IMG/VR virus record: IMGVR_UViG_3300027759_000045 | Location: 248,001 to 312,000 of that record | Length of the DNA: 64,000 nt | Direction: 5' to 3' (one strand) | Shown here: positions 1 to 64,000 of the stretch, piece by piece | How positions within the stretch are numbered: position 1 is the first letter of the stretch | Layout: every line of letters starts with the position of its first letter | Notes under the pieces: generated by a model | Told to the model about the DNA's origin: nothing | Database searches by the model: none | The model's input: only the letters and a program-made list of their open reading frames with translations | Translations under genes and position numbers: made by a program

Positions 1-72
1 TGCAGGATTTTTGCAATTGGCCTACAATCCCACCACTGGCGAAATTGTATATTACACCTAATAAATATCTAC

Positions 73-888
73 ATGAAACAACTATTATTTGCGCTGTTGA
101 TCGCAGCCACTAACTTATCATATGCGTGGGAACAAAGAGCCCCACTGCCGCCACAGGCCTGCGTGGCACACAGCCCATATGGATTTGCACAAACGCAACG
201 TCCAGCACAGCCAATTTGCCGCGAAGCATACCTGGTAGGATACGACGCTACTGTTAAGATTCCTGCGTATGTTGCATACACATTACTACCACAAAACGCA
301 ATAGGTTGCTGGCCACGTACAAATGCTTTTGTAGCAGACAGAAGTATTGTTGGTGGCGCCAAGCCAGATGACTATGCTGGCACAGGCTATGACAAAGGAC
401 ATGCGGCACCAGATGGTGATTTAAGTTGGAGTGAGATTGTGGAATACGAAAGTTTTTTAATGACAAACATGTATCCTCAACACGGCTCTTTAAATCGGGG
501 AATATGGAAGTTATTAGAGACGTCCATCAGAGGATGGGCAGTACAGCGAAACCAGGCTTTTACCATATACGTTGGCGCATTTTATGGCGCTGGTGATGAG
601 TTTATCGGTAACGGTGTTATTGTACCGCACGGCTATTATAAAATTGTAATCAATGATGCCACTGGTGAAATTGCCGGATGGGCATTTCCGCACACTAAAC
701 CTTATGTTAACTTAGGCAACGATCTAACTAAATTCCGTATGATGATTTCCAGCATTGAAAGCCGAGCAGGCGTTAAGTTTAGTTACCCACCTAAAGCACG
801 TGAAGTAAGTCCAGGCGCAGAATGGCCTGTTGATTACGGTGCATTAACTAATGCTAAACGTGCCCGCTGCGGCAAGAACGCAGAATAA
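73..888 (+). CDS. DNA/RNA non-specific endonuclease (NucA/Serratia type) with signal peptide
   Basis: YDKGHAAP active-site motif, NMYPQHGSLNRGIWKLLE, VPHGYYKIV; N-terminal MKQLLFALLIAATNLSYA. Confidence 0.85.
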   Translation: MKQLLFALLIAATNLSYAWEQRAPLPPQACVAHSPYGFAQTQRPAQPICREAYLVGYDATVKIPAYVAYTLLPQNAIGCWPRTNAFVADRSIVGGAKPDDYAGTGYDKGHAAPDGDLSWSEIVEYESFLMTNMYPQHGSLNRGIWKLLETSIRGWAVQRNQAFTIYVGAFYGAGDEFIGNGVIVPHGYYKIVINDATGEIAGWAFPHTKPYVNLGNDLTKFRMMISSIESRAGVKFSYPPKAREVSPGAEWPVDYGALTNAKRARCGKNAE

Positions 889-920
889 TCTATCTCTAGC
901 CGTGGACATGTAAATACTGC

Positions 921-2057
921 ATGTCCAATTTCTACTGTGCCGCACCCTGGCGTGGCCTACATATAAACCCACGTGGTGATGTTAAAACCTGTTGTGCAGG
1001 TAATCCCAACATGCTGGGAAACTTAAACACTCAAAACATTGTTGAAATACTCAATAGTGATCTTATGTCTGAAATACGGTCAAGTTTGTCCCAGGGTATT
1101 CCTCATGAGTATTGTTCAAATTGTGTAAAAGCAGAACGCTTTGGTGCAGACTCTGAGCGGGCCTGGCACAACAATGTAAATCCTGGGTTTGATTATGCCA
1201 CTGCTGGCAGTGAATATCATTATCCTGTTATTGTAGATGTACGGTGGAATACAACATGTAATTTAAGTTGTAACTATTGCGGCGAAGCCTGCAGTTCAAA
1301 GTGGGCTGGCCTAAAAGGTATTCCAGTCAAGTCAGGCACAAGACCTTACTATGATGCAGTGTGTGATTTTATTGAACAACACTATGAACACATACACGAA
1401 GTGGCATTGGTTGGCGGCGAGCCACTGTTACTGCCAGAGAATAATCGACTGCTAGATGTAATACCAAAAGATGCAATTGTTACACTGATTACAAATCTCA
1501 GTGGCGAACTTGAAAACAACAAAATATTTCAAAAGTTAGCAACACGAAATCGAGTTGGCTGGAGCATGAGCTTTGACAACATTGGTGAAAGATTGGAATA
1601 TGTGCGTCACGGCGCCGAGTGGTCGCAGATCAAACACAATCTTGGGTTGATCAAAGGATTAATGACCGCACAGGGCCAGTGGGGAGGCATACATGCTGTG
1701 TACAACATCTACAATGCCACACGTATTTGTGAACTGCGACAGTTTGCAGAAGACACTGGAACTACAGTGCTGTGGCAGAACCTATTTCAGCCTGAATACC
1801 TAGATCCGTTCTTGCATGGTCCAGTAGTTGCGGCCGAAGCCATTGCCGAGATTGAACGTTTCTATGCAATGGGCATTGCTACCACTGCTGAAAAAATGTT
1901 CTTTGACAATGCACTAGACATGTATCACAAGGTCACACAAGCCCGCCCTGGAATTGAACAACAATTCCGTGATCATATTTTTCTAAACGAAACCAAGTAT
2001 CACACAGATAAACATGGACAGTTCCAGCAGTTATGGCCGGAGTTCACCAATGTTTGA
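921..2057 (+). CDS. Radical SAM protein with N-terminal twitch domain
   Basis: CAAPW..KTCC and CSNC..E...SER; CNLSCNYC; GGEPLL; SFDNIGERLEYVRHG. Confidence 0.9.
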   Translation: MSNFYCAAPWRGLHINPRGDVKTCCAGNPNMLGNLNTQNIVEILNSDLMSEIRSSLSQGIPHEYCSNCVKAERFGADSERAWHNNVNPGFDYATAGSEYHYPVIVDVRWNTTCNLSCNYCGEACSSKWAGLKGIPVKSGTRPYYDAVCDFIEQHYEHIHEVALVGGEPLLLPENNRLLDVIPKDAIVTLITNLSGELENNKIFQKLATRNRVGWSMSFDNIGERLEYVRHGAEWSQIKHNLGLIKGLMTAQGQWGGIHAVYNIYNATRICELRQFAEDTGTTVLWQNLFQPEYLDPFLHGPVVAAEAIAEIERFYAMGIATTAEKMFFDNALDMYHKVTQARPGIEQQFRDHIFLNETKYHTDKHGQFQQLWPEFTNV

Positions 2058-2787
2058 GAATGCACCTTGTCATGTACAGCAACAGCATGCCGGCAAAACA
2101 CTGCTGTGGTGCAGTATTGACAGTGAACAAGAATACAATAAAAATTTAAAAAATACTCTGCAGCGTGAGTTGTTGTCTCAGAACGGCTGGATTGATCACA
2201 AGATAGAATACCAATACAATGCTCAAGGATTCAGGTCCAGAGAAATTGATCTGACTCAGCCCGGATTTGCTGTGTTTGGGTGTAGTTTTACTCAAGGTCT
2301 CGGACTTCCAGTGGATGAGCTGTACCATGAGAGAATTTCAAAAGAGCTCTCACTTCCAGTTGATAATTTTGGTGTGTTTGGTGCATCCAATGGACTTGCA
2401 TTTAGATTGGCTCACTATTGGCTGCCCATAATCAAACCGAGATTTGTAATTTTACAAACAACTTTTAGAGAACGATTTGAAATAATAAATCAACACAATA
2501 TCAGCACTGTGATGTCGCCAGCCTTTCCTCAAACAGCCACAGTGCAAGAAGTTTTTCGCGATTGGTGGTTCACTGACGCCAACAGCATTGCTGACAAACA
2601 ACGCAATGAACTGGCCATACAACAAGTGTGTCACCAGCTTGATATTCCTGTCCTGGTGATTGACGTTGAAGATTTTAGAAATCCTGTGTTGGGGTTATCG
2701 AGAGATTTAACTCACCCAGGTCCTCCTAGTCATCATCGAGTACATGCGCAAATAATTGACCACTTGAAAAGTTACCAACATGGCTAA
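2050..2787 (+). CDS. SGNH/GDSL-like hydrolase or acyltransferase
   Basis: FGCSFTQG block I, GVFGASNG block II, DLTHPG block V; start at ATG 2050 overlapping the upstream gene end. Confidence 0.55.
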   Translation: MFENAPCHVQQQHAGKTLLWCSIDSEQEYNKNLKNTLQRELLSQNGWIDHKIEYQYNAQGFRSREIDLTQPGFAVFGCSFTQGLGLPVDELYHERISKELSLPVDNFGVFGASNGLAFRLAHYWLPIIKPRFVILQTTFRERFEIINQHNISTVMSPAFPQTATVQEVFRDWWFTDANSIADKQRNELAIQQVCHQLDIPVLVIDVEDFRNPVLGLSRDLTHPGPPSHHRVHAQIIDHLKSYQHG

Positions 2788-4354
2788 AAGTTTAGAAGGC
2801 GTACTGATCAAAGCACCGCACCGCCGCCAATCTTTCTCAGAGTCAGAAATAACAGAATTTATGGACTGTGCAGACCCTGTGACAGGACCTGCATACTTCC
2901 TGGATCATTTCTTTTACATACAACATCCCACACAAGGCAAGATGCTGTATCATCCGTTTGAGTATCAGGCACGATTGATCAATGTGTATCATAACTATCG
3001 ATTTAGTATTTCGATGATGCCTCGACAAACAGGTAAGTCTACGTCAGCGGCTGGGTATCTATTATGGTATGCAATGTTTGTACCAGATTCAACAATCCTT
3101 ATTGCGGCACACAAATACACAGGTGCACAAGAGATCATGCAACGTATAAGATTTGCTTATGAGCTGTGCCCAGACCATATCAGAGCAGGCGTCACCAGCT
3201 ACAATAAAGGCTCAATAGACTTTGAAAACGGCAGTCGTATTATATCGGCAACAACTACAGAAACAACTGGACGTGGTATGAGTATCTCACTGCTGTACGC
3301 AGACGAGTTTGCGTTTGTTCGACCCACCATTGCCAAAGAGTTTTGGACCAGTATTAGTCCCACACTGGCAACTGGTGGTAAGGCCATTATTACGTCAACC
3401 CCAAATTCAGACGAAGATCAATTTGCTCTGTTGTGGAAAAGCGCCAACAAGTGTGAAGATGAATACGGCAACCCAACACCGCTAGGCATTAACGGATTTC
3501 GAGCATTCCGTAGTTTCTGGCAAGAGCATCCGGACCGTGATGACGCTTGGGGCGCCAGCATGGAAGCACAGTTGGGAACAGATCGATTCCGCCGAGAGAT
3601 TGGCTGTGAGTTCATTATCAACGATGAAACACTGATTGCACCGGCTATCTTGGTTGAGCTGGCAGGTCAGCAGGAACCATTGTATAGAACAGGACAAGTG
3701 CGTTGGTATAAACGTCCCGAGGCTGGTAAACTGTATGTTGTAGCCTTAGATCCAAGTTTGGGCACAGGCGGCGATCCTGCTGCCATACAGGTGTTTGAAG
3801 CCAATACTACCATACAAGTGGCTGAATGGCGCCATAATCGAACCACTATCCCGGCACAGATACGTATCTTATCTGACGTATGTAAACACATTAATGAAAC
3901 TGTAAAAGATCCCAAAAGCATTTACTACTCAGTAGAGAACAACACCATTGGAGAAGCCGCACTGATCTCTATTGCAGAGTTTGGCGAAGAAAACATTGAA
4001 GGCTATTTCTTAAGTGATAACTCTGTAGCTGGCGGCAGCCGTAGACTCCGCAAGGGGTTTAACACCACTAATAAAAGCAAACTATCGGCCTGTAGCAAGT
4101 TAAAGATATTAGTAGAATCCAAAAAAATGACCGTAAACAGTGCGCCCTTGGTCTCAGAACTCAAAACGTTTGTGGCGCACGGAACAAGTTATGCTGCCAA
4201 ACCCGGTGAAACAGACGACTTGGTGATGAGCACACTGTTGGCTATACGTATGATGCAGTTGTTGCAGAACTATCACACAGAAATGGACTCGCAGATGCGT
4301 GATTTTGGCGACACAATGATAGAACCCATGCCATTTTTTGCTACATTGCGTTAA
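2780..4354 (+). CDS. terL: Terminase large subunit (gp17-like)
   Basis: MPRQTGKST Walker A, LLYADEFAF Walker B, ITSTPN motif III, ALDPSLG and DDLVM nuclease motifs. Confidence 0.95.
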   Translation: MAKSLEGVLIKAPHRRQSFSESEITEFMDCADPVTGPAYFLDHFFYIQHPTQGKMLYHPFEYQARLINVYHNYRFSISMMPRQTGKSTSAAGYLLWYAMFVPDSTILIAAHKYTGAQEIMQRIRFAYELCPDHIRAGVTSYNKGSIDFENGSRIISATTTETTGRGMSISLLYADEFAFVRPTIAKEFWTSISPTLATGGKAIITSTPNSDEDQFALLWKSANKCEDEYGNPTPLGINGFRAFRSFWQEHPDRDDAWGASMEAQLGTDRFRREIGCEFIINDETLIAPAILVELAGQQEPLYRTGQVRWYKRPEAGKLYVVALDPSLGTGGDPAAIQVFEANTTIQVAEWRHNRTTIPAQIRILSDVCKHINETVKDPKSIYYSVENNTIGEAALISIAEFGEENIEGYFLSDNSVAGGSRRLRKGFNTTNKSKLSACSKLKILVESKKMTVNSAPLVSELKTFVAHGTSYAAKPGETDDLVMSTLLAIRMMQLLQNYHTEMDSQMRDFGDTMIEPMPFFATLR

Positions 4355-4379
4355 GGCCAAGTTGGATAAATAGAACACT

Positions 4380-6410
4380 ATGGCACAGAATACTCCCGGA
4401 CAACAACTTTTTGACCTACTGGTCACTCGTGGCTTTGACCCAGAAATACTAGACAGCTCTGGCAAAGCCGCACCCACAGCTGAAGATGCTGAAATTTACA
4501 GTTTTGAATTCATCACTGCAAACGGCACAAATCACGGCACAGTGGTTGTGATGCTGGGAGATGATAAGCAACTGGAATTGTTCAGTGGTGACAATGTTGG
4601 CCGCGGCATGGACAGCGAAGATAAAACAGAATGGTACGAGTTCCAACATCAGCTTAAGAACTTTGCCACAAAGAATTTCATGACATTTGGCAGTCAAAAT
4701 ATCAACAGACTCAAATACAGTATGCAAGGACAGGCTGCACTCAAAGAAGGCCTATACGAAAGTTGGAACGGCACAAAGAACATCAGTTGGAATGGTGGAC
4801 CAGATTCGGTACGCTTAATGATACGCCACAAACGTCCAATGGGTGTGAACGAAGCACGTTTCCGTCAAGTGGAAAGTTTGTTTTTAGAAACAGCAGAAGG
4901 TGAACGTTACAAGTTACCATTCCGTAACTTGGCAGGTGGCCGGGCTATGGTGGAACATGTGCGTCATGGCGGCAGACCATACGACATGCGCGGACAGCAT
5001 ATTGCCAACATGGTTGAAGAACTCAATGTGCTGAGTCGTTTCCGCAGAGCTAGTCAAGGTCGAGTGTTTGAAGGCGATACTGCCAATTTGGTAACTCAAA
5101 CAAACGAATATCATGCCACAATGAGCCGAACTCTTAAAGGACTGGCCTCCGCACGTGGCTACAACACGTACTTTGAAAATTGGAATCCAGCTGACATAAC
5201 AGAGCAAGATTTGATCATAGAAGACATCAAAACACTATTTGTTCAAGAAACAATTGATTCGCGAATTGAACAGGCCTTACCTATCTTGGCCCGTATACAA
5301 CAACAAGGAAATGCAATGAAAGAAGCAAACATATTTGAAACCTGGGCTAACAACCTATTAGAAGGCACATGGGCAACACCTGACACACCGGAAGAACAGC
5401 AAGAACTCATTGCTCTATTGTCACAAGAATTGCCGGTTGGTGCAGATGCAACCAATGCAACTGAACAGTTGTACAGTTTGGTTGGTGATGACATATTGTT
5501 TGATCAACTGCAAGATTTAGCCGAACAAGATCCCGATGCTGACTGCCGTAGTTTGGTTATTGCACGTATCACTGATATGGCCAGTAAAGGATTTGATGAT
5601 TTTGATATAGTGTTAGATGCACTCAAATCAGAACAGTTGGCCCCGCCAACAGTTGCGCCCAAAGCACCTGCTGTGCCGGCAGAAGCACCAGCCGAAGTTC
5701 CGCCCCCTCCTGTAGCTGAACAAGATGATGAAGAATATTCAGTTGATGGCGGAATGAACAACGAGTTGTTACAAGATGGCATGCTTGGAGCAATAGTAGG
5801 TGGCATTGGTGGTGCCGCACTGACAAAAAGTCCAGGTGGTGCAATGACTGGTGCCAAACTAGGCAGCGCCGCACAAGATGCATTTGGCGAAGAAGAAACA
5901 GATGGATCATGCAACTACACTGCTGAAGGCGAACACTGCCCAGAACACGGCCTAATGGAATGCGGCAGTATGTACGAAGGCGAGCAGGATACAATAGCTC
6001 GTTTGCAAGAACTATCAGGAATGAATAATTCCAAGCCTGAAATGGCAGAAGGCCAGGAAGACAGTCCAGTGGCCAGTGCTATCACACGTAGAATTTTACT
6101 GCAACGTTCGGATTTGTTGAGCAAGTACGGTCCAGAAAAAGTAACAGCCGCCATTGACGAAGTTGCAGACTTTGTAGGTGATGTAGAAGAAATTGGATCT
6201 AGTGACGTAAGTGGATGGATCAAGCAGATCGAACAAATGTTAGGCAATATGGCAGAAGAAGTTGCAGTGACAACCGGCAACCCACCTCTGGGAGAAACCA
6301 CAACGTTACAAGGCCAATATGGTCACTCTGGCAAACTTCAAACGTTTGATGACGTGGAAGAAGATGTGCTACACCGATTGCGAGAACTGTCCGGGATGAT
6401 TAGATCATAA
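4380..6410 (+). CDS. Putative head/internal virion protein, acidic and modular
   Basis: 676 aa; TAAATA upstream; many L/M-x-E-(G/S/A) motifs; RLQELSG and RLRELSG; CxxxxxxxxCPEHGxxxC motif. Confidence 0.5.
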   Translation: MAQNTPGQQLFDLLVTRGFDPEILDSSGKAAPTAEDAEIYSFEFITANGTNHGTVVVMLGDDKQLELFSGDNVGRGMDSEDKTEWYEFQHQLKNFATKNFMTFGSQNINRLKYSMQGQAALKEGLYESWNGTKNISWNGGPDSVRLMIRHKRPMGVNEARFRQVESLFLETAEGERYKLPFRNLAGGRAMVEHVRHGGRPYDMRGQHIANMVEELNVLSRFRRASQGRVFEGDTANLVTQTNEYHATMSRTLKGLASARGYNTYFENWNPADITEQDLIIEDIKTLFVQETIDSRIEQALPILARIQQQGNAMKEANIFETWANNLLEGTWATPDTPEEQQELIALLSQELPVGADATNATEQLYSLVGDDILFDQLQDLAEQDPDADCRSLVIARITDMASKGFDDFDIVLDALKSEQLAPPTVAPKAPAVPAEAPAEVPPPPVAEQDDEEYSVDGGMNNELLQDGMLGAIVGGIGGAALTKSPGGAMTGAKLGSAAQDAFGEEETDGSCNYTAEGEHCPEHGLMECGSMYEGEQDTIARLQELSGMNNSKPEMAEGQEDSPVASAITRRILLQRSDLLSKYGPEKVTAAIDEVADFVGDVEEIGSSDVSGWIKQIEQMLGNMAEEVAVTTGNPPLGETTTLQGQYGHSGKLQTFDDVEEDVLHRLRELSGMIRS

Positions 6411-6429
6411 AATAGTCATTAGAACAAAT

Positions 6430-6492
6430 GCGTCATAAATATCATTGACGCTGACAACAAAAGCGTGTACACTACAACAGTGACACGCTTTT
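6430..6492 (+). promoter_or_regulatory. Dual promoter region (late TAAATA and sigma70) with two inverted repeats upstream of gp32
   Basis: TAAATA 6436-6441; TTGACG 6445-6450, 17 bp, TACACT 6468-6473; IRs GCGTCA/TGACGC and AAAAGCGTGT/ACACGCTTTT. Confidence 0.7.
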
Positions 6493-6551
6493 TTCATTAG
6501 CATCACAGGCAACTTAGAAAACATTTTATAACACTAGAAAGGCAACTTAAA

Positions 6552-7532
6552 ATGGCATCATTAGCAGACATCCGAGCACGTCTCGCAGCCTCAGAAGGCA
6601 ACAACAAAGGTGGACAGTCCACTGGTGGCGATAACGCAATTTACGCACACTGGAACATGGAAGAAGGCGCATCCACTACCCTACGATTCCTCCCAGACGG
6701 CAACACAAAAAACACATTCTTTTGGCAAGAACGAGCAATGATTCGTTTGCCATTTAATGGCGTCAAAGGAGAGATGGAATCAAAACAGGTTTACGTACAA
6801 GTTCCTTGTATGGAAATGTGGCAAGAGACTTGTCCAATTCTTACAGAAGTACGCACATGGTTCAAAGACAAGAGTCTGGAAGACATGGGTCGTAAGTACT
6901 GGAAAAAACGCAGTTACATTTTCCAAGGCTTTGTGCGTGAGAATCCCCTGGCAGATGACAAGACTCCTGACAATCCCATCCGTAGATTCATCATTGGTCC
7001 TCAGTTGTTCACCATCATCAAAGGTGCACTGATGGATCCCGAACTGGAAGAAACTCCAACAGACACCTTGCGTGGCTTGGACTTCCGTATCACAAAAACG
7101 CAAAAAGGCGGATTTGCTGACTACAACACTTCAAAGTGGGCACGTAAAGAGTCTGCACTGTCAGAAGTGGAACAGGCAGCAGTGGATGCACACGGCTTGT
7201 TTGATCTCAGCACATTCTTGCCCAAGAAGCCAGACGAAGCGGCTGTGAAAGTCATGAAAGAAATGTTTGAAGCAAGTGTAGATGGTCAAGCATATGACAC
7301 AGAACGTTGGGGTGCTTACTTCCGTCCAGCAGGTGTATCTGCACCAGCAGGCAGTTCTGAGTCTGCACCAGCCAGTGCGCCTGCTCCAAAGGCAGTGCCT
7401 GCGGCTGTGTCAGACTTTGAAGATGACGAGCCACCTGTGGCCACAGCACCAGTCACAGCGCCTGCCGCTGCCGCACCTACTCAGAAAGCCGAAGACATTT
7501 TGGCCATGATCCGAGCACGTCAACAGAAGTAA
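6552..7532 (+). CDS. gp32: Single-stranded DNA-binding protein (T4 gp32 family)
   Basis: LRFLPDG, YWKKRSY, GLDFRITK, YNTSKW motifs; Ala/Pro linker and acidic tail. Confidence 0.9.
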   Translation: MASLADIRARLAASEGNNKGGQSTGGDNAIYAHWNMEEGASTTLRFLPDGNTKNTFFWQERAMIRLPFNGVKGEMESKQVYVQVPCMEMWQETCPILTEVRTWFKDKSLEDMGRKYWKKRSYIFQGFVRENPLADDKTPDNPIRRFIIGPQLFTIIKGALMDPELEETPTDTLRGLDFRITKTQKGGFADYNTSKWARKESALSEVEQAAVDAHGLFDLSTFLPKKPDEAAVKVMKEMFEASVDGQAYDTERWGAYFRPAGVSAPAGSSESAPASAPAPKAVPAAVSDFEDDEPPVATAPVTAPAAAAPTQKAEDILAMIRARQQK

Positions 7533-7535
7533 TCG

Positions 7536-8261
7536 ATGTCAACAATGTTAGTCAGCGGCGATAGTTGGACAAGCTGTTGGCCGTTAGAGGAAAGATTAGG
7601 TCATCGAGACAATGGGTGGCCTAATCTTGTAGCATTGAACCTAAATTACAGATTAATTGATAAATCCAGGGCCGGGTCAAGCAATTATAGAATTTATAGA
7701 AAAGCATTTGATGGCCTACTAGATTCTAGCAACAACTTAGTTTTGGTTTTTCTTACCTCATGGACAAGAATGGAAACTGGATCCGGATATGGCGAAAAGC
7801 CTGGGCGTATCTACCAACATGTTCCTGGCCAAAAAACAAAAGAAACAGAATATGTTTTTAAACAGTTTTTTAACGGATACAAAAATTACACAGACATGCT
7901 AAGAATGATTATTTCTCTGCAGACTATAGCTAAATCTCAGGATACTAACTGTTATTTTTTGGACACGTTTGAAAACAACCTATTGTTTGATATCACATTG
8001 GATAAATTTAAACAAATTTTAAAATTTAACCCGGTATTGTATGATAATATGGATAACTGTCGAGTTGAAGATAAGTTCAACACAGTAAAATTATTAACAG
8101 CCGCAATTGATCGCAGTATGTTTATATCCAAGTCACCATATCAAGCACTAATTAAAGATTGTAATCTAGTTGAATCACATCCTGTCGAAGATGGGCACTC
8201 TAAAATTGCTAATGTAGTTTTAGAATTTTTAAAGGAAAAATACAATGGCAAAACCATTTGA
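7536..8261 (+). CDS. SGNH-like protein
   Basis: VSGDSWT, SRAGSSN, C-terminal ESHPVEDGH; more AT-rich than its flanks. Confidence 0.5.
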   Translation: MSTMLVSGDSWTSCWPLEERLGHRDNGWPNLVALNLNYRLIDKSRAGSSNYRIYRKAFDGLLDSSNNLVLVFLTSWTRMETGSGYGEKPGRIYQHVPGQKTKETEYVFKQFFNGYKNYTDMLRMIISLQTIAKSQDTNCYFLDTFENNLLFDITLDKFKQILKFNPVLYDNMDNCRVEDKFNTVKLLTAAIDRSMFISKSPYQALIKDCNLVESHPVEDGHSKIANVVLEFLKEKYNGKTI

Positions 8262-9306
8262 CATATCAAAGTTCCGCAAGGACATTACCAAAAGTATCCA
8301 AGGCCTGAGTATCGGATTTAACGATCCAACAGACTGGATTGGCACAGGCAACTATGCATTGAACTATCTTATCTCTGGAGACTTCAACAAAGGTATTCCC
8401 TTAGGTAAAGTAACTGTGTTTGCCGGTGAATCGGGCGCAGGTAAAAGTTATATCTGCTCCGGCAATATTGTAAAGAACGCACAAGAACAAGGCATCTTTG
8501 TTATTCTTGTGGACACAGAAAACGCACTTGATGAATCATGGCTACATGCATTAGGTGTAGACACCGGTCCGGCAAAGTTGCTTAAACTTAATATGAGCAT
8601 GATTGATGACGTTGCTAAAGCAATTTCAACGTTTATGATTGACTACAAAGCCCTGCCCGAAGAAGAACGTATGAAAGTTCTCTGGGTCATTGACTCGCTA
8701 GGCATGTTGTTGACTCCCACAGACGTTAACCAGTTTGAAGCAGGTGACATGAAAGGTGATATGGGTCGTAAACCCAAAGCACTTACTTCGCTTGTTCGTA
8801 ATTCTGTCAATATGTTTGGCAGTTATAATGTAGGACTAGTTGCCACCAATCATACATACGCAAGCCAAGACATGTTTGACCCAGATGACAAGATTAGTGG
8901 TGGCCAAGGTTTCATCTATGCATCAAGTATTGTGGTTGCCATGAAGAAGATGAAGTTAAAAGAAGACGAAGATGGCAACAAGGTAAGTGAAGTCAACGGC
9001 ATCCGTGCTGGCTGTAAAGTAATGAAAACACGCTATGCTAAACCTTTTGAAGGCATGCAAGTTAAGATTCCTTACTCAACTGGTATGAGTCCGCATTCTG
9101 GTCTGGTTGACTTGGCAGAAAAGAAAAACATTCTCAAGAAAGAAGGCAACAGTTTGGTGTTTGTCACAAGCGATGGTGAAGTGATCAAACAGTTCCGCAA
9201 AAAATGGGAAGCAAATGAAAATGGCTGTTTAGATAAACTTATGGCAGATTTTGCCAACCAGAAAGAAGAAAAAACAGCAATAGACGACACCACAGTGGAG
9301 GAATAA
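8245..9306 (+). CDS. uvsX: RecA-like recombinase UvsX
   Basis: AGESGAGKS, VIDSLG, ISGGQG, MKTRYAKP. Confidence 0.95.
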   Translation: MAKPFDISKFRKDITKSIQGLSIGFNDPTDWIGTGNYALNYLISGDFNKGIPLGKVTVFAGESGAGKSYICSGNIVKNAQEQGIFVILVDTENALDESWLHALGVDTGPAKLLKLNMSMIDDVAKAISTFMIDYKALPEEERMKVLWVIDSLGMLLTPTDVNQFEAGDMKGDMGRKPKALTSLVRNSVNMFGSYNVGLVATNHTYASQDMFDPDDKISGGQGFIYASSIVVAMKKMKLKEDEDGNKVSEVNGIRAGCKVMKTRYAKPFEGMQVKIPYSTGMSPHSGLVDLAEKKNILKKEGNSLVFVTSDGEVIKQFRKKWEANENGCLDKLMADFANQKEEKTAIDDTTVEE

Positions 9307-9307
9307 C

Positions 9308-9577
9308 ATGGCAGTAGATTTAGCAAGCGAAATTTGGAATGAACTCAAACGGTATGTTAACACAGTAGATCGTGCAGAAGCTGCAGAAACTGTGGTACAG
9401 ATCTTGATGGACAATGATGCAGACGTAGAAGATATCCGTGCAGCCTTCAAGGGCGATTCGGATATCAAACGTGCGCTAACCGCATATCTTGACAACGATA
9501 AAGATTATGTAGACGAAGAAGATGCCGAAGAAGACGAAGACTTTGATGACTTTGATGACAAAGACTGGGAAGATTAA
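9308..9577 (+). CDS. Small hypothetical protein with acidic tail
   Basis: 89 aa, GGAA RBS, coupled to uvsX. Confidence 0.7.
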   Translation: MAVDLASEIWNELKRYVNTVDRAEAAETVVQILMDNDADVEDIRAAFKGDSDIKRALTAYLDNDKDYVDEEDAEEDEDFDDFDDKDWED

Positions 9578-10812
9578 TGTCTTTAAAAAAATACTTCCCG
9601 ATTAACTCACAAACCAGTTGTAGGTCAAAATGGTCGTGGAGTACATTATATTTAAATAAAGGTGCTACCGCATCGTGTCATAGGGCTAGTGTTTCTAGTA
9701 TACCAGAAAATTTTGAAGACTTTCATAACACTCCTATTAAAATACAGGATAGGAGTGTTATGTTACAATCTCAATGGCCCGGCAACGGGTGTGAATATTG
9801 TCAAGATATTGAACACAGCGGAGGTATTAGTGATCGTATGTTTCAAAATCAAATTCCAAATGTATACCCTAAAGAACTTGATCAAGACAATACGTTAACT
9901 GTAGTTAATCCTGCGGTGTTAGAAGTATTTTTTTCTAACACCTGTAATCTATCATGCATTTATTGTGATGCAAAACATAGTTCATCAATTCAAGCCGAAA
10001 ATAAAAAGTTTGGAGGTGCAATACTTCCTGAATTAAACTTTGAATACACTGATAACAAATATCGCGAGCTTGTTCCAAAATTTTGGGCATGGCTTGAAAC
10101 ACATAGCCTATCCTTACAACGATTACAAATTTTAGGTGGTGAGCCCTTCTTACAACCTGATGTGTTGAAGCTGATTGAATATTTTGAACAACATCCGCAC
10201 CCAGACCTAGAGTTTAATTTGGTTACCAACCTTATGTTGCCAATCAAGGTTATAGAACCTATATTGAAAAAACTAAGAGATCTAAAACAACAAAATAAGC
10301 TGAAACGAATTGATATCCAAGTCAGTGTCGATTGCTGGGGATCCGCACAAGAATACACACGGCATGGATTTATGTTAGATATTTTTGATCGTAACATGGA
10401 GTTGTTAATCGAAATGTCTGAATTTCGAATCGGCCTATTGTCAACTATAACTTCACTGTCGATTCCCAGCATGCCCGAGTTAGCACAAAAATACAATCAA
10501 TGGTGTACAAAACAAAAAATATTTTGGTACATGCATTTGGTTCTACCTAATAACAAAAGTGTGTTTGATCCCACTATGTTTGATTACTCTGTATTTGCCT
10601 CTAGCTTAGAATCTGTGTATAATTTATTACCTAAGGAAACTTGGGATGACAAAACCACTCTTGAAAGTTTTGATGGCATTGTATCTAAACTAAAAAACAA
10701 ATGTAAAACAGACCTTATAAGACAACAAGGTCTGTTGCAATATCTTGACACCAACGATTACAGAAGAAAGACCAAATGGAAAGACATTTTTTCCTGGTTA
10801 ACAATAGGATAA
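9577..10812 (+). CDS. Radical SAM protein with N-terminal twitch domain
   Basis: SCRSKW..ASCH, CEYC..IE..SDR; CNLSCIYC; GGEPFL; SVDCWGSAQEYTRHG. Confidence 0.9.
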   Translation: MSLKKYFPINSQTSCRSKWSWSTLYLNKGATASCHRASVSSIPENFEDFHNTPIKIQDRSVMLQSQWPGNGCEYCQDIEHSGGISDRMFQNQIPNVYPKELDQDNTLTVVNPAVLEVFFSNTCNLSCIYCDAKHSSSIQAENKKFGGAILPELNFEYTDNKYRELVPKFWAWLETHSLSLQRLQILGGEPFLQPDVLKLIEYFEQHPHPDLEFNLVTNLMLPIKVIEPILKKLRDLKQQNKLKRIDIQVSVDCWGSAQEYTRHGFMLDIFDRNMELLIEMSEFRIGLLSTITSLSIPSMPELAQKYNQWCTKQKIFWYMHLVLPNNKSVFDPTMFDYSVFASSLESVYNLLPKETWDDKTTLESFDGIVSKLKNKCKTDLIRQQGLLQYLDTNDYRRKTKWKDIFSWLTIG

Positions 10813-10815
10813 CAC

Positions 10816-11268
10816 ATGTGGTACAGTAAAGTTACAGCCAATCTTGGACTCATACCAGACTTTATACAACACTATGAGAATGAGTTAGATCTGGCCAAGC
10901 GAGATTGCAAAATTGGTGGTATAGTAGAAAAAAACATCACCGCATTGCCGGGCATCACAGAGCATAGGTTTAATCAGTTGCAAGAAATTGAGGCAGTGCT
11001 TAATTTTCTCAACATTCAACTGCGCAAGATTCGTCGCAAACACTTTCAGAAATATTTGGAAGGATATGCAAGAGCATTAACTAGTAGGGATGCTGAAAAA
11101 TATGTGGATGGCGAGGATGAAGTAATTGACTACGAAACCATTATTAACGAAGTGGCATATTTACGAAATCGATTTTTGGGCATTATGAAAGCAATGGAAA
11201 GTAAAAACTTCATGTTGGGACATGTGGTTAGACTGCGAGCAGCCGGTATGGAAGATATACAGTTATGA
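10816..11268 (+). CDS. uvsY: Recombination mediator UvsY-like
   Basis: 150-aa helical protein with YLEGYARALTSRDAEKYVDG and AMESKNFML; position downstream of uvsX. Confidence 0.75.
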   Translation: MWYSKVTANLGLIPDFIQHYENELDLAKRDCKIGGIVEKNITALPGITEHRFNQLQEIEAVLNFLNIQLRKIRRKHFQKYLEGYARALTSRDAEKYVDGEDEVIDYETIINEVAYLRNRFLGIMKAMESKNFMLGHVVRLRAAGMEDIQL

Positions 11269-12023
11269 CATTCAGAAACGATGACGAAAGTCATGCACAC
11301 AGTTTACAAACACTCAATACCTTGTTTGAGTACGATGACTTTATGGAAAGCATTGGCACACTGGTTGACCTAGGGTGTGGGTCAGGCGCTGATCTAGAAT
11401 GGTGGGCAACTAGAACAACTCGAGACGATGCCCCGATACCCCTGAATATTCGTTGCACAGGCATAGACACAGGTTCCACACCTGCTGTGGTTAAAAAGCA
11501 TTCTAACATTGTGTATCAAAAAATAGATTTTGAAAATACAGAAAATCTGCCTGGCAAGTCAAAGTTTGATGTGTTGTGGTGCCACAATGCATTTCAACAC
11601 TGTATCAACCCACTGGCAACATTGGCCAAGTGGAACGCTATTGCTGAACCGGGCGGCATGTTGATTATGGCAGTTCCGCAAACCACCAACATGGATATAC
11701 GTCAACTGGCATTTGTGCAACCAAATGGATGTTATTATCATCACACTGTTGTGAGTTTAATGCACATGCTGGCTGTCAATGGTTGGGACTGTAATTCGGG
11801 ATTCTTTTTAAAACAACCAGACGACGAATTCATACATGTAATTGCTTATAAGAGTGAACATGCCCCAATGGATCCAAAGACTACTACTTGGTATGAGTTG
11901 GCAGATAAAAACTTATTACCAGAATCTGCGGTAGCAAGTGTAAATCGCTACGGGCATGTAAGACAACAAGATCTTGTACTGTCCTGGATTGACAAGAGTT
12001 TGTCTTGGCTAGGTCAACAATAA
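11265..12023 (+). CDS. Class I SAM-dependent methyltransferase
   Basis: LVDLGCGSG motif I, FDVLWCHNAFQH, EPGGMLI. Confidence 0.75.
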   Translation: MTFRNDDESHAHSLQTLNTLFEYDDFMESIGTLVDLGCGSGADLEWWATRTTRDDAPIPLNIRCTGIDTGSTPAVVKKHSNIVYQKIDFENTENLPGKSKFDVLWCHNAFQHCINPLATLAKWNAIAEPGGMLIMAVPQTTNMDIRQLAFVQPNGCYYHHTVVSLMHMLAVNGWDCNSGFFLKQPDDEFIHVIAYKSEHAPMDPKTTTWYELADKNLLPESAVASVNRYGHVRQQDLVLSWIDKSLSWLGQQ

Positions 12024-12842
12024 ACGTCGAAGTGGCAATCCTGAGGCAATTTCTTCTGTGTACCATTCTGTGTGTGCTAGACTCTCTAGCCACGCAGTTC
12101 GGTCTGGTTTTGCCGGATTGTTGATTGTGGACAAATCTGTATTGCCAACAGGTGCAGCCAAACTACTAGCATGTACAAACGCCGGCACTCCATTTAACAC
12201 AGCCTGTGCGCCAGGTCCACTGTTATGATTGATCACGGCCCATGCTGTTGACAAGCACCGATCATAATCAAAACTGTCATATGTTCCTTGTATGGGCCGA
12301 GGCATCTCGATAACACAGCCAGGAATATCACTGATACGCTGTCTTGGGTGCGGCCTTATAACAATAGGTCTGTCTGTGTGTTTTCTAACAGCATTGGCAG
12401 TTTCGGTTAACCAAGCCACTGTGGGCGGCTGTCCTGTCCATTGCTCAGAATCAGATCGTTGTGCGGCAATCACAATGTTGTAACCAGCATTGGTCCAAGG
12501 CCTAGCTTCCAGTCTCAACTGTGCCGCACGTCCTGGAATTAACTTTTTTCCATAGTATGCATTGTTACCGGTTCCGTTGACACCTAACTTCCAAGTACTG
12601 CCACGACGTAGCATGCCCACCTCAACCACAACAACAGGGCGATTACTGTTGCGGAATGTTTGCCATACGCCTTGATTGTGCTTCATACGACCGTGCCACA
12701 ACTGACTCCAGATAACAGCAACATCTGCTGAACTATCCATGCTGTTGTGTTCGATACCTATGCTGTCAAGTCCTGCACGTACAGCCGCAAACACCGGTGG
12801 GCTGTTAAGCGCACCGTATTGATCAAAAATACTTACTCTCAT
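12009..12842 (-). CDS. Capsule-synthesis (KpsS/KpsC-like) glycosyltransferase paralog 1
   Basis: IVIAAQ, IVIRPHP, INHNSGPGAQAVLNGVPAF. Confidence 0.55.
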   Translation of the reverse strand: MRVSIFDQYGALNSPPVFAAVRAGLDSIGIEHNSMDSSADVAVIWSQLWHGRMKHNQGVWQTFRNSNRPVVVVEVGMLRRGSTWKLGVNGTGNNAYYGKKLIPGRAAQLRLEARPWTNAGYNIVIAAQRSDSEQWTGQPPTVAWLTETANAVRKHTDRPIVIRPHPRQRISDIPGCVIEMPRPIQGTYDSFDYDRCLSTAWAVINHNSGPGAQAVLNGVPAFVHASSLAAPVGNTDLSTINNPAKPDRTAWLESLAHTEWYTEEIASGLPLRRLLLT

Positions 12843-12883
12843 AATATACCCGGTTAAATATACACTTAGTTATAAGGAAAACA

Positions 12884-13690
12884 ATGAGTCGTAAATTCTC
12901 TGTGGTCACTACATTCAACGCATCGGGCTACAAAAAATACGGCAAAAGAATGATCGAAACATTCCTAAAAACCTGGCCAGCAGAAGTTGACTTGATAGTG
13001 TATACCGAAGATTGCATCATTACTGAATCTGCACCCAACTTGCGTGTGTTAGATCTGCACAGTGACAGTCCTGAACTAGTGGCATTCAAAACAAAATGGC
13101 GCAGTGTTCCCAAGGCCAATGGTGATGTGTCTGCTGATCCAACAAGAAGTAATCGCAAAGACGCTGCCAAAGGATTCAAATGGAATGCTGTACGCTTTGC
13201 TCACAAAGTATATGCCATATTTGCCGCTGCCCAGGCCGCAACTGATTGGCTGTTGTGGATGGATGCCGACACTGTGTGCCACAGTCCCATTACACTGTCG
13301 CAATTGCACAATCTATGTCCCGCCACAGCTGATATTTGTTTCTTAGGTCGTAGAGGCAAGTATACCGAATGTGGATTGTATGCTATGAATCTGTGTTCTC
13401 CCGGTACAGTAGACTTTCTCAAAGAGTTTCAGCGTGTGTATGACGATGCAGAGAACGGAATATTCACCATGAAAGAATGGCACGACAGCTTTGTGTTTGA
13501 TGTTGTGCGTAACTCAATGGCATTGGCACAACACGATTGGAGTAGCCATTTGATTTCAGGAGAAGGTCATCCACTTATAAATTCTGACTGGGGAGCATAC
13601 CTGGATCACCTTAAAGGCAGCAGAAAAGATCAAGGGCGTAGCAGAAACACCGACTTGGTAGTAAAAAGAACCGAGGCGTATTGGCAATGA
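12884..13690 (+). CDS. GT-A fold glycosyltransferase
   Basis: VVTTF, WLLWMDADT DxD motif, EWHDSFVF, DHLKG. Confidence 0.65.
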   Translation: MSRKFSVVTTFNASGYKKYGKRMIETFLKTWPAEVDLIVYTEDCIITESAPNLRVLDLHSDSPELVAFKTKWRSVPKANGDVSADPTRSNRKDAAKGFKWNAVRFAHKVYAIFAAAQAATDWLLWMDADTVCHSPITLSQLHNLCPATADICFLGRRGKYTECGLYAMNLCSPGTVDFLKEFQRVYDDAENGIFTMKEWHDSFVFDVVRNSMALAQHDWSSHLISGEGHPLINSDWGAYLDHLKGSRKDQGRSRNTDLVVKRTEAYWQ

Positions 13691-13711
13691 AAATATTCAA
13701 GGAGACTCGCA

Positions 13712-14359
13712 ATGTATGAAAGCCACGGATGGTGGTTCCCGGATACGGAAACACACTTCCCACAAATGCTCAACAAGAGTATCAGCAAAGGCGGCCCTGC
13801 TGAATATCAGTATCAAGTGCGCAACAAGAGTTTGACCTATGTTACTCAGTTCAGAACTGGTATAGATATTGGTGCCAATGTAGGCCTATGGAGTCGATCA
13901 CTTGTGACAAAGTTTGAGCGTGTGATTGCGTTTGAGCCAGTGCCGTTGTTTAGAGAATGTTTACAACGGAATGTTGCAGGCAAGAACTTTGTTATTATGC
14001 CTGTGGCCTTGGGTGATCAAGACACCACTGCACAAATGACCATAACTGAAGGCAATACTGGACACACTCACATAGATCCCGCCAGTATTGGGTCGGGTGA
14101 TACCGCTGTGGTCAAACTGGACAACTTACACATTGATAATGTAGACTATATTAAAATGGACTGTGAAGGATTTGAGTATCGTGTTATACAAGGCGCAGAG
14201 CAGACGATTCGACAATGGCGTCCTGTTGTGGTTGTGGAACAGAAGCCACACGACATGTATTCAAAGCAGTATGGACAATTTGCGGCCATTGGCCTGTTGG
14301 AATCATTTGGCATGCACAAGCTAGCCCAAGTCAAAGACGATTGGATCATGGGATGGTAA
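13712..14359 (+). CDS. FkbM-family methyltransferase
   Basis: IDIGANVGLWS, AFEP, VALGD, IKMDCEGFE. Confidence 0.85.
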   Translation: MYESHGWWFPDTETHFPQMLNKSISKGGPAEYQYQVRNKSLTYVTQFRTGIDIGANVGLWSRSLVTKFERVIAFEPVPLFRECLQRNVAGKNFVIMPVALGDQDTTAQMTITEGNTGHTHIDPASIGSGDTAVVKLDNLHIDNVDYIKMDCEGFEYRVIQGAEQTIRQWRPVVVVEQKPHDMYSKQYGQFAAIGLLESFGMHKLAQVKDDWIMGW

Positions 14360-14940
14360 GTTCTTACTACAAAGAATCAGTCAAACTAGGTGCAGTGTTT
14401 CAACAAGAAAACAAAAGCTGGGACGGCAAAGATACATTTTCATACCATCGACAGATACGAGATGTGGCACAACGTTATAAATGTAAGACTGTACTTGATT
14501 ACGGATGCGGAAAAGGACATCAGTGGGCAGAAACTACAGCATTTTGGCCTGACACTACGCCTATGACGTTTATTAACTATCTTAATGTTGATAGTGTGGT
14601 TCAATACGACCCGTGTGTTACAGAATTTTCCAGCGAACCTCCCGACCAAAAATATGATTTAGTTATCTGCAATCAAGTGTTAACTTACATACCCGATGAT
14701 GATTTAGAATGGGTCAAACAAAGATTAATGAACTTGGCCGGAACAGCTTGTTTTATAGGCATGCATGTTCAACAGCCTAAGGCCAAAAAACAAATATATA
14801 ACAAACAATACTTTTCTGTTGATCGCAGTCAAGATTGGTACAGAGAATTTTTTAGAAACTGGCAAGGTTCAGACTTGCACTGGTGGTTTCGAGATAAACC
14901 GTATAACCCTAATTGGATGAACAATGACACTAATAGATAA
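14353..14940 (+). CDS. Class I SAM methyltransferase
   Basis: VLDYGCGKG, YDP, YDLVICNQVLTYIP; start at ATG 14353 overlapping the upstream gene end. Confidence 0.75.
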   Translation: MVSSYYKESVKLGAVFQQENKSWDGKDTFSYHRQIRDVAQRYKCKTVLDYGCGKGHQWAETTAFWPDTTPMTFINYLNVDSVVQYDPCVTEFSSEPPDQKYDLVICNQVLTYIPDDDLEWVKQRLMNLAGTACFIGMHVQQPKAKKQIYNKQYFSVDRSQDWYREFFRNWQGSDLHWWFRDKPYNPNWMNNDTNR

Positions 14941-15493
14941 AGATTACAAAGACCAACTGGCATACTTGCATCAAGCAGGCAAGTTTAATAACGGACATAC
15001 AGCCTATCCAATTGTCAAAGACTTTATTGAAAAATATCAGCCTACCGGTGTGTTGGACTTTGGGTGCGGGCAAGGAGGACTAATTGCCGCAATCAAAGAA
15101 CTACATCCCACCATTGAGGTTGCCGGATACGATCCTGGCAATCCGCTCTTCCAATATTTACCAAAACGCCCAATGGATACTGTAGTCAGTACAGATGCTA
15201 TAGAACACATTGAGCCTGATTACCTTGATGCTACATTACGCACCATCGATGAAAAAATGCAACGTTGTGGCTTTTTTAGAATTGCCTGTTATCCAGCAAA
15301 AAAACACCTGCCTGATGGGCGCAATGCTCATCTCATAGTTGAATCACCAGAGTGGTGGCGCAACAAAATACAAAGTATTATGGATGTTGATATTGTGTGG
15401 GAAAATATACAAGTGGTAGATAAAACATCAAAATGGCCCAATGTCAAAGGCCATAACTACGATGTTGTTGTTGTAAAACGTCAGGTCAAGTAA
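14924..15493 (+). CDS. Class I SAM methyltransferase (paralog of the upstream gene)
   Basis: VLDFGCGQG, YDPG, DAIEHIEP, NAHLIV. Confidence 0.8.
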   Translation: MTLIDKDYKDQLAYLHQAGKFNNGHTAYPIVKDFIEKYQPTGVLDFGCGQGGLIAAIKELHPTIEVAGYDPGNPLFQYLPKRPMDTVVSTDAIEHIEPDYLDATLRTIDEKMQRCGFFRIACYPAKKHLPDGRNAHLIVESPEWWRNKIQSIMDVDIVWENIQVVDKTSKWPNVKGHNYDVVVVKRQVK

Positions 15494-16410
15494 GGCAAAA
15501 ACTTTTGATATATTTTGCCTGACCGGGCTTCTTCATCACTCCAGTGAGCAGCGGCCAAGTCTTGCACCCATTGCTGACGATCAAATATTACGGGTGATTC
15601 AATGCCGGACACATTTTTATTTGCCACCGCCCAACTCACACAACTTGAATCATCGGCAAACACAGGTATGCCAGCACACACTGCTGCCACACTGGCTGAA
15701 CTATTAAACAGCACCACAGAGTGTGCGTCTACCAGGTTGTCGGTTAGTTTACTATGCTTGGGATCTATAACAGATACATTCCATTTTGCTTTGTATTTTG
15801 GTGATGTAAATTGGTCAAAGTTCTGCATTGCATAAGAACCTGGATGTGGGCGCACAACAATTGCTCTTGTGGTGTACAGCCTTATCTCTTTGATTTTTGC
15901 ATCAAGCCATTGATTGGGATCTAACGACTTCATTGAAAATCCTCCATCACGTTGCATACATATCAATACATGTCCGTTGTTGACCTGTGGCGTGGCCAGT
16001 TGTAAAGATAATCGTTGGCTGATCTCTTGCCATTTCTCAGAGCCGCTATTTTTATTTGCATACTCGGCACAATCATAAAACGGTCCACCTAGGCTGTATC
16101 TTAAGTAAGTGCTGGAGTCATCAAGATATTTCCAACAACTGGCATCAATGCACATGGTCTTGAATTTGTGGCGTTGTTGCTCGGTAATAATTTGTTTTCG
16201 TAACGCAATGTTTGGTCCACCAGTGCTTGCTGTTGTCCATCCTAGTATCACTGCTAATCGTGCAGGTTGGTATTTGAAATCCCATTCAACATGAACACGA
16301 TGCCCTGTTTTAGTGACTCCCGCGGCAAAGCTTTCTAAGCATGCAATTTTCCTAGAATACTTCCGAGGATTTGCCACGCTACTGACGTATACAACTACAT
16401 CAAAGGTCAT
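15481..16410 (-). CDS. KpsS/KpsC-like glycosyltransferase paralog 2
   Basis: VLICMQ, IVVRPHP, LFNSSASVAAVCAGIPVF. Confidence 0.55.
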   Translation of the reverse strand: MTFDVVVYVSSVANPRKYSRKIACLESFAAGVTKTGHRVHVEWDFKYQPARLAVILGWTTASTGGPNIALRKQIITEQQRHKFKTMCIDASCWKYLDDSSTYLRYSLGGPFYDCAEYANKNSGSEKWQEISQRLSLQLATPQVNNGHVLICMQRDGGFSMKSLDPNQWLDAKIKEIRLYTTRAIVVRPHPGSYAMQNFDQFTSPKYKAKWNVSVIDPKHSKLTDNLVDAHSVVLFNSSASVAAVCAGIPVFADDSSCVSWAVANKNVSGIESPVIFDRQQWVQDLAAAHWSDEEARSGKIYQKFLPYLT

Positions 16411-17476
16411 TTAAGATCTGCCATGCCGTGCCATCCCGCATCTCAGCTTCAGTAAACTGACAATATGCAATATGTCTTGCCCATGCGTAAACTTCATCTA
16501 AAGTTGGTATTTTTAAAGATTCTATTTCGCTAACACTATTGCTACACAGTGGCGCGGCCGCATTTGGTCCTAGTGTGATGGCAGGTTTGCCCAATAGCAA
16601 TGCTTCACCGGCTGCAATGCTAGAGAATGTCACTAGACAATGCACATCACGATCTAGGGCCAACTCCAGGGTATCATCAACAAGCCTGGCTGTACGACCT
16701 GGCTTGGTACGCACTATAATGGGACGATCCGTATGTTGTTTTATTTCTGCTTGTGTTTGTTCTAACCAATCTTCTAATATGATATCATAGTTGTTCAATA
16801 GCTTTTGACTAGGAGGAGCAATCAGGATATTTGTTCCTCTTCGCATTTTTGCAATGCTAACACCAGTTTTTTCAAATCTGTCTCCGGGTCGTTCTACAAT
16901 GTCACCAAACCATTGTACATCATTTTTGGTAATGCGATGATACAATTTTTTCTTAACGTTGCCAAAATATCCTGTGTCAATGTAATAGAAATCTCTCCCC
17001 GCAGCCTGACAGGCCTCCATTTGTTTCCCTTGAGCAATCCCACGTATCACCACCGGTGTTGATGTAGTTTCTTCTCGAGCCCAGGTGCTTAATCTGCCGC
17101 CGGAGCCTTGTATAAAACTTTGCAAAATTGGATCGTACCGTTTTCCCTTTTTCTCGTACATGAGTTCAAAATCCTTGCTATCACTCGATATGGCTGCTAC
17201 ATTTCCGGTGTTTAGTAATTTGATCCGATCCACAATAGAATCAATGCTGGCGCCATAGTAATGCCCATCAGGATCTACCCTCCATTTTAGTATATCTCTA
17301 AAAATACTTTTGATAGGGCCAGTGACCATATCCAACTCGTGTATTGCTAAAGGAGGAGGAGGTGGGTTAACATCTGGTTTTTGTTTCTTTCCAAACGCCA
17401 ATTCCCAATTGCTTGCAAATGTATTTGCATCAACACTTTTAGGTCTTGGTGTTGATCCTTTACCAACAGCACTCAT
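16400..17476 (-). CDS. KpsS/KpsC-like glycosyltransferase paralog 3 with N-terminal extension
   Basis: FYYIDTGYFG, IIVRTKP, VTFSSIAAGEALLLGKPAI; start MSAVGKG at 17476 (ATGA overlap). Confidence 0.55.
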   Translation of the reverse strand: MSAVGKGSTPRPKSVDANTFASNWELAFGKKQKPDVNPPPPPLAIHELDMVTGPIKSIFRDILKWRVDPDGHYYGASIDSIVDRIKLLNTGNVAAISSDSKDFELMYEKKGKRYDPILQSFIQGSGGRLSTWAREETTSTPVVIRGIAQGKQMEACQAAGRDFYYIDTGYFGNVKKKLYHRITKNDVQWFGDIVERPGDRFEKTGVSIAKMRRGTNILIAPPSQKLLNNYDIILEDWLEQTQAEIKQHTDRPIIVRTKPGRTARLVDDTLELALDRDVHCLVTFSSIAAGEALLLGKPAITLGPNAAAPLCSNSVSEIESLKIPTLDEVYAWARHIAYCQFTEAEMRDGTAWQILNDL

Positions 17477-18159
17477 TCTACCAACCTTTGCTGGCAATAT
17501 TCAGTAAGTATGCGTTCTCTGTGCCACTCATCACCTTGAGGGGTGTCAGCAAACTCTTGGAAACAAGGCGTGCCTAGCGTGTAGTGTAGCAGTTTAGCAT
17601 CTTTGTTCACGCCATATTCATCAGGTAACCAGTTCCATTCAGGGGGTAATTCTCCAATACGTTCATCATCTATCCACGAGAAGCGGTGGAGCTCACTGCC
17701 TGTGGATTTTTGTATAAATTCTGGCGTGAGCTTACGATTAGGAAAACTATTACAGTTCCATAAGATTACACTGCTCCAATTCTTACGTGGGTAGTCTTCA
17801 TTTCGTGCTCCTAAGTATTTTACAGGCATGCGTGTTTTGTAATCGTGTTTGACCACCATAACATCATTATAAGGATTTCGTAACTCCCACAGTTCAGTAA
17901 TATCACCGCGTACAATCATGTCACCATCAATAAAGATTGCCCATCCTGTGTATTCTTGCAGGTGAGGCACAAGAAATCGTGTGTAGATAAAGTGATTACT
18001 GCCATCTGTGTGCGTTTCTTCGTAGTCTCGAAACAAGTTTAAGGCCACTGGAATAATAGCCACAGGCTTTGATGCATGCCGTATGATTGAGTTGGCACAG
18101 GTGTGAAAAGCAATGGCTTCTCTTGGATCGTACCCAACGTACACTGGTATTGCTTTCAT
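17473..18159 (-). CDS. GT8-like glycosyltransferase
   Basis: VYVGYDPRE, IFIDGDMI, YPRKNWSSVILWNC, LLHYTLGTP. Confidence 0.75.
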   Translation of the reverse strand: MKAIPVYVGYDPREAIAFHTCANSIIRHASKPVAIIPVALNLFRDYEETHTDGSNHFIYTRFLVPHLQEYTGWAIFIDGDMIVRGDITELWELRNPYNDVMVVKHDYKTRMPVKYLGARNEDYPRKNWSSVILWNCNSFPNRKLTPEFIQKSTGSELHRFSWIDDERIGELPPEWNWLPDEYGVNKDAKLLHYTLGTPCFQEFADTPQGDEWHRERILTEYCQQRLVE

Positions 18160-18911
18160 CGTCGTTCAATATCCTCTTCCACACAGTCTTCACCGTATTG
18201 AATTTCGATTAGTCGAAGCGGTTGATCAGTTTCGTTGCACAACATGTGCCACTGATTTTTTTTAATCCAGACGTAATCATGCACAGCAAAGTGTCCAACA
18301 AGATCGTGATCGCTGGAATTATCCAAGGTATACACCGCGGCTTCTCCTTCGGCAACAAACCAAAACTCAGCACGTTGATCATGGCGTTGCATGCTTAGAC
18401 ATGTCTTGGGTGCCACAGTTAGTTCTTTGAGTTTGGTGGTTGCACCAACTTCGTGTAACACACGATAGTAACCCCAGGCACGTGAGGTCCGGGGAGTTTT
18501 CCACTCCTCTAGTATCCACGAACTTGAATTGGCCTTGTTGTCTCCGCCCACCCCGAACACAAACTCCACATCGTCAAACACCTGTTCTGGAATGTTATCC
18601 GGTGTGCGGTCTCCGCCATTGGCAAAAATGATTTCATCGTTGGGGTATTTTTCTTGGACCAGGCGAATAGCATCACATGCTGTGCCATCTGAGTCATCAA
18701 ACTCAATGACGTCGTCCACCATGTGCAGATTATCTAACACTGTCATACGTTCATGCCAAGGCATAAACGGGCGACCTTTTTTGCGTGTGAGCCACAAATC
18801 TGAGTTTAATCCCACAACCACATGATCACCTAAATGATTAGCATGATTGAGATAGGATATGTGTCCAGAGTGTATAGGGTCAAACCCGCCGGTTACTATA
18901 ACTATTTTCAT
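18156..18911 (-). CDS. Cytidylyltransferase-like (HIGH family) domain fused to mannose-6-phosphate isomerase type II-like cupin
   Basis: TGGFDPIHSGH, ANGGDR, SSSWIL; RAWGYY, SMQRHDQRAEFW, EIQYG. Confidence 0.85.
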   Translation of the reverse strand: MKIVIVTGGFDPIHSGHISYLNHANHLGDHVVVGLNSDLWLTRKKGRPFMPWHERMTVLDNLHMVDDVIEFDDSDGTACDAIRLVQEKYPNDEIIFANGGDRTPDNIPEQVFDDVEFVFGVGGDNKANSSSWILEEWKTPRTSRAWGYYRVLHEVGATTKLKELTVAPKTCLSMQRHDQRAEFWFVAEGEAAVYTLDNSSDHDLVGHFAVHDYVWIKKNQWHMLCNETDQPLRLIEIQYGEDCVEEDIERR

Positions 18912-18948
18912 AAAGATATTTATGTGTGTATATAACGGTAAATATCAA

Positions 18949-19671
18949 ATGATGCCCGATAGCAACCCACTAGACTGTGCCTGTGTGATACACGGCGACG
19001 GATATACCTGGGATTATGTAGAACGACTGCACAGTATGTTGTGTAGGAATCTAAGTCGCCCAGTAAGACTGCATGTTTATACAGAAGCAAACAGAATAGT
19101 TCCAGACCATATGATCAAACATGCTTTGATTGATTGGGGCTTTGCAGGTCCTAAAAAATCCTGGTGGTATAAGCTACAGTTGTTTAATACAGAACATCAT
19201 TCGGGTCCTTTACTGTACTTTGATCTAGACACCGTAATTACAAAAAACATTGATTGGATTTGGCAATTACCACAGCGACATTTCTGGGCAGTGAGAGATT
19301 TTAGATATCTGTGGAAAAATACTTGCACAGTATCGAACACCAGTGTGATGTGGTGGAACACTGAACACTATCAGCATGTTTGGAAAGAAGTGGTTAGCCA
19401 AGATATTAGGCAATTTACCAGCAAATATCGAGGTGATCAAGACTTGATCTCAGCAATAATACCAGTTGGAAATCGTAGATTTTTTAACACGGACTGGGTT
19501 AAAAGTTGGCGTTGGCAGTGTTTGGATGGCGGGTTTAATTTTTCAAAACGCAAGTACTTGGCTCCCAACACTGGAACTGTAGTAGATGACAATACCAGTA
19601 TTTTGGTGTTTCACGGCAGTCCAAAACCACACGAAATCACAGACCCGGCGGTAATAGATCATTGGCAATGA
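18949..19671 (+). CDS. GT-A fold glycosyltransferase
   Basis: WWYKLQLF, LLYFDLDTVI, NTSVMWW, GDQD, FHGSPKPHE. Confidence 0.7.
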   Translation: MMPDSNPLDCACVIHGDGYTWDYVERLHSMLCRNLSRPVRLHVYTEANRIVPDHMIKHALIDWGFAGPKKSWWYKLQLFNTEHHSGPLLYFDLDTVITKNIDWIWQLPQRHFWAVRDFRYLWKNTCTVSNTSVMWWNTEHYQHVWKEVVSQDIRQFTSKYRGDQDLISAIIPVGNRRFFNTDWVKSWRWQCLDGGFNFSKRKYLAPNTGTVVDDNTSILVFHGSPKPHEITDPAVIDHWQ

Positions 19672-19699
19672 TAAATAACACTAACAGGAGAGATATCAA

Positions 19700-20254
19700 A
19701 TGACTCAGAGATTATTCAAATTAAAAGGCAACCTTAGCGTTCTACCGGCAACAGGGACAGTAACAGTAAATGGTACTGAAGTATTCAACGGAACATTTAG
19801 CGAGGGTGCCATTGGCGAGCCCGATGGTTTTTTGTGCGAATTTGCATATACATTTGACGACTCAGCTGGTACAGATACTCAATTGCCAGTGGTGGTAACA
19901 TGTGCTTCTGGAGTGGCACATGTTGGCATGTTCAAATACAATTATGCAAAAATTATTAATCCTGCATTAACCCCAGAAGAACTTGCATATGTTACTTCGG
20001 GCACTATATCGTCGGCTCCGGCCCAAATAAAAGCAGACGTAGCAGCCAAAGGCGGCTGGTATATTCATGACGAAACTACATTTGCATATGGGTTGACACC
20101 AGAGCTGTGTGACGATAACCGAACAACAGAAGTAATAAATGGAGTTCTGCTTCCAGAAACAGACGGACACTTATATATCTATATGGCCGCCGCATCAGTG
20201 CTTACATTCACAACAATTGTGTTTTCAAGTGTTAACCCGCCAGCACCTGTGTAA
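19700..20254 (+). CDS. Hypothetical beta-rich protein, possibly virion
   Basis: 184 aa, GGAG RBS, TAAATA at 19672-19677. Confidence 0.55.
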   Translation: MTQRLFKLKGNLSVLPATGTVTVNGTEVFNGTFSEGAIGEPDGFLCEFAYTFDDSAGTDTQLPVVVTCASGVAHVGMFKYNYAKIINPALTPEELAYVTSGTISSAPAQIKADVAAKGGWYIHDETTFAYGLTPELCDDNRTTEVINGVLLPETDGHLYIYMAAASVLTFTTIVFSSVNPPAPV

Positions 20255-20275
20255 TTTATAACGTATTTTCACAAT

Positions 20276-20304
20276 AAAAACCCTGCATTATGTAGGGTTT
20301 TTTT
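20276..20304 (+). terminator. Rho-independent terminator
   Basis: AAAAACCCTGCA-TT-ATGTAGGGTTTTTTT stem with T tract. Confidence 0.8.
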
Positions 20305-20308
20305 ATGG

Positions 20309-20337
20309 TTGACTGAAAATTCCCAATTTGCTATAAT
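20309..20337 (+). promoter_or_regulatory. Early sigma70 promoter
   Basis: TTGACT-17-TATAAT preceded by TGC. Confidence 0.85.
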
Positions 20338-20367
20338 AGTGGCATACTAAGTAAAAAGGAACACAAG

Positions 20368-20577
20368 ATGGGTTACATGGTAGTTGACACCACAGACCAA
20401 ATGCGTCAAAAATACGGTCCTCGTCCTGGCCTAGAAGGGCCGTTTAACTTCTCTGGACAAGTGTTGTATTATGACAACAAACAAGGCGCCTACTACGATC
20501 CCACTACAGATTTTTACGTAGAACAGGCAGAGATGGATATAATCAACAACAGACTGTACGAATTGCTTAAAAAATAA
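20368..20577 (+). CDS. Small hypothetical early protein
   Basis: 69 aa, AAGGA RBS, GLEGPF..YYDNKQGAYYDP. Confidence 0.75.
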   Translation: MGYMVVDTTDQMRQKYGPRPGLEGPFNFSGQVLYYDNKQGAYYDPTTDFYVEQAEMDIINNRLYELLKK

Positions 20578-20613
20578 GCAGATTTTGTTGTAAAAAAGCC
20601 ACAATTCAAGTGG

Positions 20614-20642
20614 TTGACCGAATATTCTCAATTTGCTATAAT
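20614..20642 (+). promoter_or_regulatory. Early sigma70 promoter
   Basis: TTGACC-17-TATAAT; near-identical to 57302-57330 through to the RBS. Confidence 0.85.
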
Positions 20643-20671
20643 ATAGCATAGATTAACAAAAAGGAACCAAA

Positions 20672-20851
20672 ATGCAGACAGCCACAGCAATCAAAGTTAT
20701 ACAAAAAGATGCAGAATTTTTAGGTATGGGATTTTTGGAAATGATGCAGTTTATCCAAAAGAGTCCACTTGCACAGACACAAAAAACAATGGAAGCATAT
20801 CGTGCAGTGATGGAATCGGGTGCCAAGATGTTTGCCCCGGTTGACGTTTAA
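20672..20851 (+). CDS. Small hypothetical early protein (59 aa, not in the ORF track)
   Basis: MQTATAIKVIQKDAEFLGMG...APVDV; AAGGA RBS and its own promoter. Confidence 0.7.
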   Translation: MQTATAIKVIQKDAEFLGMGFLEMMQFIQKSPLAQTQKTMEAYRAVMESGAKMFAPVDV

Positions 20852-20869
20852 TTCTACATCTGCTATAAT
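20841..20869 (+). promoter_or_regulatory. Early sigma70 promoter
   Basis: TTGACG-17-TATAAT preceded by TGC. Confidence 0.85.
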
Positions 20870-20899
20870 ACAATTTTAACGCACAAAAAGGAGCCAACT

Positions 20900-21931
20900 A
20901 TGAGTGCCATTCGTATTGTTAACGGCGAGTATCGCAAGAACCCTGTCCGTAACACTGCCTTTACTCTTGTGTCAGGTTTTACATCTGGCGCCAAGGGCAA
21001 TTATGTAACCGTAAAAAACAACGGTGCCTTTCCCGATTGCCCCGATACCATCCGTATCCGGGTAAATTCCATCCGAGACTTTGAATATGTAAATGGAGAT
21101 TCCGTGAGTACCACACCTACAGCCGAGATTGAAAACCCCGTCCCAGTAGTTAACGAGACCGATGATGAAGCTATGGATCGTATCCGTGAGCGTTTTGACA
21201 TCCTGCACGAGATGACAAAGGCCACTGTGACAGGCGACATCCGTGCTATGATCGTTAGCGGCCCTCCGGGTGTGGGCAAGAGCTTTGGTGTAGAACAAGA
21301 AATTGACAAGGCCTGCTTGTTTGATAAACTTGCAGGCAAGCGACTCCGTGCAGAGGTAGTCAAAGGCAGTGCCACTCCAATTGGCCTGTACCAAACCTTG
21401 TACAAGTATTCTGACGCCAACAGTGTGATTGTTTTTGACGACTGTGACAGCATCTTGTTAGATGACGTTGCACTTAACCTGCTCAAAGGTGCCTTGGATT
21501 CGGGCAAGAAGCGTGTGATCTCCTGGTTATCAGAAAGCAGTGCTTTGCGCAGAGAAGGCATTCCAGAACGTTTTGAATTCAAAGGCAGTGTTATCTTTAT
21601 CACTAACTTAAAGTTTGACAAGATGAAGAGCCAGAAGTTGCGGGACCACTTGGATGCACTGCAAAGTCGTTGCCACTACCTGGACTTGACCTTGGACACC
21701 ATGCGTGACAAGTTGTTGCGTATCAAACAGATTGCCAAAGATGGCGTGTTGTTTGCAGACTACGATTTTGACGAGTATGCATCAGATGATATCATTGACT
21801 TTATGCATGTGAACAAAGATCGTTTGCGTGAGGTATCTTTGCGTATGGCGCTTAAGATTGCAGACTTGCGCAAGAGCTTTCCTGGCAACTGGAAACGCAT
21901 GTCAGAGACCACTTGCATGAAGAGTGCCTAA
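20900..21931 (+). CDS. AAA+/P-loop ATPase
   Basis: GPPGVGKS Walker A, IVFDDCD Walker B, IFITN, LQSRC. Confidence 0.85.
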   Translation: MSAIRIVNGEYRKNPVRNTAFTLVSGFTSGAKGNYVTVKNNGAFPDCPDTIRIRVNSIRDFEYVNGDSVSTTPTAEIENPVPVVNETDDEAMDRIRERFDILHEMTKATVTGDIRAMIVSGPPGVGKSFGVEQEIDKACLFDKLAGKRLRAEVVKGSATPIGLYQTLYKYSDANSVIVFDDCDSILLDDVALNLLKGALDSGKKRVISWLSESSALRREGIPERFEFKGSVIFITNLKFDKMKSQKLRDHLDALQSRCHYLDLTLDTMRDKLLRIKQIAKDGVLFADYDFDEYASDDIIDFMHVNKDRLREVSLRMALKIADLRKSFPGNWKRMSETTCMKSA

Positions 21932-22014
21932 TATGGCCTGGATAGGTGTCCTAATGTTGCTAATGTTGGGACACCTTGGGTGGTCTTTGCTTTATGCTTT
22001 TATAATTTTAATGT

Positions 22015-22200
22015 TTGGAGATTGATATGTCAGGAAAAGCCAAGTCTGTTTACTTAACAGTAACACCCAAAGGCCAGTTTACGTCAGTGTTCCGTAAAAC
22101 ATTTTTTGATGCCAAGGCATACAACGACTATGTCAAATCAGAAGAGTTCCGGGCAAAATGGCCTGCAGAGAAGTACGATGTAGTAAAAGAAGTTTATTGA
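22015..22200 (+). CDS. Small hypothetical protein
   Basis: ORF track 61 aa; likely start MSGKAK at 22027 after GGAG. Confidence 0.6.
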   Translation: MEIDMSGKAKSVYLTVTPKGQFTSVFRKTFFDAKAYNDYVKSEEFRAKWPAEKYDVVKEVY

Positions 22201-22212
22201 CAGGAGTGCCAA

Positions 22213-22314
22213 ATGTACAAGATTTATGATGGTGAGTTGTTTTTGTTTGCTGTGGATACCCAGTATGAAGCAGACGAACAGCGTGATCAAGGTTTTCGCG
22301 TGGTAGTTGGTTAG
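22213..22314 (+). CDS. Micro-ORF (33 aa)
   Basis: MYKIYDGELFLFAVDTQYEADEQRDQGFRVVVG; AGGAG RBS. Confidence 0.55.
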   Translation: MYKIYDGELFLFAVDTQYEADEQRDQGFRVVVG

Positions 22315-22333
22315 TTCATTTTTTCTCCTTTTT

Positions 22334-22402
22334 CCCGGGAGTAGGTTGGCTCCGTCCCGGGCTTTTATGGCAGACACCCTTAAAAAAGGTGTCTGTCTTT
22401 TT
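22334..22402 (+). terminator. Two tandem terminator-like hairpins
   Basis: CCCGGGA/TCCCGGG followed by CTTTT; GCAGACACC/GGTGTCTGT followed by CTTTTT. Confidence 0.7.
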
Positions 22403-22429
22403 GACTTCTTGAGATAATAAGTATATAAT
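22401..22429 (+). promoter_or_regulatory. sigma70 promoter for uvsW
   Basis: TTGACT-17-TATAAT. Confidence 0.8.
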
Positions 22430-22435
22430 GTTAAT

Positions 22436-23896
22436 ATGAAAAGATGCACAATACAAATTAAAGATGAAGTAAACATTAAACTGGAAGGGCTTGAACTTGA
22501 CGCCAGGCGTGCATTAGTAAACACATTTAAATATGACGTTCCGGGCGCACGTTATTTGCCTGCGGTCAGGTTAGGTCGCTGGGATGGCAAGGTCAGTTAC
22601 TTTCAACTTGGTGGTAGCACTTATGTAAACTTACTACCTGATATTATTCCCATATTAGAAAAGTTCAACTATGACATTGAACTAGATGACCAACGCGAAT
22701 ATTCTACTGTGTTTGACTTTACACAGATCAAAGAAGATTCGTTTGCACATAAGGTGTGGCCCAAGACACACCCAATGGCAGGTGAACCTGTGGTGTTGCG
22801 TGACTACCAGGTTGAGATTATCAACAACTTCCTGGGCAACCCGCAATGCATACAAGAAGTGGCCACAGGCGCAGGCAAGACGCTGATGACAGCGGCATTG
22901 AGTTTAAGTATAGAACCATATGGACGTTCAATTGTTATTGTGCCCAACAAAAGTTTGGTAACGCAAACAGAAGCAGACTACAAGAACTTGGGCTTGAATG
23001 TTGGTGTGTACTTTGGTGACCGTAAAGAGCATGGCCGGACACATACCATTTGCACATGGCAAAGTTTAAATGTGCTAATGAAAAACACAAAGAACGGCGT
23101 AGCAGATGTCACTATCCAGGACTTTATTGAGGACGTGGTATGTGTAATGGTGGATGAAGTACACATGGCCAAGGCAGATGCACTTAAATCCTTGTTAACA
23201 GGCATCATGGCTAGAGTGCCAATTCGGTGGGGTCTAACAGGAACTGTGCCCAAGGAACCATTTGAGTTCCAAGCATTAAAGTGCAGTCTTGGCCCTGTTA
23301 TTAGCCAACTCAGTGCAAGTGAACTACAGGATCGTGGTGTGCTGGCACAGTGTCATGTGAACATTGTGCAGTTGGTAGACCACGCAGAGTTTTCAAATTA
23401 TCAAAGTGAGTTGAAGTTCTTGCTGGAAGAGCCAGACAGACTCACTGCCATTGCCAACTTGGTGTCGCAGGTCAATGACACCGGCAATACACTAGTATTA
23501 GTAGACCGTGTAGCAGCCGGTCATGCTTTGATTGAACGCCTGGGCGATCGAGCAGTGTTTGTATCAGGTGCAACCAAAGCAGGAGCAAGACAAGATGAAT
23601 ACGACGAAGTGGCCACCAGCACTGGCAAGATTATTGTGGCGACTTACGGTGTGGCCGCTGTGGGTATTAATATTCCAAGGATTTTTAATTTGGTTCTTCT
23701 TGAACCCGGAAAGAGCTTTGTCCGTGTTATACAGTCAATTGGGCGCGGCATTAGAAAAGCGGAAGACAAAGATCATGTAGAGATCTGGGACATAACCAGC
23801 ACATGTAAATTTGCCAAACGACACTTGACCAAACGTAAAGTATTTTATCGTGACGCAAACTATCCGTTTTCTCAGGAGAAACTAGAATGGAAATAA
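22436..23896 (+). CDS. uvsW: SF2 helicase UvsW
   Basis: LRDYQ, ATGAGKT, VDEVH, GLTGT, QSIGRGIR. Confidence 0.92.
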   Translation: MKRCTIQIKDEVNIKLEGLELDARRALVNTFKYDVPGARYLPAVRLGRWDGKVSYFQLGGSTYVNLLPDIIPILEKFNYDIELDDQREYSTVFDFTQIKEDSFAHKVWPKTHPMAGEPVVLRDYQVEIINNFLGNPQCIQEVATGAGKTLMTAALSLSIEPYGRSIVIVPNKSLVTQTEADYKNLGLNVGVYFGDRKEHGRTHTICTWQSLNVLMKNTKNGVADVTIQDFIEDVVCVMVDEVHMAKADALKSLLTGIMARVPIRWGLTGTVPKEPFEFQALKCSLGPVISQLSASELQDRGVLAQCHVNIVQLVDHAEFSNYQSELKFLLEEPDRLTAIANLVSQVNDTGNTLVLVDRVAAGHALIERLGDRAVFVSGATKAGARQDEYDEVATSTGKIIVATYGVAAVGINIPRIFNLVLLEPGKSFVRVIQSIGRGIRKAEDKDHVEIWDITSTCKFAKRHLTKRKVFYRDANYPFSQEKLEWK

Positions 23897-23902
23897 TTTA
23901 AA

Positions 23903-25051
23903 ATGACCCCGCTAAAATGTTTTCACTTGGATCACGGGTATTCAAGCCTGACTTCGTCGCCGTGTTGCCAAGTAGAGATTCCCGGTAATCGTTCTACTTC
24001 TGGTAACAGAATTGACAGTTTTTCGACATTGCATAAAAACAAGCATTATATCGAAATAAAACAAAGTATGGATCAAGGCATATGGCACGATCTATGCAAC
24101 ACATGTCGTGTTGTTGAAGCACGGAAAGGTGACACACTCTCGTATCGACAACATTCACTACCCAAATATCACATGCCACCCTATGATATAAATGATGGAT
24201 TAATTGATATACAGCTGGCTCCGGGCTATTTGTGCAATATTCAATGCAGGTCTTGTACTCCGGCTCTTAGCAGTAGTTGGATCAACGAAAGTAGAGATAT
24301 GCCAGTAACCCTGGCCGCTCCTGGTACACAACATTATGCCATGAAGAATGACATTAAGTTTTCGACTATAAAAGTTTTGCCGAGTCCAGTGTATGATTAT
24401 ACCAAAGACGATTGGTCATCTGTAAAATATGCAAGTTTTGTCGGAGGCGAGCCGATATATAATCCTGAATTTTATGTTCAATTAAAAAAATTGTTTAACG
24501 AAACTAACGGATCAGCTGTGATAAGTTTTGCCACAAATGGAACTATTCCATTGGACTTGACAAAGTATCCGTGGATTGCTGATTTTAAAAATATTCAAGT
24601 TAATTTCAGTATCGATTCAATTGGCAGTAGCGCAGAGTTTATTCGAACTGGAACTGTCTGGAGCAAAGTTGAAAAGAATATACAATTTTACAAATCAATG
24701 AATATTGACACTGCGTACCACATGACAAATAGTGTGTTAAATATATTAGACACAAATAGAACAATAGACTATTTAGAATCCATAAATATTTGCAGTAGCA
24801 AATTAGTAACGCATGTTATTGATCCTGTCTATCTGAATTATAGTGTATTAACCGAAGATGAAAAATTAAAAATTATAGAACGAATCCGTGGTACCAACGC
24901 TGACTATATCATCTCAGCATTGACTGATTGCGAATACAATCCAGATAATCGATCAAAATTCTTTCTGTTTATGGAGCACACAAAAAATTACCATAGTATG
25001 GATTGGAAAGATTACCTGCCGGATCTGTATAATATCATGAATGAGGCTTGA
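23903..25051 (+). CDS. Radical SAM protein with N-terminal twitch domain
   Basis: SPCC, CNTC..VE..SYR; CNIQCRSC..SSSW; GGEPI; TNGT; SIDSIG. Confidence 0.88.
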   Translation: MTPLKCFHLDHGYSSLTSSPCCQVEIPGNRSTSGNRIDSFSTLHKNKHYIEIKQSMDQGIWHDLCNTCRVVEARKGDTLSYRQHSLPKYHMPPYDINDGLIDIQLAPGYLCNIQCRSCTPALSSSWINESRDMPVTLAAPGTQHYAMKNDIKFSTIKVLPSPVYDYTKDDWSSVKYASFVGGEPIYNPEFYVQLKKLFNETNGSAVISFATNGTIPLDLTKYPWIADFKNIQVNFSIDSIGSSAEFIRTGTVWSKVEKNIQFYKSMNIDTAYHMTNSVLNILDTNRTIDYLESINICSSKLVTHVIDPVYLNYSVLTEDEKLKIIERIRGTNADYIISALTDCEYNPDNRSKFFLFMEHTKNYHSMDWKDYLPDLYNIMNEA

Positions 25052-25108
25052 CTTTGTTACAAAATTCCTGTGCTATACAGTCAATTGTTTGCGGCAGTAG
25101 GAACTAGA

Positions 25109-25759
25109 ATGGAAGTAAAAAAGCCTAAATTGTTAATAGTTGGGGACAGTTTTTTCTACAGTGATGCTAAGTTTCCAGGACAGCATTGGTCTGAAATGTT
25201 GCCGGGCTATGAAACGGATAACCGTGCTTACCCGGGGCATTCAATCGGTATGATACTGTGTGATCTAGTTGAAGGACTAGCATCTGGTGCTGACGCTGTG
25301 GTAATTGGGTTTACTGGATCTGGAAGACTTGAATTTGAAAACACCAACACTGATGTTAGTCGACAGTGGATAACCAGTCAACACCGGCATCTGCTAAATC
25401 AAGACCAGAAATTGTTAATGACCTTGCGCCAGTCATTAACTGATCCTGAATGGGACAACATCGGCGCATTTTGGCAAGTCATTGGCACCTTGAGCATGTT
25501 GAAGAGTCGCAACATTCCTTTTGTGTACTCGCTGGGCATATATCAACTGCATCTGCCAGATACCAAAATGTTAGCCCAACACAGTGATCTGGTCAAAGAC
25601 CAACTGTCTAGATTTTCTTCACATGCACTGGTCAATAATCTAGCAACATACCCGCTAGAGCTACAAACAAAGTCGCCGTTGTTTCATGTGCCCGATCGTG
25701 CTTGGCAAAGTCAATTTGCTGCCGAAGTAGATGAAAAACTAAAAACACTTGACATTTGA
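25109..25759 (+). CDS. SGNH-like protein
   Basis: IVGDSF, NRAYPGHS, C-terminal FHVP; start uncertain (25070 GTG or 25109 ATG). Confidence 0.5.
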   Translation: MEVKKPKLLIVGDSFFYSDAKFPGQHWSEMLPGYETDNRAYPGHSIGMILCDLVEGLASGADAVVIGFTGSGRLEFENTNTDVSRQWITSQHRHLLNQDQKLLMTLRQSLTDPEWDNIGAFWQVIGTLSMLKSRNIPFVYSLGIYQLHLPDTKMLAQHSDLVKDQLSRFSSHALVNNLATYPLELQTKSPLFHVPDRAWQSQFAAEVDEKLKTLDI

Positions 25760-25777
25760 CTTTATATACTGTATTAT
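25749..25777 (+). promoter_or_regulatory. sigma70 promoter
   Basis: TTGACA-17-TATTAT. Confidence 0.7.
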
Positions 25778-25783
25778 ACATAC

Positions 25784-26287
25784 ATGAGAATACTAACACT
25801 TGACCAAAACAGAGCCTACGACCTCGACCATCTTCCAGAGGAAGTCGAAGACATGAGGTTTGCTATATTTGACAACAGTGATCCCAAAGATCCCGACTAT
25901 CATTATATTCCACTTATCTTTCTTGAAAGTTTTAATGCACCTGCGTTAGTACTACAAATTGGCGAACATAAAATACGCATGCCCATGGACTGGCAAGTGC
26001 TGATTGGCGAACCCGAAGTGGGCGACTTAGAAGTACTGCCATTGACCAGTATCAACGATCGTGGGTTTAAAGTGTTCCAGTTCAATCCATTGAGCAGTTT
26101 CCGGCCAAGTTTTCCAACCATTGAAATTGTGGATGTGTATCACGAAGTGGCCTGGTATGCTCCTAAACTAAAGAATGGACAGATGTTGTGTATTCCATTG
26201 AGTGATGATCCCAAGCCAGACTGTGTGTATTTTGTCAAAGACATTAGTCGTAATTGCGAAATTGTGGACTACGACAAGGCCTGGTAA
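25784..26287 (+). CDS. Conserved beta-rich protein, possibly degenerate Hint fold
   Basis: 167 aa; spacing of hydrophobic blocks resembles intein blocks B and F. Confidence 0.4.
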   Translation: MRILTLDQNRAYDLDHLPEEVEDMRFAIFDNSDPKDPDYHYIPLIFLESFNAPALVLQIGEHKIRMPMDWQVLIGEPEVGDLEVLPLTSINDRGFKVFQFNPLSSFRPSFPTIEIVDVYHEVAWYAPKLKNGQMLCIPLSDDPKPDCVYFVKDISRNCEIVDYDKAW

Positions 26288-26736
26288 TGAGCGATAAACT
26301 AAACATTGCCAATGAGATGCAACAGTTTGATCGTAAGAATCGAGACTTTTACAATGAGCTGTCAGATGAAGAACGCAAGAAATTCTCAAACTTTTTAATG
26401 TTGCGATGGGGTAGTGCAGTAGAAGGGTCAAGGGAACTGCAGGAGTTTTATGTCATTGCACTGAATGAACGCTTTAACAAACACTTCTTTACACTGAGTA
26501 AACATCCAGGACTGCAATGGCTGTGTGCCACAACAGTGAGTCCTGGCATGGGCACACCGAGGCATACCTGGATTGCTCCTAAGAAAAAAGAACCCGGAGC
26601 CAGTGGCATACGCAAGCAGTTGGCAGAGATGTATCCGCATCTCAAAGACGATGACATTGCGGTGCTGGCGTCAATCACCACCAAAAAAGAAATTGACGAG
26701 CACATGAAGTTGTTAGGGCAAGACACTAAAAAATGA
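26287..26736 (+). CDS. Putative clamp-loader small subunit (gp62-like)
   Basis: ERKKFSNFLMLRWGS, ALNERFNKHFFTL pattern; replication context. Confidence 0.45.
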   Translation: MSDKLNIANEMQQFDRKNRDFYNELSDEERKKFSNFLMLRWGSAVEGSRELQEFYVIALNERFNKHFFTLSKHPGLQWLCATTVSPGMGTPRHTWIAPKKKEPGASGIRKQLAEMYPHLKDDDIAVLASITTKKEIDEHMKLLGQDTKK

Positions 26737-27407
26737 GTTACACCTGTCAGTATTGTCGGAAAGACTTTGTCAAGGAAACAAGTCTCACTGTGCATAGTTG
26801 TGAGCCACGTCGTCGTAGACAGGAACGTTCGGAGCGTGGAGTCGAACTGGGTTTTCAAGCCTACATTAAGTTTTATGAAATGACACAGGGCAGTGCCAAA
26901 CTAAAGTCATTTGATGACTTTGCTGACTCACCGTACTACCGAGCATTTGTAAAGTTTGGTCGATACTGTGTGTCCATACGTGCTATTAACCCTGCACGTT
27001 TTATGGAATGGGTACTGAAACAAAACAAAAAGATTGATCACTGGTGCCGCGATGCTGTATACACAGAATATTTGATATACTATTTGCAAGTAGAAAACAT
27101 CAACGATGCACTGGCTCGTGCAATGGAGTACAGCATCGACTGGGCAGAGAAAACAGGCAATCCCGCTCAGGACTGTTTACGCTATGGCGGCACCAATGCC
27201 ACTGTGTATGCAGTGACAACAGGTCGTATCAGTCCTTGGGTAATTTACAACTCAGAGTCCGGACAACGGTTTTTAAGTACCTTGGATGCTGGTCAGATTG
27301 CCATGGTTTGGCCATACATTGACTCGGATGTCTGGCAGAAAAAGTTTACGGATTACTCTGCAGACCAAGAGTATGCTAAAGAAATATTAACACAGGCAGG
27401 ATGGTAA
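26733..27407 (+). CDS. Zinc-finger-containing hypothetical protein
   Basis: YTCQYCRKDF..ETSLTVHSC at the N-terminus. Confidence 0.6.
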   Translation: MSYTCQYCRKDFVKETSLTVHSCEPRRRRQERSERGVELGFQAYIKFYEMTQGSAKLKSFDDFADSPYYRAFVKFGRYCVSIRAINPARFMEWVLKQNKKIDHWCRDAVYTEYLIYYLQVENINDALARAMEYSIDWAEKTGNPAQDCLRYGGTNATVYAVTTGRISPWVIYNSESGQRFLSTLDAGQIAMVWPYIDSDVWQKKFTDYSADQEYAKEILTQAGW

Positions 27408-27408
27408 C

Positions 27409-28323
27409 ATGATTCAAATTGACTTTCAAGGTGGCGCACATGGAAACTTCTTAGAATTTATTTGCAATACATTGTGTGGGCTGACCGATGATCAATTGCC
27501 GTTTAATAGTGCAGGCGCATCTCATGCAAAGAAGTATACTGGAAGAAAGACTTTTTTTTCCGATCATTATTCTTTTCTTAAAAAAGAACTGGGAGAAAAA
27601 GTTATTAGTATTCAGATTGCCGAAGATGATTTATTGCCGCTTAATCAAATTAGTTTATTAAGAGCTGGCGACCATGGATATGATAATGACTATCTTGAAA
27701 TGGACACCTACAATAAACTTAATAATGATAGTTATCGTTGGGTACTAGATAACATCATTGCCAATTTCTTTAAAGGACAAATTCAAACCAGTTACAATAA
27801 CGTTAAAGATGTGTCATGGCCCGATATACACACACTTGATGATTTTATCCTGTTGCCGGAGCATATACGTAATGAGTGTATTAATGTTCATAATTTAGAA
27901 TTATTAGAACTTAACAAAGACCATCCGGATTGTCCAAGGCACGTACTCAGAGAATTTTTTCAATTAGGATTTGAAAATCCTAGCCAACAAGGGTTTATTC
28001 AACAACAACACACAATGATTAATTATGGTAATAGACAAGTTTATATTTTTCCTTTCCGTTGTTTTTATGACACAGATTTATTCCTTGATCAAATCAAACA
28101 GATTGCTCAATGGGCGGAAATACCATATACTCAACACGATAAGATAGTCAAAATCCACAGTGAATTTTTAAAACGACAACCATACAAGCACAGTAAAATT
28201 AAATGTGATGTAATGGTGCAAGATATAATATCTAATAGACCAACAGGAAGTGCTCGAGATCTATTAGAAGAAGCGTACATAAACGCACAATTAAAAAAGC
28301 ATAATCATGAGTGCAGATATTGA
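27409..28323 (+). CDS. Sulfotransferase-like/P-loop protein with KDxSWP module
   Basis: IDFQGGAHGNFL N-terminal loop; AT-rich; module shared with 44122-44940. Confidence 0.4.
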   Translation: MIQIDFQGGAHGNFLEFICNTLCGLTDDQLPFNSAGASHAKKYTGRKTFFSDHYSFLKKELGEKVISIQIAEDDLLPLNQISLLRAGDHGYDNDYLEMDTYNKLNNDSYRWVLDNIIANFFKGQIQTSYNNVKDVSWPDIHTLDDFILLPEHIRNECINVHNLELLELNKDHPDCPRHVLREFFQLGFENPSQQGFIQQQHTMINYGNRQVYIFPFRCFYDTDLFLDQIKQIAQWAEIPYTQHDKIVKIHSEFLKRQPYKHSKIKCDVMVQDIISNRPTGSARDLLEEAYINAQLKKHNHECRY

Positions 28324-28885
28324 CATTGACTTTGCAGACCGCAGTCAACTACTTGAATTAATCCAGCACACACCTGCACGTCAAACGGTGCAAGGGCAGG
28401 CACGCAGGCACAACTCGGGTGTGTATGTAACAGACATTCCGCAGGATCCTGTGAATCGTTGTGCGGCCATCGACTACGAAGCTGCCGAACAACTGGGTTA
28501 TTTTAAAATTGACTTTTTGAACATGAGTGTTTATCAGTTGATTACCAGTCCAGAACACTATGCCACAGCAGTGGCCACAGAACCTGCTTGGTCCCAGCTG
28601 TGGCAAGAACCAGAATGGGCAAAACAACTAGCACACGTTGGCAACTATACAGACCTGCTGAGCGCAATGCGCCCGGATAGTATTCCAAGAATGGCAGCGT
28701 TTATCAGTATCATTAGGCCAGGCAAGGCACACTTGCAACGGCAGCCCTGGGACATGGTGTTTGATTCTGTGTGGGATGGTGATGAAAGTCGAGGCTACAC
28801 ATTTAAGAAAAGCCACGCAATCAGTTACGCAGCCTTGGTAGCATTACACATGAACCTGCTCAGTCCATCCGTCGCACAAGCGTAA
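28307..28885 (+). CDS. Minimal family-C (DnaE/PolIII alpha-like) polymerase catalytic domain
   Basis: DIDIDF, RRHNSG, FKIDFL, IRPG, YTFKKSHAISYA in 192 aa. Confidence 0.8.
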   Translation: MSADIDIDFADRSQLLELIQHTPARQTVQGQARRHNSGVYVTDIPQDPVNRCAAIDYEAAEQLGYFKIDFLNMSVYQLITSPEHYATAVATEPAWSQLWQEPEWAKQLAHVGNYTDLLSAMRPDSIPRMAAFISIIRPGKAHLQRQPWDMVFDSVWDGDESRGYTFKKSHAISYAALVALHMNLLSPSVAQA

Positions 28886-29237
28886 TGCTTTTGCGTTTGC
28901 CTTTTTTCAGTGCAATATCAGCAAGGCTACACACAGGACCGTGTAAGATTTCCAAGTCTTTGTTGGCAAATGTGCGTAGACAAGGACGGAATACATCCCA
29001 GTCTTTCTTTAAGAAGATATTGATGGGAATACTTCTATTGCTCTCCCACCACCAGGCATTGGCCAACTCTAGAAATCTTTGTTTCAGCACAGGGTCGTGT
29101 ATGCTGCCAAAGTCGTATATGGTGGTAACTGACACGTCTTGATTCTGCACAATGCCCACATACTCCGTGGAAGCATATACACACAGTGTAATAAAGGGGT
29201 ATTGTTCGCTGAGTTTAGTAAAGATATCATTGGCCAT
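28860..29237 (-). CDS. Conserved hypothetical protein
   Basis: 125 aa, EYVGIVQN, WWWESNRSIPINIFL; TAAATA on the minus strand upstream. Confidence 0.7.
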   Translation of the reverse strand: MANDIFTKLSEQYPFITLCVYASTEYVGIVQNQDVSVTTIYDFGSIHDPVLKQRFLELANAWWWESNRSIPINIFLKKDWDVFRPCLRTFANKDLEILHGPVCSLADIALKKGKRKSITLVRRMD

Positions 29238-29305
29238 CGGTGGTATTTATACCGTGCATTTTTGGCTAAATTTAAAGGTTATCTTTTGTCGCTAAATACA
29301 TCCAT

Positions 29306-30415
29306 ATGTATTCAACCACTGCTTACCTTTACCAACAAGTAACTCGAGTTATTGTAGTCGACACCAGTGGTGCTTATTTCAATTTGAGGTACAATCCTGT
29401 GTATGCTAAAAAACTAACAATTAACAAAGGTGTTGACAATGTGATCTTGTTTGAGTTCATCAATCAAGACGAAAAGCCTGTGAATATCACAGGCAGCACA
29501 CTGACATTTAGAATAGTTAGCCAAAATGGTGATGCGTTATTGGTTCAAAAAGAAATGGTTGTTATCAATGCACAGTATGGTCGTGCCAAAGTAACACTGA
29601 CCACTGCAGAACTTGACACAGTGCTGGCACAGCCCGCTGCCTACAGCATCATGCGAGCCAGCGGCAATCTAATAGAAGCAGTGTACACAGACGCACAATC
29701 AGGTGCCCGTGCTCCGCTTGACGTAGTAGACAGTGTGTATCCTCAGTACGTGCCCAGTGCCAATTTGACAATTCCCACAACAGAAATCACAGCTCAGGTC
29801 AGTTATGGTGGGTCCAGCAGTAGTGTATACCCCGACTGGGCACTAAATGCCGGCAGCTCAATCAACAACTACAGTCCTTACCAACCAACTGAATTCTACA
29901 GCAGTTTCATAGAACCAGTGGGTGCGGTAACCACAATACAGATGGACTTGCTTGGCTACACAGGTACAATCAAGGCCCAGGCCGCAGAAAACTATCAAAG
30001 TATCTGGTACAATGTTACAGAATCTACACAGTACTATAACAGAACTGAAACCATTTACATGAACGTGATTGGATGGCATCCGTTGTTGCGTTTGTGTTTC
30101 AACAACAGCATATACACCACCGGTACAAATGGTCAAGCAATGGGCAATCCGGGACAGGCCACTGCCACTGTGGCCAATGGCATTGTCACAGGAGTCACTG
30201 TTTCTAATCCAGGGTTTGGTTATTTGGCTCCGCCACTGATTGAGTTCGTGGGCGAAGGCGCAGGTGCTGTGGCCACTGCCAGTATATCAGGCAGTTCAAT
30301 CAGTGGCATTACCTTGATATCCGGTGGTTCCGGATACCGTCCAGTTCCTCCTACCATGCAGTCAGTACAGGTGCTTGTTTCCACCGGACGTGTGGTAAAC
30401 TTGAAGTATCGTTAA
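29306..30415 (+). CDS. Putative virion structural protein (BppU-like N-terminal Ig fold)
   Basis: INKGVDNVILFEFINQD..PVNITG; C-terminal GVTVSNPGFGY and GITLISGGSGY repeats; TAAATA upstream. Confidence 0.55.
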   Translation: MYSTTAYLYQQVTRVIVVDTSGAYFNLRYNPVYAKKLTINKGVDNVILFEFINQDEKPVNITGSTLTFRIVSQNGDALLVQKEMVVINAQYGRAKVTLTTAELDTVLAQPAAYSIMRASGNLIEAVYTDAQSGARAPLDVVDSVYPQYVPSANLTIPTTEITAQVSYGGSSSSVYPDWALNAGSSINNYSPYQPTEFYSSFIEPVGAVTTIQMDLLGYTGTIKAQAAENYQSIWYNVTESTQYYNRTETIYMNVIGWHPLLRLCFNNSIYTTGTNGQAMGNPGQATATVANGIVTGVTVSNPGFGYLAPPLIEFVGEGAGAVATASISGSSISGITLISGGSGYRPVPPTMQSVQVLVSTGRVVNLKYR

Positions 30416-30426
30416 GCCAAAACAAG

Positions 30427-30455
30427 TTGCATTGTCTTAAAAAACATGTTACAAT
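30427..30455 (+). promoter_or_regulatory. sigma70 promoter for primase
   Basis: TTGCAT-17-TACAAT. Confidence 0.65.
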
Positions 30456-30461
30456 AGTAAC

Positions 30462-31430
30462 ATGATCGACGTGTTGGCATTTTTACCAGGCAAAAGAAAA
30501 CAGTCTAGTTCTGGGTGGATTTCCTTCAACGCACCTTGTTGCGTACACACTGGCAACACACCCGATCGTCGTGGACGTGGTGGTATCAAACTGTCTGACC
30601 AGGGCTGGAGTTATCATTGTTTTAACTGTGGCTATACTGCAAGTTTTATTCTTGGACGCAATATCGGATTCAAAGCACGACGCTTGCTGGAATGGATAGG
30701 CGTTCCTGAAAACGATATCAATCAGATCAATCTTGAAAGCATGCGACATCGTAGCATGGAAGGCATGATTGAAGATCGTCAGCGTGTTTGGAATAATCTT
30801 GCACCGATTGAGTTTAACGAAGCAGAGTTGCCGCCATTTGTGGATTTTGTAACACCAGACCGATCTGAGCATTGGGCATATCTCAGGAACAGACATGTGC
30901 CAGAAGACTATCCTGTTATGGTATCGGCCGCAAACCCAACTCGTCCTAGTGTAGTGGTTCCGTTTACATACAACAATCAAGTGGTAGGTAGTACCATACG
31001 TTTCCTGGATGATCGCAATCCACGGTACATTAACGACATGCAGAAGGGCTACGTGTTTGGCATAGATCTACAGCAAGCAGGATGGCAAAATGTAATTGTG
31101 ACAGAAGGTATCTTTGACGCACTCAGTATAAGTGGTGTGGCTGTGATGCACAACGAAATCAGTGATGATCAAGCAAGACTAATACGTAGCCTAGGACGCA
31201 ATGTCGTTGTGGTCCCAGATCAAGACAAGGCAGGCGTGGCATTAATCGATCGTGCTGTGGAACTGGGATGGAGTGTAAGCATTCCGGACTGGCCACCCGG
31301 CGTTAAAGATATCAACGATGCTGTGAAACTCTGGGGCAAGTTGACAACTTTGCTAACTATTATGCAAGCAAAAGAAACCAGTAAGATCAAAATAGAACTA
31401 AGGAAACGACAACTTGTCAAACGAATATAA
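30462..31430 (+). CDS. DNA primase (zinc finger plus TOPRIM)
   Basis: APCC..YHCFNCG, VTEGIFDA, VPDQDKAG, KDIND. Confidence 0.9.
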   Translation: MIDVLAFLPGKRKQSSSGWISFNAPCCVHTGNTPDRRGRGGIKLSDQGWSYHCFNCGYTASFILGRNIGFKARRLLEWIGVPENDINQINLESMRHRSMEGMIEDRQRVWNNLAPIEFNEAELPPFVDFVTPDRSEHWAYLRNRHVPEDYPVMVSAANPTRPSVVVPFTYNNQVVGSTIRFLDDRNPRYINDMQKGYVFGIDLQQAGWQNVIVTEGIFDALSISGVAVMHNEISDDQARLIRSLGRNVVVVPDQDKAGVALIDRAVELGWSVSIPDWPPGVKDINDAVKLWGKLTTLLTIMQAKETSKIKIELRKRQLVKRI

Positions 31431-32514
31431 CAACTGGTGTCCGGAAGTTTATCGTAGTTTATATGTTGACCGGCATAATGACAATCAACTTCAAGTTGCA
31501 CCTTGTTGTCAGGCAACTATACAAACAGTGCCAGTTGAAAATTTTAATTTTAATACAAACGAGTACTTGCAGTCAATTAGGCAACAATTTGCAGATGGAA
31601 AAAAGCCACTGGCCTGTTCGAGATGCTGGCAAGATGAAAATGCTGGCAAGAAAAGTAGAAGATTAAGTGCTATAGAATTTTTTGAACTGCCAACTGAATC
31701 CGACACAGTGATATTAGAAAGTGTTGATCACAGTGCAACATGGGCATGTAATTTAGGTTGCATCATGTGTGGCCCACAGAACTCTAGCACATGGGCGACA
31801 GAACTTAATATATCACAAAAATCGTTATCGGCAATGGGTAGAAAATTTCAAAAGCAAAATAAGTTATTTGATTATTTAGATCTAACTAATGTTAAAAAAA
31901 TACATTTTAACGGCGGCGAGCCAATGCTTAACAATGATCAATTTAATATACTAAAGAGTATTGATTTATCAAATGCTTTTGTGAGTTATAACACAAACGG
32001 AACGGTGTATCCTAGTCTAGACATAATTAATTTGTGGGAAAAAACAAAATTAGTAAAATTGTTCTTTAGTGTAGACGCAACTGATACAGCATTTGAGTAT
32101 GTCAGACACCCTGGAAAATGGGATACGTTAGTTAATAATATCAACCGTATGCGTAAAGAATTACCTGGAAATATCATGTTTGGGTTTAACGTAACTGTGG
32201 GAAATTATAATGTACTTGAAATGCCACTGGTATATGAATGGTTTATGGAAAATTTATCTACAAATAGAGAAGGCGATAGTAGTGACTTTTGTTGGCAACT
32301 CGCATATAATTATAATGTAACTGATCTTTTGCCAAATATAAAACAGGAAGCAATGTCTGCACTGTCCTCAATTGATCAGTTTAGTGGACTTGTAAAAATT
32401 TTAAAATCTACAATGAATAGTCACAATGATAATTGGATACAAGGGTTGAATCAAATTGATCAGAGAAGAAACACAAGTTGGAAAAAAAGTTTGCAAATTG
32501 GAAAGTACTATTAA
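31414..32514 (+). CDS. Radical SAM protein with N-terminal twitch domain
   Basis: WCPEV..APCC, CSRCWQDE..SRR; CNLGCIMC..SSTW; GGEPML; TTG start. Confidence 0.88.
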   Translation: MSNEYNNWCPEVYRSLYVDRHNDNQLQVAPCCQATIQTVPVENFNFNTNEYLQSIRQQFADGKKPLACSRCWQDENAGKKSRRLSAIEFFELPTESDTVILESVDHSATWACNLGCIMCGPQNSSTWATELNISQKSLSAMGRKFQKQNKLFDYLDLTNVKKIHFNGGEPMLNNDQFNILKSIDLSNAFVSYNTNGTVYPSLDIINLWEKTKLVKLFFSVDATDTAFEYVRHPGKWDTLVNNINRMRKELPGNIMFGFNVTVGNYNVLEMPLVYEWFMENLSTNREGDSSDFCWQLAYNYNVTDLLPNIKQEAMSALSSIDQFSGLVKILKSTMNSHNDNWIQGLNQIDQRRNTSWKKSLQIGKYY

Positions 32515-32517
32515 ACA

Positions 32518-33957
32518 ATGTTAAAAGATTATGGATTAGAAGTCCAGAGATTATTCTTAGAAATGATGTTGGAAGACGCCAGCAGTTATGTGCGTGTTCA
32601 AAACATTTATAATCCACAAAACTTTGACCGGAGCCTGCAGCCGGCGGCTGAGTTCATTAAAGAGCACACGGACAAGCATAAAACTATGCCTGACAAGTTG
32701 CAGATTAGTGCAACTACAGGAATCAAACTGCAACCTGTGCCAGATTTGAACGAAGGACACTTTGATTGGTTCATGACCGAGTTTGAAGGCTTTACCAAGC
32801 GTCAAGAACTTGAACGTGCTATTCTTAAAAGTGCAGACTTGTTAGAAAAGGGAGAGTTTGAGCCAGTTGAGAAACTGATCAAAGACGCAGTACAGATATC
32901 TCTTACAAAAGACATGGGCACAGATTACTTTGCTGATCCTGCGAGTCGTATCAACCGATACTTTAACTCAGGCGGCCAAGTAAGCACAGGATGGCCACAA
33001 CTAGACCGGCTGTTGTATGGTGGATTCAGTCGTGGTGAACTGAACATCTTTGCAGGCGGATCTGGTTCGGGTAAAAGTTTAGTAATGATGAACATTGCGT
33101 TGAACTGGCTACAGCAAGGACTTAGTGGTGTGTACGTTACACTAGAACTCAGTGAAGAACTTACCAGTTTACGTACAGATGCTATGTTGACCAATATGTC
33201 AACAAAGGATATCCGTAAAGACATTGACACAACTGAACTCAAAGTTAAACTAGTTGCTAAGAAGTCTGGCCAGTATCGTGTTAAGGCATTACCGGCGCAA
33301 AGCAACATTAACGACATCCGTAGTTATATCAAAGAAGTACAGATCCAAACAGGGATCCGAGTAGACTTCCTGATGATTGACTATTTGGACTTGCTAATGC
33401 CAGTTAGTGCTAAAGTTAGCCCCAACGACTTGTTTGTTAAAGACAAGTATGTTTCAGAAGAACTGCGTAACTTAGCCAAGGAACTGGGTGTGCTGATGGT
33501 TACTGCATCGCAGTTAAATCGTAGTGCTGTTGAAGAGATTGAATTTGACCACAGTCATATTTCAGGCGGTATCAGTAAAATTAACACAGCAGATAATGTG
33601 TTTGGTATCTTTACTTCACGTGCTATGAAAGAACGTGGCAAGTATCAGATCCAGTGTATGAAATCTCGAAGCTCGACCGGCGTTGGTCAAAAAATTGATT
33701 TGGAGTATAACATTGAAACTATGCGCATTACTGATGAAGGTGGGGACGAAGGGACAGGGTACAACCGACCCCAAAGTTCACTTATGGACTCAATCAAAGC
33801 AAAAAGCCAACTCAAGTCTGCTGACACCACAGAAGACAAATCCCCACCGTGGGAAAAAGCCACAGGAACTCCTGCTTGGGAACAGCCAGCAAAAGTAACA
33901 GGCGATGTGCAAAGTGCTAAATTAAAACAACTGCTCGGTCAGATTAAAAATACTTAA
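32518..33957 (+). CDS. gp41: Replicative DnaB-like helicase (gp41)
   Basis: GGSGSGKS, VTLEL, IDYLDL, TASQLNR, MKSRSS. Confidence 0.93.
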   Translation: MLKDYGLEVQRLFLEMMLEDASSYVRVQNIYNPQNFDRSLQPAAEFIKEHTDKHKTMPDKLQISATTGIKLQPVPDLNEGHFDWFMTEFEGFTKRQELERAILKSADLLEKGEFEPVEKLIKDAVQISLTKDMGTDYFADPASRINRYFNSGGQVSTGWPQLDRLLYGGFSRGELNIFAGGSGSGKSLVMMNIALNWLQQGLSGVYVTLELSEELTSLRTDAMLTNMSTKDIRKDIDTTELKVKLVAKKSGQYRVKALPAQSNINDIRSYIKEVQIQTGIRVDFLMIDYLDLLMPVSAKVSPNDLFVKDKYVSEELRNLAKELGVLMVTASQLNRSAVEEIEFDHSHISGGISKINTADNVFGIFTSRAMKERGKYQIQCMKSRSSTGVGQKIDLEYNIETMRITDEGGDEGTGYNRPQSSLMDSIKAKSQLKSADTTEDKSPPWEKATGTPAWEQPAKVTGDVQSAKLKQLLGQIKNT

Positions 33958-33961
33958 GATA

Positions 33962-35035
33962 TTAACATTCTATTAGCATATTATGTAATTCAGGCAAATA
34001 ATCTTTCATCTGAATTTTTTTAGATGTATCTTGTATTTTAATTTGTTCAAGCATCATTTGAAAATTTTGTTGATCTTGGTTGGTGTGTATTGGTCCTAAG
34101 AAAGTATTATAATCAACTGCAGATAATTGACTTTTTAATAATTTCTTAATTGATTCTGACAGTGCTCTAGGCTGTAACCAACTTGGATTATATACCGGGC
34201 TTACCGAGTACACTATATTATTTTCATTAAACCATTTGATGGTTTTGTTATGATATAAAATATTTAAATTGCTCAATGTGTAATTTGAACTAATATTGTC
34301 AGTTAATTCTCGAAAAAATGTTAGATTGTTAGTAAGATCTGTCCAGTCAAGTGGATATCTCATGTATTCAAATACAGATTCTATTCCGTCGATGCTGACA
34401 GAAAAATTAAGATTCTTAAATTTTGATAAGACTTGTTTTTGCCTGGAAGTTAATTCTACACTGCCGTTAGTTACTATACTCAAAAATACTTCAGTATTTC
34501 CCAATTCAACAAGATATTTTAATAACTCAAAATTTTTCTTTTCATACAAAGGTTCACCGCCGATTAGACTTAATATTTTAAGTTCTTTAAAATTAACTTT
34601 TTCTTTTATCTTGTCTATATCAACAAATTTATTTGAGTTTGGCGGAATATCTAAATCAATGCGCTTGGCCAACTGTGCCCAACTGCTACTACAGTTAGGG
34701 CTACAGCTTATACAAGTTGCATTACAAGTATTACTGGTAAACAATTTGAGAATTAAGATATCATTTAATTTGCCGTTGGTTGCATCTTGTTTTATAGATT
34801 CTAGATCCCTATCCCAATAAAAATCTAATGCACTATTTTTTACTTGTCGATCACTTTTTGATCCATATTCTTCAAGATTCCAACATTTTTGACACGCCGA
34901 ACTTTTAACTCCTGATAACAAGTCTGATTTAATTTGATCAATGTTGTAATTTCGAGGTAGTAAACAGCAATGTGTTTCTTGGCCATTCCAAACTACTTCT
35001 TTTCCTACCCAGGGTAAAACACAAAATGTATCCAT
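33962..35035 (-). CDS. Radical SAM protein with N-terminal twitch domain
   Basis: FCVLPW..THCC, CQKCW..E..SDR; CNATCISC..SSSW; GGEPLY; very AT-rich. Confidence 0.88.
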   Translation of the reverse strand: MDTFCVLPWVGKEVVWNGQETHCCLLPRNYNIDQIKSDLLSGVKSSACQKCWNLEEYGSKSDRQVKNSALDFYWDRDLESIKQDATNGKLNDILILKLFTSNTCNATCISCSPNCSSSWAQLAKRIDLDIPPNSNKFVDIDKIKEKVNFKELKILSLIGGEPLYEKKNFELLKYLVELGNTEVFLSIVTNGSVELTSRQKQVLSKFKNLNFSVSIDGIESVFEYMRYPLDWTDLTNNLTFFRELTDNISSNYTLSNLNILYHNKTIKWFNENNIVYSVSPVYNPSWLQPRALSESIKKLLKSQLSAVDYNTFLGPIHTNQDQQNFQMMLEQIKIQDTSKKIQMKDYLPELHNMLIEC

Positions 35036-35097
35036 CTTTTATTTAAGTATAATGTATGTTAGAATCAAATAAATAACACAAAGGGTTCGGGACCAAA

Positions 35098-35346
35098 ATG
35101 CAGAAGAAAACTCGTAGTTTATTAGAAGAATTAGACAGCATGTATGTGGAGCGCGACTCCCGCTATGTTATCGAAAATCGTGCTGGTAACATCATAGCCA
35201 GTGCTATACGCCTGCTAGAGCAGATTGACTCCAGTTATGAGCCCGAGGTGGCTAAAAATTTGCAACGAAAGTTGATCAATGCTATCAACCTACGCGACCC
35301 TGGCAAATTTACAAGAACCGTGAGAAAAACTGATGCAAATTCATGA
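35098..35346 (+). CDS. Small hypothetical late protein
   Basis: 82 aa; TAAATA at 35070-35075. Confidence 0.7.
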   Translation: MQKKTRSLLEELDSMYVERDSRYVIENRAGNIIASAIRLLEQIDSSYEPEVAKNLQRKLINAINLRDPGKFTRTVRKTDANS

Positions 35347-36820
35347 GTTAAATCGTCCACGTCGCACTGACGAAGGTGTTTGGGATGTGGTAAAAGGTGT
35401 TGGCAAAGCTGCCGCTACTGGACTCGCCCAAGCTGTATCTCCTGGAGCAGGAACAACGCAAGACTTCAGGGCATCAAGTGCAGGTATCCTTGATCCTGTA
35501 AAAAAATTAGCCGCTGTAAAGGCAAATTCAGCAATGGTCAAACTGGCAACAGAGTATGCTGATGCATGGTTAACAGATAAAAGATCACAAGTGTCGGCAG
35601 CTCCTGCACCTGCTCCTGCTCCTGCACCTGCGGCAGCTCCTGCTCCTGCACCTGCGGCTGGTAAATTAACTCCAGCACAACAAAATGCATTGAAAGACAA
35701 ATTGAAAGGGCAACGAGGCGCTGGCAAAACAACTGCCACCCAGACCGGCTCGGGATTCAAAGACTATGTTAGCGGAAGTCAAAACAAGTTAATTACCAAT
35801 CCAGATGGTAGTACTTCAATGAAGAAACTACAGCGTGAATCAAACTATTATAATTTTGATTACATCTTAGAAAGCATTATTAACATCAACGAAAAAGCCG
35901 CAGTGGCCAATCAGCCTGTTACCAAACCAGCACCTGCCACTGGCAACGCTCAAGGATTCAATTACAACAACGTGATGAAGATGCCGGGCATGGAAAAATA
36001 TGCCACACCTGCAGGTCAGCCAAAGCCAGGACAGCCACCTGCAGGTCAGCCAAAGCCAGGGCAACCACCTGCAGGGCAACCCGATACTGACGCACAACCA
36101 CCTGCAGGGCAACCAACGCCAGGGCAACCACCTGCTGGACAAGCACAACCACCTGCTGATGCAGGTGCCGGAGCAATGGGTGCTATGGCAGGACAACTAG
36201 CCAAAGGTGGAGCAGCAGGACCAAACACAATGGCTAATGCTCCAGTAAGCAAAACAAATAAAGCCAAGCCTGGAAATCCAAATGCCGGACAAGCACAACC
36301 ACCTGACAATCCTGAATATATTAAAAACTTCTTAGAGTTTGCCAATGAAAAAGTTGCCATGCGCGATTCAGCCACGTACAAAATGCTTGGATTAACAGAC
36401 GCTGAAGGATCTGAATTAGGGCCAGAGTTAGATGATGCCAAGCAAGCAGTTATTGATGCCCAGGGCAATCCTGCCAACACTAAAACAGCAGTTAAAAATT
36501 ATATTTTAACTGCTATGGCCGCACTACAACTGGTGACATCACAAAATTCTGTGAAGGCCGCATCACCCGAAGCACCTGCATATGGACAGCAACCACCACC
36601 GGCAGCCGGCACCACTGGAGCAGCCGCTGGCACTGCACCGGCTACAGGTCAATTGACAGGAGCCAGTGCAGTGAAATTGTTAAACGATGCCGGGTTGACT
36701 GCTCAAATTTTAACCACAGCCGGGAAAAAAATTCAGGCCGCCACCGGCAACAAAAAACTATCTACCTCAGGTGATTCGGTGATTGACACCATGCTACAAG
36801 GTATGGGATACACTGTATGA
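35333..36820 (+). CDS. Low-complexity Ala/Pro/Gly/Gln-rich putative internal head protein
   Basis: MQIHEL start, (AP)n tract, PAGQPKPGQP repeats, ILES and INEK motifs. Confidence 0.55.
   Translation: MQIHELNRPRRTDEGVWDVVKGVGKAAATGLAQAVSPGAGTTQDFRASSAGILDPVKKLAAVKANSAMVKLATEYADAWLTDKRSQVSAAPAPAPAPAPAAAPAPAPAAGKLTPAQQNALKDKLKGQRGAGKTTATQTGSGFKDYVSGSQNKLITNPDGSTSMKKLQRESNYYNFDYILESIININEKAAVANQPVTKPAPATGNAQGFNYNNVMKMPGMEKYATPAGQPKPGQPPAGQPKPGQPPAGQPDTDAQPPAGQPTPGQPPAGQAQPPADAGAGAMGAMAGQLAKGGAAGPNTMANAPVSKTNKAKPGNPNAGQAQPPDNPEYIKNFLEFANEKVAMRDSATYKMLGLTDAEGSELGPELDDAKQAVIDAQGNPANTKTAVKNYILTAMAALQLVTSQNSVKAASPEAPAYGQQPPPAAGTTGAAAGTAPATGQLTGASAVKLLNDAGLTAQILTTAGKKIQAATGNKKLSTSGDSVIDTMLQGMGYTV
35597..35659 (+). 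repeat. Coding microsatellite-like (GCWCCT)n tract encoding (AP)n
   Basis: gctcctgcacctgctcctgctcctgcacctgcggcagctcctgctcctgcacct. Confidence 0.8.
36005..36160 (+). repeat. Coding 30-bp/15-bp tandem repeat encoding PAGQPKPGQP
   Basis: cctgcaggtcagccaaagccagg exact at 36008 and 36038, then degenerate copies. Confidence 0.85.
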
Positions 36821-38685
36821 TATTAAAAGAAGGCGGCAATGTTTTTAAAGACGCAAATGGCCGTATACTAACACAGCGCATTAACCAAGCAGACGTTGCT
36901 CCCACACTCGCCTGGCTTGACCAAATGTTACCGGGCCTGGATCTACAAGACAATACATTAGGCTCCACAGGTAGAAAACCCACGTCGGGCGATTTGGATC
37001 TGGCAGTGGATGCCAATCAAGTCAGCAAAGAACAGTTGGTTACACGGCTGACACAATGGTGTCAAAGCCATGGTTTCAAACCAGAAGACTACATTAAAAA
37101 GTCCGGCATTTCTGTACACTTTAAAACGCCCATCACTGGTAACCCCAATTCAGGTTATGTGCAAACAGACTTTATGTTCTTGACTAATTTACCTTTTTCT
37201 AAATTTGTACTAAGTGCGCCTGCAGACAGTGCGTATCGTGGGCAAGACCGTAATGTGTTGATGAACAGCATTGCCAAAAGCATGGGTTACAAACTAAATC
37301 AAACTGCAGGCATTGCTGACCGTGCCACCAACAAGGTTATCACGGATGACCCGGATAAGATTGCTCGACTGTTGTTGAATAAACAAGCAACTCGAGCAGA
37401 CTTGAACAGTGTAGAAACCATTGTGGCCGCACTGGAAAATGATCCCAAGCGTGATGCCAAGCTGGCAGATGCACGTGAACACTTTGCCAAGATTGGCGTT
37501 CCTTTCATGGAAAGTGAAGAACCCTTATATAAAGAATACAACGAAGTGAACTTCTTGGCTCGACTGCGTGATCGCATTGTGAATCAAGGCATGTCAGTGA
37601 TTGTGGAAGGCGCCAAGGATGCACGTATTGAACACCTGGAAGATCTAGTGTTTGAAAAAGGCACACGTGGTATTCGTGATGCAGTTGAAATCATGCGCCA
37701 CGCCGCAGAAGACACACGCGGTACTACCACAGTGAAGTGGGATGGCAAGCCTGCTATCATATTTGGCCGCAAGCCAGATGGCACGTTTGTGCTCACAGAC
37801 AAAAGTGGATTTGGCGCCAAAGGATATGACGGCTTGGCCACATCTCCGGATCATATTGCTAGAATGATGGCCATGCGGTCGGGAGATCGTACAGAGTTAA
37901 TTGGGCTTTATCAAAAGTTGTTTCCATTGTTACGTGCTGCCACCCCAGACAACATGCGTGGGTTTGTACAGGGTGATTTACTGTACACCAACACACCTCC
38001 TGAACAGGCCGGCGCTTATGTGTTCCAGCCAAATTTTGTTGAATACAAGATACCTGCCAGCAGTAAACTGGGACAACGCATTGGCCGCAGTGAAGTGGGC
38101 GTGGCTGTACACACACGATATCGTGATGTTGATGCCGCTCCTGAAGCAATCAAACAGGTCACACTGAATGAAGTTCCGGGACTGTTGCTGATTGAGCCCA
38201 GTGTCAAAGACATTCGCAACGTTGAATTAAACAGTGGCCTAGTTAAACAGCTGAGTCAAATTGTGTCCACACAAGGCACTGCCATTGACAGTTTGTTCAA
38301 CCCTGCTGACCTACGTGCTGCCGGCATTACTGATTTGCCACAGTTGTGCAAACGCTACATCAACTCTAGAATTACCAGCAACTACGACAACTTGCTGAAC
38401 GGCTTTGGAGACTGGCTAAAAACCAATGTAACACCACGCAAGTTCAACAACATTGTGGAATATCTGCAAAGTCCACGCACAAACATGGCGGGCATCACTT
38501 CGGCATTCACTGCATTCCTGTTGTTGCACGACATCAAAACAGACATGCTAGGGCAGTTAGATCGCCAACAGCCCGGGCAAGAAGGCTGGGTACTGGCCAC
38601 CCCTGCAGGCCGTGCCAAACTGGTAAATCGCTTTGGATTCAGTGCCGGAAATCGTGCCCTAAACAATCCAGATCAAACAGCCTAA
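36817..38685 (+). CDS. Fusion of pol-beta-type nucleotidyltransferase and RNA-ligase-like domain
   Basis: LGSTG..SGDLDLAVD..VQTDFM; TVKWDGKP, QGDLLY, QEGWV, KLVNRFGFS. Confidence 0.65.
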   Translation: MILKEGGNVFKDANGRILTQRINQADVAPTLAWLDQMLPGLDLQDNTLGSTGRKPTSGDLDLAVDANQVSKEQLVTRLTQWCQSHGFKPEDYIKKSGISVHFKTPITGNPNSGYVQTDFMFLTNLPFSKFVLSAPADSAYRGQDRNVLMNSIAKSMGYKLNQTAGIADRATNKVITDDPDKIARLLLNKQATRADLNSVETIVAALENDPKRDAKLADAREHFAKIGVPFMESEEPLYKEYNEVNFLARLRDRIVNQGMSVIVEGAKDARIEHLEDLVFEKGTRGIRDAVEIMRHAAEDTRGTTTVKWDGKPAIIFGRKPDGTFVLTDKSGFGAKGYDGLATSPDHIARMMAMRSGDRTELIGLYQKLFPLLRAATPDNMRGFVQGDLLYTNTPPEQAGAYVFQPNFVEYKIPASSKLGQRIGRSEVGVAVHTRYRDVDAAPEAIKQVTLNEVPGLLLIEPSVKDIRNVELNSGLVKQLSQIVSTQGTAIDSLFNPADLRAAGITDLPQLCKRYINSRITSNYDNLLNGFGDWLKTNVTPRKFNNIVEYLQSPRTNMAGITSAFTAFLLLHDIKTDMLGQLDRQQPGQEGWVLATPAGRAKLVNRFGFSAGNRALNNPDQTA

Positions 38686-38706
38686 ACCTGATTTTTTGTC
38701 AACTTG

Positions 38707-38714
38707 TATAAATA
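38707..38714 (+). promoter_or_regulatory. T4-late-like promoter TATAAATA (representative of many TAAATA boxes)
   Basis: TAAATA also just upstream of genes at 62, 911, 4367, 6436, 12855, 18939, 19672, 29293, 35070, 39225, 39907, 41895, 46920, 53153, 60690. Confidence 0.75.
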
Positions 38715-38755
38715 ATTGCAGGTCCAACGTGACCATATACTAAGGAGATTTAAAA

Positions 38756-39166
38756 ATGGCTTATATTACACAAGTAAACGGCAACTTCGAACCAGTTGTT
38801 AATCAAGACTCAGGCACAGTTGCCGCATCACCTGGCGCAGGCTGGAACAGTGGTGCTAACACAGTGACCAGTGGCACAACAGTTAACGTTGCAGGCCCTA
38901 AGTTAGACTTCGGTACAGTTACTTTCACTGGTAACGCTACTGTAAGTGGTACTTCATTGGGACAAGCATTCTTGACAATTCAGACACAATGCACAATTGC
39001 TATGTACGAATTCACAACCAACAGTAGTAACACTGCTACATTGGCTCTGGCTACATACCCAACTGGTGCATGGAACTATGCTAACGGTCAAGATCTAGAC
39101 GTGGCATTGACTGCCGCTCTAGGCTATGCTGTTACCACAGCTGCCACAGCAACATTCACAAACTGA
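38756..39166 (+). CDS. Thr/Ala-rich small virion protein (possible decoration protein)
   Basis: Strong AAGGAG RBS, late promoter, own terminator. Confidence 0.55.
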   Translation: MAYITQVNGNFEPVVNQDSGTVAASPGAGWNSGANTVTSGTTVNVAGPKLDFGTVTFTGNATVSGTSLGQAFLTIQTQCTIAMYEFTTNSSNTATLALATYPTGAWNYANGQDLDVALTAALGYAVTTAATATFTN

Positions 39167-39186
39167 TCTAAACAGTTTTTGAAACA

Positions 39187-39219
39187 AAAACCCTGGAATA
39201 AAACCCAGGGTTTTCTTTT
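39187..39219 (+). terminator. Rho-independent terminator
   Basis: AAAACCCTGG-loop-CCAGGGTTTT followed by CTTTT. Confidence 0.8.
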
Positions 39220-39237
39220 GACGTTAAATACTTCATC

Positions 39238-39492
39238 ATGATGGTGAGCAAAATAACTGAAGTAACAATATTTGAAAGCCCCGATGGTGGCCGCACAGTG
39301 TATGCTCGCCAACCTGGCAGTAGCGCAAGATCCTTGCACTATCAAGACCCCAAACTAAAACAAGAACTAGAAGATCTTGAAAACAAACGTCGTTGGGCAG
39401 AAATATTTGAATCACGTCACAACAGTGTAGCACTCAACGAACTATGCAACAAAGTTGAAGTGTTATACGAACTAATTAAAAAGACGCCATGA
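39238..39492 (+). CDS. Hypothetical protein
   Basis: IFESPDGGRTVYAR motif; TAAATA upstream. Confidence 0.65.
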   Translation: MMVSKITEVTIFESPDGGRTVYARQPGSSARSLHYQDPKLKQELEDLENKRRWAEIFESRHNSVALNELCNKVEVLYELIKKTP

Positions 39493-39938
39493 GATTTGTA
39501 GTACAAACATTCTTTGACATCACTGCCACCGGCGTCACAGGACATTATAAACCTGCCCGGGTGCCGTTCCGAGATCACGCAGGCAATGTAATAACCGACG
39601 AGTTAGACTGGGGTCGTGCTAGAAATCAACAAAGAAACTGGGAAACACTCACACAAATACTGGGACTACGTACACAGTTGTTCCGCATACAAGAACCCAT
39701 GGTGGATGCATCAAATCGTGCATGGATGTTTGAATTTGAAACAGAAACTGACAACATCTACGGCACAGATGATGATTTAACCTTGGTACTACGTGCAGAT
39801 GCCGAAGGTGTGCCCATGCTGTTAGGACTGGACAATAGACCAGAAATGTCCACTGTGCTGATTACACATGGCCCCCAACAGAACATATGGTTCGCTCCGA
39901 TCGCCATAAATAATGCATTGGAGACCCAACATGGTTGA
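39489..39938 (+). CDS. Hypothetical protein
   Basis: 149 aa, ATGA overlap, RNQQRNWETL. Confidence 0.65.
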   Translation: MRFVVQTFFDITATGVTGHYKPARVPFRDHAGNVITDELDWGRARNQQRNWETLTQILGLRTQLFRIQEPMVDASNRAWMFEFETETDNIYGTDDDLTLVLRADAEGVPMLLGLDNRPEMSTVLITHGPQQNIWFAPIAINNALETQHG

Positions 39939-40194
39939 TACCACTGCTATTGAGAAAAAAAGTCTAGAAGCACACGTAGAACTGTGTGCAGAACGTTATA
40001 GTCAATTGGAACTGCGGTTAGATAACGTAGACTCTAAAATTGCCAGCCTGGAACAGATGGTTGCACAGATACGTGATATGGTCAGAGACATGGCTGCCAA
40101 ACGCAACGACCAATTGATTTCATGGGGTCTAGGTGCAATGGGCTCAATGGCCGCGGTCATTGGATGGCTGCTTGTGACTTATGTTTTTAAATGA
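39931..40194 (+). CDS. Coiled-coil protein with C-terminal transmembrane helix (XhlA/holin-like topology)
   Basis: GGAGA RBS; heptad stretch followed by WGLGAMGSMAAVIGWLLVTYVF. Confidence 0.5.
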   Translation: MVDTTAIEKKSLEAHVELCAERYSQLELRLDNVDSKIASLEQMVAQIRDMVRDMAAKRNDQLISWGLGAMGSMAAVIGWLLVTYVFK

Positions 40195-40688
40195 AAATAG
40201 ATAAAGAAATTTCTCGAGAAATCCTTAAAGAATTCCCCACACTAGAACACAACAGTATCTGGAAAAATTCTGATGGCGACTACACAGTATTTGGAAAATA
40301 CAGTATTGTCAAAGAAAGTCAAGGCTACCGAGTACACTGTGCCTTAACTGATGTTGGCGTTTTTCACACTACTAAATCAGCATTGAGTTGGTGCATTGCC
40401 GACAAATTTAAACAATACAATGTGGCCCGCGATTTAATGCAGTTAGACAACAGTTTACATCATTTAACCGTGGATATCGGCACCAGAGCCGCCATTGGTG
40501 ATCGCACCAAAAATGCTGATCAACGTGAAATCATTCTAACCAAGTTAGAAAATAAGATTTTAAAGAAAAAAGAAATAGAAAATAGATTAGCCAAATGTGT
40601 GAATTGGGCTAAATATTATCAACAACGAGGATTCGATAATGAAACTGCAAGAATTGGCCGTACTGCCGCAATCAAAACAAGTCGCTAA
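40191..40688 (+). CDS. Hypothetical protein
   Basis: 165 aa, coupled by overlap. Confidence 0.65.
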   Translation: MKIDKEISREILKEFPTLEHNSIWKNSDGDYTVFGKYSIVKESQGYRVHCALTDVGVFHTTKSALSWCIADKFKQYNVARDLMQLDNSLHHLTVDIGTRAAIGDRTKNADQREIILTKLENKILKKKEIENRLAKCVNWAKYYQQRGFDNETARIGRTAAIKTSR

Positions 40689-41529
40689 AGTATTCGAAAG
40701 TTACTTTGGTAAAAGCATTACCTTTGAATCAATTTCAAAGCGTCAAGCACATGCCATGTTAGGCCGTGTGCGTGGCTTACTGGGCGAACATCGCCGTACA
40801 CCTGCATTCCATAAGAGCGAACAAGATTCAGCATACTTGAAATTAGTAATGCTAGAGCAGGTGTTGGCTAAAAAAATCAAAGAAGAGATTCCAGCGAACA
40901 CAACAATGGGAATGCCAGATCCTAACAAAACAAAACAAGCTCTCAGTAAGATCACTGATCCTAAACTCAAGTCAGCAATGACCAAGAGTGCTGCCGGTCA
41001 AACGCTGTCACCAGACGAACAAAAGATGGTACAAGGTGCCGCATTATCTGCCGCCATGGCCGCTGAAAGTCGTCGTAAAACAGGCCGTCGATTAGCCGAG
41101 AGCGAAGTACAACAAGCACAGGTTATCTTGGCCAGTCAAGACATGGTTGATCAAGTTCAGCGCATGATTGAACAAGTTACTTCTATTCAGTTCAAAGATT
41201 TGCCAGCCTTGGTTGATCAAATCCGTAACGAAATTGGCTATGACCAAGCTACCAAATTCAATGCAGATGCCACAGCCGCACTGGGCGGAATGGTACAGAA
41301 CCTACAGCAATCTAAGATTCAATTAGAAACTGCCATGGGCACAGTGACCGGACAAGCACCTGTGGTTCCGGGCGAAGTGGCTCCTGATGTTGGTGCAGAA
41401 ATGCCTCCAATGGACGCTGGTGCAGAAATGCCTGCTGAACCCGGTGATGAACTAGATGCACTGGCTGCCGATGCAGAAGCAGACCTCGAAGAGCCTGTTA
41501 AAACTGGACTAGGTCGCGAGCGTAGATAA
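40639..41529 (+). CDS. Putative head scaffold/internal protein
   Basis: MKLQEL start, RRLAESEV, acidic Pro-rich tail, ends LGRERR. Confidence 0.5.
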   Translation: MKLQELAVLPQSKQVAKVFESYFGKSITFESISKRQAHAMLGRVRGLLGEHRRTPAFHKSEQDSAYLKLVMLEQVLAKKIKEEIPANTTMGMPDPNKTKQALSKITDPKLKSAMTKSAAGQTLSPDEQKMVQGAALSAAMAAESRRKTGRRLAESEVQQAQVILASQDMVDQVQRMIEQVTSIQFKDLPALVDQIRNEIGYDQATKFNADATAALGGMVQNLQQSKIQLETAMGTVTGQAPVVPGEVAPDVGAEMPPMDAGAEMPAEPGDELDALAADAEADLEEPVKTGLGRERR

Positions 41530-41870
41530 TGCGCCTACGAGAGTTTGACGAGTCTGCCAACAGCGCCCTTAAACTAGCGGCGCTGAGTCAGTTTCTCAGC
41601 GACAGAGCTGAAGACGAAGCAGCCTCAAAACAAATTAGTCAAGCAGCCTTTGTTGACTTGGCACAGTCAATGGGTGTTAACGTAACTGAACAGAACCTAG
41701 GTGACATGATCAGCCGTGAACCATTGAGCAACTTGCTTGAACCACTTGAGCCAAATTCGGGTGTGGTTAGATTCAAAGGCAACACCGAAGCCACAACAGG
41801 CATGAGTGTTGATCAAGCACGTGAAGTTGTTGACAGCAATGCCAAAGCAGCCTTGAAGCGTCGCCAATAA
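41529..41870 (+). CDS. Hypothetical head-associated protein
   Basis: MRLREF start; 113 aa. Confidence 0.5.
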   Translation: MRLREFDESANSALKLAALSQFLSDRAEDEAASKQISQAAFVDLAQSMGVNVTEQNLGDMISREPLSNLLEPLEPNSGVVRFKGNTEATTGMSVDQAREVVDSNAKAALKRRQ

Positions 41871-41907
41871 AACACTCTCGCCAGACACTGGCATTAAATA
41901 TCGCTAC

Positions 41908-42801
41908 ATGACACAAAAAATCTTGATTGACAAGTTAGAATTCTACATCACCAACGTGTGTAACTTAACTTGCAACGGCTGTAATCGCTACAACAATTAT
42001 AAATTCAGCGGATGGCAAAGTTGGGCAGAAGCCGAACCTGTTCTCACTCGCTGGGCAGAAAAAATAGACATACGACATCCTGTAATCCTTGGTGGCGAGC
42101 CACTGCTTAATCCTGACATTGTTAAATGGATTAACGGTATTAGGCAATTGTGGCCCAAGCATTCGGGAGTTCAAGTGCAAAGCAACGGAACACGCATCGA
42201 CTGCGTTAAAGGGTTAGATGAGGCTCTTAATCCTAAAGAGGGAAACTGGTTGGGCATTAGTATACACAATCCCAATGACCGAGAAGAAATATTTGCTCGT
42301 GTACGAAACTTCTTAGGACCTACTGTAATAGAAACACAACGCAAAGATGATCCAATTGGTAGCAATTATCAATTTATTAATGATAAAAAATTAACAATCC
42401 ACGCCTGGATGAGCAACAAGTTTGTTCAAAGCAATATTATTGAACTTCCAGACAACAAGTACACACTGTATCAGAGTGATCCTACACGGGCACACGAAAA
42501 CTGTACCTTCCGTAGATTTAAAAACTATCACATGATCAATGGGAAAATCTACAAGTGCGGTCCAGCCGCTCTAATGCCCGAATTTGATGATCAATACCAT
42601 TTTGAAATAAGCGATGAGGATCGTGCTATGCTACACAGCTATCGACCGTTGACCATTGATGAGTTTGATCTACGTGGCAAAGAGTTTATTGACACGATTG
42701 ATAACCAAATTGATCAATGCAAGTTTTGCCCAGAATCATACGAATACAAACCCATCACATTCAGTGATCGTAAAAAACCCTGGATAAAAGAACCAAAATG
42801 A
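41908..42801 (+). CDS. Radical SAM protein with C-terminal twitch-like Cys cluster
   Basis: ITNVCNLTCNGC, GGEPLL, SNGT; C-terminal NC..GKIYKC..CKFC. Confidence 0.88.
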   Translation: MTQKILIDKLEFYITNVCNLTCNGCNRYNNYKFSGWQSWAEAEPVLTRWAEKIDIRHPVILGGEPLLNPDIVKWINGIRQLWPKHSGVQVQSNGTRIDCVKGLDEALNPKEGNWLGISIHNPNDREEIFARVRNFLGPTVIETQRKDDPIGSNYQFINDKKLTIHAWMSNKFVQSNIIELPDNKYTLYQSDPTRAHENCTFRRFKNYHMINGKIYKCGPAALMPEFDDQYHFEISDEDRAMLHSYRPLTIDEFDLRGKEFIDTIDNQIDQCKFCPESYEYKPITFSDRKKPWIKEPK

Positions 42802-42858
42802 TAGTAAATACATGCAGAATGTAGTATAATACATTTAATGTATGCAAAGGATACAAAG

Positions 42859-43155
42859 ATGAAAAAAATTCTTTTAGTCGTATTAATGACAATCGCAACA
42901 GCCGCATTTGCACAACACGGACACTTTAACCGTCACTACCATGGCGGGCATTGGCAACGTGGGCACAGCGGCAATTGGGTTTGGATGGTCCCTGCAATCA
43001 TTGGAGGTGCAATTGTATACGAAGCATCACGACAGGCACCACCGCAACCTGTAATTATTCAACAGCAACAGTCTGTTGACACAAATTGTAGCCCTTGGAC
43101 AGAAATACAAAATCCAGACGGCACAATAACCAGAACAAGAACTTGTACAAAGTAA
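42859..43155 (+). CDS. Secreted His/Gly-rich small protein
   Basis: Signal MKKILLVVLMTIATAAFA; hydrophobic segment; CSPW..RTC. Confidence 0.6.
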   Translation: MKKILLVVLMTIATAAFAQHGHFNRHYHGGHWQRGHSGNWVWMVPAIIGGAIVYEASRQAPPQPVIIQQQQSVDTNCSPWTEIQNPDGTITRTRTCTK

Positions 43156-43195
43156 TTGTAAATCAGTAAATTAAAACAGAAAGTAGTAGCAGTAT

Positions 43196-43399
43196 ATGGC
43201 ATTAGGTAAAGTAAAGTGGTTTAATGAAACCAAAGGTTTTGGGTTTATTACTCCAGACGAAGGTGGCGAAGAATTGTTTGCACACTATTCAGCAATTCAA
43301 ACGCAAGGCTTCAAAGTCCTCAAAGAAAATCAACGTGTGACATACGATGTGGTTCAAGGACAAAAGGGCCTGCAGGCATCTAACATTAAACCAGAGTAA
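43196..43399 (+). CDS. cspA: Cold-shock domain protein
   Basis: [23 protein letters not shown]. Confidence 0.95.
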
Positions 43400-43405
43400 A
43401 CACAC

Positions 43406-43798
43406 ATGTCTTACAGCAAAAAGGTGGTCGATCACTATGAAAATCCCAGGAATGTCGGATCTTTTGACAAGACTGATACTGATATTGGTACTGGTATGGT
43501 TGGCGCACCTGCTTGCGGGGATGTCATGAAATTACAAATAAAGGTTGATAATGATACAGGTATTATTACAGATGCAAAATTTAAAACGTATGGCTGCGGA
43601 TCGGCTATTGCGAGCTCGAGCCTTATTACAGAGTGGGTCAAAGGCATGCACATCGACCAAGCAGGAGCAATCAAAAACTCCGACATCGCTGAAGAATTGG
43701 CCTTACCCCCCGTGAAGATACATTGTAGCATTCTAGCCGAAGACGCAATCAAAGCGGCTGTGGACGACTATCGTAAGAAGCATGATCTCGTTAACTGA
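43406..43798 (+). CDS. iscU: Fe-S cluster scaffold IscU
   Basis: YENPRNVG, GAPACGD, GCGSAIAS, LPPVKIHCS. Confidence 0.96.
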   Translation: MSYSKKVVDHYENPRNVGSFDKTDTDIGTGMVGAPACGDVMKLQIKVDNDTGIITDAKFKTYGCGSAIASSSLITEWVKGMHIDQAGAIKNSDIAEELALPPVKIHCSILAEDAIKAAVDDYRKKHDLVN

Positions 43799-44102
43799 TG
43801 CTGCCGCTCGAAAAATACAACAAACAATAACTCGGCGTGGGCACGGTGAAGGAATAAGATTAGGTGTTAGAACCACTGGGTGTTCTGGACTTGCTTATGT
43901 GTTAGAATATGTGGATACACCGCAAGCAACAGATCAATGTTTTGACTGTACTGGTTGCCGAGTGTTTGTTGATCCCAAGTCTGGTGCTTACTTACAAGGT
44001 GTAACAGTTGACTATGTTCGCCAAGGGCTCAATGAAGGTTTTGAATTTCGCAATCCAAATGAACGTGATCGGTGTGGATGTGGAGAAAGTTTCCGTATTT
44101 AA
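43782..44102 (+). CDS. iscA: A-type Fe-S carrier IscA
   Basis: GCSGLAY, FRNPN, CGCGESF. Confidence 0.95.
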   Translation: MISLTDAAARKIQQTITRRGHGEGIRLGVRTTGCSGLAYVLEYVDTPQATDQCFDCTGCRVFVDPKSGAYLQGVTVDYVRQGLNEGFEFRNPNERDRCGCGESFRI

Positions 44103-44121
44103 AAGCCTCTAGACTAATAGT

Positions 44122-44940
44122 ATGAATTATTATTTTGAACCTGCTCCTTATCTTTCGTTAAATTTAAATCTAAAAACAGAATTGTCTAATTTAGATAGAA
44201 GCAAGTTAACAATTGCAGATGCAGCATTATATGACATGGATCCTGTGAGATTAAGTAACATAGTAGAAAACATTTATTCTGATGAAAAACAATGTTTTTT
44301 TGATTTTTACGGTGATAACTTTACTAATCTAGCATCATGCACCACCTGGTATCTGCCAGAGAAATTGGAAAAATTGTTACTCAGTGAGTATGAGTATTTT
44401 TTTAATTTAATCAACGAAGCTCCTGAAATACGATTACAAGCAATGACTGGTGTTCAATTGCCTGTGCATGTTGATCGTCATAGAACTGTAAGTATCATAC
44501 TTCCATTGAAGAATCATTCAAATACATGGACAAAATTTTATGATCACGACATTGATATTCTCCACTGGAACAACCACTATTCAAACAGCAAGGATCAGTC
44601 TTGGCCCGAATGCAAAACACTCTGGGATTTTAACTTTCTTCCCGAGTTCGTAAAACAAGAATTGCTTGAAAATGCACACACTCATACACTGTTAACTGAA
44701 GGTATTCGTCGTCAACGAATACCACCCTTAGTTAATCCAACCCAGACAACTGAAGTTTGCGAAGTTGAAATTGATAAATTTCCTTATATACTCAATGTTG
44801 ATAAATGCCACAGTGTTTACTGTCCTGACGCACCCACTGATGAGAATCCCCGCTTGGCAGTATTTTTCAAGTGGCGAGAAATTAAATTTACTCAAGTATT
44901 AGATGCTTATAATCAATTTGTCAAATTTAAAATTAATTAA
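44122..44940 (+). CDS. 2OG-Fe(II) oxygenase-like protein with inserted KDxSWP module
   Basis: PVHVD (HxD), distal KCHSV, PRLAVF. Confidence 0.5.
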   Translation: MNYYFEPAPYLSLNLNLKTELSNLDRSKLTIADAALYDMDPVRLSNIVENIYSDEKQCFFDFYGDNFTNLASCTTWYLPEKLEKLLLSEYEYFFNLINEAPEIRLQAMTGVQLPVHVDRHRTVSIILPLKNHSNTWTKFYDHDIDILHWNNHYSNSKDQSWPECKTLWDFNFLPEFVKQELLENAHTHTLLTEGIRRQRIPPLVNPTQTTEVCEVEIDKFPYILNVDKCHSVYCPDAPTDENPRLAVFFKWREIKFTQVLDAYNQFVKFKIN

Positions 44941-44946
44941 AATTCA

Positions 44947-46230
44947 ATGATTACCCAAACAATTGAATGGATTAAAAATAATCCTACATTTTGCACAGCA
45001 CCATATTCTGCCTACGATTTTAGATTCAACGTTGGCAAATTTAAAGTTACTACGTGCTGTAATTTAGACGTGTCCAAGACCAACCAAGCACTGGATTTTA
45101 ATTTTATAGAAAACGTCAAACAAGACATGTCACAAGGACTAGTGCCCAAGGCTTGTTGGCGTTGTGCGTCCGAAGAACAAAACCAAGCACAGTCTGAACG
45201 TGTAAAGTACATGCTAGGACACACCGTTGCTGAATTAGAACAGTTTAAGGAAAATAAAAAAACAAACGAATTTCAAGTTGGTATGAAGTTTAGCAATCTT
45301 TGCAACTTAGCTTGTCGTAGTTGTAACGAAACTGACAGTAGTTTATGGGCCAAATTAATGAATACGCCTGCGCCTCCTGAATATGAAATTGACACGTCAA
45401 CAGACCAGTTTCTTTGGGATCAAATGACCAATATGATTCGTTCTAAACATAAAGAAACTGATAATTTCATTGTACATCCAATTGGCGGAGAAACAATGAT
45501 TCAACCAGGATTTTTAAAATTAGTTGATTGGTTGATTGAAGAAAATTTAGCCAACACCACTACACTACGAATTACCACCAGTCTTGTGCCCAGTATATCT
45601 GAAAAGTTTTCTGCAAAATTTGCACAGTTTCGCCGCATAGAATTTCTTTCCAGCATCGACAGCATTGGAGAAAATTATCATTACGTCCGTTGGCCTGCCA
45701 GGTTCAACAAAATAGAAGATAACCTGGAAACATTCAATCTGTTGAGTCGGCAATATCCTGGCAAATTTTCCTTGTCGGTCAGCCCGGTATTTTCATTAAA
45801 TAACATTTTTTATGCAGTGGACTATCTTGATTGGTGGAAACGCTGGGCCGACCAAACACAAACTGATTTATGGATGTCAAACATACACTTGTATAATCCT
45901 GAGCCATTGATGGTGGAAAGTTTATCATTACAATACTACCCGCAACTGATTGAACTGTTAGAGCAATGTGTAAACCACACAGTATTTAAAAAATACACAC
46001 GCACTGCTGTGCTGAAAGAATTCTTTGTTGCCATGCTTGCAACAATTTCTAATAACAAAAACAACAACAACGAGTTGCGTTTTCAAGAGTACCTGAAGTT
46101 CACTGCAGATTATGATAATCGCACAACCACCGATAGCTACACCTTAAATTCTAAACTGTTTGATTTACTGTCAGACTCCCATAAACATATATACAACTCT
46201 CATTTGCAACATGTACAATCCAAAATTTAA
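44947..46230 (+). CDS. Radical SAM protein with N-terminal twitch domain
   Basis: FCTAPY..TTCC, CWRC..E..SER; CNLACRSC..SSLW; GGET; SIDSIG. Confidence 0.88.
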   Translation: MITQTIEWIKNNPTFCTAPYSAYDFRFNVGKFKVTTCCNLDVSKTNQALDFNFIENVKQDMSQGLVPKACWRCASEEQNQAQSERVKYMLGHTVAELEQFKENKKTNEFQVGMKFSNLCNLACRSCNETDSSLWAKLMNTPAPPEYEIDTSTDQFLWDQMTNMIRSKHKETDNFIVHPIGGETMIQPGFLKLVDWLIEENLANTTTLRITTSLVPSISEKFSAKFAQFRRIEFLSSIDSIGENYHYVRWPARFNKIEDNLETFNLLSRQYPGKFSLSVSPVFSLNNIFYAVDYLDWWKRWADQTQTDLWMSNIHLYNPEPLMVESLSLQYYPQLIELLEQCVNHTVFKKYTRTAVLKEFFVAMLATISNNKNNNNELRFQEYLKFTADYDNRTTTDSYTLNSKLFDLLSDSHKHIYNSHLQHVQSKI

Positions 46231-46930
46231 TTACACACCAGTGCCACGTGTAGAAGTAAACGGCAAACGTTTCTATGCAACTCCCGACGGCAACAAGTTA
46301 CCCAGTGTAACAACCATCCTTGACAAAACCAAGCCAGAAGAAAAGAAGTTAATTCTTGAACAGTGGCGACGACGTGTTGGCCACGAAAAGGCACAGCAGA
46401 TCACCACTGAGGCTGCCAACCGTGGCACACGTATGCACACTTACTTAGAACACTATGTAAAAAATGGTGAGCTTAAAGATCGTGGTACTAACCCATTTGG
46501 CTGGGCCAGTCATGCCATGGCACAAGTGGTAATTGACCAAGGAATTACCGACCGTGTGAATGAGTTTTGGGGGTATGAAGTTCCGCTGTATTTTTCCCAG
46601 GTGTATGCAGGCACAACAGATGCTGCCGGTGTACACCTAAACGAAGAAGCTATCCTAGACTATAAACAAACCAACAAGCCTAAAAAGCGTGAATGGATCG
46701 ACGATTACTTTTTACAACTCTGCGCCTATGCAGAAGCACACAATGAACTGCACGGAACTAACATTCGTAAGGGTGTTATTTTAATGTGTGTTAAGCCCAC
46801 CACAGATGACATGGGCAACGTGCTTACTGAACCTGAATACCAGGAATTTGTGTTAGAAGGCGACGAGTTTGAAAAATATCGTGGACTTTGGTGGAAACGT
46901 GTGGAGCAGTATTATATGCTAAATAGTTAA
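46211..46930 (+). CDS. PD-(D/E)xK (RecB/Cas4-like) exonuclease
   Basis: PSVTTIL, RGTRMH, AGTTD, ILDYKQT, LQLCAYA. Confidence 0.88.
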   Translation: MYNPKFNYTPVPRVEVNGKRFYATPDGNKLPSVTTILDKTKPEEKKLILEQWRRRVGHEKAQQITTEAANRGTRMHTYLEHYVKNGELKDRGTNPFGWASHAMAQVVIDQGITDRVNEFWGYEVPLYFSQVYAGTTDAAGVHLNEEAILDYKQTNKPKKREWIDDYFLQLCAYAEAHNELHGTNIRKGVILMCVKPTTDDMGNVLTEPEYQEFVLEGDEFEKYRGLWWKRVEQYYMLNS

Positions 46931-46948
46931 TCACAGAGGACAACTAAA

Positions 46949-48529
46949 TTGGCTATTGTACAAATTTCGCGAATTACCCAGCGTAAAGGGTTACAGGAAA
47001 ATCTACCACAACTGGCAGGCGCTGAATTCGGTTGGAGTATAGACGAACGCAGACTGTATATTGGTAACGGCACACTAGAAGACGGTGCTCCGGTCATTGG
47101 CAACACTGAAATACTGACAGAATTTTCTGAAATTATTCCATTGGTGCAGGACTATACCTACAGCGGCGAAGAAGCCACTGGATACACAGTACAGACTGGT
47201 CCAAGTCCAGGAACTCCGGTGCAACTATCTCTCCAAAATTGGATGGATCAGTTTGCCACTGTGAAAGACTTTGGTGCAATGGGCGACGGCATCACAGATG
47301 ACACTGCGGCCATTAACCGCGCACTGTATCAACTGTATTGTCGTGAAGTAAATCCTGCAATTCGTAGAAGTTTATTCTTCCCGGCTGGTGTGTATCTTGT
47401 CACTGGCACAATCAATGTTCCTCCTTATGCCACACTACAAGGTGAAGGCCCTAAGAACAGTATCATTCAGATGGCGGCGGCTTCGGCTGCAACATATGTG
47501 GTACAAACCAGCGACAGTTTACAACAAACAGGTGCTAACATTGGCACCAATGGAGCCGAACCACCTACCAGTATCACCATTGAAAATATGTGTTTTCAGT
47601 CTTTAGACCCAATGGACATTGCTTTTGTTAATCGAGCATCCGAATGTATTTTTAATCAAGTTCAGTTCATTGGACCATTGACCACAGCAGATCTCACAGT
47701 GGACACTGACAACACTGCTTGCGTTAGATTTGACAGTAGCGATGCGTTAGATGTACATCAAATTAAATTTGACAACTGCGGATTTACCGGAACAACGTAC
47801 GGAGTTAGAACAGATCAACACGTTCGTGGAGTAGGCATCACCGGTACACATTTTTCAACCTTGTTCAAAGGCGTTCTATTAGAAGTCAATCCAGATGGTG
47901 CTGAATTCAGTCCACAGGGATTTGGAATCACCAGTTGCGATTTTGACACTATCTATGATCAAGGCATTGTGTTTTATACTGATCGTAATGCCACTGCACA
48001 AAATACATTTGGCGACGTTGGCAACCACTTTGGTGGTGTAACACAACCTTACACTAGTATTATAGACTTCTTGTCTCCTAACAACCTGAGTGTTGGTGAC
48101 ATGTTTGAACGGGCAGATGCGTATGCTGTTGTTCATCCAAGAATTGATTTAAATGGCGAAGCAAGTATTGCATTTACAAACGGCCAACAGTTGGCCATGG
48201 GCACCTATGTTCGAAACTCCGGACTTACAGTTTCATTAACAAACAATGTCATTACTCCCACCAATGCAATTACCTACAGCCTTGGCGGTGTTGTTGCACT
48301 CAGCATCAACTATACCATTGTGAGAGGTACAGCGTACCGAACTGGTATTATCAATATAACTACCACAGGAAGCGGCAGTTTAAACTACACAGATGATTTC
48401 ACAGAAAATGCCAGTACTGGTATCACTCTCACTGTGACCCAGTCTGGCAGCACGGTTTTTGTAAAGTACATCAGTACCAACACCGGCGCTGCCGCGTCAT
48501 TAACTTATAGTATAACACATTTGGCCTAA
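46949..48529 (+). CDS. Tail spike/fibre with Mtd_N-like N-terminus and pectate-lyase-3 beta-helix
   Basis: LPQLAGAEFGWSIDERRLYIGNG; VKDFGAMGDGITDDTAAINRAL; FFPAGVY; TTG start. Confidence 0.75.
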   Translation: MAIVQISRITQRKGLQENLPQLAGAEFGWSIDERRLYIGNGTLEDGAPVIGNTEILTEFSEIIPLVQDYTYSGEEATGYTVQTGPSPGTPVQLSLQNWMDQFATVKDFGAMGDGITDDTAAINRALYQLYCREVNPAIRRSLFFPAGVYLVTGTINVPPYATLQGEGPKNSIIQMAAASAATYVVQTSDSLQQTGANIGTNGAEPPTSITIENMCFQSLDPMDIAFVNRASECIFNQVQFIGPLTTADLTVDTDNTACVRFDSSDALDVHQIKFDNCGFTGTTYGVRTDQHVRGVGITGTHFSTLFKGVLLEVNPDGAEFSPQGFGITSCDFDTIYDQGIVFYTDRNATAQNTFGDVGNHFGGVTQPYTSIIDFLSPNNLSVGDMFERADAYAVVHPRIDLNGEASIAFTNGQQLAMGTYVRNSGLTVSLTNNVITPTNAITYSLGGVVALSINYTIVRGTAYRTGIINITTTGSGSLNYTDDFTENASTGITLTVTQSGSTVFVKYISTNTGAAASLTYSITHLA

Positions 48530-48530
48530 C

Positions 48531-48959
48531 GTGGTTTGGCCTGTAACATTTGAATCTCGGCTTGATAGTTGGACACAACTACGCACTCGAGCCAATGCCT
48601 TGCCTGTCGATCAGGCATTAGACGCCATCAACACCTGGTGGTTCTCATCTCCCTGGACTGGATATCACCTGCACTGGGATGATCAAACAGATTGGCCAGA
48701 TCCCTGGCAATTATTGGATGACAACATGTTCTGCGAGGTTGCTCGCGGACTCGGAATCCTGTATACTATAACTTTGTTGGACCGTGCGGATATACACTCA
48801 GCAGAACTGGTTTTAACAAAAAACGGTCATAATTTAGTCCTGGTCGACAAATCAAAATATATACTGAATTGGGACAAGTCATCCATCGTAAATATCAATC
48901 CAGAAGCAAAAATAGTAAAAAAATTAACCCAATTACAGGTTAGTGAAAAGTACCGGTAA
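48531..48959 (+). CDS. Transglutaminase-like (BTLCP-type) cysteine protease candidate
   Basis: WPDPWQLL..FCEVARGL..GHNLVLV..ILNW. Confidence 0.45.
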   Translation: MVWPVTFESRLDSWTQLRTRANALPVDQALDAINTWWFSSPWTGYHLHWDDQTDWPDPWQLLDDNMFCEVARGLGILYTITLLDRADIHSAELVLTKNGHNLVLVDKSKYILNWDKSSIVNINPEAKIVKKLTQLQVSEKYR

Positions 48960-48980
48960 CAAAAATAACAAGAGAAGCAG

Positions 48981-51302
48981 ATGTCAACAATAACAGTAGT
49001 AAAGCGCAGTGGGCAACGTGAACCCATTGCTATCGAAAAGTGGCAATCACAAGTAGCAAAAATATGTCAAGGTATAGCAGATGTCAGTCAAAGTATGGTG
49101 GAGATCAAAGCTCAACTGCACTTTTATGACGGCATCACAACCAAAGAAATTGATGGTATTACACTTAGAGCTATAGTGGATTTGATTGATGTTGAATCTA
49201 ATCCCGACGTGGGGCATACCAACTATCAGTTTGTGGCCGGCAAGCAACGACTAAGCATGTTGCGTAAAGATGTGTACGGATCATACGAGCCGCCACACCT
49301 ATACGAAATAGTAAAAACCAATGTGGCCACAGGTTTGTATACTCCAGAACTACTGGAGTGGTACACAGAAGATGACTGGAATCGAATGAATGATATGATT
49401 GATCATTCCAAAGACGAACAGTACAGTTATGCTGCCATTGAACAACTGATAGAGAAGTACTTGGTAAAAAATAGAAGTACAAAGGAAATATATGAAACTC
49501 CGCAAGTTAGATATATGGTGGCAGCCGCTACAGTGTTTCACAAGGAAGAACCTAACTCAGCCCGTATGCGCTATATTAAAGAATATTACAATGCTGCATC
49601 GGATGGCCTGTTTACTCTTGCTACCCCTGTACTTGCTGGTCTTGGTACACCAACCAAACAGTTTAGTAGTTGTGTGCTTATTCGCAGTGACGATGATCTT
49701 GACAGTATTTTTGCCTCCGGAGAAATGATGGCCAAATATGCCAGCAAGCGAGCAGGCATTGGTTTAGAAATTGGTCGACTACGTCCGTTGGGATCACCCA
49801 TTCGTGGCGGTGAGATCATGCACACAGGTATGATACCATTCCTAAAAAAATGGTTTGGTGATTTACGCTCATGCTCACAAGGAGGTATCCGCAATGCAAG
49901 TGCTACTGTTTTCTATCCTATTTGGCATCATCAGTTTGATGATCTTATTGTACTTAAAAACAACCAAGGAACAGAAGAAACCCGAGTCCGTCATATGGAT
50001 TATGGGGTTGTGCTTAGTGCTTTCTTCTGGAGACGATTTAAAAACAAAGAAAACATAACCTTTTTTGACCCCAATGAAGTGCCCGACCTGTATGAAGCGT
50101 TCTACACAAACACTGCACTGTTTGAAGAACTGTATGTCAAGTACGAAAAGCGTAAGGACTTGCGTACAAAAACCATGGCAGCAGAAGAAGTATTCAAGTC
50201 GGGCATACTAAAAGAGCGCACTGATACCGGACGTATCTACCTTGTGTTCATTGACAACGTGATGAAGCAAGGACCGTTTGATCCTGAGTATCACACCATT
50301 TACCAGAGTAACCTTTGCTGTGAAATACTTTTACCTACTAAATCCTTTAAACGTCTGGATGACGAGTCTGGTCGTATTGCACTTTGCACACTGGGCTCAA
50401 TCAATTGGGGTGCGTTCCGTAACCCAGAAGATATGCGCCGTGCTTGTCGCATACTGCATCGTAGCCTCAACAACATTCTTGACTATCAAGACTTTCTTTC
50501 CATCCAGTCTAAGCTATCCAATGACGAAATCAGACCGCTTGGGATCGGCATCACCAACCTTGCCTACTGGCACGCCAAGCGAAGCCTCAGTTACGGAGAG
50601 CGAGACTCCTTGGCTGAAGTCAAGACGTGGATGGAACACCAGGCCTACTACCTGACAGAGATGTCAGTGGAACTGGCTAAGGAACGTGGTCGTTGTGTAG
50701 ATTCTGACAGAACACGTTACGGCCAAGGTGTTTTTCCTTGGGAACTACGTGCCAAAGGTGTTAATGAACTTGCGGACTTTACACCAGAACTAAACTGGGA
50801 AAGTCTACGTGCAGAAATGCGCAGTTATGGTGTTCGCAATGCAACATCTATGGCCATTGCTCCTGTGGAGAGTAGTTCAGTTGTGATCAACTCAACCAAC
50901 GGCATCGAAATGCCAATGAGTTTGATCTCAGTTAAAGAATCCAAGGCAGGTTCGCTGACACAGGTTGTACCCGAGTATCACAAACTCAAGAATAAATATC
51001 AACAGATGTGGGCGCAGAAGGACTGCGATGGTTACTTGAAAACAGCGGCTGTGTTGGCGGCCTATGTTGACCAAAGTATCAGCACCAACACATTCTACAA
51101 TCCAGCACACTTTGCTGACCGTAAAGTGCCAACTACATTGATTGCTCGGAACTTGATGCAGGCACACCACTGGGGATTGAAAACATTCTACTACAGTTTG
51201 ATCAACAAGGCCGGTAGTAAAATGAAAGTCACTGATGAAGCGGCACCTCTTGAAGCAATTGATTTTGATCTTGAGGAAGACTGCGAAAGCTGTAAACTGT
51301 GA
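48981..51302 (+). CDS. nrdA: Ribonucleotide reductase class Ia alpha subunit
   Basis: ATP cone VVKRSG, QFSSCV, QSNLCCE, APVESSS, C-terminal CESC. Confidence 0.97.
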   Translation: MSTITVVKRSGQREPIAIEKWQSQVAKICQGIADVSQSMVEIKAQLHFYDGITTKEIDGITLRAIVDLIDVESNPDVGHTNYQFVAGKQRLSMLRKDVYGSYEPPHLYEIVKTNVATGLYTPELLEWYTEDDWNRMNDMIDHSKDEQYSYAAIEQLIEKYLVKNRSTKEIYETPQVRYMVAAATVFHKEEPNSARMRYIKEYYNAASDGLFTLATPVLAGLGTPTKQFSSCVLIRSDDDLDSIFASGEMMAKYASKRAGIGLEIGRLRPLGSPIRGGEIMHTGMIPFLKKWFGDLRSCSQGGIRNASATVFYPIWHHQFDDLIVLKNNQGTEETRVRHMDYGVVLSAFFWRRFKNKENITFFDPNEVPDLYEAFYTNTALFEELYVKYEKRKDLRTKTMAAEEVFKSGILKERTDTGRIYLVFIDNVMKQGPFDPEYHTIYQSNLCCEILLPTKSFKRLDDESGRIALCTLGSINWGAFRNPEDMRRACRILHRSLNNILDYQDFLSIQSKLSNDEIRPLGIGITNLAYWHAKRSLSYGERDSLAEVKTWMEHQAYYLTEMSVELAKERGRCVDSDRTRYGQGVFPWELRAKGVNELADFTPELNWESLRAEMRSYGVRNATSMAIAPVESSSVVINSTNGIEMPMSLISVKESKAGSLTQVVPEYHKLKNKYQQMWAQKDCDGYLKTAAVLAAYVDQSISTNTFYNPAHFADRKVPTTLIARNLMQAHHWGLKTFYYSLINKAGSKMKVTDEAAPLEAIDFDLEEDCESCKL

Positions 51303-51490
51303 ACAGCGTAGAAAAGATCTGGGCTCGAGCAACTGGGCACTTGATGGGCGAGAGTGATCATGACCGTCCTGATGTGCCTATACTAACACTTCGAGAAGCT
51401 CGAATAGCCTTGTTCTTTAAAACATTTTGGGTTATAATACATATTATAACTTGTGGTTTTATCATAGCCAACACAATTAGACACTGGTAA
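51299..51490 (+). CDS. Small membrane protein between nrdA and nrdB
   Basis: 63 aa, C-terminal hydrophobic helix, GTGA overlap. Confidence 0.6.
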   Translation: MNSVEKIWARATGHLMGESDHDRPDVPILTLREARIALFFKTFWVIIHIITCGFIIANTIRHW

Positions 51491-51494
51491 TACA

Positions 51495-52595
51495 ATGAGC
51501 CAACAACAATACAATTTAAAAACAAAAACAGACTATCTCAATCGCAAGATGTTTCTTGATCCTGCAGGCCCTGTGACTATCCAGCGATTTGAGGAGGTTA
51601 AATATCAGAAACTAGCCAAGTACGAGCAAGAGGCACGTGGATTCTTTTGGGTACCCGAAGAGATTTCGTTGACCAAAGATTCACAAGACTTTAAAGATGC
51701 GTCAGACACAGTCAAGCATATCTTCACCAGCAATCTGCTACGTCAAACTGCGCTGGATAGTTTGCAAGGACGTGGTCCAAGTCAAATCTTTACGCCGGTA
51801 GTATCATTGCCAGAACTAGAAGCGTTGGTTTACAACTGGACGTTCTTTGAAACTAACATTCATAGTCGCAGTTACAGTCATATTATTCGCAACATCTACA
51901 ACGTGCCCAAGGAAATGTTCAACACAATTCATGACACTAAAGAAATTGTAGATATGGCATCAAGTGTAGGCAACTATTACGACCGACTACACATGATCAA
52001 CTGCCGTAAAGAATTATTAGAAGACTTTCCCGAGCGTGAACACATCAAAGCAATCTGGATGGCCTTACATGCAAGCTACGCATTAGAAGCATTTCGCTTC
52101 ATGGTATCATTTGCCACAAGTCTAGCCATGGTAGAGAACAAGATCTTCATTGGCAACGGCAATATCATTCAGTTGATCCTGCAGGATGAAATCTTACACA
52201 AAGAGTGGACCGGTTGGATGATTAATCAAGTGGTCAAAGAAGATCCACGCTTTGCTGCCATCAAAGGTGAATGTGAAGCAGAAGTGTATCAGCTGTACAT
52301 GGATGTTATTCGTGAAGAAAAAGAGTGGGCAGAATACCTGTTCAAGTTTGGGCCCGTGATTGGACTCAATGCCAACATCCTGCGTGACTTTGTGGACTTC
52401 ACTGCTAAAAACGCACTCAATGAGATTGGCATTAAATATCTGGCACCTGCTCCTAAGTCAACACCAATCCCTTGGTTTAACAAACATGTCAACACGTCGA
52501 ACAAACAAACTGCACTGCAAGAGAACGAGTCGACTAACTATGTTATCGGCATCATGAGTGACACGCTAGATTACGACGAATTACCAAATTTATAA
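51495..52595 (+). CDS. nrdB: Ribonucleotide reductase beta subunit
   Basis: FFWVPEE, ETNIHSRSY, EAFRF, QDEILH, QENE...Y. Confidence 0.96.
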   Translation: MSQQQYNLKTKTDYLNRKMFLDPAGPVTIQRFEEVKYQKLAKYEQEARGFFWVPEEISLTKDSQDFKDASDTVKHIFTSNLLRQTALDSLQGRGPSQIFTPVVSLPELEALVYNWTFFETNIHSRSYSHIIRNIYNVPKEMFNTIHDTKEIVDMASSVGNYYDRLHMINCRKELLEDFPEREHIKAIWMALHASYALEAFRFMVSFATSLAMVENKIFIGNGNIIQLILQDEILHKEWTGWMINQVVKEDPRFAAIKGECEAEVYQLYMDVIREEKEWAEYLFKFGPVIGLNANILRDFVDFTAKNALNEIGIKYLAPAPKSTPIPWFNKHVNTSNKQTALQENESTNYVIGIMSDTLDYDELPNL

Positions 52596-52605
52596 AAAGG
52601 AAAAT

Positions 52606-52863
52606 ATGAAAGCTACAGTATGGAGTAAAGATCAGTGCCCTTATTGCGACCAAGCCAAGGCATTGTTAAAGCAAAAGGGCATTGAGTTTGAAGAACGCAA
52701 TGTGACTAGAGACTGGACTCGAGAACAACTATTAGAAGCAGTACCAACTGCTAGAACAGTGCCGCAAATATTTTTAGATGATAAACTTGTTGGCGGATTT
52801 ACAGAACTTAAAAAGTTATTTGAACAGGAAAACGCTGTTGGGTACAGCGACGGAGTATTATAA
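52606..52863 (+). CDS. Glutaredoxin
   Basis: CPYC, TVPQIF, GGFTEL. Confidence 0.93.
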   Translation: MKATVWSKDQCPYCDQAKALLKQKGIEFEERNVTRDWTREQLLEAVPTARTVPQIFLDDKLVGGFTELKKLFEQENAVGYSDGVL

Positions 52864-52864
52864 T

Positions 52865-53155
52865 ATGTTAATTGATAAAGGCGCCTCAATAGGTGAAGTA
52901 GTGACGTTTAAACTAACGTCCGGTGAAGAGTTAATTGGAAAATTAATTGAAGAAACCGATGTATACTATAAACTGTCACGTCCAATGGTGATTGCCATGG
53001 GCGCCCAGGGTCCTGGACTGATGCCTTATTTGTTCACAGTGAGTCCGGACAAAGATATCAAACTGTCAAAGGGCACAGTCACAGTGGTGGCAGCCACAGA
53101 TAAGGCCTTTGCTGATCAGTTTATTCAAAGCACCACCGGCATTATTGTACGATAA
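52865..53155 (+). CDS. Sm-like fold hypothetical protein
   Basis: VVTFKLTSGEELIGKL pattern; start at ATG 52865. Confidence 0.5.
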   Translation: MLIDKGASIGEVVTFKLTSGEELIGKLIEETDVYYKLSRPMVIAMGAQGPGLMPYLFTVSPDKDIKLSKGTVTVVAATDKAFADQFIQSTTGIIVR

Positions 53156-53176
53156 ATAACGCACAAGGACAAACAC

Positions 53177-53470
53177 ATGCCAAACGTACAACGACAGGGT
53201 GACACAAACTCAGTAGGCGGAGCAGCCGGGGCAGGAGTGGCATCTGTGCGAGTAAATGGCATACCTATTGTGGTTGACGGTACCAGTGTTTCGGCCCATG
53301 CACCATGGCCTCAACGTAGATACAACCCGCACCCACCACACGCTGCCGCAGGCACTGCTGGCGGCAGTGGCACAGTACGTGCCGGCGGCAAACCTGTTGT
53401 TAGAACAGGAGACGCTGACACATGTGGACATGCTCGTGTAGGCGGCAGTCCTGACGTAAGGGCAGGATAA
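53177..53470 (+). CDS. PAAR-like spike tip protein (gp5.4-like)
   Basis: RQGD, VRVNGIPI..G, H, VRAGGKPVVRTGD..TCGH. Confidence 0.85.
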   Translation: MPNVQRQGDTNSVGGAAGAGVASVRVNGIPIVVDGTSVSAHAPWPQRRYNPHPPHAAAGTAGGSGTVRAGGKPVVRTGDADTCGHARVGGSPDVRAG

Positions 53471-55533
53471 TGGCCGGATCATTGTCGCCACTGCAACTGC
53501 AAGCTGCTGCTGGTTTATTTCAAAATCAAGGCTACATTATTGTTGCAAATTTAACTGCCAATGTTAATGCATATAACTCAACTGCGTTGTTGACTCCTTT
53601 GATAAATGCCATCGGCAATGCAGGACCCGCCGCCGGGAATTTAACACCAGAAACAATAGCGTCACTACAAACATTTGCCAACACCACTTGCCCTGCACTA
53701 GCCGATTCCATAGTGGCCAACATTGTAGCACCTGTATCAACCACATTGAGTAATCCTGGAATGTCCGGCATTATTACACTGACCGCAGAAGCGTACATGG
53801 GCAACGTCGATCTCAGTATATTTGCACAGAATTTTATTCAGGCAAATAGTTATTGCTCAACTGTGAATAGTTTTATCAACAGCGCAGTAAACGCCAACGA
53901 TTATTTAGGTCCTACATTTACTGGCATGGACAATCTTGTCACAGCAGGCCTTACTGAGATCAATCGTGCCACGGCAGCCACGGGCGATGACTTGTACAAT
54001 GCTGGTCAATACATTGATCTAGGCAATCTTGACAACTACGGAACCCCGTTGGCACTGATACAACAGATATCTCGTCGTGCTGGAACCATTAGTCCGTTGA
54101 TCTCAGTATTGAGCACAGCCGGCGTGCCCGATAACATTATTCTCAATCTCAATGATCCTGCTGTGGTAGTTACTGACACTGTGCAAAAACTTATGTATAA
54201 CGCATTGCTTGGTGTCACCGGTGACGAACTTGCAAATATATTAAGAATCCTAGATGTATGGACTCCAAACATCAACACATTGGCAGACTTATTGAATCCT
54301 GCTGTGATGTTGCCCAACAGTTATCCATCGCTGACAACACCAACTGCAGATGGTCCACGTGCTATTTACATCACTGCTCCGGTGGAACCACCTGTTGACT
54401 ACGATAATTTAACCCCTGAACAGAGTCAGTTAATACTCGACGAAGAAGCTGCCGTGAGAGCAATTGATCGTCCACTGGCCTGTGAGATACGTCAAAGTGA
54501 AAATCCAGTCACTGCAGGATCCACTGCCAGTCCTGTTACAGGAGACACTTCCGGCAACACAGGATCTGGCAATCAATACACACCCAATAGTGCATTGTTA
54601 CCAGCAGTGGCCGGCGACCAAGCTGGCATAAGTTATGAGCGACTGAGCGTGATGACAACGCCAGGACTGGCACTGGTCAACAAAGCATTATCCTGCTCAC
54701 TTGACCAAGTTACCAATATTGGTCGTATGAATTTACCACAGTTGTCTGCGGCATTTTTAGCAGCCGAGACCAACAAAGGGTTGCCAGCAATCCTAGACCA
54801 GACTGCTCCATTACCAACTGCAGACGTAAGCTACTATGCAAATAGTATAGCAACAGGATCTGGCGTAAATGGAACTATATTGTTGACTGATATTCTTGGA
54901 ACTCCAGCAACCCAGAATGTTGCTGACAATATTGGAAACTGTGTTGCTATTATTAATAATTTGCAAACAGCAAATGCATTGGGTAATTTGATTACCATAT
55001 ACAATGGCATATACGCAAACACAATTGCGTCAGACGAGGCCAATGTATTGTTGTTGATTCCAATAGCAGTGACTGAGATTGGAAATATTATTGCTGCCTA
55101 CCCTACAGAAACGGCCAGTCTTAACACAAACTTTTCAGCAATCAGCACACAGATAACAAAAGAAACTGAATTACAAGTTCGAGCAGGTATGGATGTTGGC
55201 AATGTACTAGGCAATAACCAATCGGCTATTATGAGTTTTGTGTCGTCGCTACCGAGTTTTGGGCTTGACACCAAAGTAGGCGGTTCAGCGCAGTATCTAG
55301 AACTTGTGGCCAACATTGATTTGTCAACTGCCAATACCATTGCTGAAACAAGTGCAGGTCAATCTACTGTGGCAGTGCTACGTGAAGGCCGCACAACAGC
55401 CGCCCTTAATGTTGCAGGTGTAGGGACATCAGCTACCACTGTGGACCCAATACCATCAACTCCGCCTCCGCAAGCTGTGTTAAGCAGTTCTAGAATCTTT
55501 GAAAGAGAAGCGCAGAGTCAAGTAATTTATTAA
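53470..55533 (+). CDS. Large Ala/Asn/Thr/Leu-rich virion protein candidate
   Basis: 687 aa coupled to PAAR; extremely few basic residues. Confidence 0.55.
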   Translation: MAGSLSPLQLQAAAGLFQNQGYIIVANLTANVNAYNSTALLTPLINAIGNAGPAAGNLTPETIASLQTFANTTCPALADSIVANIVAPVSTTLSNPGMSGIITLTAEAYMGNVDLSIFAQNFIQANSYCSTVNSFINSAVNANDYLGPTFTGMDNLVTAGLTEINRATAATGDDLYNAGQYIDLGNLDNYGTPLALIQQISRRAGTISPLISVLSTAGVPDNIILNLNDPAVVVTDTVQKLMYNALLGVTGDELANILRILDVWTPNINTLADLLNPAVMLPNSYPSLTTPTADGPRAIYITAPVEPPVDYDNLTPEQSQLILDEEAAVRAIDRPLACEIRQSENPVTAGSTASPVTGDTSGNTGSGNQYTPNSALLPAVAGDQAGISYERLSVMTTPGLALVNKALSCSLDQVTNIGRMNLPQLSAAFLAAETNKGLPAILDQTAPLPTADVSYYANSIATGSGVNGTILLTDILGTPATQNVADNIGNCVAIINNLQTANALGNLITIYNGIYANTIASDEANVLLLIPIAVTEIGNIIAAYPTETASLNTNFSAISTQITKETELQVRAGMDVGNVLGNNQSAIMSFVSSLPSFGLDTKVGGSAQYLELVANIDLSTANTIAETSAGQSTVAVLREGRTTAALNVAGVGTSATTVDPIPSTPPPQAVLSSSRIFEREAQSQVIY

Positions 55534-55631
55534 ATCCACCCGCCAAAGTCGGTGGATAAATTAATCGGATGAACTTCCCATCCGTCTTGTGCCCATCGTA
55601 GTAACATCAATAATGTGTCTAAATAGTTCAT
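55530..55631 (-). CDS. Micro-ORF 4 (33 aa)
   Basis: MNYLDTLLMLLRWAQDGWEVHPINLSTDFGGWI; ATGA overlap with ORF 3. Confidence 0.55.
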   Translation of the reverse strand: MNYLDTLLMLLRWAQDGWEVHPINLSTDFGGWI

Positions 55632-55711
55632 TTATCAAACTCCTGCACTAGATATACGAGAATTATTGCCCCAAATATTATAATTTGAACCGCGACTAAT
55701 CCTATGTCCAT
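55628..55711 (-). CDS. Micro-ORF 3 (27 aa, single transmembrane helix)
   Basis: MDIGLVAVQIIIFGAIILVYLVQEFDK. Confidence 0.55.
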   Translation of the reverse strand: MDIGLVAVQIIIFGAIILVYLVQEFDK

Positions 55712-55713
55712 GA

Positions 55714-55818
55714 TTACTTCCAATAATTGTATTTGCTGGCAGGACTTTGACGATATTCGTGAATCATCTCTGCCCAGGCAATTAACCCGTCATACACTGT
55801 GTTGATAATTTTTTTCAT
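55714..55818 (-). CDS. Micro-ORF 2 (34 aa)
   Basis: MKKIINTVYDGLIAWAEMIHEYRQSPASKYNYWK; ATGA overlap with ORF 1. Confidence 0.6.
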   Translation of the reverse strand: MKKIINTVYDGLIAWAEMIHEYRQSPASKYNYWK

Positions 55819-55982
55819 AGATAACTTCCTTGCCGGCGGTCATATTCTCTAGTCCAATGATCTACATCAGACACATCTTGTACATTCTTGCTTGCTAAGA
55901 AGGCTTCTAACTTGTTTTGATAGTTCTGTGATGGGAACATCTCGGCTAGACGCTCAATTAGTTTTGCTATTGTTGCTGTCAT
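55815..55982 (-). CDS. Micro-ORF 1 (55 aa), DUF3563-like
   Basis: MTATIAKLIERLAEMFP..LEAFLASKNVQDVSDVDHWTREYDRR; AAGGA RBS. Confidence 0.65.
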   Translation of the reverse strand: MTATIAKLIERLAEMFPSQNYQNKLEAFLASKNVQDVSDVDHWTREYDRRQGSYL

Positions 55983-56001
55983 TGCTTTTTCCTTTAGTAT
56001 T

Positions 56002-56066
56002 GTAGAAACTCGTGGTTTCTACTGAGTTATTTATGTTGCGTCGCAATATACCTAGTGGTTTCTACT
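56002..56066 (-). promoter_or_regulatory. Late-type promoter overlapped by a palindrome and flanked by 12-bp direct repeats
   Basis: ATAAATA (minus) 56028-56034; TATGTTGCG-T-CGCAATATA 56032-56050; GTGGTTTCTACT at 56012 and 56055; GTAGAAAC/GTTTCTAC hairpin. Confidence 0.65.
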
Positions 56067-56083
56067 AATAAAATAGTCAAAAA

Positions 56084-56107
56084 TAAACCCACTTGAAAGT
56101 GGGTTTA
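56084..56107 (-). terminator. Rho-independent terminator
   Basis: TAAACCCACT-TGAA-AGTGGGTTTA perfect stem with T tract on the minus strand. Confidence 0.8.
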
Positions 56108-56278
56108 TGTGGTACCGTGTGTTTCGTGATACCGTTTAAGCGCCAGCATTCTGGCCACGTATAATCTATATTGAACGTAATCGGAAAGTTCGTCGTCCGG
56201 AACTAGTTGTCCAAACTCTGCGCTTCTCCGATTACGCCCAAATTTGACTTCATCATCTATGACAAAGTCTTCATCATC
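56105..56278 (-). CDS. Acidic-then-helical ORF lacking an obvious in-frame start
   Basis: DDEDFVIDDEVKFGRNRRS..LSDYVQYRLYVARMLALKRY is protein-like; in the +1 frame just after the stop of 56283-56495. Confidence 0.4.
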   Translation of the reverse strand, partial: DDEDFVIDDEVKFGRNRRSAEFGQLVPDDELSDYVQYRLYVARMLALKRYHETHGTT

Positions 56279-56282
56279 AAGA

Positions 56283-56495
56283 TTATTTCGCGGCTGGAGT
56301 AGCGGCTTTGCTGTCTGCTTTAGGTGCGTCTTTCTTAGCAGGCTCACTTTTTGCAGGCGTTGCTGTCGCAGGAGCGGCAGGGGCTGTGGCAGCAGGTTTG
56401 GCTTCTGCTTTCTTTTCTTCTTTCTTGGCAGCAGGTGCTTGAGCAAATGCAGAAAGAGCAACAGTGGTGGCGATTAAAGCGATAAGTTGTTTCAT
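56283..56495 (-). CDS. Secreted Ala/Lys/Pro-rich peptide
   Basis: AAGGAG RBS; signal MKQLIALIATTVALSAFA followed by AKP-rich low complexity. Confidence 0.75.
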   Translation of the reverse strand: MKQLIALIATTVALSAFAQAPAAKKEEKKAEAKPAATAPAAPATATPAKSEPAKKDAPKADSKAATPAAK

Positions 56496-56571
56496 GGTAT
56501 CTCCTTGATTAGAAACTGTAGACCTGGACTTTCCTGGCTACACATATATAACGCCACAGCCTGCACATCGG

Positions 56572-56600
56572 TTGACACAGAATTGGTATTTTGTTATAAT
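56572..56600 (+). promoter_or_regulatory. Early sigma70 promoter
   Basis: TTGACA-17-TATAAT. Confidence 0.85.
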
Positions 56601-56628
56601 TTGGGCATATAGTAAAAAAAAGGCACAT

Positions 56629-57030
56629 ATGGAATTGCACGTTGAAGCCGGACCCAAAACCAAACGCTACATTGAAGCACTGGTTCCCAGCATGTTGGCC
56701 CAGCTTGGACTTGCTAAAAATCAAAAATTGCTGATGATCAAAGTGGACCCTGATCTAGATGAATTGGGCACCACAATTCCCTTGACAGGAATTGACACTT
56801 ACTTGGTGGTGTTAAAACCCACTAGAGATCTGTATGCCCTGGGCGTTACCCTGGCCCATGAGCTGGTGCATGTACGACAGATGGCTAGAGGCATACTAAA
56901 AATCATGCCAAAAGGCAAAAAATGGCGGGGCAAATACTATGGCAGAAATGTGGCATATTTACAACAGCCCTGGGAATTAGATGCCTTTGCCCGGCAAGAA
57001 ATTGTGTTTCGCAGAGCAATTGAGTTGTGA
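56629..57030 (+). CDS. HExxH zinc-metallopeptidase-like early protein
   Basis: TLAHELVHVRQ and QPWELDA. Confidence 0.6.
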   Translation: MELHVEAGPKTKRYIEALVPSMLAQLGLAKNQKLLMIKVDPDLDELGTTIPLTGIDTYLVVLKPTRDLYALGVTLAHELVHVRQMARGILKIMPKGKKWRGKYYGRNVAYLQQPWELDAFARQEIVFRRAIEL

Positions 57031-57036
57031 TTTCGG

Positions 57037-57065
57037 TTGACCAATAATTCCCGAACTGCTATAAT
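57037..57065 (+). promoter_or_regulatory. Early sigma70 promoter
   Basis: TTGACC-17-TATAAT. Confidence 0.85.
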
Positions 57066-57071
57066 CATAGT

Positions 57072-57305
57072 ATGAAATTAGATACAAATGAAATTTTGCA
57101 GTGGGCCGGGGCTATTTTTATAGTAGCAGGCCATAGCCTAAATGCAGTGGGTCCAACAGCCCATCCTTACAATATCCTTACATTTTTTATTGGGACTATT
57201 TTGTTCCTGATCTGGACTGTGCGTGTTGCAAATAAACCACAGATGTTTGTAAATCTTGTAAGTGTTGCAATTGGGCTGATTGGGCTGATAAAAGCCATTG
57301 GTTGA
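57072..57305 (+). CDS. Small three-helix membrane protein
   Basis: 77 aa, hydrophobic; apparently leaderless after the promoter. Confidence 0.65.
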   Translation: MKLDTNEILQWAGAIFIVAGHSLNAVGPTAHPYNILTFFIGTILFLIWTVRVANKPQMFVNLVSVAIGLIGLIKAIG

Positions 57306-57330
57306 CCGAATATTGCCCTTTTGCTATAAT
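57302..57330 (+). promoter_or_regulatory. Early sigma70 promoter
   Basis: TTGACC-17-TATAAT; the -35 box contains the upstream TGA stop. Confidence 0.85.
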
Positions 57331-57360
57331 ATAGCATAGTTTAACAAAAAGGAGCCAAAA

Positions 57361-57690
57361 ATGACTTTAAGATACGAAACAGTTGGTGAAATGATTACTC
57401 AAAACGAACAAGAAAAATCAATCCGCGTCGCGGTTGGACGAGACATGCAACGTCAACGTGAAATTGGCATGTATGGCATCACCGAAGCTGACATGTGTGA
57501 AAACATCGAATCTTCGATCACATTCAAAACTTCGGGTCCTGCAATGATTGTGGCCAGCTTGATGAGTGATGCACAAGAGATGATGGCTTACGAAAAGCCC
57601 AATTCCCGCACTATTGAAGCTCAGCGTCAACTGCTCAATCGTGCTAAATTTGTCTTGTTTACCTACATCATGGACAAACAAAACGGTTGA
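57361..57690 (+). CDS. Hypothetical early protein
   Basis: 109 aa, AAGGAG RBS. Confidence 0.7.
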   Translation: MTLRYETVGEMITQNEQEKSIRVAVGRDMQRQREIGMYGITEADMCENIESSITFKTSGPAMIVASLMSDAQEMMAYEKPNSRTIEAQRQLLNRAKFVLFTYIMDKQNG

Positions 57691-57715
57691 CCCGAAATTC
57701 CCAAACTGTTATAAT
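57687..57715 (+). promoter_or_regulatory. Early sigma70 promoter
   Basis: TTGACC-17-TATAAT; the -35 box contains the upstream TGA stop. Confidence 0.85.
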
Positions 57716-57745
57716 ACTTGTATAGAAACTAAAAAGGATTCCGAA

Positions 57746-58099
57746 ATGACAGCAATAGCAACACAGATCACAGAGCAGTTGGTACAAGATGCAACCAATG
57801 AAGCAGGCATTCAGGCACGTACAGCGGCCAAGGCATTCCACGCCAAACATGGCGATCGTGATGCTTGTGGATTTGCTTGGGTCAATGTGTTTGGCGTTCG
57901 CTCAAACTCAAAATTGGGCAAGTGGTTGCAGGCCGCAGGCTTCCGTAAGGACTACACAGGTGCATTGAGCCTGTGGAACCCCAGTGGCTTCCCAACACAG
58001 AGCATCAGCATTTTGGAAGCAGGTGCAGAAGCCTATGCCGAAGTACTGAAGACCAAACTGGGCCTGACACAGGTCTACGCCGGAAGCAGATTAGATTGA
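57746..58099 (+). CDS. Hypothetical early protein
   Basis: DACGFAWV, QSISILEAGAEAYA; AAGGA RBS. Confidence 0.7.
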   Translation: MTAIATQITEQLVQDATNEAGIQARTAAKAFHAKHGDRDACGFAWVNVFGVRSNSKLGKWLQAAGFRKDYTGALSLWNPSGFPTQSISILEAGAEAYAEVLKTKLGLTQVYAGSRLD

Positions 58100-58128
58100 T
58101 TGACCGATAATTCCCAAACTGCTATAAT
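58100..58128 (+). promoter_or_regulatory. Early sigma70 promoter
   Basis: TTGACC-17-TATAAT. Confidence 0.85.
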
Positions 58129-58157
58129 ATACACATAGTAAGAAAAAAGGAAAAAAG

Positions 58158-58358
58158 ATGTCAAGTTTTGCCGAAGATGTATTTGCAATTAATCCCAATA
58201 TCACAGCAGAGAATGATGTTCTTGCACTAGGGTTTGAGGTTGTAAAAAAAGCACAAGGACTCAAGTCCGCCCGGTACTATTTTTGGTACCATGAAGATTT
58301 CCCTTCAGATTTAATTAATGAATATTTTTGGTTGCAACAACAGAAAGAGGTAGCGTAA
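58158..58358 (+). CDS. Hypothetical early protein
   Basis: 66 aa, AAGGA RBS. Confidence 0.65.
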   Translation: MSSFAEDVFAINPNITAENDVLALGFEVVKKAQGLKSARYYFWYHEDFPSDLINEYFWLQQQKEVA

Positions 58359-58359
58359 A

Positions 58360-58836
58360 ATGGGTACACGTTCAAGAATTGGTGTCATGCACGGCGACGT
58401 TTGTAAATCAGTCTACTGTCACTGGGACGGCTATCTGGACCACAATGGTGTAATATTGCAAGAGCACTATTATGACAGTGCCAAAGCCAACCACCTGGTG
58501 TCACTGGGCGACATTTCTTCTTTGGCTCGCAACATTGACTTTCCAGATGGCGAGTTTCATACTTTTGGTTCTCCTATGGAAAATGTAACTGTGTTTTACG
58601 GTCGTGACCGTGATGAAGACGGCACAGATTTTGCAACAGATCATACCTTTGAAGCGTTCTTTGAACGTGCCAAAAATTGCGGTGCAGAGTGGTATTACAT
58701 TATGAAAGATGGTGTATGGTACGTGGGCAATACACATGAAAATGACGCCCGGTATTACCAAAAGTTGGTGTTGTTATTGAAGGCCTTAGTGGACGAAATG
58801 GAAGTCAGCAAGACCTGGGACTCAGTTGACCTGTAA
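58360..58836 (+). CDS. Conserved phage hypothetical protein
   Basis: MGTRSRIG..SVYCHWDGY. Confidence 0.7.
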   Translation: MGTRSRIGVMHGDVCKSVYCHWDGYLDHNGVILQEHYYDSAKANHLVSLGDISSLARNIDFPDGEFHTFGSPMENVTVFYGRDRDEDGTDFATDHTFEAFFERAKNCGAEWYYIMKDGVWYVGNTHENDARYYQKLVLLLKALVDEMEVSKTWDSVDL

Positions 58837-58854
58837 TTCCCAAACTGCTATAAT
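58826..58854 (+). promoter_or_regulatory. Early sigma70 promoter
   Basis: TTGACC-17-TATAAT; the -35 box lies inside the last codons of the upstream gene. Confidence 0.85.
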
Positions 58855-58885
58855 ACACACATAGTAAACGAAACAGGAGCCTGAG

Positions 58886-59158
58886 ATGGATATCAAAGAA
58901 ATTAACTCTGCAATTATGTTTGGTAATTTGACCAATGATCAGTTGTCCAGTGTGATTGATGCAGTGAAGTTTGCCCGAGCGCAACTGACCCAACAAAAGA
59001 AACGCAGTTTCTCAATCGGCGACAAGGTAAAGTTTACCAGCAATCGCAATGGATTGACATACGTTGGCAACGTTCGTAAAGTTAAAATTAAATTTGTGCT
59101 GGTTAGTACGCCAGGCGGTGTGTTCAATGTGCCAGCCAACATGTTGGAGACAGCATGA
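58886..59158 (+). CDS. Hypothetical protein with SH3/KOW-like C-terminus
   Basis: FSIGDKVKF..GNVRKV; AGGAG RBS. Confidence 0.65.
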   Translation: MDIKEINSAIMFGNLTNDQLSSVIDAVKFARAQLTQQKKRSFSIGDKVKFTSNRNGLTYVGNVRKVKIKFVLVSTPGGVFNVPANMLETA

Positions 59159-59334
59159 ACAACAAGATCTTCAGTTACAAAATGCAGATGCAACTGACCG
59201 AACAAGAACTGGCCCAGTTCCGTGCCGCGTTTGCCGAGTTACAAAATGAAGTAACAGAAATATTCTTAGAAACAGAACAGCACAATGGCTTTCAAGCCGC
59301 CAATAAAGTGATCAATCGTGTTCGGAACAGGTAA
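59155..59334 (+). CDS. Small hypothetical protein (59 aa, not in the ORF track)
   Basis: MNNKIFSYKMQMQLTEQELAQFRAAFAELQ...; ATGA overlap. Confidence 0.55.
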   Translation: MNNKIFSYKMQMQLTEQELAQFRAAFAELQNEVTEIFLETEQHNGFQAANKVINRVRNR

Positions 59335-59376
59335 GTGCCCGCACCTAGTTTCCGTCAACAAATCAGGAGAAAGACA

Positions 59377-59799
59377 ATGGGACTTGACATGTATGCATAC
59401 GTGGCCGCAAAGGAAGGCCAACAACGTGAGTTTTATGAGAGTGCCGAATTTGATGATGATACCAAAGATTTTGTTAACAAGACAGTAGAACAGCCTCGTG
59501 AGATTGCTTACTGGCGCAAGCATCCTAATCTGCATGGCTGGATGGAACAACTTTGGAAAAGTCGCAATGGCGGCAACTGTGATGGCAGCAACTTCAACGG
59601 CATTGAGTTAGAACTTACATGGGCGGATCTTGAAGCACTTGAACTGGATGTCATTGCTGGCACACTGCCCAGTACGTCAGGTTTCTTTTTTGGCAATGAA
59701 GCAGATGAACACTATCGAGAACAAGATCTCAAGTTTGTCCGCGACGCTCGTGCAGAATTGTTTTGTGGATTGAAAGTATTTTACAATAGTAGTTGGTAA
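59377..59799 (+). CDS. Conserved phage hypothetical protein
   Basis: MGLDMY..EIAYWRKHPNLHGWM; AGGAG RBS. Confidence 0.7.
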   Translation: MGLDMYAYVAAKEGQQREFYESAEFDDDTKDFVNKTVEQPREIAYWRKHPNLHGWMEQLWKSRNGGNCDGSNFNGIELELTWADLEALELDVIAGTLPSTSGFFFGNEADEHYREQDLKFVRDARAELFCGLKVFYNSSW

Positions 59800-59805
59800 C
59801 ATCAT

Positions 59806-60231
59806 ATGAAAATTGGACTTAGTTATAGCCGTTGCGTTCTAGACATTGTCGAAGGTCGTGTGGCCATTGAAGATGTGCTGGTATTAATCACTCGTACAGA
59901 TTTTAATCCATGTGATGACGAACAGTGGGCAGGGATCTGGGATGGATACACCTTGGGTAGATTAAGCAATCCTGAATGGGGTCACTATGACTTTAACAGC
60001 AAGGACGACGAGGACAAGTTCCGTAGTGTGAGCTGTATGCTGTACGAAGATGGCAGAATGCATCAGCCTCGACAGTTTGGAGCTCGCCCAAGACGTCGAC
60101 CCGAAATCTGGTTGGAAACAGTATTGCCTGACAGTGAGCTGGAATCTCGACCCGCTGTGAAAGATGCCTGGGATCAGTTTCAAACTCTAGCCGGTTTGAC
60201 CAATGTCAAGCTAGACCGAGAATATCAATGA
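59806..60231 (+). CDS. Hypothetical protein
   Basis: MKIGLSYSRCVLDIVEG; 141 aa. Confidence 0.7.
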   Translation: MKIGLSYSRCVLDIVEGRVAIEDVLVLITRTDFNPCDDEQWAGIWDGYTLGRLSNPEWGHYDFNSKDDEDKFRSVSCMLYEDGRMHQPRQFGARPRRRPEIWLETVLPDSELESRPAVKDAWDQFQTLAGLTNVKLDREYQ

Positions 60232-60692
60232 AGAAAATCTATTACGAAAAAAAAGGCCGCAGGTATGTGCCTGTGAGTGAGTACGACAGCGAGTACTTGG
60301 ACAGTTTCTCTCGAGGCACACATCTTGTAATGTGCTATCCGGGCGGACAGAGTCGTCGTTTCAATATTGATCCTGCTTATGCTCCTATGATTGCCGCTGG
60401 CCGTGTTGCTGAAGAAGCTATCTGCGAGGTGATTCGCAAAGTTAGCGAACTACGTCCACAACAAACTCCTATCACTCTGGGACAAAAGAAAGCCTGGGAG
60501 AAATTGGCCAAAGAATTTGGCAGCGAACTTGCCACATTGTCTGGGCTATGCATACGTGACTGTGCCGAAGCAGGGGTCAAGGCCATGCAGGCAGAAGCTG
60601 ACAAATTGATGAAGCACGAAAGTGTTCGAGTGGCATATGAGCAATTCCTATTGGTATGTAAACTAACACAATCTGACTCAGAACGAAAATAA
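60228..60692 (+). CDS. Hypothetical protein
   Basis: 154 aa, ATGA overlap. Confidence 0.7.
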   Translation: MKKIYYEKKGRRYVPVSEYDSEYLDSFSRGTHLVMCYPGGQSRRFNIDPAYAPMIAAGRVAEEAICEVIRKVSELRPQQTPITLGQKKAWEKLAKEFGSELATLSGLCIRDCAEAGVKAMQAEADKLMKHESVRVAYEQFLLVCKLTQSDSERK

Positions 60693-60696
60693 ATAT

Positions 60697-62070
60697 ATGA
60701 ATGAAACAAACTTCTCAGACCCAAGGTTTGCGGGCACAATGGTAACAGGTTGGATTCATGACCTGGAAAGCTCGGACAGTCGAATACACAAAGAAAAAAC
60801 TATTGAAAAGGCATTGGTAGCCGCCCAGTTGGGCAGTTCTGATGCACAGGCCTTCTTGTTCAATTGTTATCAGGCCTACAACCCTTTTTATGTGTTTGGC
60901 ATCCGACAAGTGCCCGAGACTGAGGGCTTAACTGGTCAATCAAATCCATGGCCTAAGTTTTGGGCGTTGTTGGAAAGTCTACGTACCCGTAGCGTCACAG
61001 GTAATCGAGCACGTGAGGCCATTGATGAATGTAGCCAACAGTTTGACAGTGAAGAATGGAACAACGTATGTCGTCGTGTCATTATTAAAGACCTGCGTTG
61101 TGGGATATCAGAGAAGACACTGAACAAAGTTCTGGGCCGAACTGAATGGAAGATCCCGGTGTTCAGTTGCCAACTGGCACAGGACAGTACAGACCATCCT
61201 AAGAAACTTCGAGGCATCAAACGTCTGGAAGTCAAGCTGGATGGTGTGCGTGTGTTGGCAGTTGTGAATGGATCTGCGTGTACATTGTACAGCCGTAATG
61301 GCAAAGAGTTTGAGAACTTCCCACAGATTGCAGACTTTATTGAAGAACATCGCAAAGCATTCCAACGTGATTCTGCCTTTGGCGGACAGTTTGTGTTGGA
61401 TGGTGAGATTGTGGGCAAGAATTTCCAGGACTTGATGAAACAAGCACAACGCAAACGAGATGCCAAAACCACAGACATGATTTATCATGTATTTGATATC
61501 TTGCCACTGAGTGAGTTCCGCGATGGTTTCTGTAATCTACAGCAACACAACCGTATCGATCTGTTGAAACGTACACAAACACACCTGCCAGAATCTGGCT
61601 GTGTGCAGATCATGCCCGGCATGGATGTGGACTTGGACACAGCCGAAGGACATGATGTCATGCGCAGGTTTGCCGAAGCCAGTGTGGAAGAAGGCTACGA
61701 AGGTATCATGATCAAAAGCATGGATGCGCCATATGAGTGCCGACGCAGTGACTTTTGGATGAAATGGAAACCCACAATCACAGTTGATCTCAATATTGTA
61801 GGTTTTGAAGAAGGAACTGGTCGCAATCAGGGCCGGTTGGGTGCTATAATATGTGAAGGAGTTGATAATGACAGAAATATTCGTGTTAATGTTGGTAGCG
61901 GTTTGTCTGATAGCAATCGCGATGAGTATTGGGCCGCTCGCGATGAGCTTCTTGCTCGGGTGGTTGAGGTTGAAGCGGACGCAGTTACTCAAAACCAAGA
62001 CGGATCATACAGTTTGAGATTTCCTCGCTTTGTGCGATTCCGTGGATTTGAACCAGGAGAGAAATTGTGA
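60697..62070 (+). CDS. ATP-dependent DNA ligase (T4 gp30-like)
   Basis: EVKLDGVR, LDGEI, HVFD, YEGIMIK, WMKWK, SLRFPRF. Confidence 0.95.
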   Translation: MNETNFSDPRFAGTMVTGWIHDLESSDSRIHKEKTIEKALVAAQLGSSDAQAFLFNCYQAYNPFYVFGIRQVPETEGLTGQSNPWPKFWALLESLRTRSVTGNRAREAIDECSQQFDSEEWNNVCRRVIIKDLRCGISEKTLNKVLGRTEWKIPVFSCQLAQDSTDHPKKLRGIKRLEVKLDGVRVLAVVNGSACTLYSRNGKEFENFPQIADFIEEHRKAFQRDSAFGGQFVLDGEIVGKNFQDLMKQAQRKRDAKTTDMIYHVFDILPLSEFRDGFCNLQQHNRIDLLKRTQTHLPESGCVQIMPGMDVDLDTAEGHDVMRRFAEASVEEGYEGIMIKSMDAPYECRRSDFWMKWKPTITVDLNIVGFEEGTGRNQGRLGAIICEGVDNDRNIRVNVGSGLSDSNRDEYWAARDELLARVVEVEADAVTQNQDGSYSLRFPRFVRFRGFEPGEKL

Positions 62071-62086
62071 AGGTACACCAAAAGTA

Positions 62087-62115
62087 TTGACATATTAAAC
62101 AGATTGTTATATACT
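62087..62115 (+). promoter_or_regulatory. sigma70 promoter
   Basis: TTGACA-17-TATACT. Confidence 0.8.
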
Positions 62116-62137
62116 ACATGTTATTAAGGAAAACATC

Positions 62138-62350
62138 ATGGCGAAAACTAAAACAGTAAACAAAATCAGTGACAAATTGGTCAAGGTCGGCGAATCATTC
62201 TCAGTGTACATGTACGACAATGCATACATGATTGAAGTAAGTGGCCGCGACAGTGAAAACGACTACAAAACAGTCAAGCTCATGGTTCCTGCATTGGATC
62301 AATTGCAGGCCCTGATCAAAGAAACTACAGAAATGGACCGGGATGACTAA
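62138..62350 (+). CDS. Small hypothetical protein
   Basis: 70 aa, AAGGA RBS. Confidence 0.7.
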   Translation: MAKTKTVNKISDKLVKVGESFSVYMYDNAYMIEVSGRDSENDYKTVKLMVPALDQLQALIKETTEMDRDD

Positions 62351-62352
62351 TC

Positions 62353-62763
62353 ATGGCAACTTGGATATTAAAAACCCTGCACAAAAAGTCTGCTGTTGAA
62401 CGACAGTTCTGGTTCAAAGCCGGCAAAACAATCATTCGCGAAGAAGGTTATCGGTGGGGCGAATTCTATTGTGAAAGCGATGATCGACCAGAGATTGACT
62501 TGGTCAATGCTGATGGATATAATCTAAGCGAAAGCGACTACGACTGGGAACTGACCAGTCTTGATGATGGCTGTTGGGCTGATTGGACTTTTCCAGAAGA
62601 CATGACGGAAGAAGAGCAAGCAGAGATTGAAGCAGCCTGGGATGAAGATTACTTTGACGGCATGGAAGAATTGGGGTGGCGCAATGATGATACAGAATAC
62701 ATCTTACGAGGTCCGTTGGAACTGTCTGATGAAGATGGTACAGTAATAGCACAAGGAGAATGA
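62353..62763 (+). CDS. Highly acidic hypothetical protein
   Basis: 136 aa, Asp/Glu/Trp-rich. Confidence 0.7.
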   Translation: MATWILKTLHKKSAVERQFWFKAGKTIIREEGYRWGEFYCESDDRPEIDLVNADGYNLSESDYDWELTSLDDGCWADWTFPEDMTEEEQAEIEAAWDEDYFDGMEELGWRNDDTEYILRGPLELSDEDGTVIAQGE

Positions 62764-62942
62764 TGATGGGTAAATTTTTAGAATGGTGTAATCGTAACAG
62801 TAAATCAATTAGCCTTACAATCGGCGGGTTGAATCTACTGTCTGGGCTAAGTGCATTGATTAATAGCAACTATGCACTTGCTATAGTGGGATTTACAATT
62901 GGTGGCGCCCTTATATTTGACGCTTATCGGGGATTCAAATGA
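62760..62942 (+). CDS. Small membrane protein
   Basis: 60 aa, two hydrophobic segments. Confidence 0.6.
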   Translation: MMMGKFLEWCNRNSKSISLTIGGLNLLSGLSALINSNYALAIVGFTIGGALIFDAYRGFK

Positions 62943-63490
62943 TCACAATGCAACAGTTTATGGAAGCTATTAATTATCGTATCTCCGAAGGCGGCGATTA
63001 CGGATGGGCTTGTTACGGTTCTAATTCACATCAACTGAGTGCGTGGAACGGTGTTCACGGTACCGGCGGCTGGAGTGCCAATATTGTGTTTAGTACCAAA
63101 AGTCAAAAGGTATACGAAGTGACAGTGTGTGACTACACACACGAACGTGCATATCGCTTGATCAATCCCAAGTACCGAGACAAGAACACAGCCGAGGCTA
63201 CCCGTCGTGGTGAGTTGGGTAATCAAGCATGGGACGATGTTGACTACATTGACTTGGAGATCGAAGAAGATTTCCTGGAAAAGATGGAGGCCATTGTGGC
63301 AGGTGAGATCTACGACACTCGTGTACAAATGCAAGTGGATTTTTCGGATGAAGAGCTGTTGACATACATGAAGCTAGCACATGACCAGGACATGACATTT
63401 AATGAATTTGTTGAACAAGCATTAAGAGCCGCAATTGAGCAACACAAGTCGGACAAGTTTGCAGATGACTATGCACAAGATTTAGGATAA
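62939..63490 (+). CDS. Hypothetical protein with possible C-terminal ribbon-helix-helix-like region
   Basis: VQMQVDFSDEELLTYMKLAH..TFNEFVEQALR. Confidence 0.6.
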   Translation: MITMQQFMEAINYRISEGGDYGWACYGSNSHQLSAWNGVHGTGGWSANIVFSTKSQKVYEVTVCDYTHERAYRLINPKYRDKNTAEATRRGELGNQAWDDVDYIDLEIEEDFLEKMEAIVAGEIYDTRVQMQVDFSDEELLTYMKLAHDQDMTFNEFVEQALRAAIEQHKSDKFADDYAQDLG

Positions 63491-63491
63491 T

Positions 63492-63956
63492 ATGGCCGTA
63501 ATAAAAAGTGTACGGTCTGATTATTATTTAAATTTTATCAAGGACGATCCTGTTCGTCCTCACTTACCTGTCTTTTGGCGTGTGGATCCCAATCGTGAAG
63601 TGTATGTGTTAGAAGATGATACTACAAATGAAGTACTGGCCGTAATCTGTGCGGCATTCTGCAATCAAGTTCCCACAGACGAAGGCGAGTTAGAAAAGTT
63701 TTCTACTCCTACCACTCCCGATGAACCTATTGGTGAAGTCGTGGTGTTCTACACAGTATGGAGTTACCGACCTGGTGCTGGCCGAGAACTTGTTTTGGGT
63801 GCAGCCAAACTGATCAAAGATACAATGCCAGTAAAACGATTTATAACATTAAGTCCGCAAACTGAAATGGCTCGTAAATTTCATTTGCGTAACGGTGCAG
63901 TTGTATTACAAGTCAACACAACATCGGTCAATTACGAATATCTATTCAATGAATGA
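63492..63956 (+). CDS. GNAT-fold-like protein
   Basis: VFYTVWSYRPGAGRELV, ITLSP..ARKFHLRNGA. Confidence 0.5.
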   Translation: MAVIKSVRSDYYLNFIKDDPVRPHLPVFWRVDPNREVYVLEDDTTNEVLAVICAAFCNQVPTDEGELEKFSTPTTPDEPIGEVVVFYTVWSYRPGAGRELVLGAAKLIKDTMPVKRFITLSPQTEMARKFHLRNGAVVLQVNTTSVNYEYLFNE

Positions 63957-64000
63957 TACAAGAAACCGAACAAGAAAAACTCATACGCTATCTTAAAGGC
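63953..64000 (+). CDS. Partial ORF running off the window end
   Basis: ATGA overlap, MIQETEQEKLIRYLKG... Confidence 0.4.
   Translation, partial: MIQETEQEKLIRYLKG

What the first reader, a model, noticed from the sequence alone, without database searches (positions are those of the whole stretch)
921..46230. Dispersed family of seven radical-SAM/twitch enzymes slotted singly between core genes: candidate virion or DNA tailoring system
Seen: six paralogs (921, 9577, 23903, 31414, 33962 minus, 44947) with an N-terminal twitch domain (C..P/W..CC, CxxC..E..SxR) ahead of CxxxCxxC-x4-SS, GGE and S-x-D..R motifs, plus one C-terminal-twitch enzyme (41908). Each interrupts otherwise core-gene neighbourhoods (nuclease|terL, uvsX|uvsY, uvsW|clamp region, primase|helicase, helicase|head genes, iscA|exonuclease), often with start/stop overlaps. 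Several are visibly AT-rich. Known: N-terminal twitch rSAM proteins are a recognised family of unknown function, as I recall mostly from uncultured aquatic sources. Inference: with the SGNH, sulfotransferase-like, 2OG-like, methyl- and glycosyltransferase genes and phage IscU/IscA, they form a distributed, rapidly exchanged chemical-modification pathway. It may act on virion glycans or proteins, or on DNA, to diversify the surface or evade defences.
Basis: partly seen in the sequence, partly recalled or inferred. Interest (0 to 1): 0.82.

Follow-up and report, generated by a model that had tools for sequence, protein, structure and literature searches.

The report
Swappable radical-SAM enzyme genes in jumbo phage
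An uncultured freshwater jumbo phage carries six very different copies of one uncharacterised iron-sulfur (radical SAM) enzyme family, each inserted as a single gene between conserved genes and present or absent in close relatives; what the enzymes modify is still unknown, though the evidence leans towards sugars.

Summary
Six ORFs score above the curated cut-off of NCBIfam NF033640 (N-terminal twitch radical SAM). A seventh (41908) is a generic radical SAM enzyme. The six are deep paralogs (20-29% identity) and fall in six separate places of the family tree.

Genomes about 88-91% identical at DNA level lack r2, r3 and r4 precisely. r5 is replaced by another paralog, and the r6 slot is empty in all six relatives sampled. 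r1 is present in only 22 of 46 terL-anchored relatives. Five of the six are AT-rich, and r1, r4, r5 and r7 are under purifying selection. IscU and IscA are present.

The family is very large (over 6,000 clusters at 50% identity) and mostly viral. There it occurs in multi-copy arrays whose commonest neighbours are glycosyltransferases.

No characterised close relative exists by sequence or fold. The twitch domain matches BtrN. The best guess, at low confidence, is independent sugar or glycan tailoring oxidoreductases.

Multiple radical SAM genes with Fe-S assembly genes in T4-like aquatic phages were already reported in 2017.

The parts
921..2057 (+). r1: N-twitch radical SAM enzyme (378 aa), between the nuclease gene and the g2014/terL module. 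It is the most widespread paralog and has genome-like GC (0.436).
   Evidence: NF033640 203 bits and Pfam SPASM at residues 6-68. AF2 model pLDDT 95. More than 2,000 metagenome homologs at 75-90% identity. Present upstream of terL in 22 of 46 terL-anchored relatives. dN/dS 0.04-0.12.
9577..10812 (+). r2: N-twitch radical SAM cassette (411 aa), inserted exactly at the uvsY start codon. It reuses the TAATG stop/start overlap of the upstream gene.
   Evidence: NF033640 209 bits. Absent in L058 (about 88% nt identity) and in 18 of 20 relatives. Lies inside a starred clade of mostly Bdellovibrionota sequences. GC 0.351.
23903..25051 (+). r3: N-twitch radical SAM cassette (382 aa), downstream of the UvsW-like helicase.
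   Evidence: NF033640 184 bits. Window 23893-25101 is absent in L087 (about 90% nt identity) and the slot is empty in 14 of 14 relatives. GC 0.368.
23880..23896 (+). Left copy of the 17-nt direct repeat that flanks r3 (AACTAGAATGGAAATAA). It covers the end of the uvsW-like gene.
   Evidence: The two copies match at 16 of 17 positions. In 300 control window pairs the longest repeat was 14 nt. L087 has a single copy where the two genes overlap.
25102..25118 (+). Right copy of the r3-flanking repeat (AACTAGAATGGAAGTAA). It holds the likely true ATG (25109) of the downstream gene.
31414..32514 (+). r4: N-twitch radical SAM cassette (366 aa), between primase and DnaB-type helicase. It starts at the TTG that serves as the helicase start in relatives lacking it.
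   Evidence: NF033640 209 bits. Absent in L086 and L087, and the slot is empty in 69 of 72 relatives. Orthologs in L085, L089 and L142; dN/dS 0.16. Contigs lacking r4 occur in the same lakes. GC 0.339.
33962..35035 (-). r5: N-twitch radical SAM cassette (357 aa), on the opposite strand, in the helicase|g35098 hot spot.
   Evidence: NF033640 212 bits. Of 54 relatives, the slot holds none in 29, one in 20 and two in 5, including different paralogs on either strand. dN/dS 0.11. Lowest GC in the window (0.303).
44947..46230 (+). r6: N-twitch radical SAM cassette (427 aa), between the g44122 cassette and a PD-(D/E)XK nuclease gene.
   Evidence: NF033640 183 bits. IscA is followed directly by the nuclease gene in 6 of 6 relatives. 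GC 0.373.
41908..42801 (+). r7: generic radical SAM enzyme (297 aa) with an N-terminal CxxxCxxC and a C-terminal C-x17-C...CxxC pattern. It is not a member of NF033640.
   Evidence: Pfam Radical_SAM 46 bits; NF033640 25 bits. No match to the N-twitch profile. Present in L086-L088 and L114 only. dN/dS 0.06.
43406..43798 (+). IscU-type Fe-S scaffold.
   Evidence: Pfam NifU_N 184 bits. Conserved in relatives at 79-98% identity.
43782..44102 (+). IscA / A-type Fe-S carrier.
   Evidence: Pfam Fe-S_biosyn 68 bits.
7536..8261 (+). Non-rSAM accessory cassette in the ssb|uvsX slot. It has an N-terminal GDS(W) motif (SGNH-like).
   Evidence: Replaced by other sequence in L058. GC 0.344. The motif was read from the sequence. 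No Pfam hit.
27409..28323 (+). Non-rSAM accessory cassette; sulfotransferase-like as a lead only.
   Evidence: Absent in L087. GC 0.336. Atlas feature hits to sulfotransferase and DUF2972 clusters. No Pfam hit.
44122..44940 (+). Non-rSAM accessory cassette; cupin / 2OG-oxygenase-like as a lead only.
   Evidence: Absent in most relatives, and homologs sit in the ssb|uvsX slot of L027 and L075. GC 0.338. Atlas leads.
11265..18911 (.). Sugar/glycan gene block: four SAM methyltransferases including an FkbM type, a GT8 glycosyltransferase and a cytidylyltransferase + mannose-6-P-isomerase-type cupin.
   Evidence: Pfam. A link to the rSAM genes is inferred, not shown.

Best explanation
The window comes from a ~347-kb uncultured freshwater jumbo phage. 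Its large terminase is about 51% identical to those of PA5oct- and Atu_ph07-type phages.

SHOWN. The phage carries six deep paralogs of the N-terminal-twitch radical SAM family. Each has the Cys sets for two [4Fe-4S] clusters. One set is the CxxxCxxC motif that binds the cluster needed to cleave SAM. The other is a BtrN-type twitch domain with four Cys, placed before the catalytic core instead of after it. The genes are accessory single-gene cassettes inserted exactly at junctions of conserved genes. They are gained, lost or replaced among closely related genomes, yet they are kept under purifying selection. The phage also encodes IscU and IscA.

INFERRED. Each enzyme makes a 5'-deoxyadenosyl radical and abstracts a hydrogen atom from its substrate. 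The fully Cys-ligated auxiliary cluster then most likely takes up an electron, as in the dehydrogenases BtrN and anSME. The most likely substrates are sugars, nucleotide-sugars or glycans. On this reading each paralog is an independent, interchangeable tailoring step that alters a phage-made or host envelope carbohydrate, not a link in one fixed pathway. IscU and IscA would help meet the extra demand for Fe-S clusters.

The anatomy and the evolutionary behaviour are about 0.9 certain. The carbohydrate target is about 0.35-0.4 certain.
For: Family membership. Conserved Cys and motifs. The family profile's N-terminal positions 5-71 match the BtrN twitch domain (E 3e-7). The AF2 model of r1 has pLDDT 95. 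Deep paralogy: 20-29% identity and six separate tree positions. Precise indels relative to genomes 88-91% identical. Slot occupancy tables. Variants lacking r4 and r5 in the same lake samples. Low GC of the cassettes. dN/dS 0.04-0.16. IscU and IscA. Carbohydrate lean: glycosyltransferases are the commonest Pfam class among 233 neighbours of family members in cellular genomes, in two separate halves (GT2 9+5, GT7 3+3, GT1 2+3), with carbamoyltransferase, GDSL and sulfate-activation genes. A bacterial operon starts with a sugar-nucleotidyltransferase followed by about 10 rSAM genes. The phage itself holds a GT8, methyltransferases and a cytidylyltransferase-cupin. No RiPP recognition element or precursor gene accompanies the cassettes.
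Against: No characterised enzyme is close. The best PDB sequence and fold matches of the core are generic or peptide-modifying SPASM/twitch enzymes (8vpo, SkfB, anSME, SuiB), with TM only 0.35-0.44. Some family members are fused to TPR repeats, which suggests protein partners. In the window the cassettes lie among replication and recombination genes, not beside the sugar genes. About nine in ten bacterial neighbours are not glycosyltransferases, and most matched no recurring Pfam family. The background glycosyltransferase frequency in those genomes was not measured. No biochemical datum exists.
Confidence: 0.4

Rival explanations
1. The enzymes are protein- or peptide-modifying maturases, like anSME, SkfB or cyclopropyl synthases. 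They would install crosslinks, epimerised or oxidised residues in phage structural proteins or in host proteins.
For: The family profile's best PDB sequence hits for the core are RiPP or protein maturases: 8vpo (E 1e-16), SkfB and anSME. Foldseek ranks SkfB, anSME and SuiB first. TPR-repeat fusions exist in the family. The cassettes that share the slots include Asp/Arg-hydroxylase-like and sulfotransferase-like leads, which can act on proteins.
Against: No RRE domain is present, and no second SPASM cluster. No small precursor gene travels with the cassettes. The small neighbours g9308 and g35098 are conserved genes, present whether or not the slot is filled. All hits to named maturase families lie far below their cut-offs. 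Structural similarity is at the generic rSAM level (TM about 0.4).
Confidence: 0.25
2. They act on nucleotides or nucleic acids, either to modify DNA or RNA or to make or destroy nucleotide signals. In that case they would be rapidly turning-over counter-defence genes.
For: They sit between replication and recombination genes. Presence/absence polymorphism at hot spots is typical of counter-defence genes (established knowledge). There are weak hits to viperin, QueE, MoaA and NrdG models, and viperin and MoaA appear among the fold hits.
Against: Those hits score 20-40 bits against cut-offs of 130-380, and they reflect the shared rSAM core. The auxiliary cluster has four Cys ligands, unlike MoaA, whose open iron binds GTP (established knowledge). 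Cellular neighbourhoods are rich in glycosyltransferases, not in nucleotide-metabolism genes. The same slots also take SGNH-, sulfotransferase- and cupin-like genes.
Confidence: 0.15
3. They are passengers: selfish or neutral cassettes that spread by recombination at gene junctions and contribute nothing to the phage.
For: Single-gene indels, low GC and patchy distribution resemble free-standing mobile genes of T4-like phages.
Against: All catalytic and cluster-binding residues are intact in all six. dN/dS is 0.04-0.16. There is no nuclease or transposase domain. Only r3 has a flanking repeat beyond chance. The phage keeps IscU and IscA.
Confidence: 0.05

Closest known systems
NCBIfam NF033640 (N_Twi_rSAM), twitch domain-containing radical SAM protein
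   Same: All six ORFs pass the curated cut-off over the full model length and share the family's invariant Cys, SS, GGE, S-x-D and R positions.
   Different: There is no difference in kind. The family itself has no assigned substrate or reaction, and no paper in the searched library names it.
T4-like marine environmental viral genomes with Fe-S assembly genes and up to 12 radical SAM genes (Nishimura et al. 2017, PMC5332604)
   Same: T4-like core genes, IscU and/or an A-type carrier, plus several radical SAM genes in one genome. Those authors proposed that the phage scaffolds serve phage-encoded Fe-S enzymes.
   Different: That work counted superfamily members only. It did not name the N-twitch family or report the single-gene slot polymorphism or the cellular reservoir. 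Here the genome is a freshwater phage of about 347 kb.
BtrN (2-deoxy-scyllo-inosamine dehydrogenase), the prototype twitch radical SAM enzyme (PDB 4m7t)
   Same: The family profile's N-terminal 67 positions align to the BtrN twitch domain (E 3e-7). The Cys spacing is the same: C-x17-C ... C-xx-C (the BtrN residue numbers are from memory).
   Different: The domain order is permuted (twitch before the core). The cores are only generically similar. BtrN is about 270 aa and lacks the C-terminal helical domain seen in the r1 model.
SPASM/twitch peptide and protein maturases (anSME, SkfB, SuiB, cyclopropyl synthase 8vpo)
   Same: They give the best sequence and fold matches for the catalytic core.
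   Different: One auxiliary cluster, not two. No RRE and no precursor gene. TM-scores are only 0.38-0.44, and the family-specific models score far below their cut-offs.
Vibrio phage K566 / K567 radical SAM cluster (OZ196521.1, OZ196593.1)
   Same: K566 holds four family members, 134-207 bits against the profile built here. K566 and K567 are the only records of the GenBank phage collection that matched r4; the r1 search matched none, and r2, r3, r5 and r6 were not searched.
   Different: There the genes are clustered, not dispersed. They are about 23% identical to the window's genes and carry HGGDP instead of GGEP.
Multi-copy 2OG-Fe(II) oxygenase genes scattered through T4-like cyanophage genomes
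   Same: A redox-enzyme superfamily present in several divergent copies per phage genome, of unknown role (from memory, not tested here).
   Different: The fold, cofactor and chemistry are different. This is a comparison of pattern only.

Membership tests
NCBIfam NF033640 N-terminal twitch radical SAM | Whole-protein score at or above the curated cut-off (170 bits), covering the full model | tested here: met
   183-212 bits for the six, over model positions about 1-397 of 398. r7 scores 25 bits and is not a member.
NCBIfam NF033640 N-terminal twitch radical SAM | Four-Cys auxiliary-cluster domain located N-terminal to the CxxxCxxC core | tested here: met
   Cys at 6/24/65/68 in r1, with equivalents in all six. 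These are invariant or 99% conserved in 112 sequences. Pfam SPASM matches r1 residues 6-68. The BtrN twitch domain is matched by the profile.
Radical SAM superfamily | CxxxCxxC motif, GGE SAM-binding motif and partial TIM-barrel fold | tested here: met
   Motifs are invariant. Pfam PF04055 is at or near threshold for five of the six N-twitch proteins (r2 and r4 pass the 29.5-bit cut-off; r1, r3 and r5 score 25-28.5 bits; r6 has no Pfam hit) and is met by r7 at 46 bits. The AF2 model shows alternating strands and helices and gets rSAM fold hits with probability 1.0.
Radical SAM superfamily | Binds [4Fe-4S] and reductively cleaves SAM | not testable with these tools
   This needs anaerobic reconstitution and a 5'-deoxyadenosine assay.
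Canonical SPASM/twitch enzymes (Grell, Goldman and Drennan 2015) | Auxiliary-cluster domain C-terminal to the radical SAM core | tested here: not met
   The domain is N-terminal in all six. Only r7 has a C-terminal Cys pattern, and no profile detects it.
RiPP radical SAM maturases | RiPP recognition element and an adjacent precursor peptide gene | tested here: not met
   There is no RRE or other extra Pfam domain. The adjacent small ORFs (9308-9577, 35098-35346) are conserved genes that are present when the slot is empty.
Viperin / QueE / MoaA / NrdG (nucleotide-acting rSAM) | Score above each model's curated cut-off | tested here: not met
   15-32 bits against cut-offs of 131-325.
Free-standing homing-endonuclease-type mobile genes of T4-like phages | Nuclease domain (GIY-YIG, HNH, LAGLIDADG) in the inserted gene | tested here: not met
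   No such domain appears in Pfam or NCBIfam scans. The pattern of insertion between core genes is nevertheless shared.
Phage Fe-S auxiliary gene set (Nishimura 2017) | T4-like genome encoding IscU and/or an A-type carrier together with several Fe-S enzymes | tested here: met
   IscU and IscA, seven rSAM genes and T4-like core genes.

The most novel reading that the evidence does not exclude
The N-twitch radical SAM genes are a combinatorial toolkit shared by two kinds of bacterial killers: jumbo phages and predatory Bdellovibrionota. Each cassette performs one radical-mediated edit of an envelope or virion polymer, probably a glycan. Swapping cassettes at gene-junction hot spots would then let these predators diversify or disguise that polymer in an arms race with prey and with rival phages. 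This would also mean that a very large enzyme family (over 6,000 clusters at 50% identity) catalyses chemistry not yet described.
Probability: 0.18. Interest if true: 0.8.

Novelty: new member of a known kind. Interest (0 to 1): 0.58.

Why it matters
The family is very large: 27,197 clusters at 50% identity with E<=1e-3, and 6,122 at E<=1e-30. It is almost entirely environmental and has no assigned reaction. It is therefore a sizeable blank in radical SAM enzymology.

This window shows that one phage can hold six very different members. It also shows that these are among the fastest-turning-over genes of an otherwise conserved genome, and that they are nevertheless kept functional. Genes with that behaviour usually sit at the phage-host interface.

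The apparent concentration of the cellular members in predatory bacteria, next to glycosyltransferases, gives a first testable direction. Vibrio phages K566 and K567 offer a cultured system in which to test it.

If the target is a surface glycan, the genes would bear on host range and superinfection exclusion in abundant lake phages.

Tried and rejected
1. Megablast of window 1-20000 and tblastn of r1 against GenBank phages gave no match. The lineage is uncultured.
I replaced it with a degenerate DNA pattern for the C-N-L-x-C-x-x-C-x-P-x-x-S-S-x-W signature.
3. Foldseek of the r1 model against the PDB gave only generic rSAM hits and no functional assignment.
4. Literature searches for the family name, for jumbo phage + radical SAM and for Bdellovibrio + radical SAM found nothing on function.
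5. I first took r1 to be a fixed core gene, because all 80 loci found with r1 itself had it next to terL. I rejected this after an unbiased terL-anchored sample showed it in only 22 of 46 relatives, with the nuclease gene abutting terL in L310, L315 and L359.
6. A common flanking repeat or attachment-like site for the cassettes was rejected. Only r3 exceeds the chance control.
7. r7 as a circular permutation of the same family is not supported. The N-twitch profile does not match its C-terminus.
8. The weaker rSAM-like partners next to family members in Bdellovibrionota are two further unclassified rSAM groups and gave no functional clue.
9. tRNA and Rfam scans of the window found nothing.
10. 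Pfam at relaxed thresholds did not confirm the SGNH, sulfotransferase or 2OG assignments of the other cassettes. Only Atlas leads support them.


Full report
**1. The observation**

All seven ORFs exist as described. Six score 183-212 bits on NCBIfam NF033640, "twitch domain-containing radical SAM protein", whose curated cut-off is 170. The matches cover the whole model. These six are 921-2057+, 9577-10812+, 23903-25051+, 31414-32514+, 33962-35035- and 44947-46230+. The seventh, 41908-42801+, is a generic radical SAM protein: Pfam PF04055 gives 46 bits and NF033640 only 25.

C113, N114, C117, C120, S125, S126, G165, G166, E167, S217, D219 and R229 (r1 numbering) are invariant in the six. Most of them are invariant, and the rest at least 86% conserved, in a 112-sequence family alignment. 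Each protein has four N-terminal Cys with spacing C-x14-21-C ... C-xx-C (x17 in r1 and r5). No further paralog lies in 46-64 kb.

**2. What the proteins are**

The family profile's first ~70 positions align to the twitch domain of BtrN (PDB 4m7t, E 3e-7). Its core aligns best to SPASM/twitch enzymes: 8vpo (a cyclopropyl synthase), SkfB, anSME and BlsE, then viperin and MoaA. PMC10878394 cites entry 8VPO.

An AlphaFold model of r1 built on the family alignment is confident (pLDDT 95.1, pTM 0.91). It shows the N-terminal cluster domain, the rSAM barrel and a C-terminal helical domain. Foldseek against the PDB returns only generic radical SAM matches (TM 0.35-0.44). No characterised enzyme is therefore close.

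Four conserved Cys would fully ligate the auxiliary cluster. In BtrN and anSME (established knowledge) such clusters act in electron transfer during substrate oxidation and do not bind substrate. That is the basis for proposing dehydrogenase- or epimerase-type chemistry. It is an inference.

**3. The genome**

The window is part of IMG/VR contig 3300027759_000045 (346,856 bp). Near-identical sequence occurs in freshwater and lake metagenomes. The large terminase is about 51% identical to those of PA5oct-like Pseudomonas phages, Sinorhizobium phage Phosso and Agrobacterium phage Atu_ph07.

The following genes were confirmed:
- T4-like replication and recombination genes: ssb, UvsX, UvsY, a UvsW-like helicase, primase and a DnaB-type helicase.
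- IscU, IscA and a PD-(D/E)XK nuclease.
- A block of methyltransferases, a GT8 and a cytidylyltransferase-cupin.

**4. Evolutionary behaviour**

*Deep paralogy.* The six are only 20-29% identical to each other. They fall in six separate places of a 170-sequence family tree. r2 lies inside a well-supported clade of mostly Bdellovibrionota sequences, while r4 and r5 lie in viral clades. They are therefore not a recent in-genome expansion.

*Precise gain and loss.* DNA alignment with relatives about 88-91% identical shows clean single-gene differences:
- L087 lacks window 23893-25101 (r3) and 31428-32518 (r4), and carries other DNA in place of r5.
- L058 lacks r2.
- r2 and r4 begin at the very start codon that serves the downstream core gene in genomes without them.

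*Slot occupancy in relatives:*

| Slot | Occupancy |
|---|---|
| r2 slot | empty in 18 of 20 |
| r3 slot | empty in 14 of 14 |
| r4 slot | empty in 69 of 72 |
| r6 slot | empty in 6 of 6 |
| helicase/g35098 slot (r5) | none in 29, one in 20, two in 5, of 54; different paralogs on either strand |

*Same-sample variants.* In the lake samples that hold the window's own genotype, other contigs join primase directly to helicase, and helicase directly to g35098. The joint sides are short, so this is supportive only.

*r1 is not fixed.* r1 looked fixed in loci that were found with r1 itself. A terL-anchored sample shows an r1-type gene in 22 of 46 relatives. All seven relatives with terL at least 90% identical have it. 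Another paralog sits there in 2 relatives, and none in 22. In L310, L315 and L359 the nuclease gene abuts terL. r1 is thus the oldest and most widespread cassette, not a core gene.

*Composition and selection.* Five rSAM cassettes and three other indel genes (7536, 27409, 44122) make up eight of the nine lowest-GC genes among 75. dN/dS is 0.04-0.12 for r1, 0.16 for r4, 0.11 for r5 and 0.06 for r7. The flanking terL and helicase genes give 0.03-0.09. The cassettes are therefore maintained as working genes.

*Flanking repeats.* Only r3 is flanked by a repeat beyond chance. It is 17 nt (16 of 17 identical) and duplicates the stop/start overlap of the two neighbouring genes. There is no common insertion signature. 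Exchange by homologous recombination through the conserved flanks, after rare illegitimate insertions, is the likeliest route (inference).

**5. The family at large**

A profile of the six finds 27,197 clusters at 50% identity with E<=1e-3, and 6,122 with E<=1e-30. These include tandem fusions of two or three modules and TPR fusions. The nearest ESM-Atlas clusters are 90-100% viral. The sampled cluster members are all metagenomic.

Among GenBank phages, r4 matched only Vibrio phages K566 and K567 and r1 matched none; the other four paralogs were not searched. K566 holds four family members in one cluster.

I scanned 185,579 species genomes with a degenerate pattern for the family signature. 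Of these, 114 hold true members and about 79 are Bdellovibrionota, several on Mb-size contigs. Many loci hold 2-5 paralogs within 8 kb, beside other unclassified rSAM genes. The order of the scan is unknown, so this taxon share is provisional.

**6. Clues to the substrate**

I scanned 233 genes lying within 1.5 kb of family members in those cellular loci, in two halves. Glycosyltransferases were the commonest Pfam class both times (GT2 9+5, GT7 3+3, GT1 2+3). Next came further rSAM and B12-rSAM genes, GDSL hydrolases, carbamoyltransferases and sulfate-activation genes.

One bacterial operon starts with a sugar-nucleotidyltransferase. It runs through about ten rSAM genes, including a TPR/N-twitch fusion, to a GDSL-like gene and an asparagine synthase.

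In the phage, the cassettes that share the slots look like other tailoring enzymes: SGNH-, sulfotransferase- and cupin-like. These are leads only.

This points to carbohydrates more than to peptides or nucleic acids, but weakly:
- Most neighbours are uninformative.
- The background glycosyltransferase frequency was not measured.
- TPR fusions and the maturase-like core keep the protein hypothesis alive.

**7.

"Rapidly exchanged" is supported. "A distributed pathway" is unlikely. The genes vary independently between near-identical genomes, which fits stand-alone modules acting on a common scaffold better than consecutive steps. "Virion glycans, proteins or DNA" remains open, with a lean to glycans.

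**8. Prior knowledge and novelty**

Nishimura et al. 2017 (PMC5332604) already reported T4-like marine viral genomes that carry IscU or A-type carriers with 2-12 radical SAM genes. They proposed that the scaffolds serve phage Fe-S enzymes. NCBIfam already defines the family.

New here are:
- the identification of the specific family;
- the six-fold deep paralogy in one phage;
- the exact single-gene slot polymorphism;
- purifying selection on the cassettes;
- the apparent Bdellovibrionota reservoir with glycosyltransferase neighbours;
- a cultured phage that carries the family.

This makes the finding a new and well-documented member of a known kind, with an unknown reaction behind it.

Noticed in passing
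window 46160-46930 (+): A 256-aa protein with a PD-(D/E)XK nuclease domain exactly at the Pfam threshold (22 bits). It may be the Cas4-like Fe-S exonuclease type that the 2017 paper lists among phage Fe-S proteins. Its listed TTG start overlaps r6 by 71 nt and may be wrong.
   Followed up: partly
window 46949-48529 (+): A 526-aa protein with a pectate-lyase / rhamnogalacturonase-type beta-helix domain (63 bits). It could be a polysaccharide-degrading tail spike, which would fit a glycan-centred host interface.
   Followed up: no
window 27409-28323 and 44122-44940: Two AT-rich accessory genes share a 39-residue segment at 49% identity (E 1.5e-6), although they are otherwise unrelated. Homologs of each turn up in other slots of relatives: g44122-like in ssb|uvsX of L027 and L075, and g27409-like after the helicase in L136.
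   Followed up: partly
window 921-2057 compared with L058 and L286-L289: r1 is only 72-76% identical in relatives whose flanking terL and g2014 are 92-98% identical (dS 1.4 against 0.6). The r1 allele has therefore been swapped by recombination independently of its flanks.
   Followed up: partly
window 25070-25759 (+): The ORF finder's GTG start at 25070 is probably wrong. The homologous start in L087 corresponds to the in-frame ATG at 25109, inside the right copy of the r3-flanking repeat.
   Followed up: yes
L081:2164-17736 (bacterial MAG GCA_027401895.1): An operon with an NTP-transferase followed by about ten radical SAM genes of several types (B12-binding, SPASM, N-twitch/TPR fusion), then a GDSL-like gene and an asparagine synthase. 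It is an uncharacterised multi-rSAM biosynthetic locus.
   Followed up: no
P0121-P0171 (metagenome proteins, 750-1413 aa): Many family members are tandem fusions of two or three complete N-twitch rSAM modules in one polypeptide. Some also carry TPR repeats (P0130, P0136).
   Followed up: partly
L285:3594-10330 (Vibrio phage K566, OZ196521.1): A cultured 255-kb Vibrio phage has four family members in one cluster. The ones inspected carry HGGDP in place of GGEP. A PagP-like lipid A acyltransferase gene lies about 3 kb away.
   Followed up: partly
L169:1-8000 (Chloroflexota MAG): Three repeats of a two-gene unit: an N-twitch rSAM followed by a ~315-355-aa weaker rSAM-like gene. Similar pairings recur in Bdellovibrionota loci (L194, L246, L248, L250) and suggest two-enzyme modules.
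   Followed up: partly
window 2014-2787 (+): A 257-aa gene overlaps both r1 (by 44 nt) and terL, where a small terminase would be expected. It has no family hit and contains an FGCSFTQG motif reminiscent of SGNH block I. It is highly variable among relatives (27-94% identity).
   Followed up: no
window 1-64000: ARAGORN found no tRNA or tmRNA gene in the 64 kb, and the Rfam gathering-threshold scan found no RNA family.
   Followed up: yes

What the first reader, a model, noticed from the sequence alone, without database searches (positions are those of the whole stretch)
11265..19671. 8.4-kb glycosylation/methylation island with three KpsS/KpsC-like paralogs
Seen: four SAM methyltransferases (one FkbM, a tandem paralog pair), three GT-A/GT8-like enzymes, three minus-strand paralogs sharing R(P/T)(H/K)P and S..A..A...G.P motifs, and a HIGH-type nucleotidyltransferase fused to a PMI-type cupin, in divergent and convergent blocks with TAAATA boxes. 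Known: KpsS/KpsC (GT107) are CMP-Kdo transferases of capsule priming, and FkbM enzymes O-methylate sugars. Inference: the phage makes and transfers its own activated sugar(s), building a methylated glycan on the virion or host surface (receptor masking). DNA hypermodification is an alternative.
Basis: partly seen in the sequence, partly recalled or inferred. Interest (0 to 1): 0.65.

Follow-up and report, generated by a model that had tools for sequence, protein, structure and literature searches.

The report
Jumbo-phage glycan-building island, KpsC-fold enzymes
A freshwater jumbo phage carries a conserved 8.4-kb gene cassette for building a methylated sugar chain, including three copies of a large, almost entirely viral and unannotated enzyme family that has the fold of bacterial capsule Kdo-transferases but lacks their catalytic aspartate; what the sugar chain is attached to is still unknown.

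Summary
Window 11265-19671 is an uninterrupted run of 11 genes: four SAM methyltransferases (one FkbM), three DxD-type GT-A enzymes (a GT8, a GT8-like, a GT2-like), an HxGH nucleotidyltransferase fused to a PMI-type cupin, and three minus-strand paralogs.

The paralogs are homologous. AlphaFold models of two of them match best, by two independent aligners, the retaining beta-Kdo transferases KpsC (GT107), WbbB (GT99) and KrkA (GT140).

They are not demonstrable members of those families:
- The invariant QXXXD nucleophile motif is absent from all three.
- One paralog also lacks the His of the CMP-binding (K/R)XHP motif.
- Pfam Capsule_synth does not match them.

They belong to a large, mainly viral family (4958 clusters at 50% identity) with two subtypes.

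The phage encodes no Kdo or nonulosonate synthesis or CMP activation. It also has no ThyA- or TET-type base hydroxylase, so DNA glycosylation by known routes is disfavoured.

The cassette sits at the same site, after uvsY, in about 30 related freshwater contigs. Its gene content is mosaic and variable, and a 7-kb block is inverted in some lineages. Late-promoter-like TAAATA boxes precede parts of it.

Best reading: late, cytoplasmic assembly of a methylated, probably acidic glycan, most likely on virion proteins. The acceptor is inferred, not shown.

The parts
11265..12023 (+). Class I SAM methyltransferase (Methyltransf_11). Overlaps the uvsY stop. Present in only some relatives.
   Evidence: Pfam 2.5e-9; distribution across loci.
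12009..12842 (-). Paralog A, 277 aa, a type I KpsC-fold GT-B enzyme. Motifs Q128-R-S-D-S (family consensus QxxxS), R163-P-H165-P and N-S208. It is the most divergent gene of the island between otherwise close phages (40-47% identity).
   Evidence: Atlas nearest named clusters are viral, with PF05159 in 18% of members.
12843..12883 (.). Divergent intergenic region with a TAAATA box at 12855-12860 (+), 29 nt before the start at 12884.
12884..13690 (+). GT2-like GT-A glycosyltransferase, 268 aa, DAD motif.
   Evidence: Pfam GT2 at E 0.004, below cut-off. Orthologues P0370, P0380 and P0398 carry PF00535. Sequence.
13712..14359 (+). FkbM-family methyltransferase.
   Evidence: Pfam 1.3e-17; TIGR01444 1.3e-28, above cut-off.
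14353..14940 (+). Class I SAM methyltransferase (Methyltransf_23). Start revised from 14215 to the ATG at 14353, which overlaps the FkbM stop.
14924..15493 (+). Class I SAM methyltransferase (Methyltransf_23/12).
   Evidence: the orthologue in L007 is 67% identical.
15481..16410 (-). Paralog B, 309 aa, type I. Motifs Q153-R-D155-G-G, R187-P-H189-P and N-S-S. AF2 model pLDDT 86.
   Evidence: Foldseek top hits KpsC, WbbB, KrkA. VIA-align 6mgb Z 11.8, rmsd 4.2 A over 246 residues.
16400..17476 (-). Paralog C, type II, 358 aa from the ATG at 17476 (the open frame reaches 17497). Motifs P-P-S-Q-K and R263-T-K265-P (no His), S-S-I-A-A-x-E. The N-terminal ~95 residues are low-confidence and partly Pro-rich.
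   Evidence: All Foldseek hits with E<=1e-3 are KpsC, WbbB or KrkA. VIA-align 6mgb Z 12.0, 6mgd 11.9, WbbB 10.7, KrkA 9.1, next 8.8.
17473..18159 (-). GT8 retaining-type GT-A glycosyltransferase, DGD motif. The best-conserved island gene (92-94% identity among relatives).
18156..18911 (-). Fusion of an HxGH nucleotidyltransferase (PF01467; closest to RfaE domain II/HldC, ECT and TagD) with a PMI-type cupin (PF01050).
   Evidence: More than 8000 metagenomic homologues share the architecture.
18912..18948 (.). Divergent intergenic region with two opposed TAAATA boxes: 18917-18922 on the minus strand and 18939-18944 on the plus strand.
18949..19671 (+). GT8-like GT-A glycosyltransferase, 240 aa, with DLD and HGSPKP motifs. 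Start revised from 18859. Lies outside the invertible block. Divergent between relatives (50-56% identity).
19700..20254 (+). 184-aa protein with no family match, TAAATA box 28 nt upstream. Not conserved in relatives, so doubtful as part of the cassette.
20276..20302 (+). Strong intrinsic-terminator-like hairpin (12-pair stem plus T run) closing the plus-strand unit.

Best explanation
The region is a conserved, modular glycan-assembly cassette of a clade of freshwater jumbo myoviruses (346.9-kb genome with a T4-like UvsX/UvsY/gp32 core).

Shown:
- Eleven contiguous genes encode one sugar-phosphate nucleotidyltransferase fused to a sugar-phosphate-isomerase-type cupin, three DxD GT-A transferases, three soluble GT-B enzymes with the modified fold of the retaining beta-Kdo transferases, and four SAM methyltransferases.
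- The GT-B paralogs belong to a very large, mostly viral, unannotated family with two subtypes.
- Type I (paralogs A and B) keeps the cytidine-nucleotide (K/R)XHP and Ser motifs.
- Type II (paralog C) keeps the fold but has Lys in place of the His.

Inferred:
- The NTase-cupin supplies one NDP-sugar of manno or heptose type.
- The KpsC-fold enzymes draw on a host-made cytidine-linked donor. CMP-Kdo is the most parsimonious choice in a Gram-negative host.
- Because the Asp nucleophile is missing, the chemistry probably differs from the double-displacement mechanism of KpsC and WbbB.
- The GT-A enzymes extend the chain and the FkbM and other methyltransferases O-methylate or cap it.
- Assembly is cytoplasmic and probably late in infection.
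- The most likely acceptor is a virion protein (capsid, decoration or fibre). This would give a strain-variable, acidic, methylated coat, as in mycobacteriophages and chloroviruses.
For: Gene functions.

Fold of the paralogs:
- Two independent models (pLDDT 86 and 83).
- Foldseek ranks KpsC, WbbB and KrkA first. For paralog C they are all of the hits with E<=1e-3.
- The Foldseek-independent VIA-align also ranks them first: Z 11.8-12.0, rmsd 4.1-4.3 A over 221-246 residues.

Sequence links:
- Best PDB profile hit is WbbB, over the RxHP...NSS stretch (E 0.02).
- 3 of 30 type I relatives hit PF05159 (best 4e-4).
- Atlas nearest clusters are viral 'capsule polysaccharide biosynthesis' clusters (score 0.97-0.98).

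Family size and subtypes: 4958 clusters at E<=1e-3; 75 type I and 74 type II among the top 150.

Functional linkage:
- Natural fusions of the domain with GT8, FkbM and GT4-type domains.
- The same gene partners occur in Pelagibacter phage Mosig (two MTs, GTs, a sulfotransferase).
- They also occur in Caulobacter phage CcrColossus, between a tail gene, a sialyltransferase-like gene, a GT9 and the lysis genes.

Conservation and diversification:
- Same position after uvsY in about 30 contigs, with gain and loss of a fourth paralog, GT25 and extra FkbM.
- Paralog A and the GT8-like gene are 40-55% identical between phages whose neighbouring genes are 89-97% identical.

Timing:
- TAAATA boxes 21-32 nt upstream mark the baseplate wedge, tail sheath, portal and virion structural genes. 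They also precede the starts at 12884 and 19700. Two more lie about 10 nt before the starts at 18911 (minus strand) and 18949.
- The island has no near-consensus sigma-70 promoter, whereas three stand just downstream of it.

Host donor: nearest UvsX relatives all infect Gram-negative Proteobacteria.

Precedents: O-methyltransferase plus GT genes in a virion operon (PMC4351075); methylated capsid glycans and a predicted viral Kdo pathway (PMC9614988).
Against: - No experiment or read data bear on the acceptor. Virion attachment rests on promoter-box inference and analogy.
- The island lies among recombination and replication genes, not in the structural module.
- QXXXD is absent (A has QRSDS, B has QRDGG, C has PPSQK), and C lacks the His that was essential in KrkA. 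Kdo transfer itself is therefore unproven, and C may use another donor or be non-catalytic.
- The phage encodes no CMP-sugar synthetase.
- The NTase substrate cannot be read from sequence: ECT, HldC and TagD score similarly.
- TAAATA as a late promoter is inferred from 10 annotated genes only.
- The host is unknown.
Confidence: 0.45

Rival explanations
1. Host-envelope remodelling. The cassette acts on host lipid-linked glycans. One form is priming a Kdo-type linker on a phospholipid, as KpsS and KpsC do. Another is prematurely capping O-antigen or capsule chains with a beta-Kdo-type residue or methyl groups. Either would change the cell surface, giving receptor masking, superinfection exclusion or less progeny loss on debris.
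For: - The closest structures (KpsC, WbbB, KrkA) all act on lipid-linked or polysaccharide acceptors of the envelope. Terminal Kdo is a known chain-terminating modification (WbbB).
- GT8 resembles LPS/O-antigen enzymes (WbbM).
- Island content varies between strains, as in O-antigen loci.
Against: - No transporter, flippase or membrane-anchor gene lies in the island.
- The late-type promoter boxes argue against a function that needs time for export.
- The phage appears lytic and very large. Seroconversion is typical of temperate phages (general knowledge).
Confidence: 0.25
2. The paralogs are not ulosonic-acid transferases. They are cytidine-diphosphate-linked phospho-alcohol or phospho-sugar transferases of the TagF/TarL kind, fed by the phage's own TagD/ECT-like nucleotidyltransferase-cupin. 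The product would be a teichoic-acid-like phosphoglycan.
For: - The NTase's best PDB hits include ECT (1e-12) and TagD (5e-9).
- TarL, TagF and Bcs3 appear in the structural list at Z 8.5-9.2.
- The absent Asp nucleophile and the PP[ST]xK motif of type II do not fit Kdo-transferase chemistry.
- It would explain why the only activation enzyme in the island is of the cytidylyltransferase-like fold.
Against: - KpsC, WbbB and KrkA outrank TagF and TarL in both aligners, with full-length alignments at about 4 A rmsd. For paralog C they are the only significant Foldseek hits.
- There is no Pfam Glyphos_transf hit.
- The only recurrent Pfam hit among relatives is Capsule_synth.
- NCBIfam and PHROG place the NTase nearest the ATP-using heptose-1-P adenylyltransferase.
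Confidence: 0.15
3. DNA hypermodification. The transferases glycosylate bases of the phage genome and the methyltransferases decorate those sugars, protecting the DNA from host nucleases.
For: - The island adjoins uvsX, uvsY and gp32-like genes.
- Phage gene clusters that put hexose, heptose and apparently Kdo on 5hmC are known. They use LPS-like GTs and a cytidylyltransferase (bioRxiv 10.1101/2023.12.21.572611).
- Late timing also fits pre-packaging modification.
Against: - Every known route needs a hydroxylated pyrimidine, made by a ThyA homologue or by a C5-methyltransferase plus a TET-type oxygenase. The complete 346.9-kb genome has no PF00303 and no PF12851 match.
- None of the four methyltransferases matches a DNA methyltransferase family.
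- The known DNA GT-B enzymes resemble T4 beta-GT, not KpsC.
Confidence: 0.08

Closest known systems
Retaining beta-Kdo glycosyltransferases: KpsC/KpsS (GT107, Pfam Capsule_synth), WbbB (GT99), KrkA (GT140)
   Same: - Modified GT-B fold, and the best structural match for two modelled paralogs.
- Paralogs A and B have (K/R)XHP followed about 45 residues later by an N-S-S/G phosphate-binding turn.
- The spacing D155 to H189 in B is 34 residues, the same as D193 to H227 in KrkA.
- An acidic residue at the end of an N-domain strand, and two invariant N-domain arginines.
- Several single-module paralogs act in one pathway, as KpsS plus the two KpsC modules do.
   Different: - No QXXXD. Type I has QxxxS (Ser 53, Gly 11, Asp 6, Cys 2 of 75), B has QRDGG, and type II has PP[ST]xK.
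- Type II has Lys or Arg where the His stands.
- No Pfam match for the window's proteins.
- No membrane-anchor region was found.
- Encoded by phages that have no Kdo pathway, no KpsMTED exporter and no CMP-Kdo synthetase.
Virion glycosylation cassettes of mycobacteriophages (e.g. Corndog gp35-38) and capsid glycan machinery of chloroviruses and other giant viruses
   Same: Virus-encoded GT-A transferases together with sugar O-methyltransferases. They act in the cytoplasm, independently of host secretory glycosylation. Gene content varies between strains.
   Different: - Those cassettes sit in the structural operon and contain no KpsC-fold enzymes and no NTase-cupin.
- Here the acceptor is not known, and the island lies next to recombination genes.
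Phage DNA sugar-hypermodification gene clusters (T4 alpha/beta-GT; 5hmC and 5hoC glycosylation clusters)
   Same: Phage-encoded GTs related to LPS enzymes, sometimes with a cytidylyltransferase-type activation enzyme. Reported sugars include heptose and a Kdo-like acid.
   Different: Those clusters always accompany a base hydroxylase (a ThyA homologue, or a C5-MT plus TET). Both are absent from this complete genome. Their GT-B enzymes resemble T4 beta-GT.
Bifunctional GDP-mannose pyrophosphorylase / type II phosphomannose isomerase (ManC, AlgA, WbpW)
   Same: A nucleotidyltransferase fused N-terminally to the same PMI-type cupin (PF01050).
   Different: The nucleotidyltransferase here has the HxGH cytidylyltransferase-like fold (PF01467; RfaE-II, TagD, ECT), not PF00483. 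In the cupin the canonical second His of motif 1 is Gln (H-D-Q).
Glycosyltransferase/methyltransferase islands of T4-like pelagiphages and phiCbK-like phages (Mosig_00183-00191; CcrColossus gp126-131)
   Same: They contain a homologue of the same KpsC-fold family next to GTs and methyltransferases.
   Different: One copy rather than three or four, with different partners (sulfotransferase, sialyltransferase-like, GT9). All are annotated 'hypothetical protein', and their function is equally unknown.

Membership tests
Retaining beta-Kdo transferases (GT107 KpsC/KpsS, GT99 WbbB, GT140 KrkA) | Modified GT-B fold (two Rossmann-like domains). | tested here: met
   Models of B and C. Foldseek top hits are KpsC, WbbB and KrkA. 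VIA-align Z 11.8-12.0 at rmsd 4.1-4.3 A. Paralog A was not modelled, but its subfamily profile aligns with that of C at hhalign probability 100%.
Retaining beta-Kdo transferases (GT107, GT99, GT140) | Invariant QXXXD motif: Asp is the catalytic nucleophile and Gln binds the Kdo carboxylate (PMC10148158, PMC12887879). | tested here: not met
   A has Q128-R-S-D-S, and its orthologues have QHARS and QHQKS. B has Q153-R-D-G-G. C has P-P-S-Q-K. Among 75 type I relatives the +4 position is Ser 53, Gly 11, Asp 6, Cys 2.
Retaining beta-Kdo transferases, and CMP-dependent sialyltransferases | (K/R)XHP CMP-binding motif. | tested here: inconclusive
   Met in A (R163-P-H-P) and B (R187-P-H-P). It aligns to the RAHP of WbbB. 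Not met in C (R-T-K-P) or in any of the 74 type II relatives (Rx[KR]).
GT107 (Pfam PF05159 Capsule_synth) | Significant match to the family profile. | tested here: not met
   No hit for A, B or C even at E<=10. 3 of 30 type I relatives hit weakly, best 4e-4. In the Atlas nearest cluster, 18% of members carry PF05159.
Retaining beta-Kdo transferases | Use of CMP-beta-Kdo, with a covalent Asp-Kdo intermediate. | not testable with these tools
   Needs enzyme assays and intact-protein mass spectrometry.
TagF/TarL-type CDP-polyol phosphotransferases (PF04464) | Profile match, and best structural similarity to TagF or TarL. | tested here: not met
   No Pfam hit. TarL Z 9.2 and TagF Z 8.6 (C-domain only) rank below KpsC and WbbB, and both are absent from the significant hits for C.
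Phage DNA glycosylation clusters | A co-encoded generator of a hydroxylated pyrimidine: a ThyA homologue, or a C5-MT plus a TET/JBP oxygenase. | tested here: not met
   PF00303 and PF12851 are absent from the complete genome, with positive controls ringing.
Glycosyltransferase family 8 | Pfam GT8 match above cut-off, a DxD motif and the C-terminal H-x-x-G-x-x-KP-type motif. | tested here: met
   17473-18159: 34.6 bits against a 24.3 cut-off, with DGD and HYTLGTP. 18949-19671 has DLD and HGSPKP, but only PHROG and Atlas support.
FkbM methyltransferases | Match to PF05050/TIGR01444 above cut-off. | tested here: met
   64.9 bits against a 22.7 cut-off, and 100.2 bits against a 37.7 cut-off.
HldE domain II / HldC heptose-1-P adenylyltransferase | Equivalog-level match to TIGR02199. 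| tested here: not met
   77.5 bits against a 181.5 cut-off. It is a family-level member of PF01467 only; ECT, HldC and TagD score similarly.
Virion glycosylation systems of phages | A glycan covalently attached to capsid or tail proteins. | not testable with these tools
   No cultured isolate is available. The only clue is the late-promoter-like boxes.

The most novel reading that the evidence does not exclude
The three paralogs represent a very large, almost exclusively viral glycosyltransferase family of about 5000 clusters at 50% identity, with two subtypes. It descends from the KpsC/WbbB fold but has given up the Asp nucleophile (QxxxS, or PP[ST]xK with Lys replacing the His). It would therefore use a different catalytic mechanism or donor, for example inverting ulosonic-acid transfer or phospho-sugar transfer. 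Thousands of environmental phages (jumbo phages, pelagiphages, phiCbK-like phages) would use it, together with GT8 and FkbM partners, to coat their virions with strain-variable acidic, methylated glycans.
Probability: 0.3. Interest if true: 0.8.

Novelty: new variant of a known kind. Interest (0 to 1): 0.58.

Why it matters
- **A new enzyme family.** Phage-encoded glycan synthesis beyond DNA glucosylation is barely characterised. Here a hallmark bacterial capsule-priming fold turns up as an abundant, unannotated family of about 5000 clusters at 50% identity, whose nearest named neighbour clusters are 94-100% viral. It has altered catalytic motifs, so it is a candidate new CAZy family with possibly new chemistry.
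- **An ecological role.** If the product decorates virions, it would extend virion glycosylation from mycobacteriophages and giant viruses to widespread freshwater and marine phages of Gram-negative hosts. That bears on adsorption, particle stability, grazing and recognition by defences.
- **A direct test.** The mosaic, invertible, strain-variable cassette behaves like an O-antigen locus carried by a virus. Expressing the 8-kb cassette in E. coli makes the question directly testable.

Tried and rejected
- **Megablast of the island against 50,697 phage records:** no match. Cultured relatives are only distant: UvsX is about 65% identical to Phosso, Atu_ph07, CBB and GAP32.
- **Family scans of the paralogs:** Pfam, NCBIfam and PHROGs gave nothing.
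- **PDB profile search with the type II alignment:** only noise.
- **PDB sequence search for 12884-13690 and 18949-19671:** only noise.
- **The search for related loci on bacterial genomes with alignments A3 and A5:** Whether cellular genomes hold the family was therefore not tested. The Atlas neighbour clusters are 94-100% viral.
- **T4 late promoter TATAAATA:** not enriched in the window, 2 found against 2.8 expected. The shorter TAAATA is enriched.
- **Flanking inverted repeats that could drive the block inversion:** none convincing. A programmed DNA switch is not supported.
- **Apparent 'longer' tblastn matches of paralog B in some loci:** best explained by the adjacent homologous tail of paralog C being joined in, not by an insertion. 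This was not examined further.
- **tRNA and Rfam scans of the window:** nothing.
- **Sequencing runs:** only freshwater and lake DNA metagenomes hold the island, and no RNA run does. Read laying was therefore not used, and expression is untested.
- **KpsS + KpsC-N + KpsC-C analogy for the three paralogs:** considered, but not testable without reference sequences. It is weakened by relatives that carry four paralogs.

Full report
**Source and setting**

The window is bases 248001-312000 of a 346,856-bp IMG/VR virus record with direct terminal repeats, rated complete. Upstream of the finding lie a RecA/UvsX-like gene (8245-9306), a twitch-domain radical SAM gene (9577-10812) and a UvsY-like gene (10816-11268). 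The closest cultured UvsX proteins, at about 65% identity, belong to jumbo phages of Gram-negative Proteobacteria: Sinorhizobium phage Phosso, Vibrio phage 2.275.O, Agrobacterium phage Atu_ph07, and phages CBB and GAP32. The island DNA has no megablast match among cultured phages. It is held only by freshwater and lake metagenomes.

**Observation check**

- *Methyltransferases.* Four class I SAM methyltransferases score above Pfam cut-offs: 11265-12023, 13712-14359 (FkbM, also TIGR01444 at 1.3e-28), 14353-14940 and 14924-15493. The last two are only distant paralogs, at 21% identity.
- *GT-A enzymes.* All three candidates carry a DxD motif.
  - 17473-18159 is a clear GT8 (Pfam 2e-8, WbbM in the PDB, DGD).
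  - 18949-19671 matches phrog_1962 'glycosyltransferase' at 1e-21 and has DLD plus a GT8-type HGSPKP motif.
  - 12884-13690 is a weak GT2 with a DAD motif, and some of its orthologues carry PF00535.
- *NTase-cupin.* 18156-18911 fuses an HSGH nucleotidyltransferase (PF01467) to a PMI-type cupin (PF01050).
- *Paralogs.* The three minus-strand ORFs are truly homologous.
- *Revised starts.* Comparison with orthologues and with stop/start overlaps moves three starts to 14353, 17476 and 18949.

**What the paralogs are**

No Pfam, NCBIfam or PHROG model matches them. A profile of the three gives WbbB, the GT99 beta-Kdo transferase (5FA0/8CSB), as its only near-significant PDB hit. The match (E 0.02) lies exactly over the R-x-H-P ... 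N-S-S stretch.

AlphaFold models were built for paralog B (pLDDT 86) and paralog C (pLDDT 83).

- Foldseek places KpsC, WbbB and KrkA at the top for both. For C these three account for every hit with E<=1e-3.
- VIA-align, which does not depend on Foldseek, gives KpsC modules at Z 11.8/11.6 for B and 12.0/11.9 for C, with rmsd about 4.2 A over 221-246 residues. WbbB scores 10.2/10.7 and KrkA 9.8/9.1. For C these four stand above everything else (next Z 8.8).

A search of 1.84 billion cluster representatives finds 4958 relatives at E<=1e-3 and 3583 at E<=1e-10. None of the 10 representatives whose clusters were looked up carries an informative name, and the word-search hits that carry a name are all 'hypothetical protein'. 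The Atlas neighbours of paralog A are 94-100% viral clusters. One is named 'capsule polysaccharide biosynthesis protein', and in another 18% of members carry PF05159. Three of 30 type I relatives hit PF05159 weakly.

**Membership test**

The literature defines retaining Kdo transferases by three features: an invariant QXXXD (Asp nucleophile, Gln binding the carboxylate), a (K/R)XHP CMP motif with a Ser-Ser turn, and a general-base Glu (PMC10148158, PMC12887879). Among the top 150 relatives two subfamilies appear in equal numbers.

| Subfamily | Window members | First motif | Second motif |
|---|---|---|---|
| Type I | A and B | Q-x-x-x-[S 53 / G 11 / D 6 / C 2]-x-Q-W | R-x-H-P |
| Type II | C, and a fourth paralog D found in relatives | P-P-[ST]-[EQD]-K | R-x-[KR] |

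The two subfamilies are homologous at hhalign probability 100%, E 9e-42. In the window:

- A has QRSDS, and the Asp is not conserved in its orthologues.
- B has QRDGG. D155 lies 34 residues before H189, the same spacing as in KrkA.
- C has PPSQK and RTKP.

QXXXD is therefore not met in any paralog. (K/R)XHP is met in A and B only. The Pfam model is not met. I therefore file the paralogs as a divergent, mostly viral sister group of the KpsC/WbbB fold, not as GT107 members.

They probably work like cytidine-nucleotide-dependent transferases of acidic sugars. Both subfamilies keep an N-domain acidic residue (type I LEVG, type II xDTGY) and two invariant N-domain arginines. These are plausible counterparts of the general base and of the basic pair that flanks the Kdo site. 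That step is inference.

**Donors**

The complete genome has no KdsA (PF00793), KdsB/NeuA (PF02348), NeuB (PF03102) or SIS isomerase (PF01380). Positive controls rang in each search. Any CMP-ulosonate must therefore come from the host, and CMP-Kdo is universal in the Gram-negative hosts of the nearest relatives.

The only activation enzyme is the NTase-cupin. It scores similarly against ethanolamine-phosphate cytidylyltransferase (ECT), HldC and TagD. It is nearest RfaE domain II in NCBIfam, but far below that model's cut-off. The fusion is extremely abundant in metagenomes. Its substrate is open. By analogy with ManC-type NTase-PMI fusions, an NDP-manno-sugar or heptose is the natural guess.

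**Context and evolution**

In about 30 related contigs the cassette sits at the same place, between uvsY and a GT8-like gene plus an AAA ATPase gene. The core order is NTase-cupin > GT8 > C > B > [MTs < FkbM < D < GT2-like <] A >.

- Most relatives carry the fourth paralog D, which the window lacks. Others add a GT25, a second FkbM, a 332-aa protein or a Methyltransf_24.
- The 7-kb block from A to the NTase-cupin is inverted in the window, L025, L031, L032 and L039 relative to equally close relatives. No flanking inverted repeat is present.
- Divergence is mosaic. GT8, FkbM and B are 89-97% identical between phages whose A and GT8-like genes are only 40-55% identical. This is the pattern of specificity-determining genes in O-antigen loci.
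- Natural fusions join the domain to GT8, FkbM and GT4-type domains.
- Homologues in Pelagibacter phage Mosig and Caulobacter phage CcrColossus also sit among GTs, methyltransferases, a sulfotransferase, a sialyltransferase-like gene and a GT9. In CcrColossus this is between a tail gene and the lysis cassette.
- Another viral contig holds a member among three GT29-like genes, a GT10 and a GT8.

**Timing**

TAAATA is enriched upstream of genes: 73 of 204 copies lie within 60 nt upstream of a same-strand start, against 7-18% for hexamers of the same composition. At 21-32 nt it precedes the baseplate wedge, tail sheath, portal, a head-decoration/fibre-like gene and a virion structural gene. It looks like the core of a late promoter.

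Boxes stand 29 nt before the start at 12884, 28 nt before 19700, and about 10 nt before the starts at 18911 (minus strand) and 18949. The island contains no near-consensus sigma-70 promoter. A terminator (20276-20302) followed by three 11-of-12 sigma-70-like promoters (20309-20869) lies just beyond it. Late expression is therefore likely, but it is inferred.

**Interpretation**

- *DNA glycosylation.* The known routes all need a ThyA homologue or a C5-MT plus a TET oxygenase. Both are absent. No island methyltransferase is of a DNA-methyltransferase family. The known DNA GT-B enzymes resemble T4 beta-GT. I give this reading about 0.08.
- *Host-surface remodelling.* This is consistent with what the structural relatives do. 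It lacks any export component and fits late timing poorly. About 0.25.
- *Virion protein glycosylation.* This has precedents: GT plus O-methyltransferase genes in a phage virion operon (PMC4351075) and methylated capsid glycans of giant viruses (PMC9614988). It fits late promoter boxes and strain-level diversification. It is my best guess at about 0.45.
- *Chemistry of the paralogs.* A separate rival concerns the reaction rather than the acceptor: CDP-linked phospho-transfer, about 0.15.

**Verdict**

The feature is a new variant of a known kind: a phage glycan cassette built around an uncharacterised, very large viral branch of the KpsC/WbbB fold that lacks the catalytic aspartate.

Only genetic code 11 was used.

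Noticed in passing
window 12009-18911 compared with L026-L030, L033, L041 (one orientation) and L025, L031, L032, L039 (the other): The 7-kb core block, from paralog A to the NTase-cupin, is inverted relative to its flanks (uvsY on one side, GT8-like plus AAA on the other) between phages whose paralog B is equally close (88-89% identity). No flanking inverted repeat and no invertase gene was found.
   Followed up: partly
window 20276-20869: A strong terminator-like hairpin (20276-20302) is followed by three near-consensus sigma-70-type promoters (11 of 12, each with an extended TG) at 20309, 20614 and 20841. They lie in a 650-bp stretch that holds no ORF longer than 72 codons, upstream of the AAA ATPase gene. 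It looks like an early-promoter cluster.
   Followed up: no
whole genome G000; e.g. G000:C1:175297-178731, 201484-203292, 237770-241063: TAAATA 21-32 nt upstream of start codons marks the baseplate wedge, portal, tail sheath and other virion genes. It is a candidate late-promoter core, shorter than T4's TATAAATA, which is itself not enriched. A second class of boxes sits only 10-13 nt before the ATG, which may mean leaderless or very short-leader transcripts.
   Followed up: partly
window 9577-10812; L004 869-7064 and 20245-; L041 18380-20819: This phage clade carries several radical SAM/SPASM genes around uvsX and uvsY. The one in the window matches NF033640, 'twitch domain-containing radical SAM protein', at 1.5e-61. 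Relatives have three or more. Their function is unknown.
   Followed up: no
L007 13833-14633, L004 13604-14407 (absent from the window): Most relatives carry a fourth KpsC-fold paralog (D, about 266 aa, type II, 43% identical to C) between FkbM and the GT2-like gene. The window's phage has lost it or never had it.
   Followed up: yes
window 12009-12842 and 18949-19671 compared with L027, L032, L041: Paralog A and the GT8-like gene are only 40-55% identical between phages whose adjacent GT8, FkbM and paralog B are 89-97% identical. This suggests allelic replacement or diversifying selection on these two genes.
   Followed up: partly
L012 (ena:ERZ27286360 k119_240009, 83 kb): An unrelated viral contig holds a family member inside a roughly 20-kb glycosylation cluster. 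The cluster has three GT29 (sialyltransferase-family) hits, GT10, GT8, GT2, GT4, UDP-glucose dehydrogenase, epimerases, a stand-alone PMI cupin, asparagine synthase, and a gene with both GT4-type and tubulin Pfam hits.
   Followed up: no
P0128, P0148, P0255, P0260: Natural fusion proteins join the KpsC-fold domain, at the C-terminus, to GT8, FkbM or GT4-type domains. Others (P0126, P0127, P0131, P0136, P0189) have 200-390-residue N-terminal parts with no Pfam match.
   Followed up: partly
window 16400-17497 (minus strand), residues 1-95 of paralog C: Paralog C has an N-terminal extension that is low-confidence in the model, with a Pro-rich linker and short helices. It is partly conserved in orthologues and absent from paralogs A, B and D. 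It could be a docking or targeting segment.
   Followed up: no

What the first reader, a model, noticed from the sequence alone, without database searches (positions are those of the whole stretch)
28307..28885. 192-aa minimal family-C polymerase retaining all three catalytic aspartates
Seen: DIDIDF, H-x-SG, KIDFL, RPG and Y-x-FKKSHA-x-SYA in order. Known: E. coli DnaE uses D401/D403 (DxD) and D555 (KFDFL) and is over 1000 aa with PHP, thumb, clamp-binding and OB domains, all missing here. It lies near gp62-like, Zn-finger, primase and helicase genes. Inference: a primer-extension or hand-off enzyme, a subunit completed in trans by 26733-27407, or a repurposed nucleotidyltransferase. Similar short DnaE-like ORFs are, as I recall, annotated in other jumbo phages but uncharacterised.
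Basis: partly seen in the sequence, partly recalled or inferred. Interest (0 to 1): 0.65.

Follow-up and report, generated by a model that had tools for sequence, protein, structure and literature searches.

The report
Half of a split mini-polymerase III
This 192-residue gene is the magnesium-binding half of a stripped-down, two-piece relative of the bacterial replicative DNA polymerase; the family was described by sequence analysis in jumbo phages in 2021, its other half lies far away in the same phage genome, and its activity has never been tested.

Summary
The ORF and all five motifs are real. It is a true but highly reduced homologue of Pol III alpha (DnaE). A family profile hits only DnaE chains in the PDB. 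The AF2 model (pLDDT 93.5) aligns over 183-191 of 192 residues to E. coli DnaE 399-781, Z 6.0-9.3.

It is not a self-contained polymerase, because it lacks the first strand and the Gly-Ser triphosphate-binding motif of the palm. Those lie in a separate 169-aa gene at genome 27,960-28,469, 248 kb upstream of the window ORF and about 98 kb the other way round. That gene ends at EFLR, matching E. coli ERFL392. The window ORF starts three residues before the aspartate that matches D401.

- The split site is fixed in 85 of 85 relatives, and no fused form was found in 235 loci.
- Both halves occur in the same ~93-96 cultured jumbo phages.
- Both are under purifying selection (dN/dS 0.11 and 0.21).
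- They are predicted to bind (ipSAE 0.91; best control 0.02).

Iyer et al. 2021 (PMC7824862) already described this split minimal Pol III alpha in group 2.2 jumbo phages. I found no biochemistry. The verdict is a new member of a known, uncharacterised kind.

The parts
28307..28885 (+). C-half of the split minimal Pol III alpha-like enzyme (192 aa, PHROG 11778). It carries the metal-binding palm strands plus a reduced fingers base.
   Evidence: ORF. phrog_11778 'DNA polymerase' E 3.9e-52. AF2 pLDDT 93.5. Foldseek top 18 hits are all Pol III alpha or PolC. VIA Z 9.3-6.0 to E. coli DnaE 399-781, Taq 460-839 and Mtb 418-811, with the next unrelated fold at Z 3.7. dN/dS median 0.11.
28316..28333 (+). 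DIDIDF strand (residues 4-9). D4 and D6 match E. coli D401 and D403; D8 matches D405.
   Evidence: Colinear HMM alignment to DnaE. Invariant in alignments A1 and A4. Predicted to pair with N-half residues 134-135 of WGVGRGS.
28409..28420 (+). HNSG (residues 35-38) in the beta-hairpin after the DxD strand.
   Evidence: H35 and G38 are 100% conserved in 208 sequences. Their equivalents in DnaE were not established here.
28505..28519 (+). KIDFL (residues 67-71), holding the third catalytic aspartate D69 and K67.
   Evidence: Aligned to KMDFL of M. tuberculosis DnaE1. phrog_405 (full-length DnaE) positions 577-608 match residues 49-80. K67 and D69 are 100% conserved, and neither was part of any search pattern that gathered those sequences.
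28715..28726 (+). RPGK (residues 137-140), the fingers-base motif.
   Evidence: Aligned to the ALFRPG / ALYRPG motif of E. coli and Mtb DnaE. R137, P138 and K140 are 100% conserved.
28796..28831 (+). YTFKKSHAISYA (residues 164-175). K168, S169 and H170 match E. coli K758, S759 and H760.
   Evidence: Aligned to GYGFNKSHSAAYA of E. coli DnaE 753-765. Residues 167-170 are in the predicted interface with the N-half.
26733..27407 (+). C2H2 Zn-finger protein (224 aa, phrog_11058), a conserved upstream neighbour. It is not the missing half.
   Evidence: phrog_11058 E 9e-53. Only weak Zn-finger Pfam hits. Immediately upstream of the C-half in PA5oct; one small gene intervenes in CBB and two in Atu_ph07; elsewhere in XacN1. 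Found in 92 phage records.
27409..28323 (+). 304-aa lineage-specific ORF inserted between the Zn-finger gene and the C-half. It overlaps the C-half start by 17 nt.
   Evidence: No Pfam, PHROG or cultured-phage match. Present in about 8 of 238 related loci. Contigs of other runs lack it exactly or carry other sequence in its place.
28860..29237 (-). Convergent 125-aa gene (phrog_11637) overlapping the last 26 nt of the C-half.
   Evidence: phrog_11637 E 3e-31. The same tail-to-tail overlap occurs in PA5oct, CBB and Atu_ph07. Found in 89 phage records.
30462..31430 (+). DnaG/Toprim-type primase (context).
   Evidence: TIGR01391 E 2.9e-9. Toprim_2.
32518..33957 (+). DnaB-family replicative helicase (context).
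   Evidence: TIGR03600 phage_DnaB E 2e-21.

Best explanation
Window 28307-28885 encodes the C-terminal, Mg2+-binding half of the split minimal Pol III alpha-like nucleotidyltransferase of group 2.2 jumbo phages.

What each half supplies:
- The C-half supplies the two palm strands with the three carboxylates (D4, D6, D69) and a cut-down fingers base (K67, R137-P138-G139-K140, K168-S169-H170).
- The N-half is a separate 169-aa protein encoded at genome 27,960-28,469, outside the window. It supplies the preceding palm helices, the first strand and the Arg-Gly-Ser motif (R138, G139, S140, matching E. coli R362, G363, S364). In Pol-beta-fold enzymes that motif holds the incoming nucleotide's triphosphate.

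How they combine: the N-half stops at the position of E. coli L392 and the C-half begins at about residue 398. The two chains are therefore predicted to assemble non-covalently by completing one beta-sheet, rebuilding a single active site.

What is missing: the heterodimer (about 360 aa) has no PHP domain, no thumb, no HhH clamp-binding domain, no OB domain and no tau-binding domain. The genome also has a complete T4-type family B replicase.

Status of each claim:
- Shown here: homology, the split, co-occurrence, purifying selection.
- Predicted: heterodimer formation.
- Inferred: two-metal nucleotidyl transfer onto a 3'-OH. The most likely form is short, distributive, template-directed DNA synthesis that assists the family B replisome, for example primer extension, gap filling or repair. 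I put templated DNA synthesis at about 0.5.
For: Homology of the C-half:
- PHROG 11778 'DNA polymerase', E 3.9e-52, plus partial hits to full-length DnaE PHROGs.
- The PDB profile search hits only DnaE.
- The AF2 model has pLDDT 93.5.
- The Foldseek top 18 hits are all Pol III alpha or PolC.
- VIA gives Z 9.3-6.0 with 183-191 of 192 residues aligned to E. coli 399-781.

The N-half:
- PF07733 hit in the same genome. It is a 169-aa ORF ending ...GVGRGSS...EFLR.
- PF07733 scores 30.7 bits against a cut-off of 23.9; phrog_11127 E 1.2e-40.
- Residues 126-168 align to E. coli 350-392.
- The AF2 model has pLDDT 86.3; VIA Z 12.1-7.5 to E. coli 278-393.

Fixed split:
- 84 of 85 N-half ORFs stop 29 residues after GxGRGS and one stops at 30, always at EFL[KR].
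- None of 235 C-half loci has GRGS upstream in frame.

Co-occurrence:
- 96 phage records have the C-half and 93 have the N-half, with the same host-genus counts.
- 8 of 10 long IMG/VR records with a C-half have an N-half, including 5 of 5 that are at least 97% complete.

Other lines:
- Binding: ipSAE 0.91 in three runs, best of 3 controls 0.02. That mark was reached by 58 of 80 solved complexes and 2 of 110 mismatched pairs. Runs agree in at least 97% of contacts and partner pLDDT is at least 91. N residues 130-143 touch C residues 3-10 and 167-170.
- Selection: NG86 dN/dS median 0.11 for C (472 pairs) and 0.21 for N (167 pairs).
- No other DnaE parts in the complete genome: PHP, DNA_pol3_finger and HHH_6 are all absent.
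- A complete family B polymerase is present, 885 aa with exonuclease and polymerase domains.
- Prior description: PMC7824862.
Against: - No activity, complex or structure has been measured for any member. I found none in the paper library.
- The complex score is a model's confidence. It may partly reflect memory of intact DnaE structures, and my own alignments were used, so the calibration holds only roughly.
- The thumb, HhH domain and most of the fingers, which hold primer-template DNA in Pol III alpha, are missing. Stable templated synthesis is therefore not assured.
- One 90%-complete record with a C-half (G005) gave no N-half match.
- Transcription of this copy is not shown. Only tiny contigs of relatives appear in a metatranscriptome library.
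Confidence: 0.8

Rival explanations
1. The N+C heterodimer is catalytic but is not a templated DNA polymerase. It would be a repurposed Pol-beta-fold nucleotidyltransferase, for example a template-independent 3'-tailing enzyme, an rNTP-using enzyme, or a maker of a nucleotide signal or DNA modification.
For: The thumb, HhH clamp-binding, OB and most finger elements that grip primer-template DNA are absent. A complete family B replicase already exists in the genome. By established knowledge, the Pol-beta-like superfamily holds many non-polymerase transferases.
Against: The similarity is specifically to Pol III alpha, including the fingers motifs RPG and FxKSHxxxYA that lie outside the generic transferase core. 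Both genes sit in replication modules: primase and helicase beside the C-half, clamp loader near the N-half in PA5oct, CBB, XacN1 and Atu_ph07.
Confidence: 0.25
2. The 192-aa protein is a self-sufficient minimal family C polymerase.
For: All three catalytic aspartates and the fingers motifs are present.
Against: It lacks the first palm strand and the Gly-Ser motif, because the model begins at E. coli residue 399. That part is encoded by a co-occurring separate gene whose end abuts the C-half's start in DnaE numbering. The predicted interface has 153-158 contacts.
Confidence: 0.03
3. The neighbouring Zn-finger protein (26733-27407) is the partner that completes the enzyme in trans.
For: Conserved as a close upstream neighbour of the C-half: immediately upstream in PA5oct, and one or two small genes away in CBB and Atu_ph07. 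The phyletic spread is similar, at 92 records.
Against: It has no similarity to any DnaE part. It is not adjacent in XacN1. Many core genes of this phage group share the same distribution, for example phrog_11637 in 89 records. The true missing palm half has been identified elsewhere.
Confidence: 0.05
4. It is a decaying remnant of a captured dnaE gene, or a non-catalytic structural subunit.
For: Extreme size reduction, and no Pfam hit for the C-half.
Against: dN/dS is 0.06-0.15 (5th-95th percentile). Catalytic residues are invariant at 32-96% identity. At least 7,946 related 90%-identity clusters exist in metagenomes. The gene boundaries are precise and conserved.
Confidence: 0.03

Closest known systems
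Split minimal DNA polymerase III alpha of group 2.2 jumbo phages (Iyer, Anantharaman, Krishnan, Burroughs and Aravind, Viruses 2021, PMC7824862). Examples: PA5oct EST35_0220 and EST35_0288, CBB gp287 and gp328, RaK2, 121Q, Atu_ph07, XacN1.
   Same: Same two PHROGs (11778 and 11127). Same split point and same lengths. Same synteny around the C-half: Zn-finger gene upstream, an antisense small gene, a structural protein, primase, then helicase. Same company of a family B polymerase and no other Pol III domains. C-half identity to cultured members is 26-43%.
   Different: This copy comes from an uncultured 346,856-bp freshwater phage. A 304-aa gene is inserted just upstream of the C-half and a radical-SAM gene lies between primase and helicase. 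The halves are about 98 kb or 248 kb apart, against 15-44 kb in PA5oct, CBB, RaK2 and XacN1.
Bacterial Pol III alpha (DnaE, PolC): E. coli 2HNH, T. aquaticus 2HPI/3E0D, M. tuberculosis DnaE1 5LEW/7PU7, G. kaustophilus PolC 3F2B.
   Same: Pol-beta-like palm with the RGS motif, the DxD pair and the third Asp. Fingers motifs RPG and FxKSHxxxYA in the same order. Structural alignment covers E. coli 278-393 (N-half) and 399-781 (C-half).
   Different: Two polypeptides instead of one. About 290 aligned residues plus a 72-aa phage-specific N-terminal extension, against 1,160 aa. No PHP, thumb, HhH, OB or tau-binding domain. DxD to the third Asp is 63 residues against 152. RPG to KSH is about 30 residues against about 117.
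Split DnaE of cyanobacteria (dnaE-n / dnaE-c joined by a split intein); recalled from established knowledge.
   Same: The catalytic subunit of a family C polymerase is encoded by two distant genes.
   Different: There the halves carry intein fragments and are ligated into one full-length chain. Here the N-half ends one residue after EFL and the C-half starts three residues before the first Asp. No intein blocks are present, so assembly must be non-covalent. The split also lies inside the palm core rather than further downstream.

Membership tests
Family C DNA polymerase catalytic subunit (Pol III alpha, DnaE/PolC) | Three catalytic carboxylates on the palm (E. coli D401, D403, D555) | tested here: met
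   D4, D6 and D69 align to them and are invariant.
Family C DNA polymerase catalytic subunit (Pol III alpha, DnaE/PolC) | Gly-Ser triphosphate-binding motif (E. coli G363-S364) in the same polypeptide | tested here: not met
   Absent from the 192-aa protein, whose model starts at E. coli 399. It is present as G139-S140 in the separate N-half.
Family C DNA polymerase catalytic subunit (Pol III alpha, DnaE/PolC) | Pfam PF07733 (DNA_pol3_alpha) above the gathering score | tested here: not met
   The C-half has no Pfam hit at E<=1. The N-half passes at 30.7 bits against 23.9.
Family C DNA polymerase catalytic subunit (Pol III alpha, DnaE/PolC) | N-terminal PHP domain | tested here: not met
   PF02811 is absent from the complete genome, while the control rings in 14 of 14 genomes.
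Family C DNA polymerase catalytic subunit (Pol III alpha, DnaE/PolC) | Thumb, full fingers, HhH clamp-binding domain and OB domain | tested here: not met
   PF17657 and PF14579 are absent. About 190 of the 383 residues of E. coli 399-781 have a counterpart. The protein ends 17 residues after the KSHxxxYA motif.
Family C DNA polymerase catalytic subunit (Pol III alpha, DnaE/PolC) | Template-directed dNTP polymerisation | not testable with these tools
   Needs biochemistry.
Split minimal Pol III alpha of group 2.2 jumbo phages (PMC7824862) | C-terminal unit of about 190 aa with the Mg2+-binding residues (PHROG 11778) | tested here: met
   phrog_11778 E 3.9e-52, covering 3-186 of 192 residues.
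Split minimal Pol III alpha of group 2.2 jumbo phages (PMC7824862) | Separate N-terminal NTP-binding unit encoded by a distant gene of the same genome | tested here: met
   Genome 27,960-28,469. phrog_11127 E 1.2e-40 and PF07733.
Split minimal Pol III alpha of group 2.2 jumbo phages (PMC7824862) | Jumbo genome that also has a family B polymerase and no other Pol III alpha domain | tested here: met
   346,856 bp with terminal repeats. Family B polymerase of 885 aa. PHP, fingers and HHH_6 are absent.
Split minimal Pol III alpha of group 2.2 jumbo phages (PMC7824862) | The two units are predicted to rebuild one catalytic domain | tested here: met
   In silico only. ipSAE 0.91 against a best control of 0.02. 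The GRGS strand of N touches the DIDIDF strand and KKSH of C.
Intein-split DnaE (cyanobacterial type) | Split-intein fragments at the junction | tested here: not met
   The N-half stops 29 residues after GxGRGS at EFLR. The C-half has 3 residues before the first Asp and a stop 7 codons upstream. There is no room for intein blocks.

The most novel reading that the evidence does not exclude
The roughly 360-aa N+C heterodimer is an active, template-directed DNA polymerase that works without a thumb, a clamp-binding domain or a proofreading domain. That would make it by far the smallest family C polymerase, and the only one I know of whose Pol-beta-like catalytic core is assembled from two polypeptides. 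It would have a dedicated replisome task beside the family B enzyme, such as extending primase products or filling gaps. As Iyer et al. propose, it would also serve as a living model of the ancestral Pol III module.
Probability: 0.4. Interest if true: 0.7.

Novelty: new member of a known kind. Interest (0 to 1): 0.4.

Why it matters
- If the heterodimer polymerises DNA, it defines the minimal functional core of the bacterial replicative polymerase family.
- It would show that a Pol-beta-fold active site can be rebuilt from two chains.
- It would give a second, bacterial-type polymerase to phages that otherwise replicate with an archaeo-eukaryotic-type family B enzyme. That bears on division of labour at phage replication forks and on the origin of family C polymerases.
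- The family is very abundant in freshwater and marine viromes (at least 7,946 90%-identity clusters) yet has no assigned activity, so one biochemical study would annotate thousands of genes.
- For this scan the finding itself is not new. The family and its split nature were published in 2021.

Tried and rejected
- Pfam on the C-half gave no hit.
- A single-sequence PDB search gave only a spurious multicystatin repeat match, E 0.006. The family profile was needed.
- NCBIfam gave only sub-threshold DnaE fragments, E 0.12-0.48.
- Megablast of the region against cultured phages found nothing.
- The first dN/dS script timed out and was rewritten.
- Fused single-chain forms were sought in 235 C-half loci and 85 N-half loci. 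None was found.
- Other DnaE domains in the genome (PHP, fingers, HHH_6) were sought and not found.
- The Zn-finger neighbour as partner is discounted for lack of any DnaE similarity and for non-adjacency in XacN1. Binding to it was not tested.
- Expression is inconclusive. Two metatranscriptome runs hold only about 5% of the sampled words. One (X19) covers nothing of the gene. The other (X20) gives short contigs from relatives at 28307-28360, which cannot show transcription.
- The PA5oct omics paper gives no gene-level statement on the two halves.
- Cellular genomes: of the 24 loci among 185,579 species genomes, all are in MAGs of scattered phyla and none is in an isolate. I read these as mis-binned phage contigs.
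- The large representative-protein search was not used, because the family scans had settled the identity.
- Only genetic code 11 was used.
Full report
**Observation.** Window 28307-28885 (+) is a clean 192-aa ORF. A stop lies 7 codons upstream of the first aspartate. DIDIDF (4-9), HNSG (35-38), KIDFL (67-71), RPG (137-139) and YTFKKSHAISYA (164-175) are all present in that order. The window is bases 248,001-312,000 of a 346,856-bp virus record with terminal repeats, estimated complete.

**Homology to Pol III alpha.**
- Pfam finds nothing in the protein.
- PHROG 11778 ('DNA polymerase', a 197-position model) matches at E 3.9e-52. Two PHROGs of longer DnaE-type proteins match short stretches around KIDFL and KSH.
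- A 38-sequence family profile (A4) searched against all PDB sequences returns nine sequences, all Pol III alpha (best E 8.8e-4). The blocks are colinear: MPDIDIDF, KMDFL...ALYRPG and FNKSHAAGY.
- From that alignment, D4, D6 and D8 match E. coli D401, D403 and D405, and K168, S169 and H170 match K758, S759 and H760. D69 sits in the KxDFL block that holds E. coli D555.
- An AlphaFold2 model built on A4 is confident (pLDDT 93.5, pTM 0.82).
- The Foldseek top 18 PDB matches are all DnaE or PolC.
- VIA-align gives Z 9.3-6.0 with 183-191 of 192 residues aligned to E. coli DnaE 399-781, T. aquaticus 460-839, M. tuberculosis 418-811 and PolC 970-1299. The next, unrelated fold scores Z 3.7.
- Only about half of that 383-residue DnaE stretch has a counterpart. 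The distance from the DxD pair to the third Asp is 63 residues against 152, so the thumb is gone. RPG to KSH is about 30 residues against about 117. The protein ends 17 residues after the KSHxxxYA motif.

**The protein is only half of the catalytic core.**
- Searching the phage's own genome with PF07733 hit a different place, 28,251-28,472. That place is a 169-aa ORF at genome 27,960-28,469 (L001:1210-1719) ending ...IWGVGRGSSVASY...LDVEEFLR-stop.
- It passes the Pfam gathering score (30.7 against 23.9 bits) and matches PHROG 11127 'DNA polymerase' at E 1.2e-40.
- Its residues 126-168 align to E. coli 350-392, so R138, G139 and S140 match R362, G363 and S364, and the C-terminal EFL matches ERFL392.
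- Its AF2 model (pLDDT 86.3) aligns over residues 73-169 to E. coli 278-393 at Z 12.1-7.5 and rmsd 2.1-2.6. Residues 1-72 have no structural match.
- The N-half therefore ends at E. coli 392-393 and the window's C-half begins at about 398-399.
- The cut falls between the helix after the Gly-Ser motif and the DxD strand, inside the Pol-beta-like nucleotidyltransferase core. By established knowledge of that fold, neither half alone has a full active site.

**The split is old, fixed and selected.**
- Among 85 N-half ORFs from this genome, cultured phages and IMG/VR, 84 stop 29 residues after GxGRGS and one stops after 30, always at EFL[KR].
- Among 235 C-half loci the frame is open for at most 58 codons upstream of DxDxD, and none has GRGS there. 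No fused form was seen.
- There is no room for intein fragments at either end.
- tblastn finds the C-half in 96 cultured-phage records and the N-half in 93, with near-identical genus counts: Escherichia 34 and 34, Pseudomonas 11 and 11, Klebsiella 11 and 10, Salmonella 8 and 8, Erwinia 8 and 8.
- In ten long IMG/VR records chosen for having a C-half, eight also have a separate N-half frame of 164-197 aa. That includes all five records that are at least 97% complete. The two without it are 90% and 60% complete.
- The genes are always far apart: 15-44 kb in XacN1, RaK2, CBB and PA5oct, 182 kb in Atu_ph07, and here 248 kb or about 98 kb around the circle.
- Pairwise Nei-Gojobori dN/dS is 0.11 (median of 472 pairs, 5th-95th percentile 0.06-0.15) for the C-half and 0.21 (167 pairs) for the N-half. 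Many pairs were saturated at synonymous sites, so these are rough values, but they are clearly purifying.
- The word-index search found at least 7,946 related 90%-identity clusters in metagenomes.

**Predicted assembly.** The N-half (alignment A6) and C-half (A4) were folded together with controls. The score was ipSAE 0.91 in each of three runs, against a best of 0.02 among three controls. That mark was reached by 58 of 80 solved complexes and 2 of 110 mismatched pairs. The runs agree in at least 97% of contacts and partner pLDDT is at least 91. The tool's verdict is that the model supports binding but does not show it. My own alignments were used, and intact DnaE structures may be remembered by the model.

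The interface is what a re-joined palm would need:
- N residues 130-143 (the WGVGRGSS strand and turn) lie against C residues 3-10 (DIDIDF) and 167-170 (KKSH).
- The N-half's C-terminus (166-169) lies near the C-half's N-terminus.
- The phage-specific N-terminal part of the N-half (3-9, 29-32, 66-75) lies on C loop 41-49, which is where DnaE has its thumb.

**Genomic setting.**
- Around the C-half the order is: Zn-finger protein (phrog_11058), C-half, convergent small gene (phrog_11637) overlapping its 3' end, structural protein, primase, DnaB helicase. The same order holds in PA5oct, CBB and Atu_ph07, with one or two small genes between the Zn-finger gene and the C-half in CBB and Atu_ph07.
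- XacN1 keeps only part of that order.
- The N-half is followed by a small ORF and a GroES-like gene. A clamp-loader gene lies close by in PA5oct, CBB, XacN1 and Atu_ph07.
- The genome has a complete T4-type family B polymerase of 885 aa with exonuclease and polymerase domains, phrog_262 E 4e-200.
- PHP, DNA_pol3_finger and HHH_6 are absent, while the controls ring in 11-14 of 14 genomes.

**What is known.** Iyer et al. [quoted passage not shown] They suggest it may cooperate with the family B enzyme in synthesis of one strand or in repair. Weinheimer and Aylward (ISME J 2022, PMC9123017) note PF07733 as a marker of one cluster of marine jumbo phages. Four further literature searches found no biochemical or structural work.

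Phage specificity holds in my scan of 185,579 species genomes. Only 24 loci were found, all in MAGs of scattered phyla and none in an isolate genome.

**Mechanism and confidence.** I put 0.8 on the identity: the C-half of a two-chain, non-covalently assembled minimal Pol III alpha-like nucleotidyltransferase, with D4, D6 and D69 binding the two metals and the N-half's RGS motif plus the C-half's K67, R137, K168 and H170 lining the nucleotide site. Homology, the split, co-occurrence and selection are shown; binding is predicted; catalysis is inferred from invariant residues.

I put about 0.5 on short, distributive, template-directed DNA synthesis. In favour are the Pol III-specific fingers motifs and the replication-module context. 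Against it, the loss of thumb, HhH and OB parts leaves a non-templated or otherwise repurposed transferase open (about 0.25). A stand-alone 192-aa polymerase, completion by the Zn-finger neighbour, and a decayed fragment are each unlikely, at 0.05 or less.

**Verdict.** The enzyme is completed in trans, but by a gene outside the window. It is a new member of a known, computationally described and experimentally untouched family.
- The exact junction in DnaE numbering.
- The invariance of the split site and the absence of fused forms.
- Selection estimates for both halves.
- A controlled heterodimer prediction.

**Housekeeping.** Only genetic code 11 was used. The large representative-protein search was not used.

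Noticed in passing
window 921-2057, 9577-10812, 23903-25051, 31414-32514, 33962-35035 (-), 44947-46230; also genome ~139.7k-150.7k, 191.6k, 318.1k, 337.9k, 340.4k: The phage carries at least 16 divergent radical-SAM paralogues (20-34% identity to one another, PF04055) scattered through the genome. One is wedged between primase and DnaB helicase, which are adjacent in PA5oct and CBB. I did not look for a published account of this expansion.
   Followed up: partly
window 27409-28323 (+): A 304-aa ORF with no Pfam, PHROG or cultured-phage match lies between the Zn-finger gene and the C-half. It is present in only about 8 of 238 related loci. A contig in another run joins 27406 to 28307, exactly without it, and a near-identical strain has 1,130 other letters in its place. 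This looks like a variable cassette or insertion hot spot.
   Followed up: partly
window 28860-29237 (-): A convergent 125-aa gene (phrog_11637, function unknown) overlaps the last 26 nt of the C-half. The same tail-to-tail overlap (14-17 nt) is kept in PA5oct, CBB and Atu_ph07, and the gene is in 89 phage records.
   Followed up: partly
window 26733-27407 (+): A C2H2 Zn-finger protein (phrog_11058, 224 aa) is a core gene of this phage group (92 records) and lies just upstream of the C-half (adjacent in PA5oct, one or two small genes away in CBB and Atu_ph07). Its roughly 200-aa C-terminal part has no recognisable family. A possible accessory role with the split polymerase was not tested.
   Followed up: partly
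genome 27,960-28,175 (L001:1210-1425), outside the window: The first 72 residues of the N-half have no structural match in the PDB hits. They are nonetheless predicted to contact C-half loop 41-49, the place where DnaE has its thumb. The N-half also evolves faster than the C-half: dN/dS is 0.21 against 0.11, and the nearest IMG/VR relative is 76% identical against 96%.
   Followed up: partly
L330, L331, L332 (genome contigs): The closest relatives of the C-half in 'cellular' assemblies (65-77% identity) sit in freshwater Bacteroidota MAGs (Haliscomenobacter, Lishizhenia). Runs holding the window are lake or freshwater metagenomes from about 20 studies. These are probably mis-binned phage contigs and at best a weak host hint.
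   Followed up: no
G005 (IMG/VR record of L168, 291,658 bp, 90% complete): This XacN1-like record has a C-half at its very end but gave no N-half match at E<=0.001. The N-half may lie in the missing 10% or be too divergent for the model. It is the one candidate exception to co-occurrence.
   Followed up: no
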